From: a virus
Lineage: Duplodnaviria > Caudoviricetes
Strand: one strand, 5' to 3'
DNA length: 64,000 bases
Virus record (IMG/VR): IMGVR_UViG_3300047160_007353
Location: 11,335-75,334 of that record
Below, piece after piece: positions 1 to 64,000 of this stretch. The position numbers and the translations under genes were made by a program. The notes under the pieces were generated by a model that was not told where the DNA came from, ran no database searches, and worked only from the letters and a program-made list of their open reading frames with translations. Positions within the stretch are counted from its first letter, which is position 1, and each line of letters starts with the position of its first letter.

Positions 1-1
1 G

Positions 2-1534
2 GACAAGATCCCCGCCGGAACCGGCGCCAAGCTGGCCGGATATGCTGGAACCGCAGGGCAATGGGCAAAGACAGGCCTCGGGGCTGTTGGTCGCACCGTG
101 GCCGGTCCAGTAAATCTTGGAGCGGCCGCCCTGAACCTTGGAACCAGCGTCCTTACGCACGGCGCCGACGAGCGAGCAGGGTGGCACGGCGGCTCCAACT
201 ACCTTAGCCAAGCTGTCCACGGCATTCCCGCCGTTGGTCCTGCTGCCGGCATGGCATGGGATGCCGTGCCCGGGAACATCATGAGAGGCATGGAGAACGT
301 AGCTGGCGTAGGCGGACAGGTAAAGAGGGGATTCAATACACTAACAGAGCCCGGCATGGGACTGTCAGATGCTCTTCACAGCGCCCTGACCATCCAGACC
401 CAACCGCAGGCTCAGCCTCAATCCGGCGGACAGAGCTGGGTTCCCAACCCGAGCCATCCAGCCGGCGGCCGTTACGAGCCGATAGGCAGCACACCTCACC
501 CCGACGTCGCGCAGTCCACCGGCCAGTCGGTCAGGGGCAGCATGCCCGGACCCGCCCCTGTTCCTCCCCCAAATCCCGGCGGAGTCGTCCCCTTTACCCA
601 GAGCCCCGGCGGCCCTCGGCCCGAGATGGCTCGCGAAGTGGCTGCCTTCCAGCAGGCCAGTCCCAAGAACGGTGACGCAACCTCCGTCCTGAATCCGCAG
701 ACCGGTGCAAACACCAACCCTAACCCCGGGTTGGACTCGCACTACCAGAGTATGGAGCAGCAGATATTGGCGCGCCTACAGGCATCGAACCCGGCTGTTG
801 AAAGCACGCCTGGGAGTCAGCTCGGAATAAGGCGGGCTGACCCGGCGTTCGCGAAACTCCACGCCGGAACTCCAGTCGAGGATTTTCTGTACGGCGACCC
901 CAATTACCAACAGCATCTCAAGAGAGCTCTCGGGGACGCATCGGGGATAAAGTATTCCGAACCCGAGATGGAGAGCATGTACGACAAGATCAGGCAGTGG
1001 GGTGGCCATCAGCAAGCATTTCGTCAGCTTTCGGCGCCCGCTGCTTCAAACGAATCGCGCACGAATGCTTACCATGCGGCTTCTCAGAGGGAAAATTCGC
1101 TTCTGTCGGCTCTTGTGGGCTTGCGTGATGCTCACGCCCACGAGGTGCAGGCCCAGAACACCGGCCACAACCCAATGGCCGGCATGACGCAGGAGCAGAG
1201 AGAGCGTTTCGGAGAGGTCCAGACTGGACAGCCTCCAGGCTCCATCACAGCCTTGAGGGCCAATCCCTGGCTGGCACAGTACCCACAGTTCCAGGCATGG
1301 CAGGGAAGGCCAGACCGTAGCGTTGACGAGATCCGCCAGATAGTCGAAGGGATTTATGGCCGGGTTCCCGAGGATCAACTCAGGGATTACGTCAGGTCCC
1401 GGCTTCTCGAAATGCCCCCGGGCGCGGTGAACAGCAGCGCCAATCCCGGATGGTTCGGATGGGGTTCCGAGGGCGCCAACACCAACAGACGATTCATTAA
1501 CTGGGCCGATCCCGGCCACAACTTCGGAGGCTGA
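2..1534 (+). CDS. 5'-truncated putative internal virion (ejection) protein
   Basis: The frame of ORF 98..1534 is open back to nt 2. G/Q/P/A-rich, and it heads a run of large co-oriented virion-type genes. Confidence 0.5.
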   Translation, partial: DKIPAGTGAKLAGYAGTAGQWAKTGLGAVGRTVAGPVNLGAAALNLGTSVLTHGADERAGWHGGSNYLSQAVHGIPAVGPAAGMAWDAVPGNIMRGMENVAGVGGQVKRGFNTLTEPGMGLSDALHSALTIQTQPQAQPQSGGQSWVPNPSHPAGGRYEPIGSTPHPDVAQSTGQSVRGSMPGPAPVPPPNPGGVVPFTQSPGGPRPEMAREVAAFQQASPKNGDATSVLNPQTGANTNPNPGLDSHYQSMEQQILARLQASNPAVESTPGSQLGIRRADPAFAKLHAGTPVEDFLYGDPNYQQHLKRALGDASGIKYSEPEMESMYDKIRQWGGHQQAFRQLSAPAASNESRTNAYHAASQRENSLLSALVGLRDAHAHEVQAQNTGHNPMAGMTQEQRERFGEVQTGQPPGSITALRANPWLAQYPQFQAWQGRPDRSVDEIRQIVEGIYGRVPEDQLRDYVRSRLLEMPPGAVNSSANPGWFGWGSEGANTNRRFINWADPGHNFGG

Positions 1535-1537
1535 TCC

Positions 1538-2230
1538 GTGGAAGTGAACATCAAGGAAAGCAAAGAGAAGAAGCCTGGCGCCAAGAAGAAGGCTCCGGGT
1601 CACGGCCAGGACCCCGGTGGTGCGGGCGGCAACCCCAAGGGCGGCGAGGGCCACCCGAACGCACAGGGTCCGATGCAGCACTTGGGAGGCGCGCCTCCAC
1701 ATCCTGCCGACCAGGGCCACAAGCCCGGCCAAGGAATCCCCAATCAGTCGGCCATGCACAACGGGATGGGGGACTTCTCCCACATGGGACCTCCTCCGAT
1801 GGCCCCCCAGATGATGCAGCCGCTTCCTCCGCCCGAGGCCCCGATCGGTCCTGGCGGCCTTCCGATCGGCGGCAACCTGCCGAGTTCCGACCCCATGATG
1901 GACCCCTCAATGAGCGGTTCGTCGCTGTTCCGGCGCCTCAACATGCAGTTAGACCCGTATTCCTCGCCGGTCACCGGCCATGGAATGCTGGGTCAAGCCG
2001 GCGGAATGCCGGGCATGCCAGGGATGCCGGCTCAGACGGGCATGCCGGGTCCTGGTGAAGAGGGCGCAGAGCTGATGCAGCTCCTAGCCCTGCTGGGGAT
2101 CGGCCAGTCCGCAATGGCCATGAACTCCCCCGGCATGAACATGAACCATCTGAATCCCAGTGGCGTGTTCAACGAGCCGACGCATCCCGGAGAGACCAGG
2201 GGCTTGAACAACTTTAACGTCATCCAGTAA
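1538..2230 (+). CDS. hypothetical low-complexity P/G/M/Q-rich protein
   Basis: 230-aa ORF packed directly after the previous stop codon. Confidence 0.55.
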   Translation: MEVNIKESKEKKPGAKKKAPGHGQDPGGAGGNPKGGEGHPNAQGPMQHLGGAPPHPADQGHKPGQGIPNQSAMHNGMGDFSHMGPPPMAPQMMQPLPPPEAPIGPGGLPIGGNLPSSDPMMDPSMSGSSLFRRLNMQLDPYSSPVTGHGMLGQAGGMPGMPGMPAQTGMPGPGEEGAELMQLLALLGIGQSAMAMNSPGMNMNHLNPSGVFNEPTHPGETRGLNNFNVIQ

Positions 2231-2252
2231 GTGCAAGCATCCACTTTGCGCG

Positions 2253-2275
2253 TGAGACCTCGATTTGAGGTTTCA
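2253..2275. repeat. 23-bp dispersed palindrome, copy 1
   Basis: TGAGACCTC GATTT GAGGTTTCA, intergenic, just upstream of the AGGAGG ribosome binding site. Confidence 0.85.
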
Positions 2276-2297
2276 GCGATTTCAGGAGGGGATCGCC

Positions 2298-5200
2298 GTG
2301 GGATTGGGCGCCGCGCTCGAATATATCGGCGGTTCCCTGGACAAGCCGGGCCGCGCAGTCAGGGGGTTCCTTGGCGGCAAACCTCAGGAACTCCTGGCTG
2401 CTGTCCCGTTCTCGGACACACTCGGCTTGACCAACCCCAGCGACCGCGTCTCCGGTCGTGACCTGACGAACAAGTGGGGCCTGACCAGTCCAAGCGACAG
2501 GAGCTGGAACTCCTCGATCGCCGGGTTCGGCGCCGACATCGCAACCGACCCACTGAACCTGATCCCTGGCCACGCTCTGTATAAGGCTGGCAAATCAGCA
2601 TGGGGACTCGGCAAGTTTAATAAGGCTCAGCAAGCAGCCACCCACACAGACGAGCTTTATAGGGCGCTTGTGCCTTCTCTGAGCAGAGGGCCGTCGTCCC
2701 CGTCGCTCAGGACGGACTACCTCGACGCGCTACGCGACCCCAGCACCCAGCTTGGAAGACTGAAGACCCTAGCCGACTCGGCTGGCGTCAAGGTGTTCCC
2801 AAGGGCAGGCATCGATCCTGCCGGCGACCGCAACCTGATGAAACACCTGAACAGGACGTGGCCGGGTGTCGGTGATTCCGAACTCTACCCAAAGAGCCTG
2901 ACAGGCAAGGACATCCTCTCCAGCGACGAGGCTTTTCTTCAAGCTGCAAGGATCAACAACAACGCCGCCAGAGCCAAAGCTCATTACGACTCGAACACAC
3001 AGTGGATATATCCTCAGACTGTTGACGTCCGCGATTGGTGGTTCAATCCAGGCAAACCGGAAACATGGAAGATGTCTAGCGATTGGCTAGACGCGGAGCA
3101 AGCAGCGGCGGTAGCAAAACACAATAGATCGATTGGCTACAACCCGTTCGACTACGGAGACAGGACGGCAGTCCACGAGATCGGCCACGCCCTGCATCAC
3201 AAGAGATATGCCGACCAGGGCTATGGACCTGATCAATGGTTTAACATGCACGAAGATAATCCGGATTGGCTAAGGGCCTGGAGAGGAGAGATGGTCCCGA
3301 GCCAGGAGCCAGGAAGGCGGGTCTGGCAGCCGGGGATCGGCCCAAACGGCGGTCTGGCGTCCCAGGAAATATCCGAGCGTGCAGGAGCGGACCCTCACGA
3401 GTTCGTGGCTGAATCCTTCGCCAAGATGCACGGGGATCTAGCCAGCGGATTACAGGTCAGCCCTGAAGCCACAATGCCCAAGAGGCTATGGCAGGCATAC
3501 AACGACGTCTACCAAGGCCCTCCACTTCACAAGGGTCTCCTCGAAACTCTCCGTCGTCTCCAGGGTGGCAAGACCGCATCACTGAGAACTGATTACCTGG
3601 AGAGCCTTGGCAACCCCTCGACCCCGCTTGGCAGGCTTCAAGAGCTTGCCAAATCGACCAGCCGGGGCATTTCTGTGTTTCCTTATCGCTCCGGCTTCAC
3701 CCGTTCATCCGTTCGTCCGCCTTACGACCTTCGGAGAGTTCTCAAGAGCGACAAAGCGTTTGAAGAAAGCATGAGGCAGGAATTCGGGGTCAGGCACCCA
3801 GGCGCCTATGCGCTGTACGACGCAGACATCAAGCAAATCGCGCCGAACTTTCATGACCCGTACGCCGTGAACCTGTGGATGAAGCCAGAATTGATGGCCG
3901 AAGAAATGAAAAGAATGGGGCCTGGCAGAGGATCGTGGTTATCCACCTCTGACCCCAATCACCTTGCTGTTCACGAGATTGGTCACGGATTGCACCATAA
4001 AGTCCTTGATGATATGGGTATCTCGTTGCCCGGCAATAGATGGGCTTACGGCAAGATCGGACGAGAGCTTGGTGTTGATAGCAAGGGTTATTATAAGGCC
4101 GATCCCAGGTTGGTTGGACCAATGACTTACAAAGTCTCTGGCTACGCAGCCGATCATCCTTGGGAGTTTGTTCCTGAAGCTTACGCCAAGATGATTCATG
4201 ACATGGCCCGGGGGGCTACTCGCGATTTTAGCGAGTCTCTTTCTCCGGAACTGAACGACATCTATCGATCGCTCGGAGGTCCAAACCCCGAACAGAGCGG
4301 AGGTCTAATCGACACCCTCCGTCGTCTCCAGGGCGGCAAGACGTCTTCGCTCAGGACGGACTATTTTGACGCGCTCAATAACCCCAAATCGGTCTTGGCG
4401 AACGCCAAGAGAATGGCTGATACTGCTGGCGTCCATTGGTTCCCTTACTCGGGCGAGCATGGCGGCGGCATGATTCCCAAGAGTTTGAGCGACCAGGGCT
4501 TTAATGACCTTCTTCAGATGCCGCCCAAGTGGCATGCGGCATACTACCCAGAGTATCGATCGATACTCCCTAATGCCTACAATCAACCAGAACGATGGTT
4601 TTCCAACTACTCGACCAATCCCCTTTACCACGGCGGCGGCTCCCTGCATCCCCTCGCTGACTCCCAGACTCCCATTCACGAGATCGGCCACGCTCTGCAT
4701 CACCTCAGCGCCGGCAATCAGTTCCCAGAGCCCAGCCTTCTCGACCGACTTGGATTTCCCGAAGAAGATCGAGCCGGCTTGACCTCGGGCTTTGGTCACT
4801 GGTGGGCCAAGGATCTCGGGATAGGCAACGAGATCGACAGAACCATCAGGGGCTACGCGAGCACGAACCCTCACGAATTCGTCGCCGACTCTTACTCCAA
4901 GATGGCCATGGATCTGGCCACAAGGAAAGCGGCTGCCCAGTCCGAAGCCCTATCTCCTGAGCTGAACTACTTCTACAACAGGTTGCTGGGTCCGAGGGTC
5001 ACGCCCGAGGTGGTGAATGAAATCAGAAGGCAAACAGGTCTTGGCGCGCCTACTGCTATGGAAAGGTATCGCGATACTCTCAGAAACCCAGAGGCTTGGG
5101 CTCCGCATTTCGAGGCGGAGTTTCCCACCGCCTCCCCAAAGACATATTTCCCGGCTCCGCAGGGCGGCTTCCTCGGATCAAAGGGAGAGCCTTATGATTG

Positions 5201-5945
5201 GGGGAAAGCCGCAGAAGACCTCAATTCGGGAGACTGGCACAACTGGCTGAATGATATTGCCGACGAAGACCTGAAGACGGCTTCCCTCGGACCAGGATCC
5301 GCCGCTTCTACCCGGCAAGTCCCATCGACCGGCGCCGTCCCCGGCGGTCCTGGTCTATCGACAAACCTCCGTCCCTTGAGGGATCTGATCCCGGTTGCCA
5401 AGGAAGGTCACGGCGGCCTTCCGACGCGCGTTGTTGGCGGCCACTACGGACAGGACCGACCGGGCGCCATGTCTAATCTGCTCGGCATGGACCCCCTGAA
5501 CATGGGTGCCTCGAAGCCACCATGGAGCGAGTTCGCTGGAGCTGGGACGGCAGCCGTAAGAGATCCTGGAGCGGCGAGAGAAGAGATCCTTCACTCCATG
5601 ATCAGCAGAGCTGCCCACGAGAACGACCTCAGCAGCCTTCCGATGCTTGGCAAGCCGGCAGCCAGGCTGTACCAGTCGGCGTTACAGAACGACTCCCGGT
5701 CTCAATACGGTCTCGCCATGGTCCTCGATGAGCTGGCCGCCAAGACCATGTCCGGACGTGGCGCAGCACAGAAGCTCGGCAACGCCGCGAACTTCCTGCT
5801 GAATCCATCCCAGCACGTAGCGTACCACGGCCAGTTCGCCCCGTTCGGCGCCCTCCCGAACGTGGCCTACCATGGAGTGCCGGTCGCAGCATACGGGCTG
5901 CTTCCGGGCCTTGCAGCTTCGTACCGATTGGGACAACAACAATGA
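2298..5945 (+). CDS. large putative virion/ejected polyvalent protein with three tandem zincin (HExxH) metallopeptidase modules
   Basis: VHEIGHALHH, VHEIGHGLHH and IHEIGHALHH, each followed by an (H/W)EFV(A/P)(E/D)xxxKM motif. GTG start follows AGGAGG. Confidence 0.7.
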   Translation: MGLGAALEYIGGSLDKPGRAVRGFLGGKPQELLAAVPFSDTLGLTNPSDRVSGRDLTNKWGLTSPSDRSWNSSIAGFGADIATDPLNLIPGHALYKAGKSAWGLGKFNKAQQAATHTDELYRALVPSLSRGPSSPSLRTDYLDALRDPSTQLGRLKTLADSAGVKVFPRAGIDPAGDRNLMKHLNRTWPGVGDSELYPKSLTGKDILSSDEAFLQAARINNNAARAKAHYDSNTQWIYPQTVDVRDWWFNPGKPETWKMSSDWLDAEQAAAVAKHNRSIGYNPFDYGDRTAVHEIGHALHHKRYADQGYGPDQWFNMHEDNPDWLRAWRGEMVPSQEPGRRVWQPGIGPNGGLASQEISERAGADPHEFVAESFAKMHGDLASGLQVSPEATMPKRLWQAYNDVYQGPPLHKGLLETLRRLQGGKTASLRTDYLESLGNPSTPLGRLQELAKSTSRGISVFPYRSGFTRSSVRPPYDLRRVLKSDKAFEESMRQEFGVRHPGAYALYDADIKQIAPNFHDPYAVNLWMKPELMAEEMKRMGPGRGSWLSTSDPNHLAVHEIGHGLHHKVLDDMGISLPGNRWAYGKIGRELGVDSKGYYKADPRLVGPMTYKVSGYAADHPWEFVPEAYAKMIHDMARGATRDFSESLSPELNDIYRSLGGPNPEQSGGLIDTLRRLQGGKTSSLRTDYFDALNNPKSVLANAKRMADTAGVHWFPYSGEHGGGMIPKSLSDQGFNDLLQMPPKWHAAYYPEYRSILPNAYNQPERWFSNYSTNPLYHGGGSLHPLADSQTPIHEIGHALHHLSAGNQFPEPSLLDRLGFPEEDRAGLTSGFGHWWAKDLGIGNEIDRTIRGYASTNPHEFVADSYSKMAMDLATRKAAAQSEALSPELNYFYNRLLGPRVTPEVVNEIRRQTGLGAPTAMERYRDTLRNPEAWAPHFEAEFPTASPKTYFPAPQGGFLGSKGEPYDWGKAAEDLNSGDWHNWLNDIADEDLKTASLGPGSAASTRQVPSTGAVPGGPGLSTNLRPLRDLIPVAKEGHGGLPTRVVGGHYGQDRPGAMSNLLGMDPLNMGASKPPWSEFAGAGTAAVRDPGAAREEILHSMISRAAHENDLSSLPMLGKPAARLYQSALQNDSRSQYGLAMVLDELAAKTMSGRGAAQKLGNAANFLLNPSQHVAYHGQFAPFGALPNVAYHGVPVAAYGLLPGLAASYRLGQQQ

Positions 5946-6052
5946 CGCAGTACGTTCTGCCTCTCGTTGCGATCCTGGTCTACTACGTCTCGGCCTACCG
6001 CCTCCTTCATGGTTGGCTCTGGCGAAACCACCATCTTCAGAGGATCTCGTGA
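5942..6052 (+). CDS. small hydrophobic peptide (36 aa), not in ORF track
   Basis: MTQYVLPLVAILVYYVSAYRLLHGWLW...; ATGA overlap with the upstream stop and GTGA overlap with the downstream start. Confidence 0.5.
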   Translation: MTQYVLPLVAILVYYVSAYRLLHGWLWRNHHLQRIS

Positions 6053-6816
6053 AAGTCGAAAACGAACAGACCAAGTTCGAGAGCGGCGCCGTCCGGTCCA
6101 GTTGCGCGGCGAACTTCCGCTACGACCTCATCAGCCCCATCGGTCTTGAGGCTGTTGCGGCCGCCTGCAGGGAGGGTGCCGAGAAGTACGGAGACTGCAA
6201 CTGGGAGAAGGGCATGCCGATCAGCGACCTTCTCAACCACGCCGTCCGCCACATCTACATGTACCTCGCCGGTTACCGCGAAGAGGACCACCTCGGGCAT
6301 GCAGCATGGGGCCTCATGGCTGCCATACACAGCTCGGTCATGTGGCCCGAACTCAACCGCGACTTCTTCGCCCGTCCTGGCTGTGTCAAAAACCACGTCG
6401 AACTCGTTCCAACGCCGGCCAGCTCCTCGGAGTTCGAGTGTCCCTACGAATGCGACAACCCAACCTTCTGTCCCGACCTGGATCTTTGCGTTCTGGACAC
6501 TCTCCACGAGGCAATGGACAGGTGGGCCGTCGAGAACTGCGACCTCCTCGGCGACCTGGAGGTAGCCTTGAGTATCGAGGTGGATGATCTGGACCGGGCT
6601 CTCTATGTCAAGCTGATCGACTCGACGGCGAAGTACATGGGCAAAAGCGCCAGCTATAAAGCTTTGCCAGCCGAGGTCAAGATGCACGTCGGTTCTGACA
6701 CCGTCGATGAGCTGGCCGATTACATCGGCACAACCCTGATCACCGACCTCCAGGCTTGCATCCGCTTCGAGGGCATTTGTGCCCACCGGCAAACCCTGGA
6801 TTTCCCGAGAGTCTAA
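6049..6816 (+). CDS. dATP/dGTP diphosphohydrolase-like (DUF5664-type) domain protein
   Basis: KFESGAVRS...RYDLISP...GAEKYGDCNWEKG...AVRH...EDHLGHAAW pattern; GTG start after GAGGA. Confidence 0.7.
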   Translation: MKVENEQTKFESGAVRSSCAANFRYDLISPIGLEAVAAACREGAEKYGDCNWEKGMPISDLLNHAVRHIYMYLAGYREEDHLGHAAWGLMAAIHSSVMWPELNRDFFARPGCVKNHVELVPTPASSSEFECPYECDNPTFCPDLDLCVLDTLHEAMDRWAVENCDLLGDLEVALSIEVDDLDRALYVKLIDSTAKYMGKSASYKALPAEVKMHVGSDTVDELADYIGTTLITDLQACIRFEGICAHRQTLDFPRV

Positions 6817-6819
6817 GCC

Positions 6820-9800
6820 ATGCCTCCCGGCCTCGATTTGGACTTTGGCATCGGAAACTTCTCGCCGTCCCTCGGCATGCCCCAGAGGCAGTACGGATAC
6901 AACCTGCCGCAGGAGCCCGGCGAGAGGGAGTCCTTTGGCCAGGGCTTGATCGAGCGCAGCAAGGGGGCTCTCGGCTCCATCCTGCATGCCCTGGACTGGC
7001 CAGGATCCAAGGTCAGGGGCATACTCGGCGGCAAGCCAGGAGAGTCCCTGACCGGTCGTCAGCTATTGAATCAATACGGAGTCACCAACCCTGGCGACAG
7101 GGGGTGGGGCTCCTGGGGCGCCGGCCTCGCGGCCGACATCGCTACCGACCCGCTCATGTACGCCACCTTCGGCGCCAAGCACGCTCTTACCGGTGGAGGT
7201 AGAGCGCTCGAAAAGCTCGGCACGTTCCGAGGGTGGAACCGCAAAGCCATGCTGGAGGGTTTTCATGGTGTTGAGTCTGATCTGTCTGCTACTCGTAGCC
7301 CTGAGTACATTCGCCATCTCCGCGATGCTGGCCAACGCATTGCAACCCCCGGACAGGAGGCTGCCTACCAGGCTGCTACTGGGAAGGCTCTTCGTCCAAA
7401 CACTCCGATGTCTGGCCTGGCCCGCTTCTCTGTACCTTTCCAGCCTGAGCTTGGCTTTACGGTTGGTTCCGGAAGACTTGCTCGTAGAATTGCAGGAGGA
7501 CTCGACCGGGCGGGAGATTTCCTCAGCGTTGGGAATCCCGTATCACGAATGCTCGGAGCCGGTTTCGATTGGCGAAGACGATCTGCGGTAGACGAGATCA
7601 GCCAGAGGGCCGCGATGGCGACGACTCCTTACCGCAAGGCACAGGAGTCGGTCGCTCGCACCAGCGAGTACCGAACCCTCGATCCGATCAACAAACTCCT
7701 TCAGAAGTACCCCAAGAACGAGCACAACATTCAGCGTGCGGTCCAGATCAACGTCGAGAACACCTCGCCTCTTGCCCTCCTGTCCAGAGCCAAGAACCCG
7801 GCACAGAGGCGAGGGCTTGAGCGCCTCCTCAAGGAAACCCAACCCATAGGAGAAGAGATCCGGCTGAAGGAATCCGAGCAGCTAGCCGAGGCTCACGCCA
7901 AGGGGTTGAATCTCCAGAACTCGAACGATCCGTACGCTGAGTACGGGCCTCGGCAATCGACCGAGGCTTTGCTTGCAGCCAGAGAAGGAAGGGGCGGTCT
8001 TCAGCTACAAGAGAGGGGAGTTCTCTTCCCGGGAGGTTCCGGTGCGAACATGCATCGCAAGGACCCCTTGCGTGGTATACCAGGTGGCACAGACCGGATC
8101 AACGATTGGGTCAACAGGTTCGCAGGAGACAAACGAACCAGGAACGCCGTATTCTCTGATATGCTCGATGATTATATGCATATGCGCGGCGGTTCTGTTC
8201 CGACTTCTGATGAGACTCTGGCCCTCTTCAACAAGTCCGGAGAAGTGGAAACATTCCTTAAGGGACTTGCACCGAAGACCTACCTCGGTAAGATCAAGCA
8301 GCATCCATACTTCTCTCTGGATACTGCGGCGAATGTGCGGCGATCCGGAGAGCAGCATGCCCGAACCACATCATCCGCCGAGTCGCTATACAAGGGGATC
8401 GGATGGGCAGGACGAAAGGTAACGCCGGCAGAGCTGGCTTCCGGCGAATTCACTGACATCAACTCGGCGCTCAAGCAGCTCGGTCTCAGGACCTACAAGA
8501 CCGGCGACCCCAAGGCGTTCTGGAAGGGCGCCCGCGTCGAAGCCTACCGAGCCCTGGCTCCCAAGGGGGCCGGCGAGGTAGAGCCCCTCATGTCCAGGTA
8601 CAGCAAGAGGCTCAAAGCTAGCGTCCCTTCCAAGGCTCTTGAGAAGGAGCTGTCCACGGCATGGGGAATCCCGACGAAGGAACTGGGCAACCTCAAGAAG
8701 AGGTACGCCAACTGGATCTTGCCAGAGGAGGGGATCAAGCCAGTCCGGATATGGGACTCGCTGACGAACAGCTTCAAGGCCCTGTCGTACCCGATCTGGC
8801 TAGCTTCACACGTCCGAAACGCAACGACGGCGGCGTACCACAATCTGCTTACTGGCGTAAAAGGAAAGGACTATGCCAAGCAGTTCAACCTGATGCGTGG
8901 AAACTTGCCCGAGTCTGTAGCCGCCGGCATCCGAGAAGGCCAGTATGGGCACGGGCGAATATTCGAGGAAGGGGGGCCGCACTTGGAGTTGGCGGGAAGT
9001 TCTTTGCCCCACCCCGTACCCTCGGGTCGCTCGTGGACGAAATATACCCCGGGGACGAACCGCTACGGGCCTGGTCAGAGTGGGCCGACTGGGAGCTTTC
9101 TGGGAGACGTGGGCCATCTCCTCTGGAATGAAGGAGCACTCCAATTCGGGAAGGACGTGAAGAAATTCGCGGGCGACGTGGGGTCGGAGGTCAAGAAGCA
9201 GGGACTCGGCGGGTTCATCAAGAACCTCCCGAGTACCATGGAGAACTGGAAGGGGGCACCGAACCCGTTCGGGATCAGAGGCGTGGGAGGTCGTCAGCAA
9301 GACGTCTTCGGTCCAGTCAAAGTGGGGAGACAGATCAGCACGAACCTTGAGAACTTCTTCCGAGGCGCGCAGTTCGAGGGTCTCAAGCGGCAGGGCTACT
9401 CCTCCGAGATGGCAGTCGAGGTGTTGCGGAAACGCCACTTTGACTACGGGGACCTCGCCCGGTTCGAGAAGAACGTGGCTCGCCGCGCCGTTCCCTTCTA
9501 CACCTTCGCCCGGAAGAACCTACCATTACAATTAGAGACGCTCGCGACGCAGCCGGGCGCCTTCAGTGCCCCGTTCAAGCCGGCAATGGTTGACAGGGAC
9601 AAGCAGGAATACATTCCCGAGTATCTGGACCAGGGCTTCGTGATGCCGCTCGGTCCAGAGCAGGATGGATCGAGGCGATTCCTTTCGAGTCTTGGGCTTC
9701 CTCAGGAGGAAGCCTTCAGGGAGTTCAGCACTTGGAACGGACGACCGGACATCGGCAGCAGCCTGATGCACATGGCGGGCAACCTCAACCCGATCATCAA

Positions 9801-10293
9801 GGGACCACTGGAGCAGCTCGCCGACAGGCAGTTCTTCAGCGGCCGGCGGCTGTCAGACTTGAGACCTACTGCTACTGGAAAGGGGATTGCCTCCCTGTTC
9901 TCCGACGAATACTCTCAGCCCGTGAGCCAGTTTATCAGCAACACTCCGTTGACACGCTTTGCGACGTCATTGGACAAGCTTTTAGATACGCAAGGGCTGA
10001 ACGCGAATGGAAGGAAGCCTGGTTGGGCAACAGGGATCAACCTCGCGACGGGTGCCCGTATTACTGACGTGGACCTGGAGAAGCAGCGATACTTCGAGCA
10101 GCGCGACGCCGTGAGGCGGCTCATGGATTCGATGCCACACCTCAGTAAGTACACGGAGTATTACCCGAGGCCCGAACAGAAGGCACAGCTCACGCCAGAG
10201 GAGATAGACGCACTCCAGATGTCGAAGTACCTGAGAGACCGAGCCACGAAGTACATGGAGCGCAGGAGAATGCAGCAGGGGGTTCTGCCATGA
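6820..10293 (+). CDS. large putative internal virion / DNA ejection protein
   Basis: 1157 aa with a DIATDPL N-terminal segment. The C-terminal FDYGDL...RRAVPFYTFARKNLP region resembles large phage ejection proteins. Confidence 0.6.
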   Translation: MPPGLDLDFGIGNFSPSLGMPQRQYGYNLPQEPGERESFGQGLIERSKGALGSILHALDWPGSKVRGILGGKPGESLTGRQLLNQYGVTNPGDRGWGSWGAGLAADIATDPLMYATFGAKHALTGGGRALEKLGTFRGWNRKAMLEGFHGVESDLSATRSPEYIRHLRDAGQRIATPGQEAAYQAATGKALRPNTPMSGLARFSVPFQPELGFTVGSGRLARRIAGGLDRAGDFLSVGNPVSRMLGAGFDWRRRSAVDEISQRAAMATTPYRKAQESVARTSEYRTLDPINKLLQKYPKNEHNIQRAVQINVENTSPLALLSRAKNPAQRRGLERLLKETQPIGEEIRLKESEQLAEAHAKGLNLQNSNDPYAEYGPRQSTEALLAAREGRGGLQLQERGVLFPGGSGANMHRKDPLRGIPGGTDRINDWVNRFAGDKRTRNAVFSDMLDDYMHMRGGSVPTSDETLALFNKSGEVETFLKGLAPKTYLGKIKQHPYFSLDTAANVRRSGEQHARTTSSAESLYKGIGWAGRKVTPAELASGEFTDINSALKQLGLRTYKTGDPKAFWKGARVEAYRALAPKGAGEVEPLMSRYSKRLKASVPSKALEKELSTAWGIPTKELGNLKKRYANWILPEEGIKPVRIWDSLTNSFKALSYPIWLASHVRNATTAAYHNLLTGVKGKDYAKQFNLMRGNLPESVAAGIREGQYGHGRIFEEGGPHLELAGSSLPHPVPSGRSWTKYTPGTNRYGPGQSGPTGSFLGDVGHLLWNEGALQFGKDVKKFAGDVGSEVKKQGLGGFIKNLPSTMENWKGAPNPFGIRGVGGRQQDVFGPVKVGRQISTNLENFFRGAQFEGLKRQGYSSEMAVEVLRKRHFDYGDLARFEKNVARRAVPFYTFARKNLPLQLETLATQPGAFSAPFKPAMVDRDKQEYIPEYLDQGFVMPLGPEQDGSRRFLSSLGLPQEEAFREFSTWNGRPDIGSSLMHMAGNLNPIIKGPLEQLADRQFFSGRRLSDLRPTATGKGIASLFSDEYSQPVSQFISNTPLTRFATSLDKLLDTQGLNANGRKPGWATGINLATGARITDVDLEKQRYFEQRDAVRRLMDSMPHLSKYTEYYPRPEQKAQLTPEEIDALQMSKYLRDRATKYMERRRMQQGVLP

Positions 10294-10652
10294 CACTGAA
10301 CCAGCTCGCCGTTCTCTGCAAGAACTGGCAGTCCGTCCTCCGTCTCAAGGACTGGGACATCAAGGTTGGCTTCTCGACCAGGAACGAAATGGTGGAGGGC
10401 GCCCGCGGGCTTTGCATCCCCGAGATCGAGACCAAGACAGCCATCATCAGGGTGCTCGAAGAGAAGTGCTACGATGATGGACCGTGGCCCTACGACGCAG
10501 AGGAGACGCTCATTCATGAGCTTCTTCACCTTCACTTCCTCCCGATGAAGATCCAGCCTGACACCGCAGAGAACACTGCCCAGGAGCAGGCAATCAATCT
10601 GATCTCGGCCGCCCTCGTCGAACTCAAGAAGGTGGCCAAGAGAAAGGGCTGA
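10290..10652 (+). CDS. small HExxH zincin-like protein
   Basis: AEETLIHELLHLHF motif; ATGA overlap. Confidence 0.55.
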   Translation: MTLNQLAVLCKNWQSVLRLKDWDIKVGFSTRNEMVEGARGLCIPEIETKTAIIRVLEEKCYDDGPWPYDAEETLIHELLHLHFLPMKIQPDTAENTAQEQAINLISAALVELKKVAKRKG

Positions 10653-10658
10653 CGCGAA

Positions 10659-11600
10659 GTGATCATCACGAACCACGTCGAGCGTGCCGAGCTAGGTCAG
10701 CCCTTCTTCAGATTCCTGATGTCTGACCTTCACCTCGGCAGCGTGAATGCTGACCACAACCTGATCACCAGAGACCTGAGGAGGGCCAAAGATGTTGGAG
10801 CCCGAGTCCTCATCAACGGGGACATCTTCGACTGCATCGGAGCCAAGGACAAGAGATACGATCTCTCTGTCCTACATCCGGAGGTGGCAAGACGAAAGGA
10901 CCTCACTTCAGCAATCGTCGATGTCGCGTTCGACCTACTCCTGCCCTTCGCAGAAATCATCGATGTTGTGGGGATAGGCAACCACGAGGAGACCTGGATT
11001 GCTTACTGTAACACTGACCCAGTCGCCCGGCTCATCGAACGTCTTAATGCGAGTGCAGCAACATCGATTCGGCATGGTAGTTCCTGGGGCTACATACGAA
11101 CACGTTTTCTCGTTGGCGGGCACCGCAGACGTCCCTCTCACAGACTTCTTTACCTTCACGGAACGGGAGGCGATAGCCCCGTTACCAAAGGCACAATCGA
11201 TTTCGCACGCAAGGGACGTAACTGGCGTTACGACTGCCTGACGTTCGGCCACAAGCACAACTACGTGTGTTCGGCCGATCAGATCGGCGACGTATCCGAT
11301 GCTGGCCGGTACAGGGAGCGGCGCCAGCTCAACATCCAGACGGGCTCGTACTACCGGAACTACCGGCAGCTCGGGCAGAAGGATGTCCTAGACTACTCAT
11401 ACGCAGCCCGCTCGGCCCACCCTCCCAAGCCGTTGGGCGGCGTCTTCCTGATCCTGAAACCGATCGAAGGCGAGGACGGCCTGGAGATCGAGCAGGACTT
11501 CGCGAGCAACATCGTTCACCCATGGAAACCCAAGGCCAAGCGAGGCAATGAACAAAAAGCGAAACAGCAAGATCAGGACGTACACGGGTCTGATGTTTGA
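10659..11600 (+). CDS. calcineurin-like metallophosphoesterase
   Basis: SDLHLG, GDIFD, GNHE, HG and GHKH motifs in canonical order. Confidence 0.8.
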   Translation: MIITNHVERAELGQPFFRFLMSDLHLGSVNADHNLITRDLRRAKDVGARVLINGDIFDCIGAKDKRYDLSVLHPEVARRKDLTSAIVDVAFDLLLPFAEIIDVVGIGNHEETWIAYCNTDPVARLIERLNASAATSIRHGSSWGYIRTRFLVGGHRRRPSHRLLYLHGTGGDSPVTKGTIDFARKGRNWRYDCLTFGHKHNYVCSADQIGDVSDAGRYRERRQLNIQTGSYYRNYRQLGQKDVLDYSYAARSAHPPKPLGGVFLILKPIEGEDGLEIEQDFASNIVHPWKPKAKRGNEQKAKQQDQDVHGSDV

Positions 11601-12111
11601 CCCTCTGAACCCTGATCCAGACCTGATCAACATCGAGGACATCGCCCATGCTCTGTCAATGCAATGCCGGTTTTCGGGGCATACGACTTTTCATTACAGT
11701 GTGGGCAGTCACAGTCTTGTTGTGTGCCGCCTGTGTCCGGCTGAACATCAACTCTGGGGACTGCTGCACGACGCAAGCGAAGCCTACCTCGTCGACCTGC
11801 CAAGCCCCGTCAAGAAGTGCTCCGAGTTCAAGGTGTTCCGGCGGTACGAACAACGCCTGCACGAAGCAATCCATTACAGGTTCAAGGTGCAGAGCCAGAT
11901 CGACGAGCCGGCCGTCAAGCACGCAGACGCGGTAGCTCTGGCCGCCGAGAAGCGTCAGACAATGGGGCTAACCTCGTCGCTGGAAGGCTTGGACTGGCGC
12001 GAGGTAGAGGCTGCCGAGAGCCTCATTCACATGAATCCGACCTGGTACGTCGAGCGCGCGTTTCTGGAGATGTTCCGCAGGCTGAGCGCAAAAAATGAGG
12101 CCCAACCTTGA
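11548..12111 (+). CDS. HD-domain phosphohydrolase (YfbR/YfdR-like nucleotidase)
   Basis: IEDIAHALS...RFSGH...YSVGSHS...LLHDASEAYLVDLPSPVK. Confidence 0.8.
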   Translation: MNKKRNSKIRTYTGLMFDPLNPDPDLINIEDIAHALSMQCRFSGHTTFHYSVGSHSLVVCRLCPAEHQLWGLLHDASEAYLVDLPSPVKKCSEFKVFRRYEQRLHEAIHYRFKVQSQIDEPAVKHADAVALAAEKRQTMGLTSSLEGLDWREVEAAESLIHMNPTWYVERAFLEMFRRLSAKNEAQP

Positions 12112-12230
12112 CAGAGCTGATGACATGGGTGGTCATCATCCTGCTGGTTGGGCCTCTATTGGGCTTCGCTATTTTCGCTGCGCTCCTGAGCCTGGTATTC
12201 TATCTCCAGGCTAGATCACGCCGGCCTTGA
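12108..12230 (+). CDS. small single-TM peptide (40 aa), not in ORF track
   Basis: TTGA overlap with the HD gene stop; WVVIILLVGPLLGFAIFAALLSLVFYL. Confidence 0.45.
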   Translation: MTELMTWVVIILLVGPLLGFAIFAALLSLVFYLQARSRRP

Positions 12231-12426
12231 GTTCGTCCAGGCGTCTCGCAAGCCGATCCTCGACGGACTCCCCATCGACGACCCGAAGCGAGCCGCTCTT
12301 GAACCTTGTAAGCTCGGGGACGTGGTCCCCGTGGATGTCGATGTAGCTGATGGGGTCGTCGTCCTTGGCTCCATAGGTTTCCATGAGAGCCTTGAAGTCG
12401 CCCCAGTTCATGTGCTCGCGTATCAT
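12211..12426 (-). CDS. hypothetical phage protein
   Basis: Tightly overlapping minus-strand small-gene run. Confidence 0.5.
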   Translation of the reverse strand: MIREHMNWGDFKALMETYGAKDDDPISYIDIHGDHVPELTRFKSGSLRVVDGESVEDRLARRLDELKAGVI

Positions 12427-12620
12427 GGTTGGTCTCCTGGTTTGGTGGATATCTTGACGGTCTGCCCCGACGCGGCTGCTATCGGGATGTCAAACGTGAA
12501 CTCGCGAACCGGCACGCCGCTTCGGTAACGGAACGAAGAGGTGCACCAGATTGTTTCCTGGCTAAACAGCGACCCATCCTCGTTTGTGATTGTCACTTCC
12601 GCCTGAAACCTTTCAGTCAT
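12423..12620 (-). CDS. hypothetical phage protein
   Basis: ATGA-coupled to the next gene. Confidence 0.45.
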   Translation of the reverse strand: MTERFQAEVTITNEDGSLFSQETIWCTSSFRYRSGVPVREFTFDIPIAAASGQTVKISTKPGDQP

Positions 12621-12803
12621 TGGCGCTCCTCAGTCTCGCCGCCGAAAGATCGGCCGGCGGTCAAATTCGTTTTCCTTGCTGGTGTTGTTCACCACGATGG
12701 TGAATTGCTCGCATTCGTTTGTGATCTCGATTGGCTCACTCTCCCAGATCAGCTTTCCGTCTGGGTTGCGAACCTGGAACTTGCCGTAGTGCTTCTCCAA
12801 CAG

Positions 12804-13157
12804 TCAGCCCTCCAGTCCTTTCTCGTAGGCTTCAGAGAGCACGCTTGCTCTCTCCATGATGGGTTCGAGGTTGTACGTGTAGTCGCTGATCGCGTCCCAC
12901 CCTCCGTTGCCGTAGACCAGGTGCACCCAGCCGACGCGCTTGCCGCCTTTGTACATGATCAGGTGCTCGTCGTCGGCGGCAAACATGACACCGAGCACCT
13001 CCGTGGGGTTAGTGGATGGAGACGGCAGCTCCTCGCTGTCCCCTCCGTTGTCCACGTTGACTGAGTACCCGGCCTTGATGGCGTCCAGGATGACGCGCCT
13101 GGCCAGTCCTGTCTCTGCTCTCTTGCGCTTGACGATGTCCAAGGTCAATACTCCCAT
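12804..13157 (-). CDS. hypothetical phage protein
   Basis: Protein-like composition within the coupled operon. Confidence 0.55.
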   Translation of the reverse strand: MGVLTLDIVKRKRAETGLARRVILDAIKAGYSVNVDNGGDSEELPSPSTNPTEVLGVMFAADDEHLIMYKGGKRVGWVHLVYGNGGWDAISDYTYNLEPIMERASVLSEAYEKGLEG

Positions 13158-13375
13158 GAGTGGTCGTAGTATCCGTCGCCGTCGGGCTCGATGGTTTCGC
13201 CCATCTCTTCAAGCTCTCGACGGCCGTCCCCTCTGCTCGCTGACCAGCCGCAGTAGCAGCGGGCCAGCCCGTAGTGGTTTTCGCAGTCGTCACAGACAAA
13301 GCACCCGCAGTAGCGGGAGAAGTGACAGGTCCCGCCGCACAGGCACGTCTTGGTTTGTTCATTGAGTCTTTGCAC
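13145..13375 (-). CDS. small Cys-rich (putative Zn-binding) protein
   Basis: CLCGGTC...CGCFVCDDC...CYCGWS. Confidence 0.55.
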   Translation of the reverse strand: MQRLNEQTKTCLCGGTCHFSRYCGCFVCDDCENHYGLARCYCGWSASRGDGRRELEEMGETIEPDGDGYYDHSWEY

Positions 13376-13559
13376 GGTGTACCTCCTCGCGGATCTTGTC
13401 GTAACACGCGACGTAGCACTCGTAGTGGCGGTTGATCAGCCTCACGAAGTCGGCGGGTTGGAGGCTTCTTTTCACCAGGTCTTCGACCTCCACGCAAGCC
13501 CTCCGATTGAAAACCTCGGTTATCGAATCAATCCGCTTGTCGTATTCGTCCTCAGTCAT
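13359..13559 (-). CDS. hypothetical phage protein
   Basis: ATG at 13559 overlaps the sigma stop (ATGA). Confidence 0.5.
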   Translation of the reverse strand: MTEDEYDKRIDSITEVFNRRACVEVEDLVKRSLQPADFVRLINRHYECYVACYDKIREEVHRAKTQ

Positions 13560-14074
13560 TGTGGTTCGATCTCCTCGTAGCTCGCGTTCGAGGTTTCTAG
13601 CGCCATCCGCACGGTCTCTTCCTTCTCTTGCGAGAAGTCGAGGTAAGCAGCAATCTCCCTGTGGGTTGGCTCTCGTCCGATGATCTCGGCCAGCAATCGC
13701 TTTGCTCGCTCCCACTTCGCAAGCAGGGTCACAACGTAGGCGGGCAGCTTGATGGGCTTGCCCGAAGACAGGACGATCCGCCGCATGGACTGCCTGATCC
13801 AAGCGGCGGCGAACGTCGAAAACCTCGTCCCCAGGGACAGGTCATAGGCGTCGATGGCTCTCATGAGCCCGAGGTTTCCCTCGCTGATCAGGTCCTCGCG
13901 GCCGACGCCGCTTTCCTTGTACTTCGCGGAAAGCCTGATCACCAACCGCAGGTTGGCCTTGATGGCGACCTCTCTTGCTTCGGGGTCACCGTCGGCGATC
14001 CTCTTGAACACCTCGATCTCCTGCTCGCGTGTCAAGAGGGGAGTCTTGGAGACGTCCGAGAAGTATTCTCTCAT
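13556..14074 (-). CDS. sigma-70 family factor, regions 1.2-3 only (no region 4)
   Basis: PLLTREQE, ANLRLV, DLISEGNLGLMRAIDAYD...GTRFSTFAAAWIRQ, GREPTHREIA, then a stop. Confidence 0.85.
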   Translation of the reverse strand: MREYFSDVSKTPLLTREQEIEVFKRIADGDPEAREVAIKANLRLVIRLSAKYKESGVGREDLISEGNLGLMRAIDAYDLSLGTRFSTFAAAWIRQSMRRIVLSSGKPIKLPAYVVTLLAKWERAKRLLAEIIGREPTHREIAAYLDFSQEKEETVRMALETSNASYEEIEPQ

Positions 14075-14301
14075 TGCTTCTCCATCAATCTCTTGGTCTC
14101 TTCGACGAGGGCCTTCTGGTAGATCGGCCACGCCTCTTCGTGCTCATCTCTTGGTAGGCGCAGCTCGCAGCTTGCCTCGAAGAACGCTCGCTCATCCCAG
14201 TCTGTCGTTGCCGGATCGAGCGCCTCACCGAACTCGCCAACAAATAGCATGGCGTCTGCCTTGGCGCTTTTCAAGATCATTGCTCTGGTTTTGTGCTTCA
14301 C
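14071..14301 (-). CDS. hypothetical phage protein
   Basis: ATGA-coupled to the sigma gene. Confidence 0.5.
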   Translation of the reverse strand: MKHKTRAMILKSAKADAMLFVGEFGEALDPATTDWDERAFFEASCELRLPRDEHEEAWPIYQKALVEETKRLMEKQ

Positions 14302-14406
14302 CCTGCATTGTCCTCGCTAGGCGTCACGCGCCTAATCAAGAAGTCCTTCAGCAACCCGAAGGGCTACTGAAGGACTTCCATGAGATCGGCGCAAACTGTG
14401 GCGGCA

Positions 14407-14709
14407 TCAGATGTTGGCGAAGTAAGCCGCTTCTCCCCCGCCGAACCCGAAAGGGGTTTGCTGAATCATGGCCTTGCCATCCGATGACCAGACGGTCAGG
14501 ATTGCAGCGACCACGTTGGACCCGTAGGCCCGCTTGTCGAACCACTGGTCAAACGAACCGATCACATGGTCAAGTGTCTCCCCTGGCTGCTGGTTGCGCC
14601 AGGCGAAGAGGCCGCCCTCAAGGGTCTGGGGCGGCACACTGACCTCGACTGCCGGGTTGACGCCATCGACCTGCGTCCAGTCGATGTGTCCGATCGTCCA
14701 TGCTGTCAT
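14407..14709 (-). CDS. hypothetical phage protein
   Basis: Coupled ORF in the operon. Confidence 0.5.
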   Translation of the reverse strand: MTAWTIGHIDWTQVDGVNPAVEVSVPPQTLEGGLFAWRNQQPGETLDHVIGSFDQWFDKRAYGSNVVAAILTVWSSDGKAMIQQTPFGFGGGEAAYFANI

Positions 14710-14945
14710 AGAATCTCCTTGAAGTTCATGTAGCTGTCAAAGACAGGGAGGCTCATCTTCCAGTACCGGCTATGCGATCCATTCGTGACCGGTTCTCCTG
14801 ACGCCTCCCTGATCAGACCAAGAACTTTCTGGGCTTCCGCTTGGGCCTCCCATTCCTGATTGGCGACGACGACCCCTAGCATGCTGCTCAGCTCGCCCAA
14901 ATTTTCCTTGTCGCGTTGCTCGTAGATTGCGACTACATACGGCAT
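14706..14945 (-). CDS. hypothetical phage protein
   Basis: Coupled ORF in the operon. Confidence 0.5.
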   Translation of the reverse strand: MPYVVAIYEQRDKENLGELSSMLGVVVANQEWEAQAEAQKVLGLIREASGEPVTNGSHSRYWKMSLPVFDSYMNFKEIL

Positions 14946-14948
14946 TGA

Positions 14949-17825
14949 TCAGAAGTCCCATACGTCGGACTCGACCGACGCTCTGATGGCTTTGAACAGG
15001 GCGTCCAGGTCCTCGCCAAAGACGCCGCCGTTCCCCGGGCAATGAATTGTAGGCTCCTTCGGGGGAGCGTACACTTTCGGTTTCTCCTCCACGATCTGGC
15101 GTAGCTCGGCCATCGCTTCCTCGATCGTCTCGTCATCGGATTTCTCCGGAACGACCACGACCGGCGGCCCCGGCGGCGGTTCTTCAACGACGACGGCAGC
15201 TTTCTTCTTGCCGCCAGCTTTGATCTTGGTCCAGTTCCTCTTGATGAGTTCTGGATCGATGCTCTCTCCCAACAGCTTCAACAGCATCAGATCATCCGAT
15301 CCCGAATCGCCCATCGAAGCGATGCCAGAATCTCCTACCCTGCCAGATTCGAGAACCTGTGCCGCCCTATCCTTGTTGCCCATGAGCATGAGCGCTGCGG
15401 CCTGTGCGGTCCCCGCGTAGTAAAGGTAGTCGATCGTGCATTCCCTCGTCTGACCGATTCGTCTAGACCTCCCCTCGAATTGCCTCAGTATGGTCAGAAC
15501 GTACCCCGTCTCGTAGGCAATCAGGTGATTGAAGTTGAACTTGTAATTGCCGTTGCCCGAAGGACAAAACAAGTCACGTCCCGTGGCGATCACGGACGTG
15601 TTCGACAGCATGACCTCGAAGTTCCCCGCATGAGCTTCTAGCCACTGGCTACGCTCGCGAGGGGGAACGTCTCCGGCCCTCAGGACTCCAACTCTGAGGC
15701 CGTGGTCAGTAAGGACCTTCTGCAAACGGCCAAGCACGTCGTGTTTGCCAGTCAGCAGACAGCCAACCCAGGTCTGGTCCCCCATGTCCCTGTACTTGAC
15801 GCACAGGTCAATGAGGGCCTTCTCCTTGGGGAGCACCAGATCCTTGCTGAAGTTTTCCGGCGTCGCAACGCCCACGAAGTTGTTTCTGACGTAATGATTC
15901 GGGATCATCCACCAGCCAACGGCGTGCGAGTCGAGAGGGTGTTCCTTGTCCTTGGGGAACATGGGGATCCAGTCCCAAGGCCGGTCTGGGTAGGCCAGGA
16001 GCGTCCACAGCATAGTCGCAAGCAGCTTGCGGTTCCCGTGCATGACCAGAGCCGCGTTTGCGTCCTTGAGAGTCTGTTCAAGGGATCGGTAGGCCATCTT
16101 GACATCACCAGGAAGCTCGACCGCGACGACGTTGGGGACCAGGTCAGGCAGTCCCTCAACGAAATCGTCCAGCTTCAGGAACGTGGCAGCCCCTATGACC
16201 TGTTCCGAGAACAGAGCCGGCATGATGCCCGGTCTTGGCTTGAACTCGGTCTTGAAGTCGCCGAGCTTGGCTGAACCGGCGGACTTAAGACCGTGCTTCT
16301 TTCCATTGCCCTCGTGCGCACCCACTGTGGTCTTGTAGCGCTTGATCTCATCGAAGCATCCGTACCTCTCGGTCCAGTCTTTGTCCGCATCGCCCCAATC
16401 GAAACCTCGGGCAATGAGGTCGGCGGGCCTGGTCCGCCACAACAACGTGAAGATGCTGGAAGCATACCCGTTGAGGAACGTTCCGGTAAGCCCTACGCAG
16501 TACCGGGTCGCAGCCAGGATCTTCCCGAAGGCGAGCGATTGCTCGCTCTCCTCCGACTTCTGCTGATGCGCCTCATCAACGACGATGTACTTGAAGAGGC
16601 GCTTCATCTTTCTCTGGATCAGAAGCGCGGGCGACCACCACCAGGGTTTGTTGGTGTACTGGTAGAGCGGTTCGCCGCACTTCTTGACCACCCATCGCTT
16701 GCCCGCGTGCTTGACGATGGAGCCAACCCGAGACTTCCTGATTTCGCCAGGGATCTGCGGTCTGGCTCCTGCTTTGTGCTTGGGATTGGGCTCACCAAGA
16801 AGACTGATCCGATCCAGCCCCCCGCTGCAAGTCACGCCCTCATCCGGCAGCTCCTCCAGATAGACAGCTTCGCAGCATTTGTAATTGCTGTCAAGCTTCT
16901 TCAGCGGCATCGGCTTTCCCTTGTCATCCATGATGAAGGTCCCGCAGCGCGGGCAAGCCGCCAGCTTCTCCATGACTGGCTTCTTCTTGGTGCGCCAGCC
17001 GCACTTCTCGTCCCAGACCTTGACGGGCTCTCCTCTCTCGTCCAGGACGTCCTGGTGATCCATCACCCTCCACCTCCCGGTGGCGTTGGTCCTCTCGGCA
17101 CCGGTCAAACCGAACGCTTTCTTCTGGCCAAGCCCCTCAGTCTGAGAGGTGCGCTTGGCCAGGTCCCTTCCAATGATCCACCACTCAGGACCTTCCGGCG
17201 GCTTCCACCGGCCAACGCGATGGGTTACCATGCTGCCGTTGTGGGTTTCCGGACGGCACTCGAACTCGTACTCCTTGTCCTGGAATTCGCGGTTCTCGTC
17301 GAAGTGCGGACCAGGACCGGTAGAAACTGGCGACTCGCGGACAGAAGCCGGCTTGGGACCCTGGATCTTTCGGACCTCTTTGTGTCCAAGGTCCATCAGA
17401 TCCAGGAAGTCCCACCACTTCTTGTAGGCGAAGACCTTCGCGTCGGGGATCGTGGGCTTGATCTCCTGCTCTGCCCACTTGTAGATGAGGTCGTCCGGAC
17501 AGAGGATGATTGCTCTGTACCTTCCCCCGAACTTCTTCATGGCGTGCTCGTGCACGCTCAGGATCGAAGTCAGTGACTTGCCGCACCCTGGCTCCCCGAT
17601 GAAGAACACGGAGTTCTGTTCGTCGAGCGCCTTGCTCATGGCTGCGACCATGTCGGCCTGAGCGGGAAACGGCTTCCGGTTCGGAGGGATGTAGTCGAAC
17701 GGCGGAACTGGGTCCTTCTCGGGGACGTGGAGCGGAGCAAAGCCATCGATGACTTTCCGCGCCAGTGCGTCCCCGAAGGACTCCAGATACCCGCCAAGAT
17801 CCTTGATCTTTGCGAGTTCTTTCAA
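14949..17825 (-). CDS. SNF2-like / SF2 helicase with Cys-rich insertion
   Basis: GEPGCGKS (Walker A), VVDEAH (Walker B), GLTGT (motif III), QFEGRSRRIGQ (motif VI), CPRCG insert. Confidence 0.8.
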   Translation of the reverse strand: MKELAKIKDLGGYLESFGDALARKVIDGFAPLHVPEKDPVPPFDYIPPNRKPFPAQADMVAAMSKALDEQNSVFFIGEPGCGKSLTSILSVHEHAMKKFGGRYRAIILCPDDLIYKWAEQEIKPTIPDAKVFAYKKWWDFLDLMDLGHKEVRKIQGPKPASVRESPVSTGPGPHFDENREFQDKEYEFECRPETHNGSMVTHRVGRWKPPEGPEWWIIGRDLAKRTSQTEGLGQKKAFGLTGAERTNATGRWRVMDHQDVLDERGEPVKVWDEKCGWRTKKKPVMEKLAACPRCGTFIMDDKGKPMPLKKLDSNYKCCEAVYLEELPDEGVTCSGGLDRISLLGEPNPKHKAGARPQIPGEIRKSRVGSIVKHAGKRWVVKKCGEPLYQYTNKPWWWSPALLIQRKMKRLFKYIVVDEAHQQKSEESEQSLAFGKILAATRYCVGLTGTFLNGYASSIFTLLWRTRPADLIARGFDWGDADKDWTERYGCFDEIKRYKTTVGAHEGNGKKHGLKSAGSAKLGDFKTEFKPRPGIMPALFSEQVIGAATFLKLDDFVEGLPDLVPNVVAVELPGDVKMAYRSLEQTLKDANAALVMHGNRKLLATMLWTLLAYPDRPWDWIPMFPKDKEHPLDSHAVGWWMIPNHYVRNNFVGVATPENFSKDLVLPKEKALIDLCVKYRDMGDQTWVGCLLTGKHDVLGRLQKVLTDHGLRVGVLRAGDVPPRERSQWLEAHAGNFEVMLSNTSVIATGRDLFCPSGNGNYKFNFNHLIAYETGYVLTILRQFEGRSRRIGQTRECTIDYLYYAGTAQAAALMLMGNKDRAAQVLESGRVGDSGIASMGDSGSDDLMLLKLLGESIDPELIKRNWTKIKAGGKKKAAVVVEEPPPGPPVVVVPEKSDDETIEEAMAELRQIVEEKPKVYAPPKEPTIHCPGNGGVFGEDLDALFKAIRASVESDVWDF

Positions 17826-17846
17826 GATGCTTGGTCCTCGTGTTTG

Positions 17847-17869
17847 TGAAACCTCAATTTGAGGCTTCA
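17847..17869. repeat. 23-bp dispersed palindrome, copy 2
   Basis: TGAAACCTC AATTT GAGGCTTCA; contains the stop codon of 17854..18465. Confidence 0.9.
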
Positions 17870-18465
17870 GCAGAAAACGAAAGTTGCCCGCTCTGAATCC
17901 CCTCCGAGACGATCTCGTCGAGTTGCTTGTCGCTGCTGAGGGTCAGGACCCCGGAGTGCAGGCGGTAGCACCGGCACTCACGCAGCAGGTTCTTGGTGAT
18001 CAGCGCCTTGGTGATGTAAGGCATCCACGACCTCAAGATTGGAGTCGTGAACTCATCTGACTTCAACTTGAGCCAGATCGTTTCCGGGCACATGGTGCGC
18101 AGAAACGCTTTGTCCTTGCTGATCAGCGTTGCGTGAACCAGACCGTACTCCAGCTTGTGGATATACGTCTTGTAGCCTTCCTCCGATGGGAAGAGGCTTT
18201 CTGGCCTCTTGTGTCTCCATGCGTCCGCCGAAAGGCTTGGCCGCACAGTCACGATCCCCTCGAAGGAACAGAAAGGCTTTGATCCTTTTGGCGAGTGAAG
18301 CATAGCCCTCGCCGCTTTGACCTCCATGCCAGATGCCACTATGGAGATCATCTCCAGGGTTTGCCCATCATGGGCCAGCTTGTCCACCTTGACGTTCGGG
18401 ACCAGCTCGTCCTTGGACTGGAACTTGACCGTCCCGAACTCCCAGAGTTCCGTTTCGCTCATCAA
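17854..18465 (-). CDS. hypothetical protein upstream of SNF2-like helicase
   Basis: 203-aa ORF ending inside palindrome copy 2 (...AEASN*). Confidence 0.6.
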   Translation of the reverse strand: MMSETELWEFGTVKFQSKDELVPNVKVDKLAHDGQTLEMISIVASGMEVKAARAMLHSPKGSKPFCSFEGIVTVRPSLSADAWRHKRPESLFPSEEGYKTYIHKLEYGLVHATLISKDKAFLRTMCPETIWLKLKSDEFTTPILRSWMPYITKALITKNLLRECRCYRLHSGVLTLSSDKQLDEIVSEGIQSGQLSFSAEASN

Positions 18466-18677
18466 TCCTCCTGCGGTTCATGAAGGTTGCAGCAGAAGGC
18501 TGCCGTGGTTTCCAGACCCGAAAAGTAACGCTCGACGTCCCACGTCCTGGCGAAGTCGCTCGCGTCCTCTTTGTCGTAGTGGACGATCTTTTCGCAGCGA
18601 CCCCAACCATAGTCAGCGGTCAGCGGCTTGTCCCAGTGCTTGCAATTCCCGCAGCACGGCTCAATGGCTTGGCTCAT
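18462..18677 (-). CDS. small Cys-motif protein
   Basis: CCGNCKHW...GRC...FCC. Confidence 0.45.
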   Translation of the reverse strand: MSQAIEPCCGNCKHWDKPLTADYGWGRCEKIVHYDKEDASDFARTWDVERYFSGLETTAAFCCNLHEPQED

Positions 18678-19419
18678 TGCATTTTGCTCCTGACATGAGT
18701 TCGCTGGCTTGCAGCACTTGCTCTCGTTGAGCGTACTTGAAACACTTCGAGGGATTCCAGAACACACTCCCTCGACTGGGGATCTGCTTTGTCTTCAGCT
18801 CTTCGGCGATCCACAGCCACGAGCGACCGTCCTCGACCCTCATCTTGAGGATCATTCTCATGAGCGCCCGCTCGTCGTGGTCTGGGACCAACCTCTTGAT
18901 GATTCGCCCGCGCTCCTTCTCGGGGCGGACCTTGTAGCCCAAGGGGACGTTGCCAACCATCTCCCCTCTGGCTTTCTTCGATCGCAGGACGTCTCTTGTT
19001 CGCTCCCGGATCATGGCTCTGTCGTACTCGGCGACAGCAGCCAAGATCCTGATCATCAACATGCCCCATTCGGACTGCATGTCGACGGCTTGCCCGAACA
19101 GGTTCGTGATGTGAACGTTCACACCCGCGTTCTTCCAGTTGTCGATCGCGACCGCGCACTCGGAGAATCTCCGGAAGGCCCGATCGATCTTGGTGAACAC
19201 GATGTGGTCACCCCTCCGCAGGTTGCTGGTCATGACTGATCCAGCCTCCCGCTTGACCAGCGGTTTCTCCGAAGAGATCGCTGCGTCGACGTACCACATG
19301 GGGACTTCGTCCTCACCCACCAGCTTGTTGCGGCGGCAGTACGTGAGGATCTGCTCTCTCTGAGTCTCAGGACTCTCCACCTGTTTGTCGGTGGAGGTCC
19401 GGACGTAGCCGTGGATCAT
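18661..19419 (-). CDS. serine recombinase (resolvase catalytic domain plus C-terminal recombinase-like extension)
   Basis: MIHGYVRTSTDKQ (catalytic Ser), DAAISS, TKIDRAFR, AEYDRAMIRERT; TGATG overlap. Confidence 0.85.
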   Translation of the reverse strand: MIHGYVRTSTDKQVESPETQREQILTYCRRNKLVGEDEVPMWYVDAAISSEKPLVKREAGSVMTSNLRRGDHIVFTKIDRAFRRFSECAVAIDNWKNAGVNVHITNLFGQAVDMQSEWGMLMIRILAAVAEYDRAMIRERTRDVLRSKKARGEMVGNVPLGYKVRPEKERGRIIKRLVPDHDERALMRMILKMRVEDGRSWLWIAEELKTKQIPSRGSVFWNPSKCFKYAQREQVLQASELMSGAKCNEPSH

Positions 19420-19766
19420 CAGTCCTCCGGGCACTCTGGGTAGAAGATGAGCGTCGCGGAATCCGGAAACACGTCGCTGGCTCCTCCGTAATCGAAATCC
19501 CGGATGAAGTTGTAGACATTGTCCGGATTCTCGCAGGATGCGATTGGGTAAGTCCCCCATTCTGGGTCGGGTAGCTCAAGATAAGTGACGCAGTTCTCCG
19601 TTCTGACGATCAGTTCGGTGTCTGGATAGACAGCCCGCAGAGCCCTTTTGGTAGCGATAGCCCAGGGGCAATCGAAGCAGTTTTTCTTGACGCCTTCCTT
19701 GATGTCGTCCTCTGTGACCTCAACGTTAAGCCGAATCTCCTTTGGCAGATCAAAGCTCTGATGCAT
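19419..19766 (-). CDS. hypothetical protein, paralog of 20446..20811
   Basis: SFDL...EDDIKEG...CFDCPWAIATKRAL. Confidence 0.55.
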   Translation of the reverse strand: MHQSFDLPKEIRLNVEVTEDDIKEGVKKNCFDCPWAIATKRALRAVYPDTELIVRTENCVTYLELPDPEWGTYPIASCENPDNVYNFIRDFDYGGASDVFPDSATLIFYPECPED

Positions 19767-19977
19767 CGCTTTCTCCCTTCTCTCGATTGTCGAGTTTTCC
19801 GGCGCACGCCAGGGCGTGCATGATCGCTCGCCCAAGAGCTGACGCCGCCATAGGGTAGTTCAGTTTGTCATTTACCTCAAGGCCGTAAACCACCGAGAAA
19901 TTGTCGACGCCTTTCTGAACCAACTTGATGGGTGGTCCTTCAATGTTGGTGATCTCAATGCAAGTTTTCACTCTCAC
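19750..19977 (-). CDS. hypothetical phage protein
   Basis: LVQKGVDNFSVVYG...LGRAIMHALACAGKLD; start uncertain. Confidence 0.5.
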   Translation of the reverse strand: MRVKTCIEITNIEGPPIKLVQKGVDNFSVVYGLEVNDKLNYPMAASALGRAIMHALACAGKLDNREKGESDASEL

Positions 19978-20065
19978 AGGATTGGCCTCGCAAAATCGCG
20001 AGCGGCTCTCAGTCGGCCGCTCCCGCCGGTGCAGCCCTCCATGGCCCACCGGGGGGAGAAGTCGA

Positions 20066-20449
20066 TCAATTCTCTTCTGTTGCCTTATCGTACTGGACCG
20101 AGAGCCAGTTCCAGTAGTTGTTGGTGTAGTAGTTCCTCGCGCCGCCAACCTTCTCGTTGGCATGGTTCAGAATGAACGCCATGCCGATCTCCTGGTAGTT
20201 GTCGAAGTGGCCATCCGAGCCGCAATTGCTCACCCTGCCGTCTTTCTGGAGATACTCCGTTATGTGTCTCCCGCCGATGATCCTGGCTACCCTGTACACG
20301 AAGTAGCGAGGTTCTCCGACGCGGCCGCAGTAGTCGTTCTCGACGATCCGCCACTCGACTTCGTTGCCCTCGCATTCAAAGGCTTGGAACTCATCAGAGG
20401 AAATCTGGGTTCCTGGTTCCCTGGCGTAACTCGCTCTGACGTGACTCAT
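20066..20449 (-). CDS. hypothetical phage protein
   Basis: ATGA-coupled start at 20449. Confidence 0.5.
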   Translation of the reverse strand: MSHVRASYAREPGTQISSDEFQAFECEGNEVEWRIVENDYCGRVGEPRYFVYRVARIIGGRHITEYLQKDGRVSNCGSDGHFDNYQEIGMAFILNHANEKVGGARNYYTNNYWNWLSVQYDKATEEN

Positions 20450-20811
20450 GACGCTTCTTGCTCCTCGTAGGTGACTGGATCTGTCTGCCCGAAGCATCTG
20501 ACGAACCTGAGGGTTTCGCTCATAGGCGAAATCTGCTTGATCCTGTCGTAGACGAAAATCCATTGCCGAACCTCCATCGAGGATTCGGACACGAACTCGG
20601 TTTGCCAATCGCCGTCTTTCCAGATCACCAGAAAGAATCTGAACTTTCCAACCTCGACCCGAAGCGGGCAGCCAGGGAACTTCTCCCCGAGGGCGCGAGC
20701 TGCCGCAAGAGCCCAAGGACAGGAAAAGTGGCTGCACGGTATTCCTGAGTTGATGTCGTGTTCTTTGACATCAGCTTGAAGGTCAAACGACTCTGGCATG
20801 GTCCTGGTCAT
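20446..20811 (-). CDS. hypothetical protein, paralog of 19419..19766
   Basis: SFDL...EHDINSG...SHFSCPWALAAARAL. Confidence 0.55.
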   Translation of the reverse strand: MTRTMPESFDLQADVKEHDINSGIPCSHFSCPWALAAARALGEKFPGCPLRVEVGKFRFFLVIWKDGDWQTEFVSESSMEVRQWIFVYDRIKQISPMSETLRFVRCFGQTDPVTYEEQEAS

Positions 20812-21539
20812 GCCTCGATGCTCCTGTGAAGGGAAAGTTGCTTGCCGTCACGGACTCCCGCCTCGAACGTGGAATGAGATCCTCGCGTCTCTGCGTATTT
20901 GCCCGACCTGGCTTTTGGCTCCTTGCCACCAAAGTGCTGCTGGATGTGCTGCTCGCGTGTCCTTTGTGCAATCGAGATCACAGCCAGAGCCGTGCTCCCG
21001 CTAGGCTTGGCTTGCAAGAGATCGCGCTCAGCCTCGACGGCCTTGCGCTCGTCTCTCATTCTGATCGTGAAGCCGCTCGCGACTCCGACGACGTAAAGGC
21101 GCTTGCTGGACGCAGGGTCTCCGGTTCTGGATCTGTGGTCCAGCCACAGGCGATCGAACGCTTCGAGTAATGCCGTGAACATGAACCGGCCGGCAGCGAC
21201 GTTTTCCTTGGTGCCGAAGAGATGAAACACCTTGCGAGCGTTCGATGCTCCCTCGGGGTATCTGTAGGTGAACATGCCTTCGACGAAGCAAAACTCCTTT
21301 GCGATGGCAAAGGCATAATTGTGGGCAAGGGTCCAGTGCCCGAAGGTCCCCGCCGTCTCGTTGGCCCACTCCTCTTTGACTTCCTCACCAGAAAGCCTCA
21401 CGTCCTCCATGCTCAGGTTGTGCTCGGTCATGAGCTTGCTGGCCATAGCAAAGGCTGCCTCCGCTTCCTGCGGAGTGCAGCCAGCCTCTTCGGTCTTGGA
21501 CAGGATCTTCTTGATTCTGTCAATCAGGTTTGGGCTCAC
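20808..21539 (-). CDS. DUF2786-like domain protein
   Basis: LIDRIKKILS...TPQEAEAAFAMASKLMTEHNLS N-terminus. Confidence 0.7.
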   Translation of the reverse strand: MSPNLIDRIKKILSKTEEAGCTPQEAEAAFAMASKLMTEHNLSMEDVRLSGEEVKEEWANETAGTFGHWTLAHNYAFAIAKEFCFVEGMFTYRYPEGASNARKVFHLFGTKENVAAGRFMFTALLEAFDRLWLDHRSRTGDPASSKRLYVVGVASGFTIRMRDERKAVEAERDLLQAKPSGSTALAVISIAQRTREQHIQQHFGGKEPKARSGKYAETRGSHSTFEAGVRDGKQLSLHRSIEA

Positions 21540-21889
21540 TCAGTCATCTCCATTTTGCTTGGCTCGGCGTAGGTGTAGTAGCCGCAGTCCCCGGGCTGGC
21601 GCTCGAAGCCGTGAGACTCCATGTCGTAGAAGCCGCCCTCGCAGTAGAGGATCGGCCCCGAGAAGCGTTCGCTGTTGTTCCAGACCCAGCAGACCAGCTC
21701 CCAATCTGGCCTCGGGATCTGGGTTCCCCCAACCCATTGGGTCTGGTACTCCATGCTGATCTCGATCGGCTTACCTGCCAACCGGAAGTGCATCATGATC
21801 TCTGAGTAGAAACCCCGCACAGGCACGCGTTCCCCCACTGAAGGGAAAACGCGCACCAAACCAGGACGCTCCGCAGGTTCGGTGCGCAT
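21536..21889 (-). CDS. hypothetical phage protein
   Basis: Coupled ORF; start uncertain. Confidence 0.45.
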   Translation of the reverse strand: MRTEPAERPGLVRVFPSVGERVPVRGFYSEIMMHFRLAGKPIEISMEYQTQWVGGTQIPRPDWELVCWVWNNSERFSGPILYCEGGFYDMESHGFERQPGDCGYYTYAEPSKMEMTE

Positions 21890-21902
21890 TCGATTGTCCT
21901 CG

Positions 21903-22148
21903 CTATTTCTTGAAAGGCTTGAGAGGCAGCCCCGATGGCCACCTGTTGCGACCCACGTAGAAAGCCGTCTTGAGGATGGCGCAGAAATCCGGGAACACGA
22001 CTCGGAGGGTAGGCCAGTCCCAGGAGCCGCCGTAACCTCCGTACTGCCATTTGATCTGATCCCAGATCCGGTTCGTGAATCTGAGGTACTGTTCTGGCGT
22101 CAGACTCATGAGGTATCGCTTGAGCAAGAGCCTACGCTTCGCAGGCAT
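21903..22148 (-). CDS. hypothetical phage protein
   Basis: GGYGGSWDWPTLRV-containing ORF in the operon. Confidence 0.45.
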   Translation of the reverse strand: MPAKRRLLLKRYLMSLTPEQYLRFTNRIWDQIKWQYGGYGGSWDWPTLRVVFPDFCAILKTAFYVGRNRWPSGLPLKPFKK

Positions 22149-22149
22149 C

Positions 22150-22422
22150 TCAGTCCCATCCTCTCTCGGCCCGATCGGCGCAGCGATCGCACTGGTAGCC
22201 TCGCTGGCGGTCCAGGGGGGTCAAGACGTTCTCGGCACCACAGGTGGGGCAGGGAAGGTTCCGAGGGTTGTCCGGTGTGGCTGCACGCAGCGCACTGCGT
22301 CCGCCCGGGTCTGCGAACCCGACGCCGTCGATCAGGTTCTCGTCGTCGTAGTCGGGCTCGTAGTCGATCTCGTCTCCGTACTCGTCGATGTAGCAGTCGT
22401 CTTCTTCGCTGAAGTAACTCAT
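22150..22422 (-). CDS. small acidic protein with Zn-ribbon
   Basis: D/E/Y-rich N-terminus; CPTC...CDRC. Confidence 0.55.
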   Translation of the reverse strand: MSYFSEEDDCYIDEYGDEIDYEPDYDDENLIDGVGFADPGGRSALRAATPDNPRNLPCPTCGAENVLTPLDRQRGYQCDRCADRAERGWD

Positions 22423-22803
22423 GAAGTTCAGTCCTCGCTGGTCCTGGGAAGGTCGAACTCGTCAGGGATTCTGATCACGATCACTCCTTTCCAATCTGTT
22501 TCCTGATAATGCGGAAGCCGCCGCCGGTCAGCTTGACGCGGTCTGAGTCTCTGTTGTCGAAGTCCCCGCGGAGGACTGCGTCCATGACGTCGAAGCTGTC
22601 TCCGAGGTATGCGATCCTTCGCTCTCGCTGCATTGGCGCGTACCGTTTCCGTTGCTTGATCGGCTTGTCCATCGCATTGTCCTTTCTTTGGTGCAAGAAA
22701 GCAAGACCGTACCGAAGTGATACGGTCCATTAGCGGCCCTGGCGGCAAAGCCAGGGCGGTCCCGCTTGAACCTCAGGACCGGCGCTTGCCCGCTATTCCG
22801 CGA

Positions 22804-23157
22804 TCAGTCCTCGTAGTCCTCTTCTTCTACGATCTGGATGGAGTAGGTCGCGATGTACTCCTCCATCTTCGTTGAGAAGCACCTCCAAGCCTCGACGAGC
22901 GCCAACTTCTTTGGTGTCGTGCGGTACGGGAAGTAGTGGCCCCAGTAGTACACAGGCTTTGACTTCCTGGCGTGATCCTGGATCATGTTGTGGACCACGA
23001 ACTCGCTGCACTTCGGCAGGTCGCGAATAACGAGCCGGCGAGTCGTGTGTTGGTCCTCTGTGGTGACCGACTCAATAACCGGTCCCATTGCGATGACATC
23101 GTCCGGAATCTGTTGCATCGTCGTTGTCCTCGTCGTTGTTCGTGTTTGAAGAACCAT
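22804..23157 (-). CDS. hypothetical phage protein
   Basis: ORF in the operon; true start probably downstream of 23157. Confidence 0.45.
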   Translation of the reverse strand: MVLQTRTTTRTTTMQQIPDDVIAMGPVIESVTTEDQHTTRRLVIRDLPKCSEFVVHNMIQDHARKSKPVYYWGHYFPYRTTPKKLALVEAWRCFSTKMEEYIATYSIQIVEEEDYED

Positions 23158-24301
23158 CGAACCTGAAGGTGTGGATCACGCCGTCTCTCCCGACAGCGCG
23201 AACCACGACCGTGGGCTGCTGACTGAAGACCTCCTTGACCGCCACGTACTCGTTCCCGTCCTTGTCTTCCTTGAGTTCCGCCGTGCTTGCTTCCTCGTTG
23301 TAGGCGGCAACCTTCTTTGAAACACCACGCACAACGTGCGTGTGATCCCCCGCCTGAACGAGCCCGTCCAGCATCCCGGCCATGAGACACACGGATACGT
23401 GTCCCTGGCCAAGCGGCAGCGGCGGCCTCTTGGGAGGCGGGTCCTTTGGCGTTTCGCACAGTCGCTTGAGAGGCGACCTGTCAATGACGGCGATAAGCTC
23501 CTCTTCGGTGTACGAGTTCTTGAGGAACCTCGTGGGTGGCCAGGGACTCTCCGGAAGGAGCCAAACCCTTGTGCGATCGTGGGGCGGACCCTCGACGTGA
23601 ACAGGAAGAGGCGGCTGCAACCACTCGTCCTCACCGATCACAGTGAGTTTAGAGCCGTTCGGACCGGCCTTGGAGTAGTAGTACGAGCCGATGTTGAGGT
23701 CATGCGTGAAGTATCCGTCCGTGTCGATCTTCTGGTCGGCTATCGCATTGGCTCGCTTGCGTCCGATGAAGACGCACTCGTTGTACTTGCGATCCCGATC
23801 AGGCAGCCTGTACAGCTTTCCCTGCTTGTACCTCGCGTCCAGATGGTTCATCACGGCGTACCTCTGGAACGTCGAGAACGGCGCCACGAGCACGAGCACG
23901 CCATTGGTGACCATCAGGTTTTGCAGGACATAGAGGAAGTTTGTTTCCTCGCGTCCTCCACCGCCAAGCTGATCATCGAACGGCGGATTGCAGTAGACCG
24001 CCGAGAACGAATGCCAGCTAATCATGGTGCCATTGAACGGGCACGGCGCAACGACCTTGGCTTCAGGCATGAGAGCCCGAATGTCGTTCCCGCGTCCCTC
24101 GTGCAGCTCAACGCAATACACGTTGCTCTGAGGGATCGAGAGCGCTTCGGATAAGCCTTTTATGGCCACACCCTGACCAGCGCATGGGTCAAGGATTCGG
24201 ATATCGCTGCTACCTGCGACACTCAGGTGCTTGGCGATCTCCGGTATCACGCTCTCGGGCAGCGGGTAATAGCCCATTTTGGCTTGGGCCGCTAGCCTCA
24301 T
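23072..24301 (-). CDS. class I SAM-dependent methyltransferase, DUF6094-like
   Basis: MRLAAQAKMGYYP, ILDPCAGQG (motif I), VELHEGR, YCNPPF (amino-MTase motif IV). Confidence 0.75.
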   Translation of the reverse strand: MRLAAQAKMGYYPLPESVIPEIAKHLSVAGSSDIRILDPCAGQGVAIKGLSEALSIPQSNVYCVELHEGRGNDIRALMPEAKVVAPCPFNGTMISWHSFSAVYCNPPFDDQLGGGGREETNFLYVLQNLMVTNGVLVLVAPFSTFQRYAVMNHLDARYKQGKLYRLPDRDRKYNECVFIGRKRANAIADQKIDTDGYFTHDLNIGSYYYSKAGPNGSKLTVIGEDEWLQPPLPVHVEGPPHDRTRVWLLPESPWPPTRFLKNSYTEEELIAVIDRSPLKRLCETPKDPPPKRPPLPLGQGHVSVCLMAGMLDGLVQAGDHTHVVRGVSKKVAAYNEEASTAELKEDKDGNEYVAVKEVFSQQPTVVVRAVGRDGVIHTFRFDGSSNTNNDEDNDDATDSGRCHRNGTGY

Positions 24302-24537
24302 GGAGACCCTCCTTCCTGAAGCCTCATGAAGTCGGTGTAGGAGAAGCAGATCCACATGTCGCCCACGATGACGTAGACCGAGGTCTCCTCGGACTGGTAG
24401 ACCGCGACGGGGATATCCAGCTTCTCTCTGCCGAACCCGATCGCGTCATTGACCCTGAGGAACCCTTGCTCGCCGCCCTTGATGCGGGCAACAGACACGG
24501 GTTCGATGGCGCAGAAGCGCCTTGCGACTTCCGGCAT
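24298..24537 (-). CDS. hypothetical phage protein
   Basis: ATGA-coupled to the MTase gene. Confidence 0.45.
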   Translation of the reverse strand: MPEVARRFCAIEPVSVARIKGGEQGFLRVNDAIGFGREKLDIPVAVYQSEETSVYVIVGDMWICFSYTDFMRLQEGGSP

Positions 24538-24634
24538 CGTTCTTTCCTTTCTGCTTGCAGTCTAGAACTCGAACACCATGCGAAGCGCATGGAAAAGCCG
24601 CAAGCGTGCATTCAAACGCCTACGGCTTGGGGGG

Positions 24635-25267
24635 TTAGGACTGGATGCGATCTGCAACGTGAATCCAGCTCCGGAACTCCTTGGCGTAGTGGGACAGCTC
24701 CTCGGGTGTCGTTGTGAACACGCGGCCACCTACCTTGATGTGCATCTTGTTCCTCCAAACCGCTTGGAGGATCGGATGGAACACCGGCGCGTCGTCCGGA
24801 TCGGCCGGCTTGGGCGGATCTGCTTGTTGCTCTTCCTCCCACTCGGTCGGAAGTTCGTCCTCGGGCGGAGACAGGTACTTGGGCGGAATGTACGACTCGG
24901 TGGCCACCAAGTCGTCGTCATCCGGCACTTCGTCGTCAGCCCTTCCTGCGTACTCACGGTCCCGTGATTCCTTCACGTCCCTGGCTTGGCGATACTCCAT
25001 TGGCGAGTTGTCGCGCCCACCTCCCTGCGGTCTCGCGTCAGCGCGATCGGCGTTGCGGCCCACTTGTTCAAACAGACCCTTCGTCAGATCCACGATGATC
25101 TCGGGCGACATGTCGTCGAGCCCTGGGATCTCGGAGGGCGGTGGTGCCTGTGTCGGCTTTGCTGGCGGTCGATCCGATCTCGGGCCTTGCTGTTGCAAGG
25201 TCGGATCAACGTCGCTGGTGTAGCGCATGGGGGTTTCCCAAGGCTTGCTGAACGGTCTCAAACTCAT
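24635..25267 (-). CDS. hypothetical acidic/Pro-rich protein
   Basis: ORF starting just downstream of palindrome copy 3. Confidence 0.5.
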   Translation of the reverse strand: MSLRPFSKPWETPMRYTSDVDPTLQQQGPRSDRPPAKPTQAPPPSEIPGLDDMSPEIIVDLTKGLFEQVGRNADRADARPQGGGRDNSPMEYRQARDVKESRDREYAGRADDEVPDDDDLVATESYIPPKYLSPPEDELPTEWEEEQQADPPKPADPDDAPVFHPILQAVWRNKMHIKVGGRVFTTTPEELSHYAKEFRSWIHVADRIQS

Positions 25268-25287
25268 TGGCTGGCTCTCCGTTTCGC

Positions 25288-25310
25288 TGAAGCCTCAATT
25301 TGAGGTTTCA
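25288..25310. repeat. 23-bp dispersed palindrome, copy 3
   Basis: TGAAGCCTC AATTT GAGGTTTCA; contains the stop of the YkgJ-like gene (...RETSN*). Confidence 0.9.
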
Positions 25311-25741
25311 CGCGCTCCAAAGAAGTAACGCTCTGAAATCTCCCGCAGTTTAGCCCACAATCGCTGGGTCTCGACGTTCGTCATGTAGCGATCGGGTTTG
25401 CACCCATAGGGGCATCGCATGAGGGGATCATCGACCGCGCCCCACAACCTGCAAAGCAGCGGTCTAACGTGATAGACTGAACACGATCCAAGTGATAACA
25501 AGGGACATTGCGTGCATCCTCCCTCGCCTCTCGATTCGGCCATGATCGCCTCATCGGAGGGGAAAACTGGTTCCGATCCCGATCGTTCGGTAATCCGTAA
25601 ACGCTCAATGGGCGCTACCACGGACTCGCTTATATGACACGAGTCCTGGCAGAGCCCTTTGCAGTTCAGAGCAGGCAGCGAATCGTAAAGCTCTTTGAGA
25701 GCCCGTTCCGCTGCCCGCCTGCGCTTGTTCGCCAATCCCAT
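25295..25741 (-). CDS. YkgJ-like cysteine-cluster (Zn/Fe-chelating) protein
   Basis: CKGLCQDSC...CPLL...CSVYHVRPLLCRLWG. Confidence 0.7.
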   Translation of the reverse strand: MGLANKRRRAAERALKELYDSLPALNCKGLCQDSCHISESVVAPIERLRITERSGSEPVFPSDEAIMAESRGEGGCTQCPLLSLGSCSVYHVRPLLCRLWGAVDDPLMRCPYGCKPDRYMTNVETQRLWAKLREISERYFFGARETSN

Positions 25742-25938
25742 CAGTTGCCGTTCCTCCAAGCCCGGAATTCCTTCCGGGCCTGATCCGGGGTTTCGAAGTA
25801 CCAAAGAACCGAGAGCAGAGGTTGTCCGTCCTCTGTCTCTCCCTTGTCCTCGGTGAAGTACCTGCCGTACAGGACATGGCGGCTTGGATCGAACTTCCCG
25901 AACAAGCCCGTCCATCGGATTCGCTCGATATGAGACAT
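25741..25938 (-). CDS. hypothetical phage protein
   Basis: Coupled ORF. Confidence 0.4.
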   Translation of the reverse strand: MSHIERIRWTGLFGKFDPSRHVLYGRYFTEDKGETEDGQPLLSVLWYFETPDQARKEFRAWRNGN

Positions 25939-25943
25939 CGCGG

Positions 25944-26120
25944 TCAGTCCTCCCTCTCGACAGAGGTCACTTCCCAGTAGTCGAACGCGATCATGCCCTC
26001 GTCCGAGTGGCATCCATCGACATAGATGCCCCAGAACACATCAGAAGGGGACAGGCGCACCACCAGGACATGCGAGCCGTTGGCGAGTACGACCTCTTGG
26101 CCAGGGATGAAATCCCACAT
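25944..26120 (-). CDS. small hypothetical protein (58 aa), not in ORF track
   Basis: MWDFIPGQEVVLANG...; GGAGG upstream. Confidence 0.45.
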   Translation of the reverse strand: MWDFIPGQEVVLANGSHVLVVRLSPSDVFWGIYVDGCHSDEGMIAFDYWEVTSVERED

Positions 26121-26142
26121 CGGTCAGTCCTCCATCCGAAGT

Positions 26143-26376
26143 CTAGGACTCGTCGTGCATGAAATCGAACCAGTGGTTGACGAGACCCCGCCATCGGGCA
26201 ACGAGCGCCTGCATGAGCAGCGGCGTCACGTACCCGAATTGCGACCGGAGCTGGCCTCGGGGATTGTCGCAATGCCGCCCGAGGTAGAACCTGCGTCCCC
26301 GAGCATCGACCATGACGATGTCTCCGCTGCGGGTGATCTGAAGTTGCGCAACGAACGCTCTGTACTGTCTGGGCAT
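26143..26376 (-). CDS. hypothetical phage protein
   Basis: ORF preceded by GAGGA. Confidence 0.45.
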   Translation of the reverse strand: MPRQYRAFVAQLQITRSGDIVMVDARGRRFYLGRHCDNPRGQLRSQFGYVTPLLMQALVARWRGLVNHWFDFMHDES

Positions 26377-26486
26377 AGTATCCTCGCTTTCGTTCTCGAT
26401 CCGGAATCAACAAAGCGCAGAGCCCAACGCTCGCGCCGCTCGCCCCACTCTCACAGGACATGGGGCGGATGGCGGGAGCGTTGTTG

Positions 26487-26708
26487 CTAGCCAAGAGGGA
26501 CGTATCCCATGAGAACGAGTTCGGTCACTCCGCTCTCGTTTGGGATGTCAGCCCACACTTCCGGCCTACCATCTTCGATTTCGATCCCGACTCCATGCCG
26601 CGCCGCATGGCGCTTGAGACGCCGCAAGGCATCGGCCCATGTCCTGTGGTTGGTCCTGTGGGACCTTCCGAATGCCGTTTCCCACGTCACACAGTAGAAT
26701 CGTCGCAT
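26487..26708 (-). CDS. hypothetical phage protein
   Basis: First ORF after the 26.8-kb terminator and repeat gap. Confidence 0.45.
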   Translation of the reverse strand: MRRFYCVTWETAFGRSHRTNHRTWADALRRLKRHAARHGVGIEIEDGRPEVWADIPNESGVTELVLMGYVPLG

Positions 26709-26817
26709 TGGTCACTCGCTTTCGTTCAGAGGGTCCCTGGTAGCTTCCCAGCGAATTGCCGGCAAGCCGCGCTTGTCCCCGCCTGACAGGCTAGCAGGGA
26801 CAGGCGGGGATTGTCAG

Positions 26818-26848
26818 GCGGAGCAGCGGAGCAGCGGAGCAGCGGAGC
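26818..26848. repeat. tandem repeat (GCGGAGCA)x~4
   Basis: Directly visible; intergenic. Confidence 0.85.
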
Positions 26849-26850
26849 GC

Positions 26851-26882
26851 AAAGAGAAACCCCCCGGGTTGCTTCCGGGGGG
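26851..26882 (-). terminator. intrinsic terminator for 26923..27918
   Basis: CCCCCCGG/CCGGGGGG stem followed on the minus strand by GTTTCTCTTT. Confidence 0.7.
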
Positions 26883-26922
26883 CTGAAATCGGCCAGTTTG
26901 TCGGAGGAAGGTTGACCGCCTA

Positions 26923-27918
26923 CTAGACGGCCTTGGCTTTGTCCTGGACGGCCTTGGCGGCTTTCAGACCGTTGATGTGTTCGACGGTCTTGGCGGTCAG
27001 TTTGGCCAGATACTCGATTTCGTCGAACCGCCCGAGAGCGTACATGGCCTGAACGAAGGTGGCAAGATCGGCTTGGGTGCATTTGGTCGGGTCGCAACCG
27101 ACCTCAACCAAGACCTCTTCCTTGACGGTCTTGACGACCTCACGCACAACCTCGATTGGGGCAGGAGTCGGCAGTTCCTTCCCGTGCGCCTTCAAGCCGT
27201 GGTTGACCGAATCCCGGATGTCGTCAACCGACATCTTGGCGTCCGCGCTCAACGCCTTATCGACGGCGTGCACGAAAGCCGTGTTGACCTCGCGACGCGC
27301 CTTGCGGGTTGCGGCGGCGTTGAGTTCGTCTTGCGTCTTGGGATCGGCCGACTTGGCCAGTTGCTTCTCGTGCGAGTCAATCGCCTCTCGAAGCTTCCGC
27401 ATGTCGAGTGGGTGGTCGCCCAACTGTGCGTTGCAAGTCTCCGTCAGGAACAACAACCACCCCTTCCGGATGTTGCCCGTCATGGTCCCCGTGTTCATTT
27501 CGAGGTAGGGAAGGAAGAACTCGTCGATCTGGTGGAACGAGAGGCGTTCGATGTTCGGGACAGTCGGCTTCATCTCCCGAACGAACAGTGCCATGCGAGC
27601 GCATCGCGCGATGTTCAGGTATGACCCTCTTGCCGGACAGGTGGCGCGAACGAGAAGCGACGCCTCATTGCAGCATTGCGTCCAGTCCGACTCGTAGCCA
27701 CCCGGGCCTGTCTTCTTCTTGGCGCGCCAGTTGTCCAAGCCGACGATGCCCTGGCTCTCAATCGCCAGAGCAAGGGCGCCGGTGCCGATCCACAGGGCAT
27801 CTTCGAGAAGGCCCGGGTGGTCGATTCTCTGGCGCACGCCGTCGGCGTACTCGCGCTGGTGCTGCTTGTAGGCAGCTACGCGCTCTTCGATCGTGGGGGA
27901 AACGGTGGTCTCTGCCAT
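26923..27918 (-). CDS. hypothetical protein (331 aa), stand-alone transcription unit
   Basis: GAGGA upstream, own terminator, strong GC3 codon bias. Confidence 0.7.
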   Translation of the reverse strand: MAETTVSPTIEERVAAYKQHQREYADGVRQRIDHPGLLEDALWIGTGALALAIESQGIVGLDNWRAKKKTGPGGYESDWTQCCNEASLLVRATCPARGSYLNIARCARMALFVREMKPTVPNIERLSFHQIDEFFLPYLEMNTGTMTGNIRKGWLLFLTETCNAQLGDHPLDMRKLREAIDSHEKQLAKSADPKTQDELNAAATRKARREVNTAFVHAVDKALSADAKMSVDDIRDSVNHGLKAHGKELPTPAPIEVVREVVKTVKEEVLVEVGCDPTKCTQADLATFVQAMYALGRFDEIEYLAKLTAKTVEHINGLKAAKAVQDKAKAV

Positions 27919-28371
27919 GGTTGCAATCCTCGTGTGTGGGAAGGTTACTGCTACGCGTAGCAGTAACTCCAGCGTACGGACGTTGATCGGCCCCGTCTCC
28001 CGACGAGTTTAGACGACCAACGGCGGTCGGCTGACCCGGCCGCACTGTAATTATCCTGCACTCACTCGCAATGCGTAGTAGTGAACTCGCCGCAACGCCA
28101 TGAGGCGAACCGACTTGCGTCTTACGCACAAAACTTCTCTTGCGCATCGACTTTGTCCTAAGTCGTTGCCACCAAAGCACTTAGCTGCGCCCGCTTGTCC
28201 ATCTTTGTCCAAGGTGGCGAGTCAAGTGGTGCATGTGTACACATCGGCGGGGAGGAACTGGGCTCGCTCCACCTGCAAGCCCTCTGGTCAAATGACGCCA
28301 AGCCGTTGCCAGCCAAAGAGAAAGCGTACGTACACCATGTTCCCTGGTCGACGCCTCACCCAAGAGGCGAT

Positions 28372-28556
28372 GGCAGGGAACTGCCGGCAGGGCACACAGG
28401 CCAGGACGGTGGCCAGGGCACACAGGCCAGGACACGCCGCTAGCCGCCGCTAGCCTGCACCACGACGCCAGGACGCACGCCAGGACGCACGCCAGGACGG
28501 TGGCCAGGGCACACGCCAGGGCGGTGGGGCGACAGGGCAGGGAACTGCCGGCAGGG
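28372..28556. repeat. nested direct/tandem repeat cluster in a long non-coding gap
   Basis: 21-bp repeat at 28372 and 28536; 24-bp repeat at 28400 and 28491; 12-bp unit x3 at 28465-28499. Confidence 0.85.
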
Positions 28557-28828
28557 GGCAAGCCGCCGGTCGGCAAGCCACCCGTGGGGCCGGTCGGCAC
28601 CGAACACAAGGACCGTGCGCACGCACAGGTTCTATATAGTGCGACGGCTGCACCTACTGGACAGGCGACAAGCAAGCTATGCATCCTTCATATCACACTA
28701 GTGTGCATGCATTTTTGAGTCTGATCGGTGGGGAAACGCTGCAACCTGTTGCGCCGCAACGACTTGTGACAAGGACCAGGCCCGGGGGAGGCCCCCCAGC
28801 GGCGGCCGGCTCTAGTAACATGCACCAC

Positions 28829-29038
28829 CTAGATTTTCAGGTGACTTATGACGTTTGCCACGGGCATCTTCTCGGCGAAGCACTTCAGGTGCACGACGAT
28901 GTATCCCTCTGTGGTCCTCAGGACCATGTGGCTCACGTTCGCCTCGCAGACCTCGCCGCAGATCGCGCACGGATTGATTGGCTCTTCGCTATTGACGAGG
29001 AAGCCGCTCAGCAGGTGGTAATCCACTGAGTAACCCAT
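28829..29038 (-). CDS. small putative Zn-binding protein
   Basis: CAIC...HLKC; GGAGG upstream. Confidence 0.45.
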   Translation of the reverse strand: MGYSVDYHLLSGFLVNSEEPINPCAICGEVCEANVSHMVLRTTEGYIVVHLKCFAEKMPVANVISHLKI

Positions 29039-29097
29039 GGAACCTCCTAGGTTTGGGGTGGTGAAGACCTCTAACTCATCCTAGGAGACCTACGCGC

Positions 29098-29670
29098 ATG
29101 CGCCGTCGTTCATTCCTTGCAGCCGCAGCCCTTCCTCTGTTCGGGGACGACAAGAAGGTTGAGCCTGCGAAACCCGTTGACCCCAAGAAGGAAGCCGAGA
29201 TAAAGGACCGCCAGCGGGAGCAGGAAGACCGCCTCAGGGCGGAGAAGCCCTACTGGGACCGCAAGGCCGTCGTGAGTGAGCGCACGACGGTCCTGGTTGG
29301 CCCTGGGAAGCCGCCGGAGCGTGTAGACCTGGTAATAGGCGAGACTCTCATGTGGACGCCCTGGGAGACCCAGTGGCGGCCTCGGTACGTGAACGTCATG
29401 GCGGGGCCGGAGCGAGCTCCCGGGGACGACTGGCCGCCGAAGTTCTCGGTCCTGGATCTGGTCGGGGAGGTGAAGGGGGGCGAGTCTGCCAATAGGACCT
29501 ACCGGCCGGGGTTCATGTTCTACGCCGTGGCTCCTGGCTCCATGACCGTCAGGATGTGGCTGACCGACACCGTGGGCAACAAGATCGAGGATCAATGGCT
29601 CTGGAACGGAACCAAGGCCGAGAGGCGGTCCTGGGAAGTGACCATGAAGGTCTTTGTCTCGAAGTCTTAG
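29098..29670 (+). CDS. hypothetical exported protein with twin-arginine-like leader
   Basis: MRRRSFLAAAALPLFG; AGGAG RBS; lone plus-strand gene in this block. Confidence 0.55.
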   Translation: MRRRSFLAAAALPLFGDDKKVEPAKPVDPKKEAEIKDRQREQEDRLRAEKPYWDRKAVVSERTTVLVGPGKPPERVDLVIGETLMWTPWETQWRPRYVNVMAGPERAPGDDWPPKFSVLDLVGEVKGGESANRTYRPGFMFYAVAPGSMTVRMWLTDTVGNKIEDQWLWNGTKAERRSWEVTMKVFVSKS

Positions 29671-29681
29671 TGTCCAAAAGA

Positions 29682-29708
29682 AAGGCCAGGAGGAGCACTC
29701 CTGGCCTT
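29682..29708. terminator. hairpin/bidirectional terminator between converging genes
   Basis: AAGGCCAGGAG/CTCCTGGCCTT perfect 11-bp stem. Confidence 0.65.
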
Positions 29709-29737
29709 CTGTCCACTTGACTTTGTTGAACTTTAGT

Positions 29738-30004
29738 TCAATCTGGATACTTCAATCCCTTGGCCTGCAAGGTTGCATCCACGAGATCGCTTTGCGCTGT
29801 GGTGAAGGGGTAGCCGCAGTCCTCGATGAGCCGCTCGGCACAGATCAGGAGTTCCTCTGAGGCCATGAACCGCATGGCCCTGGCCTCTCGGGTGCCCTTG
29901 TCTGGTCCATAGACGATGGCGACCGGCTCGCCGGTTTCCTCATCCTCGATCCGGATCGACGCGAACCCCTTCGAGGTGCTCGATCGGATTGCTTTCCATC
30001 CCAT
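29738..30004 (-). CDS. hypothetical phage protein
   Basis: ATG at 30004 after AGGAG. Confidence 0.45.
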   Translation of the reverse strand: MGWKAIRSSTSKGFASIRIEDEETGEPVAIVYGPDKGTREARAMRFMASEELLICAERLIEDCGYPFTTAQSDLVDATLQAKGLKYPD

Positions 30005-30281
30005 TGGGTTCACTCCTAGTTGGCCGGATGGATCTCCGGCTGGTAGGTGCCATCCTCGTTGACGTGCATGACCTCTTGGTTGCCGTCCTTGAACATGGCT
30101 ATGGCGGGGCACTTGTTCCAGGGAGTCAGGTCCCAGGCGTCCCTGCCTGGCCACCGGAACCTGACCATGCAGGCAAAGCCGTTCATGATCACCATGTTGA
30201 TGGGGATCTTGTAAATCCTCATATATGGCGTCTTGAACCAGCAGAGCCCGTGGTGGTCCAGATTGTCGTAGCTGGGGTTGC

Positions 30282-30548
30282 TCACGATTTCTCCCCGGCG
30301 ATCATTTGTTCCAGCCCGCTGCGCCCGCTGGACCGCTTGAACTTCTCCCAGTCCATGGCGTTGGACAGGGCTGATCGAAGAGATAAGAACTCCTCGGACT
30401 GGTTTCCCTTGACCTCCGTGCACCAGGTCGGCACTCCGGTGGCTGGGTCGATTCCCTGGCACAGGTCCACGTCCGACTGTTCCAGCCAGTCGAGCATCTC
30501 GGTGTCGGTATACCGGATTGTCGTCATCATTGGTTCGTTTGCTCCCAT
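30282..30548 (-). CDS. hypothetical phage protein
   Basis: YTDTEMLDWLE...LRSALSNAM pattern. Confidence 0.45.
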   Translation of the reverse strand: MGANEPMMTTIRYTDTEMLDWLEQSDVDLCQGIDPATGVPTWCTEVKGNQSEEFLSLRSALSNAMDWEKFKRSSGRSGLEQMIAGEKS

Positions 30549-31108
30549 ATGGCGGTCTTGTGGGCGATCATGTCCTCCATGAACCTCGGGGTCTTGTGGA
30601 TCAGCTTCTGTGACCTCTGGTACTCCACGCAGGTGTCCTTCTGCCTGCGGAACATCTCATCGCGGCCCTTCATCAGGGCGTGGATGCGGCGGTCGCTCCG
30701 CGTTGGGGGGATCTCCATCTCCCCCTGTTTGTTGTTCCCCTTGCCGTACTTCAGCATGAACTTGATGTGCCGGCGGCGGATGTCCATGGTGAAGTCGCGG
30801 AGGTCGTCGTACTCCTTGTCGCACTGGCGGACCTCTGCCAGCAAGACCCGGATCTGGTCCTGAAGGAGGTCGATCCGGTTCCGGAGCGACAGGTTCTCCA
30901 CCTGGACGTCGAAGGGGTCCCAGGGCTTGGATCCCGTGGAGGAACAGACCTTCGGCTTCTCGTCAATACTGGGTCTTCCAACCTTTGCCATTTGATCCTC
31001 GCTTCTTGCTTTCCTTGGTGGTGTCGGAGTCGCGTGCCATGTCCTGGACCCAGGGGATGGCCATGAAGGTCTCGATGGCCTCTCTGGTGTCGTCGTAGAG
31101 GTTGTCAA
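30527..31108 (-). CDS. hypothetical coiled-coil protein (true start probably near 30990)
   Basis: Heptad-rich ORF. Confidence 0.4.
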   Translation of the reverse strand: MTTSTTTPERPSRPSWPSPGSRTWHATPTPPRKARSEDQMAKVGRPSIDEKPKVCSSTGSKPWDPFDVQVENLSLRNRIDLLQDQIRVLLAEVRQCDKEYDDLRDFTMDIRRRHIKFMLKYGKGNNKQGEMEIPPTRSDRRIHALMKGRDEMFRRQKDTCVEYQRSQKLIHKTPRFMEDMIAHKTAIWEQTNQ

Positions 31109-31253
31109 GGTTGCTGAACCAGACGAGATACGAAACCTCGTCGCCGACGGCGATGTCGTAGAAGGTTTTGCCCTTGTGCTTGCCGAACGGCATGACGAAC
31201 TCGCACGCCTCGATCTCGGCCGGGCTCAGGTTGCGGGTGTGAACTGCGTTCAT
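30963..31253 (-). CDS. DUF3820-like (MPFGKHKG) small protein
   Basis: FVMPFGKHKGKTFYDI...SYLVWF. Confidence 0.65.
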   Translation of the reverse strand: MNAVHTRNLSPAEIEACEFVMPFGKHKGKTFYDIAVGDEVSYLVWFSNLDNLYDDTREAIETFMAIPWVQDMARDSDTTKESKKRGSNGKGWKTQY

Positions 31254-31267
31254 TTTGTCTCCTTGTT

Positions 31268-31468
31268 TCAGGACTTCAGGATTTGTACCACTTCGAGCAT
31301 CCCGATCTTCAAATCGGGGACCGCACAGATCATCTTGGCTCTTTCCCGTCGCTCTGCTTCGTCCTTCCCGTAGACTTTGGCAATCAGGAGCTGCCGCTCG
31401 TCCCGGACGTTCAGATACGGGACTCCGTCCCCGTCAACACAGGTGTAGATCCCAGCCTCCCACTTCAT
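31268..31468 (-). CDS. hypothetical phage protein
   Basis: ERRERAKMICAVPDL pattern; similar in style to 29738..30004. Confidence 0.45.
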   Translation of the reverse strand: MKWEAGIYTCVDGDGVPYLNVRDERQLLIAKVYGKDEAERRERAKMICAVPDLKIGMLEVVQILKS

Positions 31469-31746
31469 GGAATCTCCTCATCATCTCGTGGCATCGCGGC
31501 GTCCAGGGCGTGCCCGAACGCTTCGAGTTCGCTCTCGTGGTGTTTCTTTGGAACACGTCCAAAGGTGATGTTCTTGACTGCGCGAACCTTGTCGTTACGG
31601 AAGGCCCACCACTCCATACTCACGGACATGGCAACGATCCAGATCAGGTCGTGATCTGGTCCGTAGTCGCACCATCCATAGGCTAGGCCGGTCTCCTTCC
31701 GATCCGGGATATACACCGGAATCGGCGGGTTCAACTGGGTCAGCAT
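31465..31746 (-). CDS. hypothetical phage protein
   Basis: LNPPIPV...DYGPDHDLIW; GGAGG upstream. Confidence 0.55.
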   Translation of the reverse strand: MLTQLNPPIPVYIPDRKETGLAYGWCDYGPDHDLIWIVAMSVSMEWWAFRNDKVRAVKNITFGRVPKKHHESELEAFGHALDAAMPRDDEEIP

Positions 31747-31772
31747 ATCGCGTCTTTTGTCCTCCAAATTTG

Positions 31773-31795
31773 TGAAACCTCAAATCGAGGCTTCA
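31773..31795. repeat. 23-bp dispersed palindrome, copy 4
   Basis: TGAAACCTC AAATC GAGGCTTCA at a divergent junction. Confidence 0.9.
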
Positions 31796-31875
31796 GCAAT
31801 TTATAGATCATTCCGGGGGGTAGGTAAATTGCCGGAGTGAAAGGACGCGATCTTTCCCTGCTCTGCCGGTGACCA

Positions 31876-33054
31876 ATGCCAGATCTTCCCCAGGACACTT
31901 CCTCTTCCGCCGCTTCCGCCGGCTTGGCCGAACTTCAGGCTTCGTCCAACGCCATCATGGCTCAGGACTCCATTGCTCAGGGGTCACGCAGCGACGCTGC
32001 TGCTTCTCAGGTCGAAGGCACCCGCGATGTCCAGTTCACCCCCGAGCCCGACTCCGGGATCGCCGCTGGCGCCGTGGGAGGCGCTGGGAGCGCTGGTGCT
32101 TCTGGAGTCGCTCAGCTCCAGCCAGAAAGCGAGTGGGAGTCCGTCCAGGACGTCGCCCGCTCCCTCGGATACCAGTCCAACCAGAACTTTGCCGACGATC
32201 GAGCCTTCCTCCTCCACCTCCTCAATCGCGACCGTGCCACCCAGGAAGCCGATTACTACAGTCAGCTCGGACGGCAGCTCGCCCCGCACTACCAGGGCAT
32301 CCAGAGCTACCTCGGTCAAAGGCAGGCACAGGCTCAGGCTCCGGCCGCGACCCCCGAGTGGGAAGCTCCTGAGTTCGACCCCCGATGGATGGACCTCGTG
32401 CAGCGAGATCCTGGAACGGGAGTCTACCTGGCTCGGCCAGGGGTCAATCCACTGATCGCGGACAAGGTCAATAGCTACGACCAGTGGTTCAGTAAGTACG
32501 GCCACAACCCCCTCGCCGCCGTCCGCCCGATGCTTCAGGCCGAACTCCCCAATATCATCGGCCAGCAGATCCGCCAGGAACTTGCAAGCTTCCGGCGGGA
32601 GCAGACGGTGAACTCCATCGTCGAGCGGAACAGCGAGTGGATGTATCAGCATAACAACGGCCGCCCCGTGATCGGCGTCGGCGGGCAGCTCGTCCCCACG
32701 CCCCAGGGCCTCCGCTACGGCCAGATCGTACAGCAGCTCGAACAGGGTGGGATGAACAACCCGGTGGCCGTGGACCAGATCGCCCGCAACATGCTGTTGG
32801 GGGAGATGGCGATCGCGAGCCAGCAAGGTTCCCATCCCGCCCCGCCTCTTGCACAGCAGAACAACGCCCTCGCCTCTTCGGGCGCCCAACGCAACGTGCT
32901 CCAGAGCCTTCCCCCTCAGCAGAGAGCGACGACTCCCGGAGCAACCGAGCCTGCACAGACCGGCATGTCCTTGCACGACATGCTTCACAGCGCGTTTGAG
33001 TCAGCCGGCTATACCGACGCCGATTTCAGTGACCCCAGTCGTTTCATGAGTTGA
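31876..33054 (+). CDS. putative capsid scaffolding protein
   Basis: Acidic, Q/A-rich, immediately upstream of the capsid gene. Confidence 0.6.
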   Translation: MPDLPQDTSSSAASAGLAELQASSNAIMAQDSIAQGSRSDAAASQVEGTRDVQFTPEPDSGIAAGAVGGAGSAGASGVAQLQPESEWESVQDVARSLGYQSNQNFADDRAFLLHLLNRDRATQEADYYSQLGRQLAPHYQGIQSYLGQRQAQAQAPAATPEWEAPEFDPRWMDLVQRDPGTGVYLARPGVNPLIADKVNSYDQWFSKYGHNPLAAVRPMLQAELPNIIGQQIRQELASFRREQTVNSIVERNSEWMYQHNNGRPVIGVGGQLVPTPQGLRYGQIVQQLEQGGMNNPVAVDQIARNMLLGEMAIASQQGSHPAPPLAQQNNALASSGAQRNVLQSLPPQQRATTPGATEPAQTGMSLHDMLHSAFESAGYTDADFSDPSRFMS

Positions 33055-33067
33055 GGAGTGAACTTCA

Positions 33068-34180
33068 ATGGCAATCCCCTGGAGTAGAGTCCTTAACTCT
33101 ACCATCAAGAATTACATTCGTGAGCGCGAAGTGAACGTGCTCAGGAATCGTAAATTGACCGCGCTCCTGAAGAAGAGAGGTCGTCTCTCCTTCAACTGGA
33201 GCGGGTATAAGATGGACTGGAAGGTCAAGTACCGACGCGTCCGTCTTACTCCGTTTGCTGACGGCGACACCCTGACCTTCGACCGCAAGGACCGGCACAA
33301 GACCGCCGAAGTCGATTGGCGCGGTTATAGCCTCACGGACTCCATGACCAAGGGCGAGTTCCTCCAGAACCGCTCCAAAGAGGCCATCATCAAGTTGTAC
33401 TCAACAATATCTGTCGATCTGATGGATGATGCTGAGGACTTCTTCGGTGAAGAGTTCTACATCAATGGAAACTTGGCTGCGAACGCCAAGCGAATCCATG
33501 GCCTCGAAACCTTCCTGGCGGCCAACTCGGTGGTCGGGAACGGTGCTGGCGCCCCGACCGCGACCTACGCCGGCCTCTCCTGCGTGCCCGGCTTCTACGG
33601 TGGCACCTGGACTGGTGGGACGATCAACGGGACCGCAGTAACGTGGCCCAACGGCTTCGGCGATCCCCAATACGACTTCTGGAGCCCGATCGTCGTGGAC
33701 TACGGCGACACGCTCTTCCCCGGCACCGGCTCCGGCAACCACACGTGGTCGAACAACTGCGTGGAGGCCGTCGCCTTCGGGATCATCAAGAGCAAGAAAT
33801 CCAAGAGCGCCCGCGGCATGCTCGACGTCATCTTCCTGAATGACGAACTCTACCGCGAGTATCTCACCCAGGCCCGTACGTCGCAGCGGATCATGGTCGA
33901 CCGAGGCCAGGCATCGGGCTTGGTTCAGTTGGGATTTCTTGATGTAATTAACCAGGATGGTGTTGATCTGACGTGGGAGTATGGTACCCCGTCGGGCGTT
34001 GGCTACGGCTTCAACATCGACATGATGGAGCTTCGGTCGATGCAGGCTCAGGTGTTCGTGCCGGAAGGCCCCGACTTCGACATCGGCACCAAGAGCTGGC
34101 GGTTCTCGATCGACATGTATGGAAACGTCGTATACAATCCCAAGTTCTTCGTCAAGTTCGCGCAGCTCACAGGTCCCTGA
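33068..34180 (+). CDS. major capsid protein
   Basis: 370 aa, strong codon bias, position after the scaffold, HK97-like composition (AEVDWRGY...NRSKEAIIKL...IHGL). Confidence 0.75.
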   Translation: MAIPWSRVLNSTIKNYIREREVNVLRNRKLTALLKKRGRLSFNWSGYKMDWKVKYRRVRLTPFADGDTLTFDRKDRHKTAEVDWRGYSLTDSMTKGEFLQNRSKEAIIKLYSTISVDLMDDAEDFFGEEFYINGNLAANAKRIHGLETFLAANSVVGNGAGAPTATYAGLSCVPGFYGGTWTGGTINGTAVTWPNGFGDPQYDFWSPIVVDYGDTLFPGTGSGNHTWSNNCVEAVAFGIIKSKKSKSARGMLDVIFLNDELYREYLTQARTSQRIMVDRGQASGLVQLGFLDVINQDGVDLTWEYGTPSGVGYGFNIDMMELRSMQAQVFVPEGPDFDIGTKSWRFSIDMYGNVVYNPKFFVKFAQLTGP

Positions 34181-34195
34181 TCCTAGTGGTTAGCT

Positions 34196-34384
34196 ATGCC
34201 ATACAAGATCAAAGACTCGGGGGGTGGATTCAAGGTAACCAGCCCCAATCACCCCCAGGGCTTCTCCAAGAAGCCGCAAAGCAAGGAGATGGCCATCAAG
34301 CAGATGGTGGCCATCAAGATGCACGACAAGGAGCACGGAGGAGAGAAGCCCGCCAAGAAGGTGGGAGTAAGAAAGGGTAAGTAG
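34196..34384 (+). CDS. small basic hypothetical protein
   Basis: MPYKIKDSGGGFKV...K-rich. Confidence 0.5.
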   Translation: MPYKIKDSGGGFKVTSPNHPQGFSKKPQSKEMAIKQMVAIKMHDKEHGGEKPAKKVGVRKGK

Positions 34385-34388
34385 TCCT

Positions 34389-34754
34389 ATGGCCAAGCGA
34401 GTTGGCGTCAGGAACATGTCGAAGGATGTCGCCACCGGTCACGCGGTGGATGGCTCCTATCGCCACGTCTCGCCCGAGGAGACTCGCGGCCACGATCCCG
34501 ACACGGAGGGCACCGGGACCGAGAAGGCTTACTGCTCGATGTGTGACTGCAAAGGCCACACGTACATGGCTCATATGAACGAGTCCATGAGCGCCGGCGA
34601 CGGCGAAGACAGTGGGTCTGGCGTTGCCAAGGAGCAGAACAAGGCATCCCAGTACGGTTGGGCGAACAACGAATACGAGGGCAGCACCGGTTACTCTGGA
34701 TACAAGCTCCCCGGCGAGCGGGGTAGCAAGTCCGCAGTTCGCATTTTCGGCTAA
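34389..34754 (+). CDS. hypothetical protein
   Basis: ORF in the capsid operon. Confidence 0.5.
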   Translation: MAKRVGVRNMSKDVATGHAVDGSYRHVSPEETRGHDPDTEGTGTEKAYCSMCDCKGHTYMAHMNESMSAGDGEDSGSGVAKEQNKASQYGWANNEYEGSTGYSGYKLPGERGSKSAVRIFG

Positions 34755-34774
34755 TAAGCCGAGGAGCTTTTGCA

Positions 34775-35413
34775 ATGGGTCGTCTACAGGACGCACCGTT
34801 CCCGAGAGGCGGGACCTACTTCAACGGCAACTTCGTGACTGTCCCCACGCCAGATACAAATGAGTTTCTGGGTGGCTTCAATTATGAAGGTAAGGAGTAT
34901 TGGATCGAGGACAATGATTCTCCTGGTGGCGGCTACGGCACCGGGATGTTCGTCAAAGTCCGAGTGGTCCGCAACTCCACCGCCGCCAATATCCTTCCTG
35001 GTCAGCTCGTCCAGCTCGACGCCACCAGCCGCGTGCTCGACAGCGCGACGGTCCTTCCCGGGACCAACGTCAACACCATCATCCGCACCACGGCGGTCTA
35101 CGGCTACCCGGCCGACGAGTACCTTCCCGCGGCTGGCGTGATTTCCGGCGACCTCTTCTACGTGGTCATCGGCGGTCCCTGCCTGATGAAAACCGCTCTC
35201 ACTGGCACGGTCACGTTGGTGATCGATCAGAAGGTCGTGTCGGGCACCATGGCCGGCACCACCTCCGCTGACGCTGGCAACGTGGTTGCTCAGGACCTCA
35301 CCGGCGCGACCGCGACCCTGGGTGCCCAGATCCAGAACGCAGTCGGCCGTGCCATGAGCGCCATGTCCAGCCAGGGGACCGGCCAGCCGATCCTCGTGAA
35401 CGTTGGCGCCTAA
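34775..35413 (+). CDS. putative capsid decoration/cement protein
   Basis: G/T/V/A-rich beta-type protein after the MCP; GAGGAG RBS. Confidence 0.5.
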   Translation: MGRLQDAPFPRGGTYFNGNFVTVPTPDTNEFLGGFNYEGKEYWIEDNDSPGGGYGTGMFVKVRVVRNSTAANILPGQLVQLDATSRVLDSATVLPGTNVNTIIRTTAVYGYPADEYLPAAGVISGDLFYVVIGGPCLMKTALTGTVTLVIDQKVVSGTMAGTTSADAGNVVAQDLTGATATLGAQIQNAVGRAMSAMSSQGTGQPILVNVGA

Positions 35414-35436
35414 CGGCGCGGTTGGTGCCTAACGGC

Positions 35437-35464
35437 TTGACAGGCTGTGGGCGTGAGCTATAAT
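35437..35464 (+). promoter_or_regulatory. consensus sigma-70 promoter
   Basis: TTGACA (35437-42), 16 nt, TATAAT (35459-64). Confidence 0.8.
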
Positions 35465-35469
35465 CAAGA

Positions 35470-35681
35470 TGAAGCGGTCAACGGAATTGCTTGCTCCTTG
35501 GCCGCATGTGCGTCGGCGTGCTTAGGCGTTTCTTTGATCAAGGCAAAGCCCGGTTAGTTTCCACACGAAGCCGCACGCCGGCGCTTTTTAAGACAGTAAA
35601 GTGCAAGTCAGTTAGTTCGGTCAGTCCTCGCGTGGCCCCGTCCCCGAAGGCAAGATGCTTTCGGGGCGGGGTTTTTTCTTT
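35470..35681 (+). ncRNA. candidate structured small RNA or attenuated leader
   Basis: Lies between the consensus promoter and a terminator. Stems at 35474-81/35498-505 and 35510-21/35573-84. No convincing ORF. Confidence 0.55.
35636..35681 (+). terminator. intrinsic terminator
   Basis: CCCCG(T)CCCCGAAGGCA/TGCTTTCGGGGCGGGG stem followed by TTTTTTCTTT. Confidence 0.85.
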
Positions 35682-35799
35682 GTTGTGAGCTAAACTGGAG
35701 TGCAGGTGAGGTGCACACCTGTTCTTCACTTCTCGACAGAGCCCTCCTGCACGGTGCTGACTCTCGTGCAGGAGGGCCTCTTACCCGGAAGCTCACACC

Positions 35800-36834
35800 T
35801 TGGAAACGCGATCCTACAAGCTCGCCGCCTGCCGGTTCCCCGGCAACTCCTCCGAACATCCCGCCTCTGCCGGCTGGTTCGCCACGACCTGGGCCAACAC
35901 ATGGATGAAGGATGACCGGATCTCGGACGTCATCCCCCTCCGTCTGTCCGACACGCCGATCTCGATGTCGAGAAACAACATTGTGTGGGCGGCCCTGGAG
36001 CACGGAGCCGACTACATCCTCATGCTCGACTCGGACATGAAGCCCGACTGCGAGCCAGACGGCAAACCGTTCTGGTCCAGCTCGTGGGACTTCATGATGG
36101 AATATCGAGCGCGCGAAGAGGCGTACGCCAGCAACATGAGGGCGGTTCCCTGGACCGACGACTCAGAATCGATCGAGACTTCGTGCAGGCGGCTCTATCC
36201 CCCGGCCACGATCGCCGCGCCGTATTGCGGCCCTCCGCCGTGGGAGGTCGTCTACATGATGAAATGGGTCCGCGACGAAACGAACTCCCCCACCGACCCC
36301 AGGCCCTACCACCTGGAAATGTTCGACCGCGACCACGCCGCCGACTTCACCGGGATCTTCGAGGTAGCCGCCATGGCCACCGGGCTGATCCTCTATGACG
36401 CCCGGGTCTTCAAGGAGCTTCCGCCGCCCTGGTTCTATTACGAATACGAAGACAAGTTCCACAAGAGGAAGGTGAGCACGGAGGACATCGTCCAGACCCG
36501 CAACGCCAGTCTTCTGGGCTTGCCCCAGTATTGCAACTGGGACTCGTGGGCTGCCCACATCAAGCTGAAGTCTGTGCGCAAGCCGCGCAAACTGGACGTT
36601 TCCGCCGTCCCGAACGCCTTCGCCGATGCGGTCCGCAAGGGAACCAGGGGCAATCACAAGGTCGTGATCGTTGGAGACAAAGAGGACCAGTTCGAGCGTC
36701 CCCGGATCGTACGGCCCGGCTACCCCGACTTCAGCCACCAGGATTCCGGTCTCACCCAGGAGCCCCCGCCAGCCTTCTTTTTCGGGGCCTCGACGGCTAT
36801 TCCTGGGCTAAAACTCCCTGAAACCTCAAATTGA
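35800..36834 (+). CDS. GT-A fold glycosyltransferase-like protein
   Basis: ADYILMLDSDM (DxD), ATGLILYDARVF...PPPWF, TEDI, DSWAAH. Confidence 0.65.
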   Translation: METRSYKLAACRFPGNSSEHPASAGWFATTWANTWMKDDRISDVIPLRLSDTPISMSRNNIVWAALEHGADYILMLDSDMKPDCEPDGKPFWSSSWDFMMEYRAREEAYASNMRAVPWTDDSESIETSCRRLYPPATIAAPYCGPPPWEVVYMMKWVRDETNSPTDPRPYHLEMFDRDHAADFTGIFEVAAMATGLILYDARVFKELPPPWFYYEYEDKFHKRKVSTEDIVQTRNASLLGLPQYCNWDSWAAHIKLKSVRKPRKLDVSAVPNAFADAVRKGTRGNHKVVIVGDKEDQFERPRIVRPGYPDFSHQDSGLTQEPPPAFFFGASTAIPGLKLPETSN

Positions 36835-36841
36835 GGCTTCA
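36819..36841. repeat. 23-bp dispersed palindrome, copy 5
   Basis: TGAAACCTC AAATT GAGGCTTCA; contains the GT stop (...PETSN*). Confidence 0.9.
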
Positions 36842-36881
36842 CGCGCAGCAGTGATCTTTACGATCACGCACAGCGGGGATC

Positions 36882-37190
36882 TTGACGATATGGACTAAGG
36901 TGCCTATGATTCAAATGTCCGAACGATGTTGCTTCGGACGAGCAAGCAAAGACGAGCACCAAATGGAGTCCTGGCGAATGCGTACGAAAGAGATCAAGCA
37001 CCACGGCTGCGGGGACCACGAATTCACAGACGAGGAGATGGACTTCCTTCGGGCGATCGAGAATTTCAAGCGGGAATCGGGAATCCGGTTTCCCACATGG
37101 ACGCAGGCGCTCCGATTGCTGAAGCGCCTAGGTTACCAGAGGGTCACTTTCAAGGGCGGCGACGTACCAGAGCTTCCCGAGTGCGCGTGA
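36882..37190 (+). CDS. small conserved hypothetical protein (recalled as Planctomycete-type)
   Basis: EFTDEEMDFLRAIENFKRESGIRFPTWTQALRLLKRLGY. Confidence 0.55.
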   Translation: MTIWTKVPMIQMSERCCFGRASKDEHQMESWRMRTKEIKHHGCGDHEFTDEEMDFLRAIENFKRESGIRFPTWTQALRLLKRLGYQRVTFKGGDVPELPECA

Positions 37191-37209
37191 CCTGAGAGCG
37201 ATGAAACAG

Positions 37210-37243
37210 AAAGAGCCAGGAGAAATCAGCCTCCTGGCTCTTT
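37210..37243. terminator. bidirectional terminator between converging units
   Basis: AAAGAGCCAGGAG/CTCCTGGCTCTTT perfect 13-bp stem. Confidence 0.75.
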
Positions 37244-37275
37244 CCTTGCGCTCGACAACAGAGCGTAACAAAAAA

Positions 37276-37512
37276 TCAGCTACCGGCGCCAGGCGAAACC
37301 GGGGGAGCCGGCGAAGAAGGCGCGGACGGTGCGGTTCCATCGATCTTGTGCAGGCCGGCGTCCACGGCCTCGACGATCTTCTCGCCCAACTCCACGTCCG
37401 TCTTGATCGGATCGGGGAGGAACGGGTCAACTTCCTTGGCAACCACGTCCACGTCCTCAAGGACGGTCTCGGTCACCTTCTCGATTTTCTTCAGAACGTC
37501 TGCGAAGCTCAT
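37276..37512 (-). CDS. small amphipathic hypothetical protein
   Basis: MSFADVLKKIEKVTETVLED...; ATGA overlap. Confidence 0.5.
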   Translation of the reverse strand: MSFADVLKKIEKVTETVLEDVDVVAKEVDPFLPDPIKTDVELGEKIVEAVDAGLHKIDGTAPSAPSSPAPPVSPGAGS

Positions 37513-37895
37513 GATCCGTACTCCAGTATGGTTTGAACCAGGTGGATTCCCGGCTGGACGCCAGGAACGTGGATGGTGATCACGCTGTCCGCCGGCAAGG
37601 GCGGTTGAGGAACAGGGGAGCTTGCACGCGGGAACGGCGAATCCAGGAACCACTGGGCCGTCCGGTCCGCGGGGGCCGGCACCTGGGCAGGATGCATGCA
37701 GTAAACCGCATGAACGCTCTGCGGCCTTACGTCGGTCTGGTTGGTGGACGGAGCCAGGACCACATGCACGTTGCCGCCGGGTGTCGTGGGGGTTGTATGG
37801 AAAACTACCCCGACGCGACCCGTGGTCGTGGGCTCGACTGCCCCGGGCTCGACTACTGATTCGATGGCGGGGCCGAGGACGTACTCGGTAGCCAT
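37509..37895 (-). CDS. hypothetical protein
   Basis: AAAGGA upstream; coupled ORF. Confidence 0.5.
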   Translation of the reverse strand: MATEYVLGPAIESVVEPGAVEPTTTGRVGVVFHTTPTTPGGNVHVVLAPSTNQTDVRPQSVHAVYCMHPAQVPAPADRTAQWFLDSPFPRASSPVPQPPLPADSVITIHVPGVQPGIHLVQTILEYGS

Positions 37896-38036
37896 GACAT
37901 ATCCTTTGGGTAGGTGGCTTTCTCGGTCTCGACGCAGGGGTCACAGACCCACCCGTCGTGTCTCAGCTCAAACCAGTGGGTGGGCCTGACCTGAAGGCAC
38001 CTCACGCAGATCTTGGGGCCGAGCCCCTCGACGCCG

Positions 38037-38249
38037 CTAGCGGGTGGGAAGTAGGTGGCCAACAAGCAGTCCAATCCAAAATACGAAGACCAGGGCCGCG
38101 GTCGGGTAACGCTCCCAGACCGACTGCCAGATCCGGCTGATGGTCGCGTTCGCCATGAAGGCGTGAAGGTAGACGTCCACGACCAAGACGAAAAGGCTGG
38201 AGACTATGCAGAGCAGGAACACGAGCCTCTCTTCGTTCGTGTTGAGCAT
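38037..38249 (-). CDS. small two-TM membrane protein (holin-like topology)
   Basis: LVFLLCIVSSLFVLVV and AALVFVFWIGLLVG. Confidence 0.5.
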   Translation of the reverse strand: MLNTNEERLVFLLCIVSSLFVLVVDVYLHAFMANATISRIWQSVWERYPTAALVFVFWIGLLVGHLLPTR

Positions 38250-38260
38250 AGCTCATCCTC

Positions 38261-39028
38261 CTACCAAGACGGCGGTCCGTGCTGATGGCCCTTCTTTGCC
38301 GGGGCAGGCCCGAATCTCTGGGTCGTCCTGCCGTTCCAGTTCGCGCCGCGGGGAGAAACCTGGCTCTCCAGATGGAGGCAGACCACCTCTGGCAGCAGGA
38401 TTCGCTTCCGGCGGTCCCATTGCAGGGAGAACTGGATGTCCGTGCGAGCCGCGTCCCCGTGCTCGATTGGGTACTTCCGGACGTGGTAGGCGTCCTGGAT
38501 GATCTGGGAGCCGTGGAAGAGCTGGAAAGCGCCGATGGGCGTGTAGCCGTGGACGCTTGACACGAGGCGGCTCATCATCGGGTACTCGGGGTGGAACCAG
38601 TGTCCCATCTCGTGGAGGTGGTTGTTCCATGCCCCGAGGTGCTTCTTGAGGGCCGTCCATTTGTCCCACCCCACGACCCTCTGCCGGTCCGCTCCGTAGA
38701 TGCAGGACGTGTCCAGATGAGCCCACTCCAGCATGTTGCGAAGCTGGCTCGGAAGGACGATATCCGCGTCGACGTGCAAGATCCAGTCCTGACCGCCGAT
38801 GGAATCCAGGACCCGGTTGATGAGCCGGGCCTTGTTGAACTTTCCGCCCCGCTTGTGGTCGTCCGACATCACATGACGGAGGTTGTGCTTGCGGCAGACC
38901 GCCCGAGTTTCCTCGTCGTCCTCGCTGGTGACGACCACCAGCTCGTCCACAAGCGGGAGATTGAACGGGAGCGTCTCCTTGAGGAAGTCGCCATAGCCGA
39001 CACAGACCGTGATGGCTTCCAGTTTCAT
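38261..39028 (-). CDS. glycosyltransferase family 2-like protein
   Basis: AITVCVGYGDFL...VVVTS, FNKARLIN, WILHVDADIVLP (DxD). Confidence 0.75.
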   Translation of the reverse strand: MKLEAITVCVGYGDFLKETLPFNLPLVDELVVVTSEDDEETRAVCRKHNLRHVMSDDHKRGGKFNKARLINRVLDSIGGQDWILHVDADIVLPSQLRNMLEWAHLDTSCIYGADRQRVVGWDKWTALKKHLGAWNNHLHEMGHWFHPEYPMMSRLVSSVHGYTPIGAFQLFHGSQIIQDAYHVRKYPIEHGDAARTDIQFSLQWDRRKRILLPEVVCLHLESQVSPRGANWNGRTTQRFGPAPAKKGHQHGPPSW

Positions 39029-39115
39029 TTCAGACTTTCACGCTGCAAGAGATACCGGCCTTTCGGAAACTGCACTCTTCGAGTTCACACGGCTCGAAGT
39101 GGATCAATGCCCCGC

Positions 39116-39448
39116 CTAGCTCTTTGCTGGGTCGGTTGCGGCAGGGGGCGAGGGAGGCACCGCCGCTTTGGAAAAAGCCGACAAGGTAGCCGCCGTAACC
39201 TGATCCTTGAACTGCTGAGCAAGCAACTTCAACGCCTCTTCCTTGGCCTCTTGTTCGGCAAACTGAAGAGCGGCAACGAAAGCCTGGTGGGCTTTGCTGG
39301 GTTGACTGGACACGAGAGTAGCTCCTTTGGCTTTGTTGGGGAGAATCGAGGCGCCGATCGAGAGCAGATCCCCGAGTCCCATCCATCCCTTCAGCCATAG
39401 GACCACGAGGAACCCGCTAGCACCGACCACAGCAAGTATAGGGTTCAT
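39116..39448 (-). CDS. membrane-anchored hypothetical protein
   Basis: N-terminal hydrophobic segment. Confidence 0.5.
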   Translation of the reverse strand: MNPILAVVGASGFLVVLWLKGWMGLGDLLSIGASILPNKAKGATLVSSQPSKAHQAFVAALQFAEQEAKEEALKLLAQQFKDQVTAATLSAFSKAAVPPSPPAATDPAKS

Positions 39449-40392
39449 AGTGGTTTCACCCTCTTCTTCGGAATCGCAATCGCTGAGGCCGCCAGGATGA
39501 CCAGGACGATCAACGCGTGCTTTCCGTCTACGCCGCCGGGAAGTTCTGGCTGAGAAGGCCCTGGGTCCTTCTTCCTGTCGTAGTTCGGGTCAGCCTTCCT
39601 CAGTGCGGTAGCCAGACCTTGCGGTCCTGACGAGTAATCGCTGGCTCTCCAGATCACTCGGCCTTGCGGGTCCTGGATCACGATGGCTGGCTTGTCCGTC
39701 GCTTCGTGGTAACCGAGGTTACCCGATACCTGCCAGTCCGTAGGGGCGAACTCGTTGAACCAAACCTTGTCCTTGAACTGAGCCAGGTCAGGGTGTTCCC
39801 TAAGGTCCTTCGCGACCGCATGCGTGTCGTCTGGATTTCCGATCGCCGTGACGAACAGCTTCTCTGATGGTTGCTCATGGTCCTGGACCTTGTCCACGAA
39901 ATCCACGGATTCACGTGAGTTCGCAGTGTAATGCGGACGCTTGCCTAGATGTCTCGGGTCCACGCCGAAGTTAATGGATCGATCTGGGCCTCTAGAAGCC
40001 CCGTCCTGGGGTTCTCCGGGCTCCGCCTTGGGTCTGGCCTCTCCTGAGTCTCGGGCCGCTCTGGCGGCCTCCAGGGCGGCCTTGTTGGCCGGCAGCTCGG
40101 GGTCCCAGTTAATTAGGCCGTCGGCTTGCTGGAAGCCCCACACTCTAAGGCTTAGTCCCTGGTATCGGGTTCCGTGCCATCCATACACGGGTCGCTGGTC
40201 TCTGGGGTAGAGGATCGGAGGTGGCTGAGCCGGGATATAGATCGGAGCCATCGGAGGAGCCATGGGCGCCATGGGTGCCATGGGCTGGAAACCACCCATT
40301 GGGAAACCGCCCATTCTGAATCCACCGGAAGGGAAGCAGGAACCGCCCGAGCACTGACCAAGTGCGGCGGCAAGAATCAAAGTCGTAAGCAT
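39445..40392 (-). CDS. secreted protein with C-terminal TM anchor
   Basis: MLTTLILAAALGQC leader; ALIVLVILAASAIAI then KKRVK. Confidence 0.55.
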   Translation of the reverse strand: MLTTLILAAALGQCSGGSCFPSGGFRMGGFPMGGFQPMAPMAPMAPPMAPIYIPAQPPPILYPRDQRPVYGWHGTRYQGLSLRVWGFQQADGLINWDPELPANKAALEAARAARDSGEARPKAEPGEPQDGASRGPDRSINFGVDPRHLGKRPHYTANSRESVDFVDKVQDHEQPSEKLFVTAIGNPDDTHAVAKDLREHPDLAQFKDKVWFNEFAPTDWQVSGNLGYHEATDKPAIVIQDPQGRVIWRASDYSSGPQGLATALRKADPNYDRKKDPGPSQPELPGGVDGKHALIVLVILAASAIAIPKKRVKPL

Positions 40393-40393
40393 G

Positions 40394-40993
40394 TCAATGA
40401 CCTCTGGGGATTGGAGGCGGAGGGCTCTCCAGGAACACGTAGGCCCATCCCTGGCCCCCGGGATGCTTCCATCGATCCAGAAATTCCGATCGCGTCATCC
40501 ACTCGTAAGTCCCCGGAAAGTTGTTGTCAATGATGCAGGCCCACTTCTGATCGATGTGAATCAGAATGACCATATGGTAAATGGTCTGGCCTTTCCCGTA
40601 TCGCTCTCCATAACCATAGGTCACACAAGCGGGGCTACGCGCAGCGATGGCGGTGTCTAAAATTGCCGGGTCTTTCCCCTCGTACTGAACATACTTCCGG
40701 TGGGGGGCATGCTCCTTGAGGACCTTGTCCACCTTTTGTGGCCAGCCGCCACCGTTAGGGATCTTATGGATGATATCCACAAGTTCCGTGATGTGGTGCC
40801 AGCGTGCAGCCATGTCCATGGAAGCGAACACACAGAGCCCTGAACCGTCCTTGGGAGCCCCGAAGTTCTTGACGTGCTGCCCCGGCGGCAAATCGATCGT
40901 CACTTCCGTGCCGTTATATGTGGAACCTCCAATGTCAGCCCAGGCTTTCGGCAGAACCAGGGCCAGAGCCAGGGCAAAAAGGGCTTTTTTCAT
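40394..40993 (-). CDS. secreted papain-like / C39-type cysteine peptidase
   Basis: Signal peptide; GLCVFAS (Cys), YHMV (His), IIDNN (Asp/Asn). Confidence 0.6.
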   Translation of the reverse strand: MKKALFALALALVLPKAWADIGGSTYNGTEVTIDLPPGQHVKNFGAPKDGSGLCVFASMDMAARWHHITELVDIIHKIPNGGGWPQKVDKVLKEHAPHRKYVQYEGKDPAILDTAIAARSPACVTYGYGERYGKGQTIYHMVILIHIDQKWACIIDNNFPGTYEWMTRSEFLDRWKHPGGQGWAYVFLESPPPPIPRGH

Positions 40994-40995
40994 GG

Positions 40996-41235
40996 TTATC
41001 CCTTCATTTTTTGAGCCACAACCAGAGCAATAAGCAGAGGAGCAAGAACCACGAGCACTCCAGCCAGAAGCCCGTCATAAAACCCCCGCTTATAGAGCGT
41101 ATCCAGGGCGTCCGCGAGAGGGCCAAAGAAGGCAATGACGCTAGTCACGGTTAAAACCACCCTTGTAAGCAAAATCCTGTAGTTTTTCTTTCGCGGTCGC
41201 GAGGGATCGGCGCAAGAGCATCTCGTCGAGTCCAT
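40996..41235 (-). CDS. small two-TM membrane protein (holin-like)
   Basis: Two hydrophobic stretches; true start probably near 41173. Confidence 0.45.
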   Translation of the reverse strand: MDSTRCSCADPSRPRKKNYRILLTRVVLTVTSVIAFFGPLADALDTLYKRGFYDGLLAGVLVVLAPLLIALVVAQKMKG

Positions 41236-41866
41236 ACTCGGCGGCCTTGAACTTCAAAGCCGTCTTTTCCTCGCCGTACATGCCGAGATTGCAACCCAGG
41301 GCGAGGCATTCGTGGAGGTCGAGCTTCTGAAGGAACTTCCCTATGACCTCGTTGGACTCCTCCGCCTCTTCCTTTCGAATCATCAGCTCCAGAGGGTCGA
41401 GTTCTGTCTCGTCCACATAGAGGCCGTTGATTTCCTCGTGGTCGCGGGCCGCACGGAGGAGGTTTTCCAGGTTCTCCCTGGCCACTTCGATGCCAGCCGC
41501 CGCGGCCTTGAAGGTCCCCGCGGTGTTCGCCTGGAGTTTGACGCATCGGGAGCGCTCGAACAGCTCCGCCATGCGGTTCCGGATGATGGTCTGAGCGAAG
41601 CAGAGGTAGCTCGACTTCGATGAGTCGTACTTGCGGTCCCGTTCGCTCAACTCGATCCACATTTCGAGGAGTAGGTCCTCGGGATCGAACGTGACTTTGC
41701 CCTCGGGAGAGAGCTGGCGATAGAAGCGAAGAGCCTCGCGGACCAGGAACCGGCCGATAGAGGCGATGCGACGTGAAAAGTCAGCAGCCTGCGCGTCCTG
41801 TCGAGACAGGGGATCGCACAGGCTCGCAAAGTATTCGAGCAGCGGACGTTCAGATTCTTTGGGCAT
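41141..41866 (-). CDS. divergent sigma-70-like transcription factor
   Basis: PEDLLLEMWIEL...KYDSSKSSYLCFAQTIIRN (region 2-like) and a C-terminal HTH-like segment. Confidence 0.55.
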   Translation of the reverse strand: MPKESERPLLEYFASLCDPLSRQDAQAADFSRRIASIGRFLVREALRFYRQLSPEGKVTFDPEDLLLEMWIELSERDRKYDSSKSSYLCFAQTIIRNRMAELFERSRCVKLQANTAGTFKAAAAGIEVARENLENLLRAARDHEEINGLYVDETELDPLELMIRKEEAEESNEVIGKFLQKLDLHECLALGCNLGMYGEEKTALKFKAAEYGLDEMLLRRSLATAKEKLQDFAYKGGFNRD

Positions 41867-41869
41867 TGG

Positions 41870-42352
41870 TCAGAAAAGGTCGAGAAACGGTTTGTCTGGG
41901 CAGATTATCCCTACATTTACTTTTACCCCAGGCTCAGAACCCCAGAGACGAATTATCTCTTGGGCGCAGACCTGGTTGTCGTTGAGGAAAATCGTGCCCT
42001 GGATGCCGTCTTCGACTGCTTTCAAGAGATTGGTGCTGTCGGGAAGTGCCTTGCCTAGCTTCTTCCAGCGAGAATGGCTGGGTATCCACTTGAAGCGCGG
42101 ATAGCAGAGCTGGCCGTGAAGTGATTCGTCGTCTGAGCGGATCGTGAACTGGCAATAGAGGTAGATCGGTTCAACGGACGGCTCGTAAGGCCATGCGTCC
42201 CTGGCGGCTTCGCCAACCTTCTCCTGCCATTCGATGAGTTCGGGCTTCTTCCGGGCACCCCCGAAGCGCCCCACCAGCGGAGCGCTCCAGGGTATCGGCG
42301 TGCCCACCGCTTCGAAGTGAATCGAGCGAGAAAGGTTGAGGCTCAGGGTCAT
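41870..42352 (-). CDS. rusA: RusA-family Holliday junction resolvase
   Basis: GTPIPW...PDSTNLLKAVEDGI...NDNQV. Confidence 0.75.
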   Translation of the reverse strand: MTLSLNLSRSIHFEAVGTPIPWSAPLVGRFGGARKKPELIEWQEKVGEAARDAWPYEPSVEPIYLYCQFTIRSDDESLHGQLCYPRFKWIPSHSRWKKLGKALPDSTNLLKAVEDGIQGTIFLNDNQVCAQEIIRLWGSEPGVKVNVGIICPDKPFLDLF

Positions 42353-43290
42353 GGATTTGAGGTTTCGCGTATCCCGCCGCCCAACATCCATCCGTTAGGA
42401 TACCGGGCGTCCAGCTTGGCCATGTTCGCGCGGGCACATTCAGCAAGAGATGTGTTAAACAGGGCGCACAGGGCATCCAGGGAGATCAGGACGAAGAAGA
42501 CGCTCTTGGCCTGGTCGTCAACGTTCTGGCCTTTGCGGTGCCATCGGATCTTCTTGAACCGGTTGGACAGCATTCCGGCGTTTGCCGACATCTCAATCAG
42601 GACATCCTGGCATTGATGTAGCCAACCGATAAGGTTCTGCTGGACCTCCTGGGGGGCGTCATCCAGCTTGGAAATCATCTGGGCCGGGATCTTCATCACG
42701 GCCATGTAAGACGCCGCGAATCCGGCGGCCTGCTCGTCCGGGATCATCCGGCCGATCTCGCCTCTCCCCCGCAGTATGGATTCGTCGATCGTGTCGGCGA
42801 CCCACGAGGCGGTGAAGATCACGTCACCAATCTCGTCCCGGATCTTTGTCAGGAACTCCGGGCTGACCAGGCCGCTGTCGGCTCCAAGGATGACGGTTGA
42901 CAGCTCGGCCACTTCGCCGACGCACTCGTGGATCGCCTGGTCCATCTCGTCGAGCCAGATCGGCGCACGAAGGGCGGATGGCTGGCACTTGGTTTCACGC
43001 CACTGGCAGTAGTCCTGCCAGGTCAACTTGGTTTCCTGTTTTGCTGGAGTTTCCGGCTCAGGAAAATCGACTGTTTTGGGAACGATGATTCCTCCCCTGG
43101 ATCGCTTCTCCTCTTCCGGGAAGAATCCGCCGTTCTCAGGCCCGTAGCCGCCAGGCGTACGAACCTGAGCAACCGGCCCCACGTTCACCGGCCGCTTGAT
43201 GCCGACCTTGCGGTCGCGGGACTGACGGCCATCCCTCAAGGGGATGCTGTCTGGAAGCAGTTCGGTCTTGTTGCCTTCTTCTCTCATCAT
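42349..43290 (-). CDS. MazG-like NTP pyrophosphohydrolase domain protein
   Basis: ECVGEVAEL...RDEIGDVIF...ANMAKLDARYPNG. Confidence 0.7.
   Translation of the reverse strand: MMREEGNKTELLPDSIPLRDGRQSRDRKVGIKRPVNVGPVAQVRTPGGYGPENGGFFPEEEKRSRGGIIVPKTVDFPEPETPAKQETKLTWQDYCQWRETKCQPSALRAPIWLDEMDQAIHECVGEVAELSTVILGADSGLVSPEFLTKIRDEIGDVIFTASWVADTIDESILRGRGEIGRMIPDEQAAGFAASYMAVMKIPAQMISKLDDAPQEVQQNLIGWLHQCQDVLIEMSANAGMLSNRFKKIRWHRKGQNVDDQAKSVFFVLISLDALCALFNTSLAECARANMAKLDARYPNGWMLGGGIRETSNP
42354..42367. repeat. half-site of the dispersed palindrome
   Basis: On the minus strand, CGAAACCTC AAATC then unrelated CATGA; at the MazG/RusA junction (...RETSNP*). Confidence 0.6.
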
Positions 43291-43799
43291 TTCTCCTTGA
43301 TCGTCAGGTGCTCGATCTTCTCCACGATCAAGCCAAACATCACGAGGTTCTTGTCTGCTGTCTTGCTGCCCATGTTCCTCACGTTGAGACCATAGGACAC
43401 CTTCACGTCCGGTCCAACACCGTCGAACCTGACGGCCTTGCACCCAACATAGAGCCGGATCGGTTGGGAGCTAATGGGGGCCTTTCCAGGATGGAGGTTC
43501 TCTGGCATCTTGTCGAAACCGTAGAGCTTGGTGGCCATCTTGATGATGGTGACCTCGTCACCCGTGAGTCTGCCGGTTCTCTGCACGACAACGTTTCGAG
43601 CGGGCTGCCCGGTCTGTGTCCTCCATGTGCACTTCCAGTTACCACTGGGCTCGATCTCGATCACGCGTCCGAGGCTCGGCGTCATCTTGTTGTCAACGAA
43701 CAAGTTGATCCGGGGATTGTAGTCCACTACTGCCTTGTGGTGGGGTTGGAGGGATGCCAGAAACAACGCAATGATGGTGCTCACTTTCCACTTCTCCAC
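43287..43799 (-). CDS. hypothetical exported protein
   Basis: N-terminal hydrophobic leader; ATGA-coupled. Confidence 0.5.
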   Translation of the reverse strand: MEKWKVSTIIALFLASLQPHHKAVVDYNPRINLFVDNKMTPSLGRVIEIEPSGNWKCTWRTQTGQPARNVVVQRTGRLTGDEVTIIKMATKLYGFDKMPENLHPGKAPISSQPIRLYVGCKAVRFDGVGPDVKVSYGLNVRNMGSKTADKNLVMFGLIVEKIEHLTIKEK

Positions 43800-44932
43800 T
43801 TCCTGATTCTAGCTGGAATCAGCTTGTCTACCAGTACCGGGTTCAGTTCACAACCAAGCCAGTCCCTTCCGTTCATCTCGGCCGCGAGAGCCGTGGTGCC
43901 GGCTCCCATGAATGGGTCGAACACAATCGGAGGAACATACAGAGGTGCACAGGGGCATCCTGTCCACCCCAATGTTTCTGTGTAGCAAACATGCCTCTGG
44001 GGGTCCTTCTTCGCCTTGCCGGCCGGGTCAACCTTCACGTCGAGGCCAGGGCGGGTCGGAACCCGGTTTCTTGCCAGAAACCTCGTGTAAGGTTTCCCGC
44101 AGCCCTCGCAGTTTCCCTTATCTGATGTCGAGCACTTGATCAGTCTGGAGGCCAGCTCCACCGGCATCGCTGCGAAGAAATCAGAGTCAACCTCCTTGCA
44201 GGTACATTCCGGGTATCGAGGCGCCTCGATCCAAATTAGCTGATCGTTTCCGTGCAGAGGACAGTCCGGATTCACTTCCATGTACTTGCCGCCGGTCTTG
44301 AAGTCCGACATCAGCCTCCTGCCGTTGATGCCAGTGGTCGGGATCGTCCAGACCGATCGCGGCTGAGAATAAAGAGTGCGGCCTTCTTCGTGCTGGTACT
44401 TCGACTTCTCCTGTATCGCGTACCCGTCGTAGTAGTGGTCGGCGGTCTTGGTGAACATGAAGACCGACTCGTGTGAATAAATCGGATGGCGCCCGGAGAA
44501 GTGCGGATTCGAGTTTGGTTTGTTCCACACTAGCTCTACGACGAGACGCCACCCGCATGACCGTACGACAGAAGCGAGACGATGCGGCACATCGAGACAC
44601 TCGCCTTCCCGACTGTCGGACGGGCATAGCTTCTTGTTCTTGCTGTTACACCAGGTGTCCCCGATGTTCAGCCAGAACGTCCCCGTGGGTTTTGTGATCT
44701 TGAAAATACTCTTGGCCAGAACCTCCATCTCCAGGAGGTAATCCGCCAGTCGCCGACCTCCGACCTCCTTGCTCTTCAAGGGACTGTCTTCAGGCAGGTA
44801 AGACCTGAGGCCCCAGTACGGAGGAGAGGTTACGGTTGCATCCACGAACTCGGCAAAGCCTGCCTTCTCCCAGCTCCAAAGCAAGGATAGGCAGTCCCCG
44901 TGATACACTTTGCCGAGTTCGGGATGGTTCAA
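43781..44932 (-). CDS. DNA N4/N6 methyltransferase (beta class) with Cys-rich insertion
   Basis: HGDCL, TSPPYWGL, LNIGD, WNKPN, FDPFMGAGTT; TTG start after GGAGG. Confidence 0.85.
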   Translation of the reverse strand: MNHPELGKVYHGDCLSLLWSWEKAGFAEFVDATVTSPPYWGLRSYLPEDSPLKSKEVGGRRLADYLLEMEVLAKSIFKITKPTGTFWLNIGDTWCNSKNKKLCPSDSREGECLDVPHRLASVVRSCGWRLVVELVWNKPNSNPHFSGRHPIYSHESVFMFTKTADHYYDGYAIQEKSKYQHEEGRTLYSQPRSVWTIPTTGINGRRLMSDFKTGGKYMEVNPDCPLHGNDQLIWIEAPRYPECTCKEVDSDFFAAMPVELASRLIKCSTSDKGNCEGCGKPYTRFLARNRVPTRPGLDVKVDPAGKAKKDPQRHVCYTETLGWTGCPCAPLYVPPIVFDPFMGAGTTALAAEMNGRDWLGCELNPVLVDKLIPARIRKWRSGK

Positions 44933-44936
44933 CGGA

Positions 44937-47285
44937 TTAACCTCCGGTAAGGAAGGCGGTCTGCCAGTCGCGCCACGCCTGGCCGCGAGGGCTGACCCGC
45001 GAGAGCCATGCGTTGTTGGTGGCGTCGTAGGGGATGTTTCTGACCTTGCCGTCCCTGGCGTCACCGAAGCCGGGCGACTGCCCTGACCAGGAGTAGATGC
45101 CCCAGGTCGCGCCGTTGGCGTTGACTTCCAGGGTGTGAGCGTAAAGGGTCAGAAGATCCAACCCGAGGTTTTGCATCGTACTGTAGTAGCATAGCTCAGT
45201 GTCGTAGGCGTCCGGGTGGTCCTTGGCATCCCAGGTTCGCGGGATCTGGTTCGTGGAGCCGATCGGGCAGAACCGCTCCAGGGCACCCTCGTAGCTCCAT
45301 CGCTTGACCCTTCCTCCAAGCCAGGTCTCGTAGGTAGTGATGGCCAGCATCGCCGCTTGAAGTTGAGTGCCGGCAGTGAGGTTGTCGGCAGAGTAGGTCA
45401 GCCACGCCCGGTAGAGACTGTTGAGCTGGCGGGGCGTGAAGGCGTTGGTGGTGGCCGCCCATGCCGACGGAAGATCCAGGTAGGGAGCAAACCCGATGAT
45501 GTCTGCCCGAACGTTGTGGGCGATGGCGGCGCCCGTGACCTGACCCAGAAGGCCCATGTTCCAGTACAGTGCTAACTGTACATCCGCTGCCCTGGCTCCG
45601 AAGACGGTCTTGAAGATGTTGACCACTTGCTGGGTCCGGAGAACCTCGTAGGTCGCACTGAAACCGCCAGGAGAGTAGAGTTGACTGCCGAGGGCATTGG
45701 CAACGAATGTCTGAGTGAAGGCTGAGTTCCAGTTCTCGTTGGCAAGTTCCGGAATCACTAGCTGGCCCGCAACCGAGTTGTTGAGGACCTGAGTCGCGAT
45801 CGCCGTAACGCAGGCGTCATTGGCAGCAATGGGGATGGGGATGTGGATCGCACATCCCTTGTACTTCGAGGCGGCCGCCGACACGAAGTAGTAAGGCGTG
45901 AAACCGCCAAAGGGGCTGTTCTGGTGAGCCGTGGCGCTCGCTCCCAGGACAGTCGTAGCCGTGACCTGGGATGCTGTGTTGTTCGGAAGTCCGGTCACAG
46001 GCCCGAAGTAGACGAACTGGGTGGAGTTCACCGGGAAGCAGAAGACTGCCGCCCCCGAAATCGTGAACGGATTGCCGGCGATCGTGAAGGCGGTTGGCGC
46101 GCCAAACGAGAGCGAGAGCATCTGGCCGGTCTGGAATCCGTGGGCCGCCGCACAGGTACAGAGACCGACCCAGTTTGCTCCATAGTTGAAGCGGCTGAGG
46201 TTGGCAGCCGTCATCGGGACCAGCGTGCCGTCAGGAGCGGTGTAGGACAGCGATCCATCCGAGGGGCACGGGTCGATCTGGGTGATGCTGACCGTCGCGT
46301 TGGGTTTGGGACTGACGGCCCACGGCATGGGGCCTGTCCCTGGAAGATCGGTCGCAAGAACCGTGTTGCTCTGCCCGGCCGAGGCGCAGGTGTCGATGAA
46401 TCGCAGGCTCGAAGGACCCTTGCTGCCGATTCGGATCTGACTGTCGATGCTCTGCTCGAAGCAGCCGTTTCCGCTGTCCCCGTAGTTGTCTACATTGTTG
46501 GCCATGTAGATCCGGGGATTGGTGTAAGACGGTGAGTTGGTCGGGTGGACGTTGCACCGAAGAGCCAGGATCGGGTTACGGGTCGTGTTGGAAGCGCTGG
46601 GAACAATCGAGTAGATCCTCGCGGTTCCCGTGGTTCCGTTTCCGGTCGCGCCGCCGATCTGGGTGACCGTGAAGTTGGCGTCCGCAGCCACGATATCCAG
46701 GGTCGTGCGAGGGTCGGCGGAGTCCCAGATCAGAGTAACTGTCCCCGAGAGAGTCGGAAGGTCCTGAGGACTGGAACCGAGCGTATCGAGGGGAGTGTAG
46801 GATGCAGCCTGAAAGATGTTCTGACTACCGAAGCCGGGCGTCAGACTGGTTACGTTGCCGGCAGAGTCCAGTGTGCGGGCGGCACTATCCCAACCCGAGA
46901 GTCTCTGTGCGAAGTTCTTGGGCATCCCCTGTAGGGAGCCCCGCGTCAGTCCGCCGTGGGCGAAGTTCATGCCCAGGGCCATGGTCTTGGTGGCGGGCAA
47001 GGGGAAGTCGGTCTGGCATGCGTAGTTGGTGACCGGCAGGCTCAAGGCCGCCGCACCCGAGTACCACTGGGCAGGAGCCGTGACGCTGAGGGCGTTGTAG
47101 GCGTTCACGCCCACGCCGGGAGGCAGGGTGAAGCTCCAGAAGTTGGTATCGACCGGGCCGGGGGTCAGAGCGATCGGGTTTCCGTCCGCCATGAGGGTCG
47201 GAGGAATGAGAACCGGGGAGGTGGCTCCCGGGTTGCGGATGATCAGAAGTGTGCCGCACTTGGCCATGTACGCAGAGAACGCCAT
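44937..47285 (-). CDS. large T/A/G/S-rich protein with C-terminal putative glycoside hydrolase/carbohydrate-binding domain
   Basis: ELANENWNSAF and YEGA motifs resemble the E-x-x-N-E-x-W-N TIM-barrel GH-like family. Confidence 0.45.
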   Translation of the reverse strand: MAFSAYMAKCGTLLIIRNPGATSPVLIPPTLMADGNPIALTPGPVDTNFWSFTLPPGVGVNAYNALSVTAPAQWYSGAAALSLPVTNYACQTDFPLPATKTMALGMNFAHGGLTRGSLQGMPKNFAQRLSGWDSAARTLDSAGNVTSLTPGFGSQNIFQAASYTPLDTLGSSPQDLPTLSGTVTLIWDSADPRTTLDIVAADANFTVTQIGGATGNGTTGTARIYSIVPSASNTTRNPILALRCNVHPTNSPSYTNPRIYMANNVDNYGDSGNGCFEQSIDSQIRIGSKGPSSLRFIDTCASAGQSNTVLATDLPGTGPMPWAVSPKPNATVSITQIDPCPSDGSLSYTAPDGTLVPMTAANLSRFNYGANWVGLCTCAAAHGFQTGQMLSLSFGAPTAFTIAGNPFTISGAAVFCFPVNSTQFVYFGPVTGLPNNTASQVTATTVLGASATAHQNSPFGGFTPYYFVSAAASKYKGCAIHIPIPIAANDACVTAIATQVLNNSVAGQLVIPELANENWNSAFTQTFVANALGSQLYSPGGFSATYEVLRTQQVVNIFKTVFGARAADVQLALYWNMGLLGQVTGAAIAHNVRADIIGFAPYLDLPSAWAATTNAFTPRQLNSLYRAWLTYSADNLTAGTQLQAAMLAITTYETWLGGRVKRWSYEGALERFCPIGSTNQIPRTWDAKDHPDAYDTELCYYSTMQNLGLDLLTLYAHTLEVNANGATWGIYSWSGQSPGFGDARDGKVRNIPYDATNNAWLSRVSPRGQAWRDWQTAFLTGG

Positions 47286-48934
47286 CAGAAGAATTCCCCT
47301 TGTTTCAAGATGATCTGAGACACGATCGAGGCGGCTTCCTTCTGGGTTGCCGTTCGGGCCTGCTCCTCCGAGACGCCGGATTCGAGCATGCGCTTAACGT
47401 ACTGGTGAGAAGCCAGTCCCTTTTTCTCCCGGCTCTTGAGTTTCGAGATGAGGCGGGACGCGCCCCAGAGGTTCATTGACTGCGCGTTCTCGACGCCCAT
47501 GGATGACAGAAGATCGACCTGAGCCCTGGTAGCCTCACCGCCGTAGCGCGAGTTGAAATCCTTCCCACGGCGCATTCTGAGGTTTAGAACCTTGCCGATC
47601 CCGAACGGGGTCGAGTCACAAGAACTATAGATCGTTGTGAGCTTGCCAGTGTAATGAACCTGAACGATCCCTCTCCGGAGATCGTTCTCGATCCCTTTCA
47701 GTTCCGCAAGGACGTCGATATCCCTGTCCTTGTATTCCTTGCTCCTGAGTCTCTTTTCGAGGATCTCCATCGCCTCATTCTTTTCCTCGGAGCAGAACAG
47801 GTCATGAGCCATGCAGAGCCGGCGGCTACGGTCGTCAGTCTTCCAGTCCAGGTCCAGGACCAGGCAGTTTGTCTTGCCGATCGAGGGGCAAAGCCTGAGC
47901 CCCCTGCCGACCCGCTGAGCGAATACGGATCTCTTTTTCGTGGCGCGGGCGTTCACCACGCAGGAGATGCTCGGCATGTCCCAGCCTTCGACCAGCAGAT
48001 CGCTGCAAGTCACGACCTGGGTCTCCCGCTCCTTGACCCGGTTGAGGCGTTCTTTCCTGACCTCTCTGGTTATTCCGTATTCCCCTCCTTCTCCAGCTAC
48101 GTACTCGGCCTTGCGGCCCATCTGGCGGAGCATATCCGCGACCAGAGAGGATGACCCGCGGTCCGGACAGAAGACCACTGTCTGGCGGTCCCCGATGTTT
48201 ACATGGATCTGGTAACAAAGGCGCTCGATCTCTGGGCTGAGCCGGTCGGCCAGATCCCCGGCGTTGAAATCGCCGCCGGTCGTCCTGATCCCTCGGAGGT
48301 CCACGGGAACCTTGATCCTTCGGAGGGTATAGGGCACCAGATAGCCATTCTCGACAGCGTCGCGCAGGCGAAGCTGGTATCCGATCTTGTCGAATATTTC
48401 TCCCAGGTTTCGCTTGGCGGAATCTGGCGTCGCCGTAATACCAAGGACTTTGGCTCCCTCGAAGTAGGAAAGCACGTCCTGGTAAGACTTTGCGCCGGCG
48501 TGGTGTGCTTCGTCTACAACGATGAGACCAAAATGATCCTTCGGGAATCTGCCAGCCATCCGGTCAGCGTAAAGGGACTGAATGGTGGCCACCACGACCT
48601 GAGCCTGGAACCCCTTCTCCTTGGACCAGTCATCATGAGAAAGGGAACCCGACTCTATGGCGGTGTCGAAGTCGAAGGCCTTCACGTAGGTATTTGCTGC
48701 TTGCTCGATCAGCTCCGTCCGGTGAGCAATGAACAGGACGGGGCTGCCGATGCTTTGAAGGAACCAGTCAGCGATCAGGCCCGACGTGATCGTTTTTCCG
48801 GTTCCGGTCGGCATGGCAACAAGAACGGCGTTGTGGCCGCTTCTCCATGCTTCCACAACGCCGCAGAGAGCCTCGATCTGGTATTCCTCCCGCCTGATGG
48901 TCGGCGGGAGGACCAGAGTTCTGGGATCGAGCAT
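47285..48934 (-). CDS. DEAD/DEAH-box SF2 helicase
   Basis: MPTGTGKT, VVDEAHH, GITATP, LVEGWD, QRVGRGLR. Confidence 0.9.
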   Translation of the reverse strand: MLDPRTLVLPPTIRREEYQIEALCGVVEAWRSGHNAVLVAMPTGTGKTITSGLIADWFLQSIGSPVLFIAHRTELIEQAANTYVKAFDFDTAIESGSLSHDDWSKEKGFQAQVVVATIQSLYADRMAGRFPKDHFGLIVVDEAHHAGAKSYQDVLSYFEGAKVLGITATPDSAKRNLGEIFDKIGYQLRLRDAVENGYLVPYTLRRIKVPVDLRGIRTTGGDFNAGDLADRLSPEIERLCYQIHVNIGDRQTVVFCPDRGSSSLVADMLRQMGRKAEYVAGEGGEYGITREVRKERLNRVKERETQVVTCSDLLVEGWDMPSISCVVNARATKKRSVFAQRVGRGLRLCPSIGKTNCLVLDLDWKTDDRSRRLCMAHDLFCSEEKNEAMEILEKRLRSKEYKDRDIDVLAELKGIENDLRRGIVQVHYTGKLTTIYSSCDSTPFGIGKVLNLRMRRGKDFNSRYGGEATRAQVDLLSSMGVENAQSMNLWGASRLISKLKSREKKGLASHQYVKRMLESGVSEEQARTATQKEAASIVSQIILKQGEFF

Positions 48935-50247
48935 CAGGTCCAGTCCTCAAGTTTCGGATGGTAGGCGCCGCCGTAGCAGCCTTTGCACGCGTCTTCGGTT
49001 TCCTTGTCCTTGCCCGTGCCCATGCAGGTCCCACAGACCAACCAGTCGCGGGGATGCGCCATGCGGGAAATCTTGGCCACCGAGTGAAAGAAGAAGCCGT
49101 TGCCGTCAGGATGGCGCGTCTCCAGGCAGTATTTCTTCCAGGGCTTGCGGATTCGCGCCACGGACTCGTAGATCCGCCGGTACAGGATGGCGTCGCGACG
49201 GAAAGGACCTTTGCGCTGGAGCAAGGCCAGGAGGCGGTGGCAGTGGCGGGCAAGCCATTCGTCGTCGGTGAGGTCGGCCTCCTTCGTCCTCTTCTTCTCC
49301 TCGTCCTCGGTGCTGGCCTCCTCTTCGGCATCCGAGCCAGCCGCCTTCTTCTTTCCGCCGGAACGGGCCTTTGGGGCTGCGGCCTTCTTCTCCGCCGCCT
49401 TGGCGCCGGCCGTCTTCTGGGCCACCCGCACCGCCTCGTCGTGGCTCATGCCGGCCGCGATCATCTTGATGGCATTGTCCACCTCCTCCTGGTCCTTCAG
49501 GGAGGCCAGCTTGGCGGCGACCTCGTCGTTGCAATTGCTCGCGTGGAGGGCCTTGAGCTGGTCCTCGGTCAGATTGTTGACGATCGTGCACAGGCGCTCC
49601 GCCGAGGACTTCGCGATCCCCAGGGCGTTCATCAACACCTGGTAGAAAGGCGTGTTCTCCTCCGCGATCTCCTTGCGACGTCCGTCGATCCGCTCGGCCC
49701 GCTCCTCAGTGGTCGGCTCGGACTTCTCCGCCTCGATCTCGGCATCAACCTGCTTTGCCGCCTCCTTCTTCTGCCGGAAGTTGGCTCCGGTCCCGTGGGC
49801 CAACGGATAGCGGGCCTGGTGGATCGAGGACCAGTCCTTGATGGACAACTTCGTCTGAAGCTCGTCGAGGCCCATGCGGAAGAGGTTCTCCGCGTACTCC
49901 ATGGCCTTCGCGAGTTGTTCGTCCAGGTCGGTGGCGACCCGGCACGGGATGTCAGTCCAGTTCAGGATCTTGGCGCAGGTGTAGACGCGCTTGCGTCCGC
50001 AGATCACCTTGTAGGTCCCGGGCTTTCCAGCCACCGGCATCACCACCGGGAGCTGGATCAGTCCGTCCTTGGTGATCGAGTCGGCCAGGGAGTGACAGAA
50101 GTCCTTGGTAAACGGCGTCCTCGTCGTATCCGGTTTCTCGATCGTGAGACATTCGACCGGTATCGTTTGTTCGGTCATGTGTTCGTATTGCTCCGTCTGT
50201 GCGGTGGTGTTGGTCAGGAGGGTGTGGGTTGTCATCGGCGACGACAT
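48934..50247 (-). CDS. ParB-family protein (ParB N-terminal domain plus HTH-like region)
   Basis: LADSITKDGLIQLPVV...YKVICGRKR (GxxR)...AENLFR; start uncertain. Confidence 0.75.
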   Translation of the reverse strand: MSSPMTTHTLLTNTTAQTEQYEHMTEQTIPVECLTIEKPDTTRTPFTKDFCHSLADSITKDGLIQLPVVMPVAGKPGTYKVICGRKRVYTCAKILNWTDIPCRVATDLDEQLAKAMEYAENLFRMGLDELQTKLSIKDWSSIHQARYPLAHGTGANFRQKKEAAKQVDAEIEAEKSEPTTEERAERIDGRRKEIAEENTPFYQVLMNALGIAKSSAERLCTIVNNLTEDQLKALHASNCNDEVAAKLASLKDQEEVDNAIKMIAAGMSHDEAVRVAQKTAGAKAAEKKAAAPKARSGGKKKAAGSDAEEEASTEDEEKKRTKEADLTDDEWLARHCHRLLALLQRKGPFRRDAILYRRIYESVARIRKPWKKYCLETRHPDGNGFFFHSVAKISRMAHPRDWLVCGTCMGTGKDKETEDACKGCYGGAYHPKLEDWT

Positions 50248-50281
50248 AGAAGCATAGGTCCCTTCGGAAGCGGGAATCTCG

Positions 50282-50304
50282 TGAAACCTCAAAACGAGGC
50301 TTCA
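50282..50304. repeat. 23-bp dispersed palindrome, copy 6
   Basis: TGAAACCTC AAAAC GAGGCTTCA, just upstream of the ParB gene. Confidence 0.9.
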
Positions 50305-50884
50305 GCGAAAATCGGCCTGTAGTCGTGTGAAAGAGAGATCATGTGAGGGATGAGAAACAGAAGAAAAGCCCTGGAAAAATCCCGTATAAGTGTTCTCTTA
50401 TGGACGTAACTCCTTTCAGGATAGGGGGTTGGAATCTTCATCTGAGTTTGTCTATCTTTCTGTTTGGAGGAATGGTTATAATGACATTTAACAACAGCTC
50501 CCTTCCTTAAACCGTAGCGGGCAGGATGACCGCGGAGGGGGAGGGGGCTGTAGGCCCCCCATCCGTCTCGTAGCCAGCGCGAGCGCAGAAGGCAGCCTGA
50601 GGTGGGCGAGTACGCCTGGACACCGTCGGAGGTGAGGAAGGACAACGTCCTGACGAGCCGACAAAGCTAAGCGTTCGGAGCGGAGCGTAGAACGCGTGCG
50701 CAGACATGGATGTCCTTTGCTCGTGAGATTCAGACTTCGTCGTACAGACGAAGCTGAAGCGAACACTATTGAGCGCGCTTGTCTTTTTGTTCTAGGAAGA
50801 AGAGAAGAAACGACAAGGGGGAGTTAAGGGAAATTGCGCTTGCTTGTTAACGCAGTTTCCGGATAAGCAAACGTTTGTTCCTTC

Positions 50885-50945
50885 ACCGTTCCTTCACCGT
50901 TCTGAGAACGTTCTGGGAACGGTACTGGAACGGTGCGCACCGTTC
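50885..50945. repeat. helically phased heptamer array (iteron-like)
   Basis: ACCGTTC/GAACGGT at 50885, 50896, 50917, 50928 and 50939; GAACGTTC at 50906. Confidence 0.75.
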
Positions 50946-50973
50946 AGCACCATTTTATGCGATTCAAGCGTCG

Positions 50974-51927
50974 TCAGTCAGAACGAAGAGAATCCAGGCA
51001 ATCCTGCCATGAGGGGAAGGCGCCCAGCTCGACGGCCAGGTCAAGGAAGCTGAGGACCGTGCCGCGGCCATGGTCCATGTAGACGCCCGTCGTCGGGCAA
51101 AAGGTCGCACTCGGGTGCCGGTCGTCCCTGTCGATCGCATGGCATACCATCCACTGTTGCGCGGGGTTCGACTTCATCGAGAAACGCAGCCCCCACTGTC
51201 GGGCAAGCCTGACCTTCTCCGTAGGGGACACCCCGATAATGACGGAATCGCGATCGCTTGTCAACAGGCCAGAAAAAAAAGTTGTAAACTTTTCGTTACA
51301 TGGTGGACGGAACTTCACCACCGGCTTAAACGTGGGAAGCTGGGTAATCCAGTTAGGCAGGTAGTCTGGAAGTGCCACCACCTCGGGCCTATACCTTCCC
51401 GACCATCGATAATGTAAGCCGGTTTCTACATGAGTGGATGGCGGAGCGATTGCAAGGGCACCATCACCAAGGATGCGTATTTCTTTATGCTTAACCAGGC
51501 GTTCGGAATTGGGTGATTCCTGGACTGCCCATAGAAGGCGTGAGGGGAATTCCCCTACATCCTCGGGTATGCGGAAATAGAGATGGCGGCCACCTCCGCC
51601 GGTCTCGCAGATCCAGTGCAGGTCTGGACTCCACGAGTATTGCCGGCAGAGATGCCGCCATTTGATCTGCGCGTCCTCGCCGTCCAGGTCAACCACCACG
51701 ATCTTTGTGGATGCCTGGACGCGGGCGCCGGTCACAAGTTGTAGGTTTCGGGCTCGTCCCCAGTTCCGCTCGCAGTACCAAGAGGGGTGAATCCCTGAAT
51801 CGCGAAGAACCCCGTATCCTCCAGCAATTGCGGGGCACTTTCGTTCCAGACAGGACGGGAGAGGGAGGAGGCCGCACGTTCGGAAGCGTCGAGCAGCTTC
51901 CAGTGCAGCCCGAGTTTCGAGTCGCAA
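50974..51927 (-). CDS. bifunctional DNA primase/polymerase (Prim-Pol) domain protein
   Basis: LVTG...VVVDLDG, ETGGGGRHLYF, GALAIAPPS.H...Y.W. Confidence 0.8.
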   Translation of the reverse strand: MRLETRAALEAARRFRTCGLLPLPSCLERKCPAIAGGYGVLRDSGIHPSWYCERNWGRARNLQLVTGARVQASTKIVVVDLDGEDAQIKWRHLCRQYSWSPDLHWICETGGGGRHLYFRIPEDVGEFPSRLLWAVQESPNSERLVKHKEIRILGDGALAIAPPSTHVETGLHYRWSGRYRPEVVALPDYLPNWITQLPTFKPVVKFRPPCNEKFTTFFSGLLTSDRDSVIIGVSPTEKVRLARQWGLRFSMKSNPAQQWMVCHAIDRDDRHPSATFCPTTGVYMDHGRGTVLSFLDLAVELGAFPSWQDCLDSLRSD

Positions 51928-52054
51928 GGAATCAGTCCCTCTGCCACCTCAGCGAATTCGAGTCGAGCACCAAACATATCTACCACATCTCGAACAAGGG
52001 AATCCCGCTCCAGCGGGTCCAGGATTTGCGGCGGTATCTGGCTCCGCCGCAAAC

Positions 52055-53155
52055 TCAGAAAGGGATGTCGTCCACCGGGGTCTCGGGGACCGCCGTCGTC
52101 TCCTTGGCCGCATCGGCGATCATTTTTTCGACCTTGGCCTTGCAATTCTTGATCCACTTGACGTCGGTGCAGGCCCGAAGGCTTTCCATGACCTGGCCGC
52201 GCTTTCCCTTGCCGTCCGCGACAGAAGAGGCGATTTCACCCAGGGCCGCGATGACCTCTCCGTCCTCTGGACGTCTTCCGTTCTTGCGTTGCAGCAGAGC
52301 CGAGGTGGCCGCTGCGAGGGCCGACTTCGTGGCCATGAGGTCGATGCCCGCCGCATCCTCCTCCTCCGACACCTTAGGCGGCTCTTCCTTCTGGATCGCC
52401 GGCCCGAACTCACCTCCGTAACTGGCGAGGGTCTTGATGAAATCGACGGTCCTGGTCAGGCACTCCTGAAGGAACTCGGCTGACCACTGATCGACCTGCC
52501 AGGGCTGGCCGTTCCTCTTGGCGAAGTCGGCCATCTTCTGGACGATGGGGAACTTGAACATCTCCTCCATCTTCTTGCCCCAGGCATACGCCGCCTTGGA
52601 GCCGTGCTTGCCCCACGGCGGCTGAATGCCGAAGGCTTCCCTTCCTTCTCGTCTGTCAACCTCGGGAGTTCTGGCTTCGGTCGTCTTGACCGGTGGGCCG
52701 CCCTGGCTGCCGAAGACAGGAATCCCGGAAGCGGGACATCCGAACTCCTCCGAGATGAAGCTCGGCATCCCCTCCTGGTAGAGGTCACGTCCGATCCCAA
52801 AGCAAGCCGCGCACGCCTTGAACGCGTTCGAGCACGCCGTCTTGTAACTGGCATCGGCCGTGCCCATGTCGTCGTTCGGCCCTCCGCACCAGCTCCGCTC
52901 TACCCGGATCGGGTAACCGTTCTCGACGTCGGGAGCCATGACGGAAATGGAACAAATGACGCCCCGATCGGAAGGGACGAACTTCAGGTCCCAGCTATGC
53001 GGACCGGCCACCTCATCAAGGCGATTCATGATCGCCCTTGGTCTGAGGTAGGTGAAGTTCTTGCCCCGCGGCCCCGGGCGCTCCTCGTAGCTGTCACGAG
53101 GAAACGGCGCCATGAGGCGGGACCAGAACTCTTTCTGCGCTTCATTCATTGACAT
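52055..53155 (-). CDS. Rad52/Rad22-like single-strand annealing protein
   Basis: YLRPRAIMNRLDEV.G..SW, KTACSNAFKACAACFGIGRDLY. Confidence 0.8.
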   Translation of the reverse strand: MSMNEAQKEFWSRLMAPFPRDSYEERPGPRGKNFTYLRPRAIMNRLDEVAGPHSWDLKFVPSDRGVICSISVMAPDVENGYPIRVERSWCGGPNDDMGTADASYKTACSNAFKACAACFGIGRDLYQEGMPSFISEEFGCPASGIPVFGSQGGPPVKTTEARTPEVDRREGREAFGIQPPWGKHGSKAAYAWGKKMEEMFKFPIVQKMADFAKRNGQPWQVDQWSAEFLQECLTRTVDFIKTLASYGGEFGPAIQKEEPPKVSEEEDAAGIDLMATKSALAAATSALLQRKNGRRPEDGEVIAALGEIASSVADGKGKRGQVMESLRACTDVKWIKNCKAKVEKMIADAAKETTAVPETPVDDIPF

Positions 53156-53192
53156 GGATGCAATTTTCCCTCTCGTTTTCGACCAAAACCTG

Positions 53193-53215
53193 TGAAACCT
53201 CAAATCGAGGCTTCA
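53193..53215. repeat. 23-bp dispersed palindrome, copy 7
   Basis: TGAAACCTC AAATC GAGGCTTCA at a divergent junction. Confidence 0.9.
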
Positions 53216-53274
53216 GGGATTTTGGAGTTATCTAGCCTGACGCAAAGGTAACGGTAGCTTACGTTGGTGAGACC

Positions 53275-53670
53275 ATGTCGAATCCCAATTCAAAAATCGA
53301 GCACGAAGGCATCAAGAGCCTTCTGAGCCAGCGGCGGCTCGGCAACGACGCCAACCAGCTCCTCAATGACATCATGGATCGCTGGGGCGGCCCCAAGTCA
53401 TTTGCGGAGTCGCTTTATCGCGAGTTCCTGGCCGCCAACGAGGGTTCCCTCATCCGCCAGAACATCCTGGAAATGATTCAAAAGTTAGTGGTGAACAACA
53501 CAAATCATAATATCACCAGGATCGTGGACCCGTCCGACCTGGACGACGAAGAGATCGAGGGTGAGTTGAATGTCTTCATCTCGCGGGCCTCTGGGTTCCA
53601 AAGAGAGCGGATGGAGCCGAGGCCCAAGCAAGCCAGGTCCGTCCCGACCGAGGAAAAAGAAGGGTACTAA
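53275..53670 (+). CDS. putative terminase small subunit
   Basis: Helical 131-aa ORF immediately upstream of TerL. Confidence 0.45.
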   Translation: MSNPNSKIEHEGIKSLLSQRRLGNDANQLLNDIMDRWGGPKSFAESLYREFLAANEGSLIRQNILEMIQKLVVNNTNHNITRIVDPSDLDDEEIEGELNVFISRASGFQRERMEPRPKQARSVPTEEKEGY

Positions 53671-55459
53671 CGAGCCCGATCCGGCTCCTCTGAGCCAGGA
53701 ACAGTTAGAGGAGATGCTGCGCGCCCTCCAGCAGGAGGCCGTCGCCCACAGGCAGGAGGTCTCCGAGTGGGCCATCACGGAGCGCCAACAGCCAGACACT
53801 CCATTCTCCGAGGCCGAGGTCACCCAATTCCACCTACTATTGCATGAGAGAACACGACGCAAGAAGGAGGCACTGAGACTCTATGAGCCGCTCCCATACC
53901 AATCAGACTTCCACCGTTCGGATGCTCCCGAACGCTCGATACGGGCGGGAAACCGGGCTGGGAAGACACTTGCGGCGGCGGTTGAATTCGCCCGGGCTGT
54001 CACCGGGCAAGATCCTCATGGCAAATACCCTCGTTCGGGTCGAGCAATTATTGTCGGCAAGGACGAGAAGCACTGCGGAGAAGTGCTCTTCCGCAAGCTC
54101 TTCCGGCCCGGCGGATTCAAGGTCATCAGGGACGAGGTCACCCGCCAGTGGCGAAGTTACGACCCCAACACCGACGAGCCCAGACGCAAGGAACGACGAA
54201 ACGCCCCTCCCCTGATCCCTTCTCGCTTCTATTCCCAGGGCGACATCGCATGGGGAAAGAAGCGGGAGGAGATCCCTCGCAAGATCGTTCTCAATGCGGG
54301 GACCGACACCGAGTGGGAGATTTACTTCTTCTCCAGCCTTGGAGAAGCCCCTCAGGGATGGGACGTCGATATCGTCTGGTTCGATGAGGAGATCGAGCAT
54401 CCGAGCTGGTATGTCGAAATGGCCATGAGGCTCGTGGATCGATCGGAATACAATGAAGAAGAACAGCGTTGGATCGGCGGCAAGTTTCTCTGGTCGGCTA
54501 CTCCGCAGGCGGGGACGCTCAGGCTATTTGAAATTCATAAGCGCGCTGCGGCTTGCCTCGGAGACCCCAAACCCCAAGTTACCGAACACTGGGCAACCAT
54601 CTTCGACAATCGCTACCTCGCAGAGAAGTCGAAGATGCAAGCCCTGGCCAAGCTAGGGGGAAATGAGGATGAGATCCGGGTCAGGATCTACGGCGAGTTC
54701 GCTCTTGCCGGCATGCGGATCTACGGCGAGTTCAACCAGCACGGACCCCATTGCTGTTCTTCGTTTTCTATCCCGTCTGACTGGTGTCGATACATCTCGA
54801 TCGACCCTGGCCGACAGGTCTGCGCCGTTCTGTTTCTCGCAGTGCCCAAGCCGCTTCCTAGCGCTCACGAACACTTCGGGCACGTCTACATCTACGACGA
54901 ACTCTATCTGAAGCGATGCACGGCCGAGATTCTGGCCGATCACCTCTGGCTGAAGCTCCAGGAACACACGGTCTACGAAGCGATCATAGACACCCATGAG
55001 TCGAGGAAGCATGAGACTGCTTCCGGCATAACCGTGGACGAGCAGTACCGCCGGGCGATGGAAAAGAAGGGGATCAGGTTCGAGGCCACGAACTCTGTGA
55101 CCTTCACGGCCGGCAGCGACGATGTTCAGTCGCGTATCTTGGCAGTCAAATCCGGCCTTCGCATCGAGGAAGGGCGCTCTGTCCGCTGGGTCGTCTTCCG
55201 GGACAAGTGCCCAAACTTTGTCTGGGAAGCAGAGAATTACTGCAACAAGAAGGATGTCAAGCACGGGATCGTCACGGATGAACCATTGAAACTTCACGAT
55301 CACCTCATGGATGCGTGGGCCATGGCGGCCGCGCACGGCCTTCCCTACCGAAGACCAAAGGCCAAGGTCAGGAAGCCCTACGCCTTTGAGTACCTTGAAG
55401 AGAAGAAGCGTAAGAGACGCGACCGCTCAGGGTACGGAAATTCGATCAAGGTAGGTTAA
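53570..55459 (+). CDS. terL: terminase large subunit
   Basis: RAGNRAGKT (Walker A), VWFDEE (Walker B), SIDPG and DHLMDA nuclease motifs; start uncertain. Confidence 0.9.
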   Translation: MSSSRGPLGSKESGWSRGPSKPGPSRPRKKKGTNEPDPAPLSQEQLEEMLRALQQEAVAHRQEVSEWAITERQQPDTPFSEAEVTQFHLLLHERTRRKKEALRLYEPLPYQSDFHRSDAPERSIRAGNRAGKTLAAAVEFARAVTGQDPHGKYPRSGRAIIVGKDEKHCGEVLFRKLFRPGGFKVIRDEVTRQWRSYDPNTDEPRRKERRNAPPLIPSRFYSQGDIAWGKKREEIPRKIVLNAGTDTEWEIYFFSSLGEAPQGWDVDIVWFDEEIEHPSWYVEMAMRLVDRSEYNEEEQRWIGGKFLWSATPQAGTLRLFEIHKRAAACLGDPKPQVTEHWATIFDNRYLAEKSKMQALAKLGGNEDEIRVRIYGEFALAGMRIYGEFNQHGPHCCSSFSIPSDWCRYISIDPGRQVCAVLFLAVPKPLPSAHEHFGHVYIYDELYLKRCTAEILADHLWLKLQEHTVYEAIIDTHESRKHETASGITVDEQYRRAMEKKGIRFEATNSVTFTAGSDDVQSRILAVKSGLRIEEGRSVRWVVFRDKCPNFVWEAENYCNKKDVKHGIVTDEPLKLHDHLMDAWAMAAAHGLPYRRPKAKVRKPYAFEYLEEKKRKRRDRSGYGNSIKVG

Positions 55460-55469
55460 GGGAAGGCCC

Positions 55470-55742
55470 ATGTCAACCGCTCAGAGCATGCCCCAGGTTG
55501 GGCCTCCTCCAGCGCCCGACAAACCACTTCTCGTTGTTTCCCGCAGTACAGGCATGAAGGCGCTGGCCGTCCTGGCCGTCGCCGCCGTCGGTATTACCGG
55601 CTTTCACTTCGGAATGGCCGAAGGAAGGAAGTCGGGCCGTCCAGTCTGCAAGTGCGACTGCAAGCCATGCCGCAAAACCGGAGAGTCTGTTGATGTTCTC
55701 GATGCCTCGTCCAAGCCTGGGACCGGTGGTCTGGTACGCTGA
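55470..55742 (+). CDS. small membrane protein with Cys cluster
   Basis: ALAVLAVAAVGITGF; CKCDCKPC. Confidence 0.35.
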   Translation: MSTAQSMPQVGPPPAPDKPLLVVSRSTGMKALAVLAVAAVGITGFHFGMAEGRKSGRPVCKCDCKPCRKTGESVDVLDASSKPGTGGLVR

Positions 55743-56010
55743 CGCCACCCCCGGCAAGGATTCCGTACCCGCGCCCGCAATGGTCACCGCCATCGGTGAG
55801 CGATCGGTCTCCCTGACCATCTTCGCCCCTGACAACCGTGGCGGCATTCCCAAGGACGGCGTGCGCCACTGTTCCGACCCGGACAACCGCATGCACCCGG
55901 GCTACGACGGCGGCTCCTGGGACTTCCTGCCCTCCGAGATCGCGATTGTTGGCAGACTCATGGCCCTCGAGGCAGAGATCGCCGAACTCCAGAACAGCAT
56001 CACCCGCTGA
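55690..56010 (+). CDS. hypothetical phage protein
   Basis: VVWY...PAMVTAIG...VSLTIF pattern; stop codon is the first TGA of palindrome copy 8. Confidence 0.55.
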   Translation: MMFSMPRPSLGPVVWYADATPGKDSVPAPAMVTAIGERSVSLTIFAPDNRGGIPKDGVRHCSDPDNRMHPGYDGGSWDFLPSEIAIVGRLMALEAEIAELQNSITR

Positions 56011-56030
56011 AGCCTCAAATTGAGGTTTCA
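56008..56030. repeat. 23-bp dispersed palindrome, copy 8
   Basis: TGAAGCCTC AAATT GAGGTTTCA upstream of the portal gene. Confidence 0.9.
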
Positions 56031-56059
56031 GCGATTTCGAGATAGCAGCAGGAATCTAA

Positions 56060-58030
56060 ATGGCCGGTTTCGAGCGTTATGCTGAGGCGGAAATCGACCC
56101 GGTCTTGCGGTCCGTCTGCTATCAGTGGACGCAGAAGATCCGCCAGGCGGCCAATTTCAAAAGGGAAACCTTTGGCCGCTACGCCGAGGAGTGCGCCAAC
56201 TTCTATAACGGCCCTCGCTCATGGGATGAGCTGATGATGGGCGGCATGGACTTCGGCATCGACGGCACGGGTGTTGATAGCAACTATCCGGAACCTGACT
56301 TCAAAGTCAACGTTAATAAAGCATTTGAATTCGTTACGATCTTCGGGCCGGCCTTGTATTACGAGAACCCGGTCCGGACGGTCAAGCCGAGGATGCCGGT
56401 CCAGATCCCCTGGGACTTCTTCCCGGACCCCATGACCTGGCAGATGCTCATGCAGGAGGAGCAGATCCGGGTCCGGACCGACGGCTTGCGATCCGTGCTC
56501 CTTGAGACCTACCTGAACTGGACGCCCCTGGAGTTCATGCTCCAGAGGGAATCCCGGTCCGCGATCGACGAGGCCCTCATTAAAGGCAGGGGTTGCCTGT
56601 GGACGGAGCTTTACAAGCCGCCGGGATCAAACTTCAGGGTGGTTCGATCCAAGTGGGAGTCGGTAGACGATCTCGTTATCGACCCCGATGCTACGTCACT
56701 TTCCAATGCTACGTGGATAGCGCGCCGCCGGTGTTTACCGTCGTGGCAGATCGAACGGGACTATGGACTCAGACGTGGCTCGATCCGGGGGAACTTGGAG
56801 TCGCAGGCTACGCAGTCCTTTTCAATGAATTCGTCCGAAATCCAGTACGACAGGAAGCGTGGTCTTACCAATGACCTCCTGATCTTCTGGCAGATCTGGT
56901 CCAAGATGGGCCTTGGCGGTCGGCTCTGGAACCAGCAGCCGAGCATCCGGGCGGCCACCGAGCCTTTCGGCGATTACTGCTACATGGTGGTTGCGGAGAC
57001 GATTCCCTTCCCTTTGAACTGCCCCCCGGACGTGTACAATGATCCTGGTTTTGGCTCTGATCCTCGTGCTATCTTTTCACGATTTGCTTGGCCAACTCCA
57101 TTCTGGTCCAAGGACCGGTGGCCGGTAGCCTGCCTCGATTTCCACCAGCAGCACAATTGCCCCTGGCCTCTCCAGCACCTCAAGGCCGGCATGGGCGAGC
57201 TAAAGTTCTTGAATTGGGTGGCCTCCTTCCTACTCGGTCACGCCCGATCCTCCCTCCGAGACTTCCTTGTCGTCCGCAAGTCGATCTCCGAGGAGATGAA
57301 ACAGGCGTTGCTCCAAGGCAAGGACCTTGCCCTCCTCGAACTCGAAGCGGCACACGGAACGATTACCGACCTGGTCGGCTTCCTCCAGCATCCCCAGATC
57401 AACGGCGATGCCTGGAAACTGATCGAGTACGTGGAGAACCTGTTCGACAAGCGGGTGGGCCTCACAGAGCTGATGTACGGCGACTCAGGCGCCACCCAGA
57501 TCCGCTCGGCCGAAGAGGTCAAGTCTCGCAACCAGAACATGAACGTCCGTCCAGCGGACATGGGGAAGCAAGTTGAGGACTGGATGTCTGAAGTCGCCCA
57601 AAACGAAAGCCTCGCGGCGCGCTACCATCTTCGGGGAGAAGACGTCCTTCCTCTTGTCGGCGGTCCTGGTGCTTTCTGTTGGGACGCTTATGTGGCTACT
57701 CTCGATCTTGTTGAGGCCGCTCGTCAGCTTGAGTACCGCATCGAGTCGGGTAGTACGCGACGTCCTAACAAGGAGTTCGAGTCGCGAACCATGACCGAGC
57801 TGGCCCAGATGCTCATTCCTGTCCTGAAGGAATACGCACAGGCAACCGGGGATCTCGGTCCCATCAACAACCTGATCGCGGACGTCGCCAAGTCCCGATC
57901 CCTCGATCCCAATCGATTCATGCTCCGGGGCCTGCCCTCACCACCGGCTCAACCCGGAGCCAGCGGGCAGCCCGACCCCGGCGGCACACAAGAACCGCAG
58001 CCCGAAGACGCAACCGGAGTTGAGCCTTGA
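56060..58030 (+). CDS. portal protein
   Basis: 656 aa downstream of TerL; DLVIDPDA, VGLTELMYG...TQIRSAEEV; P22/podovirus-like size. Confidence 0.75.
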   Translation: MAGFERYAEAEIDPVLRSVCYQWTQKIRQAANFKRETFGRYAEECANFYNGPRSWDELMMGGMDFGIDGTGVDSNYPEPDFKVNVNKAFEFVTIFGPALYYENPVRTVKPRMPVQIPWDFFPDPMTWQMLMQEEQIRVRTDGLRSVLLETYLNWTPLEFMLQRESRSAIDEALIKGRGCLWTELYKPPGSNFRVVRSKWESVDDLVIDPDATSLSNATWIARRRCLPSWQIERDYGLRRGSIRGNLESQATQSFSMNSSEIQYDRKRGLTNDLLIFWQIWSKMGLGGRLWNQQPSIRAATEPFGDYCYMVVAETIPFPLNCPPDVYNDPGFGSDPRAIFSRFAWPTPFWSKDRWPVACLDFHQQHNCPWPLQHLKAGMGELKFLNWVASFLLGHARSSLRDFLVVRKSISEEMKQALLQGKDLALLELEAAHGTITDLVGFLQHPQINGDAWKLIEYVENLFDKRVGLTELMYGDSGATQIRSAEEVKSRNQNMNVRPADMGKQVEDWMSEVAQNESLAARYHLRGEDVLPLVGGPGAFCWDAYVATLDLVEAARQLEYRIESGSTRRPNKEFESRTMTELAQMLIPVLKEYAQATGDLGPINNLIADVAKSRSLDPNRFMLRGLPSPPAQPGASGQPDPGGTQEPQPEDATGVEP

Positions 58031-58593
58031 CCAGCGAACAGAGCGACCGTTACTTCCTGATGCGGCACCAGGGCGAGAGCCACAACATGGCGCTCATGCT
58101 GGCGACGAACTCCTTCCCGGGCGTGAGGGGCACGGACTCGGTATTCATGGCGGGCTCTCACTGCCAGGACAGCCCCCTCGATCGTATGCGGGAAGAGGCA
58201 GCCAAGGCCCAGGGAGTGGACACCAACGGGAAGCGGTACATCTCCGGCCTCGCCCGTTTCTCCAACGACCCCGAAGCGTGGGTTTCGGGTCTTGGCGACG
58301 TAAAACGAATCTGCGAGGAGCGTGGCTGGAACTGCCATGGCGCCATTGACGTCGAGGCCCCCGAAGCCACCGGCGACCCCTGGGACGGCGAATACCAGGC
58401 GGCTCCTGACCTCATTGAGGATCACGTCGAAAGGCGGCTTGGCCGCTACGACGAACGCCAGCTCAACGACTCCCTGATCGGCGACATCCGCCACGACGTG
58501 GTCCAGGAGCTTTCCGGCCATGTCAACCTCAGCCCTGGCGAGAGGGTTTCAGACTACGAAGACCCCTTCACGCTCCCCGGCATGGAGGAGTAA
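58027..58593 (+). CDS. hypothetical virion-associated protein
   Basis: TTGA-coupled to the portal gene. Confidence 0.55.
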   Translation: MTSEQSDRYFLMRHQGESHNMALMLATNSFPGVRGTDSVFMAGSHCQDSPLDRMREEAAKAQGVDTNGKRYISGLARFSNDPEAWVSGLGDVKRICEERGWNCHGAIDVEAPEATGDPWDGEYQAAPDLIEDHVERRLGRYDERQLNDSLIGDIRHDVVQELSGHVNLSPGERVSDYEDPFTLPGMEE

Positions 58594-59765
58594 TGTTTCT
58601 CACCTTCCAGGACTCCGTCTACTCCCTGCTCGACTACCTGGGTGCGCAGCCCGGGGACGTGGTTCTGCGCGACGCGAAGAAGGCATGTATCGAGGCCCTC
58701 CGTGATCTCATCCAGTCCCATACATGGACCTACCTGTACACCCATGGTCGAATCATCACAACCGAATCTTTCAGCGACGGACTTATCACGTTTGCTCAGC
58801 TCAGTGGACTTCCCCCAAATACCACTAGCGACGTGGTTACGCTTACTGGCGGCACTTGGCCGAGCTGGTCAGGAAGCGGCCTCTTGCGGTTTAACAACTA
58901 CAATTACGATGTCCTGCAACGGCTATCCGGAACTCAACTTCAGCTTCGATCCGACCAAGCACCAACATCTGACGTTACAGATCCAATACCCTATGGTCTC
59001 TTTAGAGACTATTACTCCCTACCTAACGACTTCGCCGCCCAAGACGTCACCTTCATCCCCCTGAACTTCGGCGGCCTGGAGTATTGCCACCCCCGCGAGT
59101 GGCTGATGCAGACGGCGGACTGGGGCGTTCTTGGAACCCCCGAAGTCTTCACGATCATGGCGGACCCGAGCAGGCCACACGGGCTCTGTATCAAGCTGGC
59201 CCCGCTCCCCACGTTCCAGATCACGATCGAGTTCATTTATAAGCGGCACTCCCACGGCCTGAACGTCTTCAGCGAGACTGCCGGCTCCATCGTGACTGCC
59301 GCCAACTCCAACGTGATCGTCGGCACCGGAACGAACTTCACGAGCCAAATGGCCAACACGACCTGCATCCGGATCAGCGGCAACAACAAGCCGCCGACTC
59401 CCGAGTGGGGCAACAACCCTGCGGTCTTCGAGAGCAAGGTTACCTTCGTTGATCCGGTCAACCAGGTTCTCTCGACGTTCGACAACGTGCCGGCGGCCTA
59501 CGCCAATGCCCCGTTCGTGATCTCGAACTACATCGACATCGAAACCGGCGCAATGATGCAGGCATACTTGCGATGCTGCGAGATGCACATCTCCATGAAC
59601 CGCATATTGAAAGACAAGCCAAGTGCCAAGCAGCAATACGCGATGGCGCTTGAGGTAGCCAAATGTGCGGACTCCCGAAACATGATGCAAAGAAACGCCG
59701 GCCCTCCCCTTATGGTTCGCCGCCGGCTCAGCGATTACCCAATTGACTTGACGAGGGTTCAATAA
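58593..59765 (+). CDS. putative head-tail adaptor / tail tubular protein
   Basis: Position after the portal; helical N- and C-terminal segments flanking beta-rich inserts. Confidence 0.55.
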   Translation: MFLTFQDSVYSLLDYLGAQPGDVVLRDAKKACIEALRDLIQSHTWTYLYTHGRIITTESFSDGLITFAQLSGLPPNTTSDVVTLTGGTWPSWSGSGLLRFNNYNYDVLQRLSGTQLQLRSDQAPTSDVTDPIPYGLFRDYYSLPNDFAAQDVTFIPLNFGGLEYCHPREWLMQTADWGVLGTPEVFTIMADPSRPHGLCIKLAPLPTFQITIEFIYKRHSHGLNVFSETAGSIVTAANSNVIVGTGTNFTSQMANTTCIRISGNNKPPTPEWGNNPAVFESKVTFVDPVNQVLSTFDNVPAAYANAPFVISNYIDIETGAMMQAYLRCCEMHISMNRILKDKPSAKQQYAMALEVAKCADSRNMMQRNAGPPLMVRRRLSDYPIDLTRVQ

Positions 59766-60439
59766 TGGCTCTTTCATATCGAACATCGGCGATTCTGGCT
59801 CAGGCGATTGCCGACCCGCAGGCCGCCGCCGACCTGGTTGCCGTGATCAACAGTGACGTTCCCGGAACGGCTGGCACCGTCACCTCGATCGTAGCCGGCT
59901 CCGGCCTTTCTGGCGGCACGATCACCACCTCCGGAACGATCGCCGTTTCGCTGACCGGCGACGGCACGGTAACAGCCGGAGCCCTCACGGTCACCAAGAC
60001 CAGCGGAGTCGCCTTTGCCGCTTCCGCAACGACAGACACCACGGTCGCAACCAACATCTCCTCGGGTACTCTTTCCGCTGCGCGCCTTCCGACGACGGGC
60101 CTCACGATCACCCAGTTTGCAGGCGTCATCGGCACCGGCTCCATCGTCACCGGGACAGCCACCTTCGACCTGTCCACTCACAACTGGTACACCCTCACTC
60201 TCGATCACACCCAGACCGTGACGCTGGCCCTGTCCAACGCCACCACTGGACAGCAGTTCACTCTCGCTCTGGTTCAGGACGCGACCGGAACGAACCTCGT
60301 GACCTGGTTCTCAGGAATCAAGTGGGCCGGCGGCACGGCACCCACACTCACCACGACTGCCAGCAAAGCCGACGTGTTCACCTTCAAGTGCATCGGGACC
60401 GGCTCCTACTACGGGTTCATCGTTGGTCAAAACCTCTAA
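59765..60439 (+). CDS. putative tail fibre/structural protein
   Basis: T/G/S/A-rich; C-terminal W...IKWAGGTAPTLT...DVFTF module. Confidence 0.55.
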   Translation: MALSYRTSAILAQAIADPQAAADLVAVINSDVPGTAGTVTSIVAGSGLSGGTITTSGTIAVSLTGDGTVTAGALTVTKTSGVAFAASATTDTTVATNISSGTLSAARLPTTGLTITQFAGVIGTGSIVTGTATFDLSTHNWYTLTLDHTQTVTLALSNATTGQQFTLALVQDATGTNLVTWFSGIKWAGGTAPTLTTTASKADVFTFKCIGTGSYYGFIVGQNL

Positions 60440-61629
60440 TGGCTTTCACGATAGCCTCGAACGTCGGCTCGTCGATGTCCGCCGCCACCGGCCGCAGCAT
60501 GCAGGGGCACCTCTGCTACGCGGCCAACCAGGGCGCGTGGTGGTTCTTCTACCTTAGCGGAACCAACCAACTATCGGCCGTCTACTCCACCAACAATGGA
60601 GCAAGCTGGACGGCCCCTTCTGGCAGCCCGTTCACCCTGGCCTTCAACCACAACTCAGAAGGCCGAAACTTCGGGTTCTCCTACGCTAACATCGGAAGCA
60701 CGGACATACTCCACATGCTGGCTTCCTATGACGTCACCGGCACCGGCGTCCAGACGGCAGCTCGGTTCACTCTCGGGTCGACCTGGACCAACACCAACGC
60801 CGAGGCCCGACTGGACTCGTCTAGCGCGACCATCAATGCGTACACGGGGAACGCCACTTGGCTCGACAGCAACCATCGCCCATGGGCCGCCGCCCTGAAC
60901 ATCGACGGCAACGGCACCATGCATGTGACTTCGGCAGCGAACACAGACTCCGGTTCGTCCTGGTCAGGATACGGCGCTTTTGCGAGCGACATGGACTACA
61001 TCCTGTTCACCGGCTCAAACGACATGACGTCAGCATTTGGGTGCTCGCTCGGTTCCGGAACGAGCTTCGGCGTAACCGACAACGCTTCGGCAACCGGCAG
61101 CTTTACAAACCTTGGCAGCTCTACCGGAAGCGCCACACACGGAACCTGGGAAGCCGGCACCCAGGTCCTCTCAAGCAATGTCACTTCGACATCAACGCAG
61201 AACTGGGGGGCGATCCCCCTTTCGACCTCGGATGTCCACCTGGTTTCTCTCTCGGACAACACTAGCGCTTACGTCCACCGCCGGTTCAACGGTACCTCGT
61301 GGGCCAACGGAGACTCGATTGGCAGCCTGACCTACGGGACGAACAGCGGCATCTCGCTGATCTCCGACGGCACCTCCGTCTGGCAAGCAGCGATCGACTC
61401 CAGCAAGAACATCAAGTACAGCAAGTGGGTATCCGGCACAGGATGGGGTTCCTGGACAACCCAAGAGGCGGCCCGCACGAACACCCCGGCGTACATTACG
61501 GGGGCCTACTCAGCAAACGGGATCATGTGGGTATGGACCGAATCTACTGGGACCAACTACAACCTGGTTGGTTCTTTCCTGAGCTTCCTGCCGGCGGGCG
61601 GAGGAGCTGGCCTACTTGCGGGGATATAG
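60439..61629 (+). CDS. putative tail appendage / beta-propeller-like protein
   Basis: TAATG overlap; W/S/T/G-rich repeats (STNNGASW, FNGTSW). Confidence 0.5.
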   Translation: MAFTIASNVGSSMSAATGRSMQGHLCYAANQGAWWFFYLSGTNQLSAVYSTNNGASWTAPSGSPFTLAFNHNSEGRNFGFSYANIGSTDILHMLASYDVTGTGVQTAARFTLGSTWTNTNAEARLDSSSATINAYTGNATWLDSNHRPWAAALNIDGNGTMHVTSAANTDSGSSWSGYGAFASDMDYILFTGSNDMTSAFGCSLGSGTSFGVTDNASATGSFTNLGSSTGSATHGTWEAGTQVLSSNVTSTSTQNWGAIPLSTSDVHLVSLSDNTSAYVHRRFNGTSWANGDSIGSLTYGTNSGISLISDGTSVWQAAIDSSKNIKYSKWVSGTGWGSWTTQEAARTNTPAYITGAYSANGIMWVWTESTGTNYNLVGSFLSFLPAGGGAGLLAGI

Positions 61630-61635
61630 TCAAAG

Positions 61636-61842
61636 ATGCCACGCGAGCAGTACGTCAGCAACCAGGACCCAAAGCGAGCCGACTCCCAGGTTGTGGTGAG
61701 CCAGTTCCTTGGCATGGCTCCGACCCAGTCTCCTCATGACATGGAGCCTGGTTTCTCAGCATTCCAGATTAACTGTTACGCAGTTCATCCGGGCGAACTT
61801 CGCTGCCGCCAGGGCATCAAGCAGGTCACGTTTTCCACATAA
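61636..61842 (+). CDS. small hypothetical protein
   Basis: 68-aa ORF in the tail region. Confidence 0.4.
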   Translation: MPREQYVSNQDPKRADSQVVVSQFLGMAPTQSPHDMEPGFSAFQINCYAVHPGELRCRQGIKQVTFST

Positions 61843-61872
61843 TATGCATAACCTGCATAATCGCGATGCATA

Positions 61873-64000
61873 ATGACTACATATTACATAAAGCCCACGA
61901 CTTCCAGCGGCACCGGCACCGGGACTCTGGCGAACCCATGGGGGATCGACCAGCTTCTCAATAACGCGACCGACCCGGTTACCCAGGGCGTGGCTCTCAC
62001 GACCCTGGTTGCCGGCGACACGCTTTACTTTCTGGCTGGCAGCTATCACGTCACGGGAAGTGCCAACCCCTCCAACTACAGCTTCCAGCTAATCGGGCCT
62101 TCCGTCTCGGGAACCTCGAACGCCCCAATCACGATCGCTGCCGCGCCTGGCCAGACCGTCAACTTCTTCTTGGACTCCGGCAGCCAATCGCTTTTCGGCA
62201 CCAACCACAACTACGTGCGGTATCTGGGTTTCACGGTCCAGCCAACGTCCACATACGTCTCTGGATCGATAACCGAGGTTGCCAAGCCTTTTGACATCGG
62301 GGGGACCGGCTGCGAGGTTGCCTACAACGAGGCAATCGGAGCCACGGTCGCCACCCAGGACAACCACGAAGCTGTTCAGGTTTTTGGAACCCAGGGTTCC
62401 GACACGCTCGGAAACTCGCCATGGGTCCACCACAACTACCTTCATGGCTTTGCCGGCAACTCGTTCAACAGCTCCGGTATCAAGATATATTACTCCTCGC
62501 ACGCGATCTTCGAGGACAACTACATCACCGGATGCAACGCCGGTGTCTACGACAAGGGATGGTCCCCGACTCCGAAGTACACCTACAACGATCACACCTG
62601 GCGTCGGAACTGGATAACCAACAACAGCCAGTATCAGTTCGTGGGGAATAACCAGGCCGCCCCGGCCCGCTTCCATATCTACGACAACGTTCTCGACGGA
62701 GTCCAGCCGGCCAACTTCAACACGCTCCAGAATGGCAACCAGATCTACAACAACTTCATGCGAAGCCTGGCGTCTGCTCCTGGGGGGCAGATCATAGAGG
62801 GGCCGGGCTACGTCATGATGATGGCCGACACGATCGGCGGAGGCCAGGTCTACCGGAACGAGGTCTGGAACAACGTGATGCTCCAGGGCGGCACCAAGGG
62901 AGTCGAGGCTTACCATAGCTTCGATACCTTCATGGTCACAGGCCCCACGGCTCCGTTCGCCTACACCGACTACAATTTCTACGATGGCACCCCGGGCTGG
63001 GACTTCAATAACGTCAACTTCACGCTTGCCCAATTCCAGGCCGACGGATTCGAGGCGCACTCCCAGTCCGGGGCCTCTCAGGCAACCTTCTATCCGAACG
63101 TTGCGTTGGGCGACTACACGCTCGCTTCCGCCTACTTGACTGCCGGCCGGTTCGGGGACTCGATCGGACCCCGGTATCCGGTCAACTCGATTATCAACCC
63201 CCTCCGCTATGGTCCCGGCAACTTCAATCCGGCCCAAGGCCCGCAGATCACGGCTCAGCCGGCCAACCAGTCAGCCCCGGCTCTCGGCACTGCGAGGTTT
63301 CAGGTCGTGGCCAGTGCGACCGGCGACACCATTTTTTACCAGTGGCAGAAGTCCACAGACAGCGGTGCCACCTGGCAGACCCTCCAGGGTGCCAATGCGT
63401 CGGCCTACACGACCCCGAGCCTGACGACCGCCGACAACGGCACACTCTTCCGGGTCCTGCTCTCCAACACCAACGACAGCGCCCAGAGCCAGACTGCGAC
63501 GCTGACGATCACCAGCGGGTCAGCCCGGCCGACCAGCAGCTCCGACCTGTTCACGCTCACGACCGCAGCCACCGAGCATACGCTGTTCGCCTGGCCGGTC
63601 ACCGCCGCGACCACGGTCACTTTCACCGGCGTAGCTGGCGAATCCACGATCCACAACACGAACAAGCAGGTTGCAGCCAGCTCCCTGGTAACCTTCTCTG
63701 CGATAGCCACCCAAGTTGAACTCTTCCCGAACTGGACGGTGTCGGCTTCTGATGCCTTTCAGCTTTCGAGTTCAAACCTCGTCGCACACTTCACGGCATC
63801 ACCATCACTAGCCTGTTACGGCAGCCCGATCGTGATCCTGCCGGCCGACCCGGTGCCCGGTGTTCCACCGGCCCCGACGGTCACGATCATACCATCTCCG
63901 ACACCCACTCCAACACCAACACCTACCCCAACTCCCACTCCCACTCCCACTCCCACTCCCACCCCCACTCCCACCCCAACCCCGACGCCGACCCCCACTC
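61873..64000 (+). CDS. 3'-truncated beta-helix (pectate-lyase-like) + Ig-like + Pro-Thr linker protein, not in ORF track
   Basis: Translated by hand with no stop from 61873 to the window end. TYYIKP..GTGTLANPW, Asn-ladder repeats (HHNYL, EDNYI, YDNVL, YNNFM), PQITAQPANQ...YQWQKS...DNGTLFRV, then (TP)n. Confidence 0.8.
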   Translation, partial: MTTYYIKPTTSSGTGTGTLANPWGIDQLLNNATDPVTQGVALTTLVAGDTLYFLAGSYHVTGSANPSNYSFQLIGPSVSGTSNAPITIAAAPGQTVNFFLDSGSQSLFGTNHNYVRYLGFTVQPTSTYVSGSITEVAKPFDIGGTGCEVAYNEAIGATVATQDNHEAVQVFGTQGSDTLGNSPWVHHNYLHGFAGNSFNSSGIKIYYSSHAIFEDNYITGCNAGVYDKGWSPTPKYTYNDHTWRRNWITNNSQYQFVGNNQAAPARFHIYDNVLDGVQPANFNTLQNGNQIYNNFMRSLASAPGGQIIEGPGYVMMMADTIGGGQVYRNEVWNNVMLQGGTKGVEAYHSFDTFMVTGPTAPFAYTDYNFYDGTPGWDFNNVNFTLAQFQADGFEAHSQSGASQATFYPNVALGDYTLASAYLTAGRFGDSIGPRYPVNSIINPLRYGPGNFNPAQGPQITAQPANQSAPALGTARFQVVASATGDTIFYQWQKSTDSGATWQTLQGANASAYTTPSLTTADNGTLFRVLLSNTNDSAQSQTATLTITSGSARPTSSSDLFTLTTAATEHTLFAWPVTAATTVTFTGVAGESTIHNTNKQVAASSLVTFSAIATQVELFPNWTVSASDAFQLSSSNLVAHFTASPSLACYGSPIVILPADPVPGVPPAPTVTIIPSPTPTPTPTPTPTPTPTPTPTPTPTPTPTPTPTPT

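Follow-up and report, generated by a model that had tools for sequence, protein, structure and literature searches.

Lineage-specific palindromes at the gene junctions of a Planctomycete phage are probable DNA sites for a co-evolving phage protein

A palindrome family at gene junctions

We analyzed a 64,000-base stretch (the window) of a 75-kb Planctomycete phage, whose virus record comprises 75,334 bp and which is coded G000 among the genomes compared. The window carries head-gene, terminase and recombination operons, two sigma-factor genes, a serine recombinase gene and a gene for a ParB/Noc/KorB-like protein (Table 1). The original prediction had placed eight copies of a 23-base imperfect palindrome here, and a motif search for TGAARCCTC-N5-GAGGYTTCA with at most 2 mismatches recovered all eight, against none expected and none in 100 dinucleotide-preserving shuffles. 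The remaining 11 kb of the virus record (genome bases 1-11334) contained no copy. As had been claimed, the arms TGAAACCTC and TGAAGCCTC are shared by 7 of the 8 copies, the exception being copy 1 with its variant arm, and the spacers are A/T-rich (AAATC, AAATT, AATTT and AAAAC). The predicted half-site at 42354 is real and consists of the spacer and one arm (13 bases). Lone 10-base arms were seen twice against ~0.6 expected, an excess over chance that is not clear, and the one at 24317 may be a chance occurrence.

Table 1. Palindrome copies in the window and genes discussed in relation to them
Feature	Coordinates	Strand	Context
Palindrome copy 1	2253..2275		Variant arm TGAGACCTC; between ORF 1538-2230 and a 1215-aa gene, 22 bases before the GTG start of the latter
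Palindrome copy 2	17847..17869		Over the stop of a 202-aa ORF (EASN*); 21 bases before the start of a 958-aa SNF2-type helicase gene (minus strand)
Palindrome copy 3	25288..25310		Over the stop of ORF 25295-25915 (ETSN*); 20 bases before the start of a 210-aa gene (minus strand)
Palindrome copy 4	31773..31795		Divergent junction of a leftward small-gene block (starting at 31746) with the rightward head-gene operon (starting at 31876)
Palindrome copy 5	36819..36841		Over the stop of a 344-aa ORF (ETSN*), end of the head block
Palindrome copy 6	50282..50304		Immediately upstream of the ParB/Noc/KorB-like gene, by 26 or 35 bases depending on the ATG
Palindrome copy 7	53193..53215		Divergent junction where the Rad52/Erf-like recombination operon (starting at 53155) meets the terminase operon (starting at 53275)
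Palindrome copy 8	56008..56030		First TGA is the stop of a 105-aa ORF; 29 bases before the start of a 656-aa portal-like gene
Partial copy (spacer and one arm)	42354..42367		RusA gene start; G001 has a full palindrome at the same junction
Lone arm TGAAGCCTCA	24317..24326		15 bases before the start of methyltransferase gene 23072-24301
Candidate reader	48934..50247	-	437-aa orphan ParB/Noc/KorB-fold protein, from Pfam and predicted structure
Region-4-less sigma gene	13556..14074
Small serine recombinase gene	18661..19419		Resolvase/invertase type
Lone plus-strand gene	29098..29670	+	190 aa, among minus-strand genes
ECF-type sigma gene	41141..41866

The copies had been described as intergenic or overlapping a stop codon. 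By rough gene calls of our own, six of the eight lie mainly in non-coding sequence (binomial p = 8e-6) and the other two overlap the final codons of the upstream ORF; the C-termini encoded by overlapping copies are EASN*, ETSN*, ETSN* and EASF*. The two copies said to lie at divergent junctions before the capsid and terminase operons are copies 4 and 7. Copy 5 is followed by a tandem duplication of 25 bp and a sigma-70-like promoter (36882-36910). A one-base asymmetry between the arms is obligate, being present in every copy of this phage and of the relatives G003 and L130, and in copy 3 the asymmetric base points the opposite way to most copies. The orientation of the sites had been called mixed, which is only partly right: the strand that permits G.U pairing is the sense strand of the gene starting 21-37 bases downstream in 6 of 8 copies, although this bias is not statistically significant. 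On that strand, the first and last bases of the spacer are always R...T.

Distinct palindromes at the same junctions in related phages

Relatives were found via the portal-like protein, and the closest is G001. Each of these related Planctomycete phages and prophages has its own distinct palindrome, present in up to ~10 copies at syntenic junctions: 9 copies of TGTSGTGCCAAWTTGGCACSACA in G001, 10 of ATGAACGCCAWWTGGCGTTCAT in G002, 8 of GCAAAGSTCATWATGASCTTTGC in G003, 8 of ATTTGTCAGWCTGACAAAT in G004 and 3 of CGATGMCCATTTTGGKCATCG in L130, none of which occurred in shuffled genomes. Intergenic enrichment was significant in three relatives (p = 1e-5 to 1e-8). The sites span 19-33 bp with an A/T-rich centre, and an inner core, YCA-N2-3-TGR, is common to most families while the outer arms are lineage-specific.

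The divergent junction between recombinase and terminase genes holds a palindrome in eight relatives examined (G001-G004, L130, L008, L009 and L131); in L012, L029 and L135 none stood out there. Sites of differing sequence are likewise syntenic at the portal flank in six relatives and, in three relatives, 3' of the 202-aa gene, the copy 2 junction being occupied in both G003 and the Singulisphaera prophage. A search of 596 Gb of unrelated genomes for the exact G000 motif gave 26 matches, all of them single hits, where an arithmetic estimate predicts ~17. Furthermore, the 10.7-Mb genome of Singulisphaera sp. GP187 contains the motif of its prophage (G004) 9 times, every copy falling inside a 57-kb stretch of prophage. 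The sites are thus private to the phages and are not a host repeat.

The original prediction had counted against itself a loss of the motif in relatives that retain the flanking genes. For the exact sequence such a loss is what we found, yet different palindromes occupy the same junctions, which argues for function and not against it. This comparative pattern is the main new result of our analysis. Because the same junctions are kept with wholly different sequences, the palindromes are most likely docking sites on double-stranded DNA for a phage protein, and comparison of the sequences makes it probable that this protein co-evolves with them.

A ParB-like candidate reader and alternative explanations

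The best candidate for the protein that reads the sites is the ParB-like one, a candidacy we rate at about even. It has an N-terminal ParB domain followed by an acidic linker and a helix-turn-helix of ParB type, and ends in a zinc ribbon (CxxC...CxxC). Its Pfam ParB_N match exceeds the cut-off, and its structure as predicted (mean pLDDT 79) aligns with Noc, ParB and KorB across 250-270 columns, with E-values down to 1.6e-8. The gene is linked to the sites: a copy lies directly upstream of it in G000 and G001, and in G004, L130 and L009 its linker holds the only coding-region copy found (imperfect in L009), at homologous positions and with three different sequences. No copy lies inside or adjacent to the gene in G003 and L012, and in three relatives sites also flank the ECF-sigma/RusA gene pair, so that the linkage to ParB is not unique. 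The protein is only 31% identical between G000 and G001, among the lowest of the shared proteins (portal, 80%), and among 10 homologs no structured part of it is less conserved than the helix-turn-helix. Comparison of recognition-helix residues with motifs in eight protein/motif pairs revealed no simple code.

Two properties of the sites sit less easily with this reader. Known parS, OB and Noc sites are 13-16 bp, and the greater length of the phage sites counts against a ParB-like protein; moreover, the obligate one-base asymmetry is not accounted for by a plain homodimer. The CTP-binding box GERRxR reads GRKR in G000 and GxHR in relatives, which makes the clamp chemistry uncertain. A Walker-A motif search of the gene calls gave no ParA partner, and chromosomal integration is seen in one relative; a regulatory or organizing role like that of KorB or Noc therefore fits better than partition. 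The suggestion of dispersed centromeres like those of N15 had thus picked the right protein family.

Taken together, these observations are consistent with a model, for which we put the chances as a whole at roughly one half, in which the sites would act as boundary marks of phage transcription units, recognized on double-stranded DNA by a two-fold symmetric protein of the phage itself. Within this Planctomycete-infecting group every phage has its own version of the site, and site and reader would evolve together while the places are kept. The two helix-turn-helix domains of the ParB-like protein would bind the two arms, and, by analogy with KorB on RK2 and with Noc and ParB on chromosomes, the sites could serve as loading points from which the protein might spread or slide, perhaps as a nucleotide-dependent clamp. 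Such spreading could silence or organize neighbouring gene blocks, for example to keep a prophage quiet.

A different phage repressor, small and missed by family searches, might instead use the sites as dispersed operators or stoperators that block RNA polymerase at the heads of gene blocks during lysogeny, with the ParB-like protein unrelated. We regard this as possible but unlikely. The comparative evidence for it is identical, and heteroimmune repressor/operator pairs likewise have sites that are quickly rewritten from one close relative to the next (PMC6550527). Integrated prophages occur among the relatives, and the lone plus-strand gene and many small ORFs have no assigned function; the Pfam scan covered ~40 of ~95 ORFs, so a small unrecognized repressor could be the reader. 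However, no XRE/CI/Cro-type domain was present in the ~40 proteins scanned, in keeping with the earlier remark that no CI-like repressor is visible, the lone gene has no site nearby, and the copy inside the ParB-like gene of three relatives would need a separate explanation. Cluster A stoperators, in addition, are asymmetric and co-oriented with transcription, and the sites described here are neither.

An RNA hairpin immediately upstream of the ribosome-binding site, serving processing, stability, attenuation or translational control and read by its structure or by a phage RNA-binding protein, is improbable. Hairpins of -14 to -22 kcal/mol are predicted (z-scores -3.3 to -6 on the better-pairing strand), the sites end 0-11 bases ahead of the Shine-Dalgarno sequence in all phages, and the sense-strand bias and constant spacer ends of the G000 copies would suit such a signal. 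Nevertheless, in relatives the asymmetries are transversions that prevent pairing at that position on either strand (C.C/G.G in G003, C.T/A.G in L130, G/C in G001, T.T in G002), and no compensatory differences distinguish copies within any one genome. Pairing of real flanks equals that of chimeric ones (-6.87 versus -6.84 kcal/mol, p = 0.47), the sites face either way with respect to genes (R, F, F, R in G003), copies lie at divergent and convergent junctions and in a coding region, and Rfam returned nothing in the window at the gathering score. An ordinary terminator also fits poorly, since there is no U tract, as noted originally, and the canonical terminators of the window look different. 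Pairing-breaking transversions, flank complementarity that is not site-specific and the missing U tract together speak against hairpin, terminator, promoter and recombination site alike. The original preference for a DNA site of a two-fold symmetric protein over an RNA structure fits everything that could be tested; its recombination candidate is not supported.

That candidate, in which the sites are crossover points of the small serine recombinase, or else selfish copy-and-paste palindromes (REP/MITE-like) without phage function, is very improbable. The recombinase gene is conserved in G003 and G004. Invertase sites have arms around a central dinucleotide, a layout that one reading of the G002 motif reproduces, with 10-bp arms flanking TT/AA at the centre; an asymmetry linked in either orientation (G003, L130) is the outcome expected from copying one master sequence. 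Against this, crossing over among 8-10 sites of both orientations would scramble essential genes or delete them, G000 keeps collinearity with G001 over seven sites, the G000/G003 rearrangement breakpoints are not at sites, and centres are odd (3 or 5 bases) in most families. Selfish insertion does not predict kept positions with completely replaced sequences, and the host chromosome outside the prophage has no copies.

Phage-specific promoters for either sigma factor are the least credible reading: two such genes are encoded, sigma-70-like promoters occur in the window only at chance level, the sites precede start codons by the length of a short leader and the two divergent junctions heading the four main transcription units have one each, but sigma promoters are not palindromic, the two hexamer-like parts are ~11 bp apart as against 16-18 bp for -35/-10, the G004 centre (GTC/GAC) is unlike a -10, copies lie at convergent junctions (G000 36819, G003 43785, G001 3406) and within a gene, and sequence turnover between relatives is unusually high for sigma/promoter pairs.

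Comparison with known systems

The SopB centromere sites of the phage-plasmid N15 and the conserved inverted repeats (CIRs) of Streptomyces phage phiC31, which are bound by the c repressor, are palindromes for one phage-encoded protein, scattered over a temperate phage genome and in some cases near promoters. N15 has a ParA partner and plasmid replication, whereas G000 shows no ParA by the Walker-A search; similarly, no homolog of the phiC31 c repressor was recognized in G000.

Multiple dispersed palindromes have precedents as sites of ParB-family proteins, and RK2 carries 12 OB sites. Like KorB, Noc and ParB, the phage candidate has a ParB fold with an N-terminal domain and a helix-turn-helix, and like OB, Noc and parS sites, the palindromes are several, near-identical and dispersed on one replicon, many beside gene-block starts. 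The likeness extends to an odd-length site with a degenerate central base and to a copy at or in the reader's own gene, as with parS in spo0J. The phage system differs in its site length, its unconserved GERRxR box and its zinc ribbon; unlike RK2, it is a temperate tailed phage of Planctomycetes in which no ParA/IncC or KorA partner was found and the reader is only a candidate. KorB is described as silencing promoters over long range from OB sites (PMC11790492).

The stoperators of Cluster A mycobacteriophages (L5 gp71, Bxb1 gp69) are likewise many near-identical sites in short intergenic gaps genome-wide, absent from the host, and in related phages their motif changes together with a phage protein, as is probably the case here (PMC6550527). 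They are 13-bp, asymmetric and transcription-co-oriented, number 20-30 per genome and have a known immunity repressor, whereas the sites of the Planctomycete phages are long and palindromic, vary in orientation, number 8-10 per genome and have no recognized repressor. Cluster O mycobacteriophages carry a 17-bp palindrome, TGTTCGG-N3-CCGAACA (34 copies in Corndog), which the study describing it proposed to be a site, of unknown role, for a dimeric protein (PMC4351075). It shares invariant inverted arms, a short A/T-rich spacer, no meaningful orientation relative to transcription and absence from the host (PMC4351075). The Cluster O repeat has four times more copies, about one third of them within genes, and one sequence is common to all five phages; the palindromes of the Planctomycete phages are nearly all at junctions and differ in sequence in every lineage.

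Dispersed asymmetric palindromes at gene junctions

A search allowing up to two mismatches recovered exactly eight copies of TGAARCCTC-N5-GAGGYTTCA in the window, at the same eight positions as in the original prediction, and none in 100 shuffled sequences. The window covers bases 11335-75334 of the 75,334-bp IMG/VR record, which is graded complete, and the other 11 kb of the record hold no copy. Seven of the eight copies pair the arm TGAAACCTC with the arm TGAAGCCTC, and the copy at 2253 has the variant arm TGAGACCTC; every copy is thus one purine off symmetry, which bears out the shared A/G asymmetry that had been proposed. A search for other repeated 10-mers gave nothing convincing.

With gene boundaries taken from our own crude gene calls, each copy falls into a short gap or over the last codons of the upstream ORF, as had been claimed, and the expected C-termini could be read at the overlapped ORF ends (EASN, ETSN, ETSN and EASF, each directly before the stop). 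This intergenic placement is well above chance (p = 8e-6). A start codon follows the end of each copy at a distance of 20-37 bases, with a Shine-Dalgarno sequence between. The copies at 31773 and 53193 are indeed the only ones in divergent junctions, and the four main transcription units start from these two junctions: a leftward small-gene block, the head genes, the recombination/replication genes and the terminase/portal genes. The half-site reported at 42354 proved to be a genuine partial copy, and the closest relative (G001) has a full site at the corresponding place.

Several other features were seen in the window. A tandem duplication begins in the last bases of the copy at 36819 and doubles a -35-like TTKACG; its second unit forms part of a sigma-70-like promoter (TTGACG-17-TATGAT) ahead of a 70-aa ORF, which is conserved in three relatives (G001, G003 and G004) and for which a protein atlas search returned Planctomycete hypotheticals only. 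The candidate small RNA, recognized by its promoter and terminator, has no credible ORF between the two and matches no Rfam family at gathering score. The hexamer array at the right end of the record goes on at genome bases 1-12, which points to a terminal repeat or to an assembly joined into a circle. With a diphosphohydrolase-domain protein, a weakly matching MazG-like protein and two DNA methyltransferases, the phage may modify its pool of nucleotides or the bases of its DNA, and the direct repeat arrays could be an iteron or origin region. Homologs of the two giant late-operon proteins are differently arranged in the relatives G002-G004; after the G003 pair comes a palindrome, placed at a convergent junction.

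Features of the window and their coordinates
Feature	Coordinates	Strand	Size	Remarks
Palindromes (start positions)	2253, 17847, 25288, 31773, 36819, 50282, 53193, 56008			
ParB-like protein	48934-50247	-	437 aa	DNA-binding candidate
ECF-type sigma factor	41141-41866	-	241 aa	TIGR02937 over near full length, below cut-off
Sigma factor with regions 1.2-3, no region 4	13556-14074	-	172 aa	sigma-70 family (Pfam); stop coupled to next gene
Small serine recombinase	18661-19419			DNA-binding candidate
Giant late-operon protein	2298-5945	+	1215 aa	weak zinc-metallopeptidase match (Peptidase_Mx, E = 1e-4)
Giant late-operon protein	6820-10293	+	1157 aa	
dATP/dGTP diphosphohydrolase N-terminal domain protein	6049-6816	+		Pfam E = 4e-17
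MazG-like protein	42349-43287	-		weak match
DNA methyltransferases	23072-24301, 43781-44932			
Candidate small RNA	35437-35681	+		perfect TTGACA-16-TATAAT promoter; ~200 bases on, strong G+C-rich U-tailed terminator (35642-35666)
Tandem duplication with sigma-70-like promoter	36839-36910	+	25 bp	
Direct repeat arrays	28388-28527		12-24 bp	ACGCCAGGACGC-like; inside 900 bp free of called genes (27919-28828)
(CTCCCA)n array	63896-64000		~17 units	

A private palindrome in each relative

Hundreds of proteins are related to the portal-like protein, some of them encoded in the chromosomes of Singulisphaera sp. GP187 and of Planctomycetales MAGs, so a Planctomycete host is very likely and integrated prophages belong to the group. 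Close relatives in the protein database share 71-80% portal identity with the phage. The relatives compared here are whole or partial genomes from IMG/VR and GTDB, and every one fetched carries a dispersed palindrome of its own; shuffled genomes contain no such families. The motif is replaced completely between relatives with 58-80% identical portals: an inner core, YCA-N2-3-TGR, is common to most families, and the outer arms are wholly different.

Palindrome families of the related phages and prophages
Relative	Portal identity to the phage	Copies	Motif	Remarks
G001	80%	9	TGTSGTGCCAAWTTGGCACSACA	
G002	64%	10	ATGAACGCCAWWTGGCGTTCAT	palindromic flanks, ~32 bp
G003 (complete, 70 kb)	58%	8	GCAAAGSTCATWATGASCTTTGC	7 identical copies, 1 with a single change; flanks AAAAG/CTTTT
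G004 (Singulisphaera prophage)	58%	8 (9 in host genome)	ATTTGTCAGWCTGACAAAT	
L130 (MAG)	57%	3	CGATGMCCATTTTGGKCATCG	

The positions are largely shared. A palindrome occupies the junction of the recombinase (Rad52/Erf-like) and terminase operons in eight relatives (G001-G004, L130, L008, L009 and L131), in some of them as the sole copy, or one of two, within the sequenced locus examined; the portal is flanked by one in six genomes (G001-G004, L130 and L009), and the 3' side of a 202-aa gene has one in three. At this operon junction in G003 (L088:16456-16844), two palindromes of opposite orientation enclose an AATTG pentamer array, and the region resembles a control region of origin or centromere type.

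The sequences are private. The exact motif of the phage is absent from all other IMG/VR contigs, and 596 Gb of genomes gave 26 single matches in unrelated taxa, about the chance expectation. It is not a host repeat, an explanation that the original prediction had named for checking. A metagenome scan with a 16-base-equivalent pattern gave single chance matches only, among the matches listed, and neither a megablast of 8 kb against INPHARED phages nor a single-protein search of viral contigs found a match. The relatives' motifs, searched in viral contigs, revealed no second phage with the same motif; the sole extra match was one stray exact G001-type palindrome in an apparently unrelated contig (IMGVR_UViG_3300044799_000643; L270-L272, 45% G+C), which has four copies of a palindrome of its own, TGTTCGTC-N-GACGAACA. 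The G004 motif has nine copies in the 10.7-Mb Singulisphaera genome, all within 57 kb of prophage sequence. The IMG/VR provirus call in this genome is too short on the left, with homologs of the phage 958-aa helicase beyond its edge (L257:10532-15893), and a site by that edge was rejected as attP because the phage helicase genes run on past it.

A REP/MITE-like selfish repeat does not fit a G004 motif confined to its prophage, a motif of the phage found only at chance level elsewhere, or syntenic positions. Taken together, the kept places, the rewritten sequence and the restriction to single phages argue that the palindromes are a functional cis-element and that its reader, encoded by the phage, evolves along with it.

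DNA site, RNA element or recombination site

One alternative is a structured RNA element with conserved pairing: all eight copies fold without mismatch on one strand via G.U pairs, and this is the sense strand in six of the eight, a proportion that is not significant. However, the asymmetric position in the relatives (C/G in G003, C/A in L130, G/C in G001 and a T.T case in G002) shows transversions that are mismatches on either strand, so pairing is unlikely to be the constraint. No compensatory changes occur among the palindrome copies. Complementary flanks seen in the folds were considered as covariation and rejected, since real and chimeric flanks pair equally well (-6.87 vs -6.84 kcal/mol; permutation p = 0.47), and an Rfam scan of the window gave nothing at gathering score. 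The proposed mixed orientation, judged by the single asymmetric base relative to the downstream gene, stood in G003, where copies run R, F, F, R, and in part in the phage itself, where six of the eight point the same way.

The phage encodes a small serine recombinase, and the palindromes might be its crossover sites. Against this, four of the five families have centres of 3 or 5 bases, compared with a 2-bp crossover, and gene order in the phage and G001 is collinear across seven sites, indicating that they are not active recombination sites. The phage also encodes two sigma factors that could read the sites as promoters. The ECF-type protein is kept but very divergent in G001, G003 and G004 (22-41% identity), with a palindrome just past its stop in G003 and G004. 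The second sigma factor matches RpoS/RpoD NCBIfam models as far as model position ~180-210. The spacing of the arms is not that of a sigma promoter, sigma-70-like promoters in the window occur at about chance level with none overlapping a site, and a shared promoter motif sought in 31 upstream regions gave nothing convincing. Intrinsic (Rho-independent) terminators are a poor fit, since the terminator scan called none of the eight sites, the U tract is absent as predicted, the canonical G+C-rich, U-tailed terminators of the window (35642, 26884 and 22728) are unlike the sites, and a 4-T flank on both sides is found in G003 only.

A ParB-like protein as candidate reader

The original prediction saw no CI-like repressor, and CI/Cro/XRE-type domains were likewise absent from the ~40 proteins scanned. 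Four proteins could be recognised as DNA-binding: the two sigma factors, the small serine recombinase and the 437-aa ParB-like protein. The ParB-like protein scores 30.7 bits with Pfam ParB_N (cut-off 26.3), matches the PHROG ParB-like partition protein at E = 2e-23, and has PDB sequence matches to ParB and Spo0J. Noc, ParB-parS and KorB chains match its predicted model (mean pLDDT 79) across 250-270 aligned columns, at E = 1.6e-8 to 5e-5, and the alignments span the N-terminal and DNA-binding domains; a predicted ParB-type helix-turn-helix follows the N-terminal domain, with the sequence pattern LGIAKSSAERL...LTEDQL. The CTP box ENLQR reads ENLFR here, with E-N-x-x-R unchanged across 10 homologs; box II (GERRxR) reads GRKR here and GxHR in relatives, with only the G and last R invariant. 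A conserved zinc-ribbon-like module (HPxDW...CxxCxGxG...CxxCxGxGY, residues ~395-430) forms the C-terminus of the protein and of each of its 10 homologs; such a module is not known to occur in characterised ParB, Noc or KorB. A ParA, sought by the deviant Walker A motif KGGxGK[ST] in crude gene calls of the phage, G003 and G004 and by ParA families in the Pfam scans, was not found, and we therefore do not class the system as a partition cassette.

The ParB-like protein is among the least conserved proteins common to the phage and G001 (31% identity vs 80% for the portal), and the helix-turn-helix is its most variable structured segment. A comparison of recognition-helix residues with the core of the motif, made over eight ParB/motif pairs, revealed no simple code, and viral contigs scanned with an alignment of the ParB-like proteins yielded the three relatives known before and no others. 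The strongest point for this protein as the reader is the linkage in cis. In G004, L130 and L009 (imperfect), the sole coding-region copy found lies in the acidic-linker part of the ParB-like gene, at homologous positions and with three different sequences, and in the phage and G001 a copy lies directly upstream of the gene. G003, L012 and L008 have no copy in or next to it, and sites also flank a sigma/RusA gene pair in three relatives, which speaks against linkage to ParB only.

We infer that the two arms of the palindrome are the docking place of a ParB-like dimer. From the docked sites it would occupy or spread over the heads of gene blocks and so may silence or organise the phage chromosome, by analogy with KorB, for which this manner of action has been shown on RK2 (PMC11790492). 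We propose only tentatively, and with some doubt, that an orphan ParB/Noc/KorB-like protein controls or organises the whole phage chromosome through 8-10 private sites rewritten together with it, the asymmetry being in the code. The protein would then replace a CI-type repressor or act in addition to one; its sites would be loading points at the head of each gene block, with one kept in or beside the protein's own gene; and the joint rewriting of protein and sites between close relatives would confer a ParB-based immunity or incompatibility specificity. Within the phage, G003 and L130, all copies carry one and the same single-base asymmetry, which can face either way next to identical flanks. 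Binding by a simple homodimer would not call for such a feature; the obligate asymmetry may be part of the recognition code, and its source may be a preference for heterotypic half-sites or homogenisation of the copies from a single master.

If the ParB link is true, the loading-site logic of the ParB family, known from RK2 and chromosomes, would reach whole-genome control in a tailed phage and would provide a second route to immunity-like specificity beside CI-type repressors. The relatives form a natural series in which sites and protein appear to be rewritten together, and Singulisphaera sp. GP187 is a cultured host whose related prophage has nine private sites.

Several phage groups are reported to have dispersed palindromes private to the phage, mostly without a known reader or function: in Cluster O mycobacteriophages, for example, an invariant 17-bp palindrome is present 34 times with no known role (PMC4351075). 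The present case offers a concrete candidate, a protein of ParB/Noc/KorB fold whose own gene contains or adjoins a site, and its distinctive points are this ParB-in-cis arrangement, the obligate asymmetry and the cultured host. In Cluster A phages, 20-30 stoperators co-vary with the repressor (PMC6550527), and the palindromes too differ from one relative to the next, perhaps in step with their candidate reader; stoperators are short, asymmetric and co-oriented with transcription, whereas the phage sites are 19-33-bp palindromes of mixed orientation. These are longer than known ParB-family sites, and box II of the nucleotide pocket is non-canonical for that family. The dispersed layout recalls KorB and its OB sites on RK2, and the cis-linked copy resembles parS in or beside parB.

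Follow-up and report, generated by a model that had tools for sequence, protein, structure and literature searches.

A promoter-to-terminator RNA unit behind the capsid operon of a probable planctomycete phage, with predicted pairing to early genes

The RNA unit that follows the capsid operon of this phage is probably, judged from its sequence, a well-formed orphan sRNA gene, and the kind of regulator it would represent is already known. What is new here is that its linker carries a seed perfectly complementary to the Shine-Dalgarno (SD)-to-start regions of three small early genes. The unit lies in an IMG/VR record of 75,334 bp that is rated complete (IMGVR_UViG_3300047160_007353), and the window analyzed herein is the 64,000-nucleotide stretch formed by bases 11335-75334 of that record. 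We consider positions 35437-35681 of the window to be, with good probability, a real non-coding transcription unit, because the promoter is unique, the terminator is strong, there is no credible ORF, the predicted structure is strand-specific, and the unit is absent from the closest relative. The first-pass annotation had proposed a small RNA driven by a host sigma factor; the stand-alone non-coding unit and its host-type promoter held up, but the specific roles suggested for it (antitoxin, decoy, or attenuator) did not.

Promoter, folding, and coding potential of the unit

A sigma-70-type promoter with the perfect pattern TTGACA-16-TATAAT (12/12) was present on the + strand at 35437-35464, as first read from the letters, giving an inferred start at ~35471. 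On both strands of the 75,334-bp genome, it was the sole match of at least 11/12, the next best being four sites of 10/12, and in intergenic regions facing a gene only two other promoter sites reached even 9/12. According to a composition-based estimate, a perfect promoter is expected ~0.004 times per genome. The perfect TTGACA/TATAAT pattern was found in 3 copies in ~28 Mb (three planctomycete genomes) versus 0 in controls, and all 3 copies had a 16-nt spacer; one drives a tRNA gene pair, and each of the other two drives a long, conserved leader that precedes an HTH gene. The excess over controls, the spacer, and the tRNA-driving copy indicate that the promoter of the RNA unit is very likely a strong one in the probable host clade.

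Such an arrangement was seen in two planctomycete genomes, from 1501 on the - strand of L090 and on the + strand of L091, where a perfect TTGACA-16-TATAAT is followed by a ~240-nt leader and then by an excisionase-type HTH gene (MKTVFTTGEAAKICKVSQQTI...). The leader is conserved at least across its first ~70 nt, and an Rfam gathering scan of it was negative; it may be a structured leader or an sRNA of unknown family.

The duplicated GCCTAACGGC described upstream of the promoter was confirmed; it is part of a longer 16-nt direct repeat, GTTGGYGCCTAACGGC, with copies at 35402 and 35421 on the + strand (35402-35436; 15/16, spacing 19). The first copy includes the stop codon of p212, the last gene of the capsid operon, and the second adjoins the -35 hexamer, with no further copy elsewhere in the window. 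Candidate roles for the repeat are a duplication scar or a regulator site. Between the p212 stop codon and the RNA promoter there was no terminator, and the capsid mRNA should therefore carry the RNA sequence as its 3' UTR.

At the sequence level, the predicted RNA runs from ~35471 to 35677-35681, and its ~209 nt, bounded by the promoter and a Rho-independent terminator, fall within the sRNA size range of 50-300 nt. In stem-loop 1 (35474-35505, + strand), a closing stem of 8 bp is joined by 3 further bp. Stem-loop 2 (35510-35584, + strand, with U5 to 35589) has a 12-bp closing stem and a branched interior with a CTTTG/CAAAG hairpin, so that both annotated stems were recovered; together with its U5, it may be a partial first terminator. 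The linker that follows (35590-35634, + strand) is mostly unpaired, with unpaired probabilities mostly of 0.3-1.0, and its seed UCGGUCAGUCCUCGC at 35617-35631 is largely unpaired in the ensemble. The unit ends in an intrinsic terminator (35635-35681, + strand) as strong as had been described, in which a hairpin of -32.2 kcal/mol (35635-35671) is followed by six U (35672-35677) and then CUUU. Both the minimum-energy and the centroid folds consist of independent hairpins plus a single-stranded linker. Against shuffles, the whole unit folded with z = -3.15 and the 5' module by itself with z = -2.8; the fold of the + strand was 12.6 kcal/mol more stable than that of the - strand, a difference to be expected if G-U pairs contribute.

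The 18-codon ATG ORF at 35469 (MKRSTELL...) reads as reported. Each ORF inside the unit either has 36 aa at most or continues past the terminator, and none looks protein-like; no credible ORF is predicted in the unit. The ATG adjoins the expected start site, which would suit a leaderless micro-protein or a leader peptide. However, its A is the fifth base after the -10 hexamer, and established spacing puts +1 at ~35470-35472, cutting the codon; moreover, the ORF is without an SD and passes through stem-loop 1 into stem 2, and there is no attenuation-type alternative fold. A coding function of this ORF is thus highly improbable.

Several known RNA classes were compared with the unit. ARAGORN found neither a tRNA nor a tmRNA in it, in agreement with the earlier statement that it is not a tRNA, and the Rfam scan proposed as a check returned no family match, only chance miRNA/lncRNA matches at E up to 10. 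A 6S-like RNA was rejected: no Rfam 6S family appeared at E up to 10, and the separate hairpins do not form a rod with a central bubble from pairing of the 5' and 3' halves. The suggested attenuator controlling the glycosyltransferase found no support, given the lack of antiterminator pairing (ddG of 27 kcal/mol with the 3' arm blocked) and of any Rfam match; likewise, for a riboswitch-type attenuator, the 5' arm of the terminator found no strong partner and Rfam gave no known aptamer or leader family. For the suggested antitoxin, we found neither a repeat array nor a toxin-like ORF on either strand. A type I toxin-antitoxin system was rejected since neither strand holds a hydrophobic ORF, and a ToxI-like or CRISPR-repeat array since there are no tandem repeats. 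The proposed CRISPR/defence decoy drew no evidence from BLAST against three planctomycete genomes, which gave scattered short matches only.

The capsid region, the cargo slot, and the gene p344

The unit stands in a + strand island (31876-37190) that comprises p392, the major capsid protein (MCP), p62, p121, p212, the RNA unit, p344, and p70. The MCP (33068-34180, + strand) matches phrog_9953, major head protein, and more than 40 related loci keep the synteny of MCP and p212 (34775-35413, + strand). Metagenomes contain hundreds of relatives of the capsid protein. Among the named genomes with such a protein, most belong to Planctomycetota (the Singulisphaera sp. GP187 chromosome and two Planctomycetales MAGs), in addition to one Opitutaceae MAG and one Terriglobia MAG, and relatives are found as prophages integrated into chromosomes of planctomycetes. 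Neither MCP and p212 by tblastn nor the RNA unit by blastn had a match in the GenBank phage collection. Considering that the named carriers are mostly Planctomycetota, a planctomycete host and a temperate lifestyle are likely for this phage; the latter is also made plausible by the serine recombinase that the phage family encodes.

Other features of the window were recorded. A phage sigma-like protein at 41141-41866 (- strand) has a weak Sigma70_r2 match (E 1e-4), just under the cut-off, and a clear GT2 glycosyltransferase lies at 38261-39028 (- strand), convergent to the capsid/p344 block. The 23-bp near-palindrome TGAAACCTCAAATCGAGGCTTCA occurs at 8 window sites with at most 3 mismatches (2253, 17847, 25288, 31773, 36819, 50282, 53193, and 56008), versus 0 expected. 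Most copies are intergenic; two are in divergent gaps (31773, upstream of the capsid operon, and 53193), one overlaps the end of p344, and the RNA unit holds none. The set could be dispersed operators of a master regulator.

The order MCP-p212-gap-p344 is widely conserved in relatives. In the nearest locus with both flanking genes (L019, capsid protein ~85% identical), p212, a terminator, and p344 follow each other within about 65-75 bp and the RNA unit is absent, which supports the first-pass view that the unit was inserted after the capsid operon. Compared with that locus, the present phage has as extras a promoter, ~165 nt of structured RNA, and a 120-nt structured 5' UTR of p344. A terminator right after p212 is common in relatives, there without the RNA and without a promoter, and the RNA thus probably uses the ancestral terminator of the operon.

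In other relatives, the slot after p212 holds different genes. A distant relative (L013:6785-7005) has three tRNA genes (Met, Thr, and His) after the p212 homologue, and L040 probably holds the same three tRNAs, with match coordinates identical to those of L013. A small protein takes the slot in L002 and L017, driven by a TTGACT-16-TAGAAT or TTGACT-16-CATAAT promoter, and further relatives have various protein genes there. Because of these tRNAs, promoter-driven small proteins, and other genes, the slot reads as a cargo (moron) site, in which the cargo of the present phage is non-coding. The small protein also occurs here, as p70 (36978-37190, + strand), a homologue of that of L017, behind TTGACG-17-TATGAT at 36882, the second-best intergenic promoter of the genome (10/12). 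This small protein family was seen in three phages, directly after the p212 homologue in L002 (7311-7738) and L017 (6918-7430) and at 36882-37190 in the window, with a conserved C-terminal half ('FPT...L..(A/L)..LGY') and a sigma-70-like promoter upstream. It had no Pfam match and may be a lysogeny-expressed regulator.

Phage morons are promoter- and terminator-flanked inserts between conserved late genes. The RNA unit resembles them: it brings a promoter and a terminator of its own, its two neighbours are conserved genes of the structural region that adjoin each other in L019, this nearest relative lacks it, and other relatives have other cargo at that position. Unlike in usual morons, the cargo here is RNA and not protein, and the unit, with no credible ORF, offers no protein that would benefit a lysogen. 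Accessory loci of phages are treated in PMC7067206.

Homologues of the RNA were sought in several sets, which left out the contigs of the closest capsid homologues (MCP 82-92% identical). In 73 related loci, blastn and nhmmer found no homologue of the unit. A covariance model built from the single sequence (stems 1-2) and run against 49 loci had its best foreign match at E = 0.24, in a terminator-like hairpin of locus L062. With BLAST, only chance matches of 17-29 nt turned up, both in 5 related genomes or records and in 401 genomes of Planctomycetota, and two exact-pattern scans of IMG/VR found no copy of the unit. Within the window, a 14-nt identity between stem 1 (35494-35507) and 52100-52113 was noted in a paired region (E 0.05), probably by chance.

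An orphan unit with no homologue in the searched sets might be a remnant without function, in which a promoter and a terminator are left over from a decayed moron or recombination scar and the stems are meaningless. The 19-bp tandem duplication at the 5' border, which suggests a recombination event, fits such an origin, as does the promoter-driven protein gene that relatives have in the slot. Yet decay would not leave a 12/12 promoter, a flawless terminator, strand-specific folding, and a seed together. In addition, the moron protein of the relatives has an intact homologue at 36978-37190 and has left no trace in the unit, and a decayed copy of that protein was rejected on this ground. We therefore regard a remnant as quite improbable.

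The same anatomy would also suit a prophage-expressed non-coding moron that acts on the host, by sequestering a host sRNA or protein (as a sponge or decoy) or by regulating host mRNAs. In favor of this are the moron-like layout in a cargo slot, the host-type promoter, unlike the rest of the phage, the prophage relatives in planctomycete chromosomes, and the plausibility that the serine recombinase lends to a temperate lifestyle. Nevertheless, the RNA has no similarity to any sequence in the 401 Planctomycetota genomes, and we judge a host-directed RNA to be unlikely.

The gene downstream, p344 (35800-36834, + strand), encodes a GT-A-fold glycosyltransferase with a DxD motif invariant in the family alignment. 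The matches of its predicted fold (pLDDT 63) are almost exclusively GT-A glycosyltransferases, with 41 matches at E of at most 0.001, and Pfam gave weak matches only. The 5' UTR of p344 (35675-35806, + strand) is itself structured (z = -4.1). A long-range stem of 35675-35691 with 35790-35806 encloses a 13-bp perfect hairpin (35741-35777) and covers the TTG start at 35800, which is thereby buried by pairing with the bases just after the U-tract of the terminator. In this model, the buried start suggests that p344 expression is low and dependent on read-through.

This layout, with a promoter, ~200 nt, a terminator, and a co-oriented gene 120 nt downstream, fits a lambda PR'-6S-tR'-like gate, or terminated leader, in which the strong constitutive promoter would serve p344 and whatever lies beyond, the terminator would be passed only with a phage factor, and the short RNA would be a by-product. 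Lying 330 bp upstream of p344 in the same orientation, a promoter of this strength could equally well belong to that gene, for which no other promoter was recognized and whose 5' UTR is strongly structured. By analogy with StxS, a PR'-tR' transcript that doubles as an sRNA (PMC7547250), such a by-product may also have gained an sRNA function. However, the unit follows the capsid operon, and only p344 comes before the next promoter (10/12, of a small gene) and the convergent block. Relatives keep the terminator without any promoter, and there is no TAnnnT pause-type (-10-like) element at 35471-35500 (+1 to +30). Searches of the genome at E up to 1 detected neither of the Q-type antiterminator families PF03589 and PF06530; these are weak negatives, and divergent antiterminators may be present. 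Overall, a gate for p344 appears unlikely.

Complementarity of the linker to early genes

A self-search of the genome revealed that the linker at 35617-35631 is identical to the + strand at 26120-26132, 25941-25952, 22428-22438, and 19419-19427. These positions lie in the early gene block of the - strand, so the RNA is complementary to the mRNAs, and each complementary site spans the region from the SD to, or near, the start codon. The first predicted target is p58 (25944-26120, - strand), with 13 nt of perfect complementarity in its SD-to-start region GGAGGACUGACCGAUG at 26120-26132; the second is p65 (25741-25938, - strand), with 12 nt in its SD region GGAGGACUGACCGCGAUG at 25941-25952. The third, p90 (22150-22422, - strand), has an 11-nt perfect match in its SD region at 22428-22438 and encodes an acidic N-terminus and a zinc ribbon. 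The serine recombinase (18661-19419, - strand) is a weaker candidate, with 9 nt in its SD-to-start region at 19419-19427. Target prediction within the phage, which had been proposed as a check, thus led to the ribosome-binding regions of p58, p65, and p90.

The genes p58 and p65 lie in a small operon, p77-p58-p65, with large non-coding gaps on both sides (25268-25740 and 26377-26922). These belong to four large gaps of 473-910 bp without a predicted gene, the others being 27919-28828 and 50248-50973; no sigma-70-like promoter of at least 9/12 was found in 25268-25740, 26377-26922, or 27919-28828.

We compared the RNA with all 92 predicted ribosome-binding regions, using 4,000-5,000 dinucleotide shuffles and random genomic segments as references. 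Three ribosome-binding regions matched at 11 nt or more, with P of 0.0002-0.0005 against the shuffles and 0.0003 against the random genomic segments; as the match was noticed before testing, the hypothesis is post hoc. The 13-mer match alone gave P of 0.004-0.008. Two of the three targets share a 13-nt motif and are not independent, and with the redundant p65 site removed, P was 0.007. The reversed and reverse-complement controls yielded nothing above 9 nt. A general RNAduplex test on the linker gave P of ~0.02, and as the RNAduplex and cofold energies were noisy they lend weak support; in cofolding, most predicted contacts fell in the linker. A 10-nt match between the terminator loop and the ribosome-binding region of the helicase gene (14949-17825) was left as probable chance. 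The earlier suggestion of a regulator is accordingly favored as far as the unusual seed against the ribosome-binding sites of three phage early genes is concerned (P 0.0002-0.007); its regulatory effect is a prediction. Three related host-clade genomes were searched for an Hfq gene and none was found, which is compatible with long perfect seeds.

A proposed base-pairing sRNA and its relation to known regulators

The reading we prefer, tentatively and at somewhat less than an even chance, is that the RNA is a base-pairing sRNA driven by a host sigma factor, that it blocks the translation of early genes, and that it has its terminator in common with the capsid mRNA. This caution reflects that the match was noticed before it was tested and that the energy-based tests were weaker. 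The host housekeeping sigma factor would start transcription at ~35471 from the consensus promoter, and transcription would stop at the intrinsic terminator, which would also end the mRNA of the capsid operon, so that the same RNA sequence would be the 3' UTR of the late capsid transcript. The two 5' stem-loops and the terminator hairpin may be stabilizing or scaffold elements. The unpaired linker seed (35617-35631) would pair with the SD-to-start regions of p58, p65, and p90, and perhaps of the serine recombinase, and such pairing would block ribosome binding. The targets would thereby be silenced in the lysogen and/or once late transcription floods the cell. A more speculative extension, which we find rather doubtful, is that in an Hfq-less planctomycete host the constitutive sRNA and the 3' UTR of the massively transcribed late capsid mRNA, with the same anti-SD seed, both shut the early genes; this switch, for lysogeny maintenance or for the early-to-late transition, would consist of RNA only and would have arrived as a non-coding moron.

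Parts of this layout are found in known systems. The lambda '6S' RNA is a 194-nt PR' transcript. StxS is the PR'-tR' short transcript of Shiga-toxin lambdoid phages (PMC7547250). The present unit resembles both in having a constitutive host-sigma promoter in the late region of a phage and an intrinsic terminator at most ~200 nt on, and it resembles StxS in giving a short RNA that pairs with phage and host mRNAs, although the pairing here is predicted. StxS, however, lies ahead of the late operon and needs Q antitermination and Hfq, whereas the unit lies behind the capsid operon, no Q family was detected in its genome, no Hfq was found in related host genomes, and the two have no sequence similarity.

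P1/P7 c4 and P22 sar are immunity antisense RNAs of temperate phages, which act on early genes (of the antirepressor operon) by pairing at the ribosome-binding region; they are encoded beside their targets or antisense to them and arise by processing of longer transcripts. The likeness is that of a small phage RNA that pairs with the ribosome-binding region of early genes and keeps them silent, as is predicted here. Unlike c4 and sar, the present RNA is encoded at a distance of ~9-13 kb from the genes it is predicted to target, in a unit with a promoter and a terminator of its own. DapZ and MicL are Type I 3'-UTR-derived sRNAs, which are chromosomal, Hfq-dependent, and enterobacterial. They share with the unit a promoter at the end of the upstream gene and a terminator common with the upstream mRNA, so that the sRNA is a 3' UTR as well. 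Their promoter is inside the coding sequence, whereas the one here is just after the stop codon, and the unit looks inserted, whereas the DapZ/MicL type evolved in place.

To our knowledge, phage-encoded regulatory RNAs have been described for a few model hosts only, and for no phage of Planctomycetota. If expressed, the unit would be a compact case of a non-coding moron, of an sRNA whose terminator is common to the capsid mRNA, and of chaperone-independent early gene silencing via a long seed against ribosome-binding sites. It would also mark p58, p65, and p90 as small early proteins that the phage needs kept off, and which would therefore be candidates for switch or anti-defence functions.
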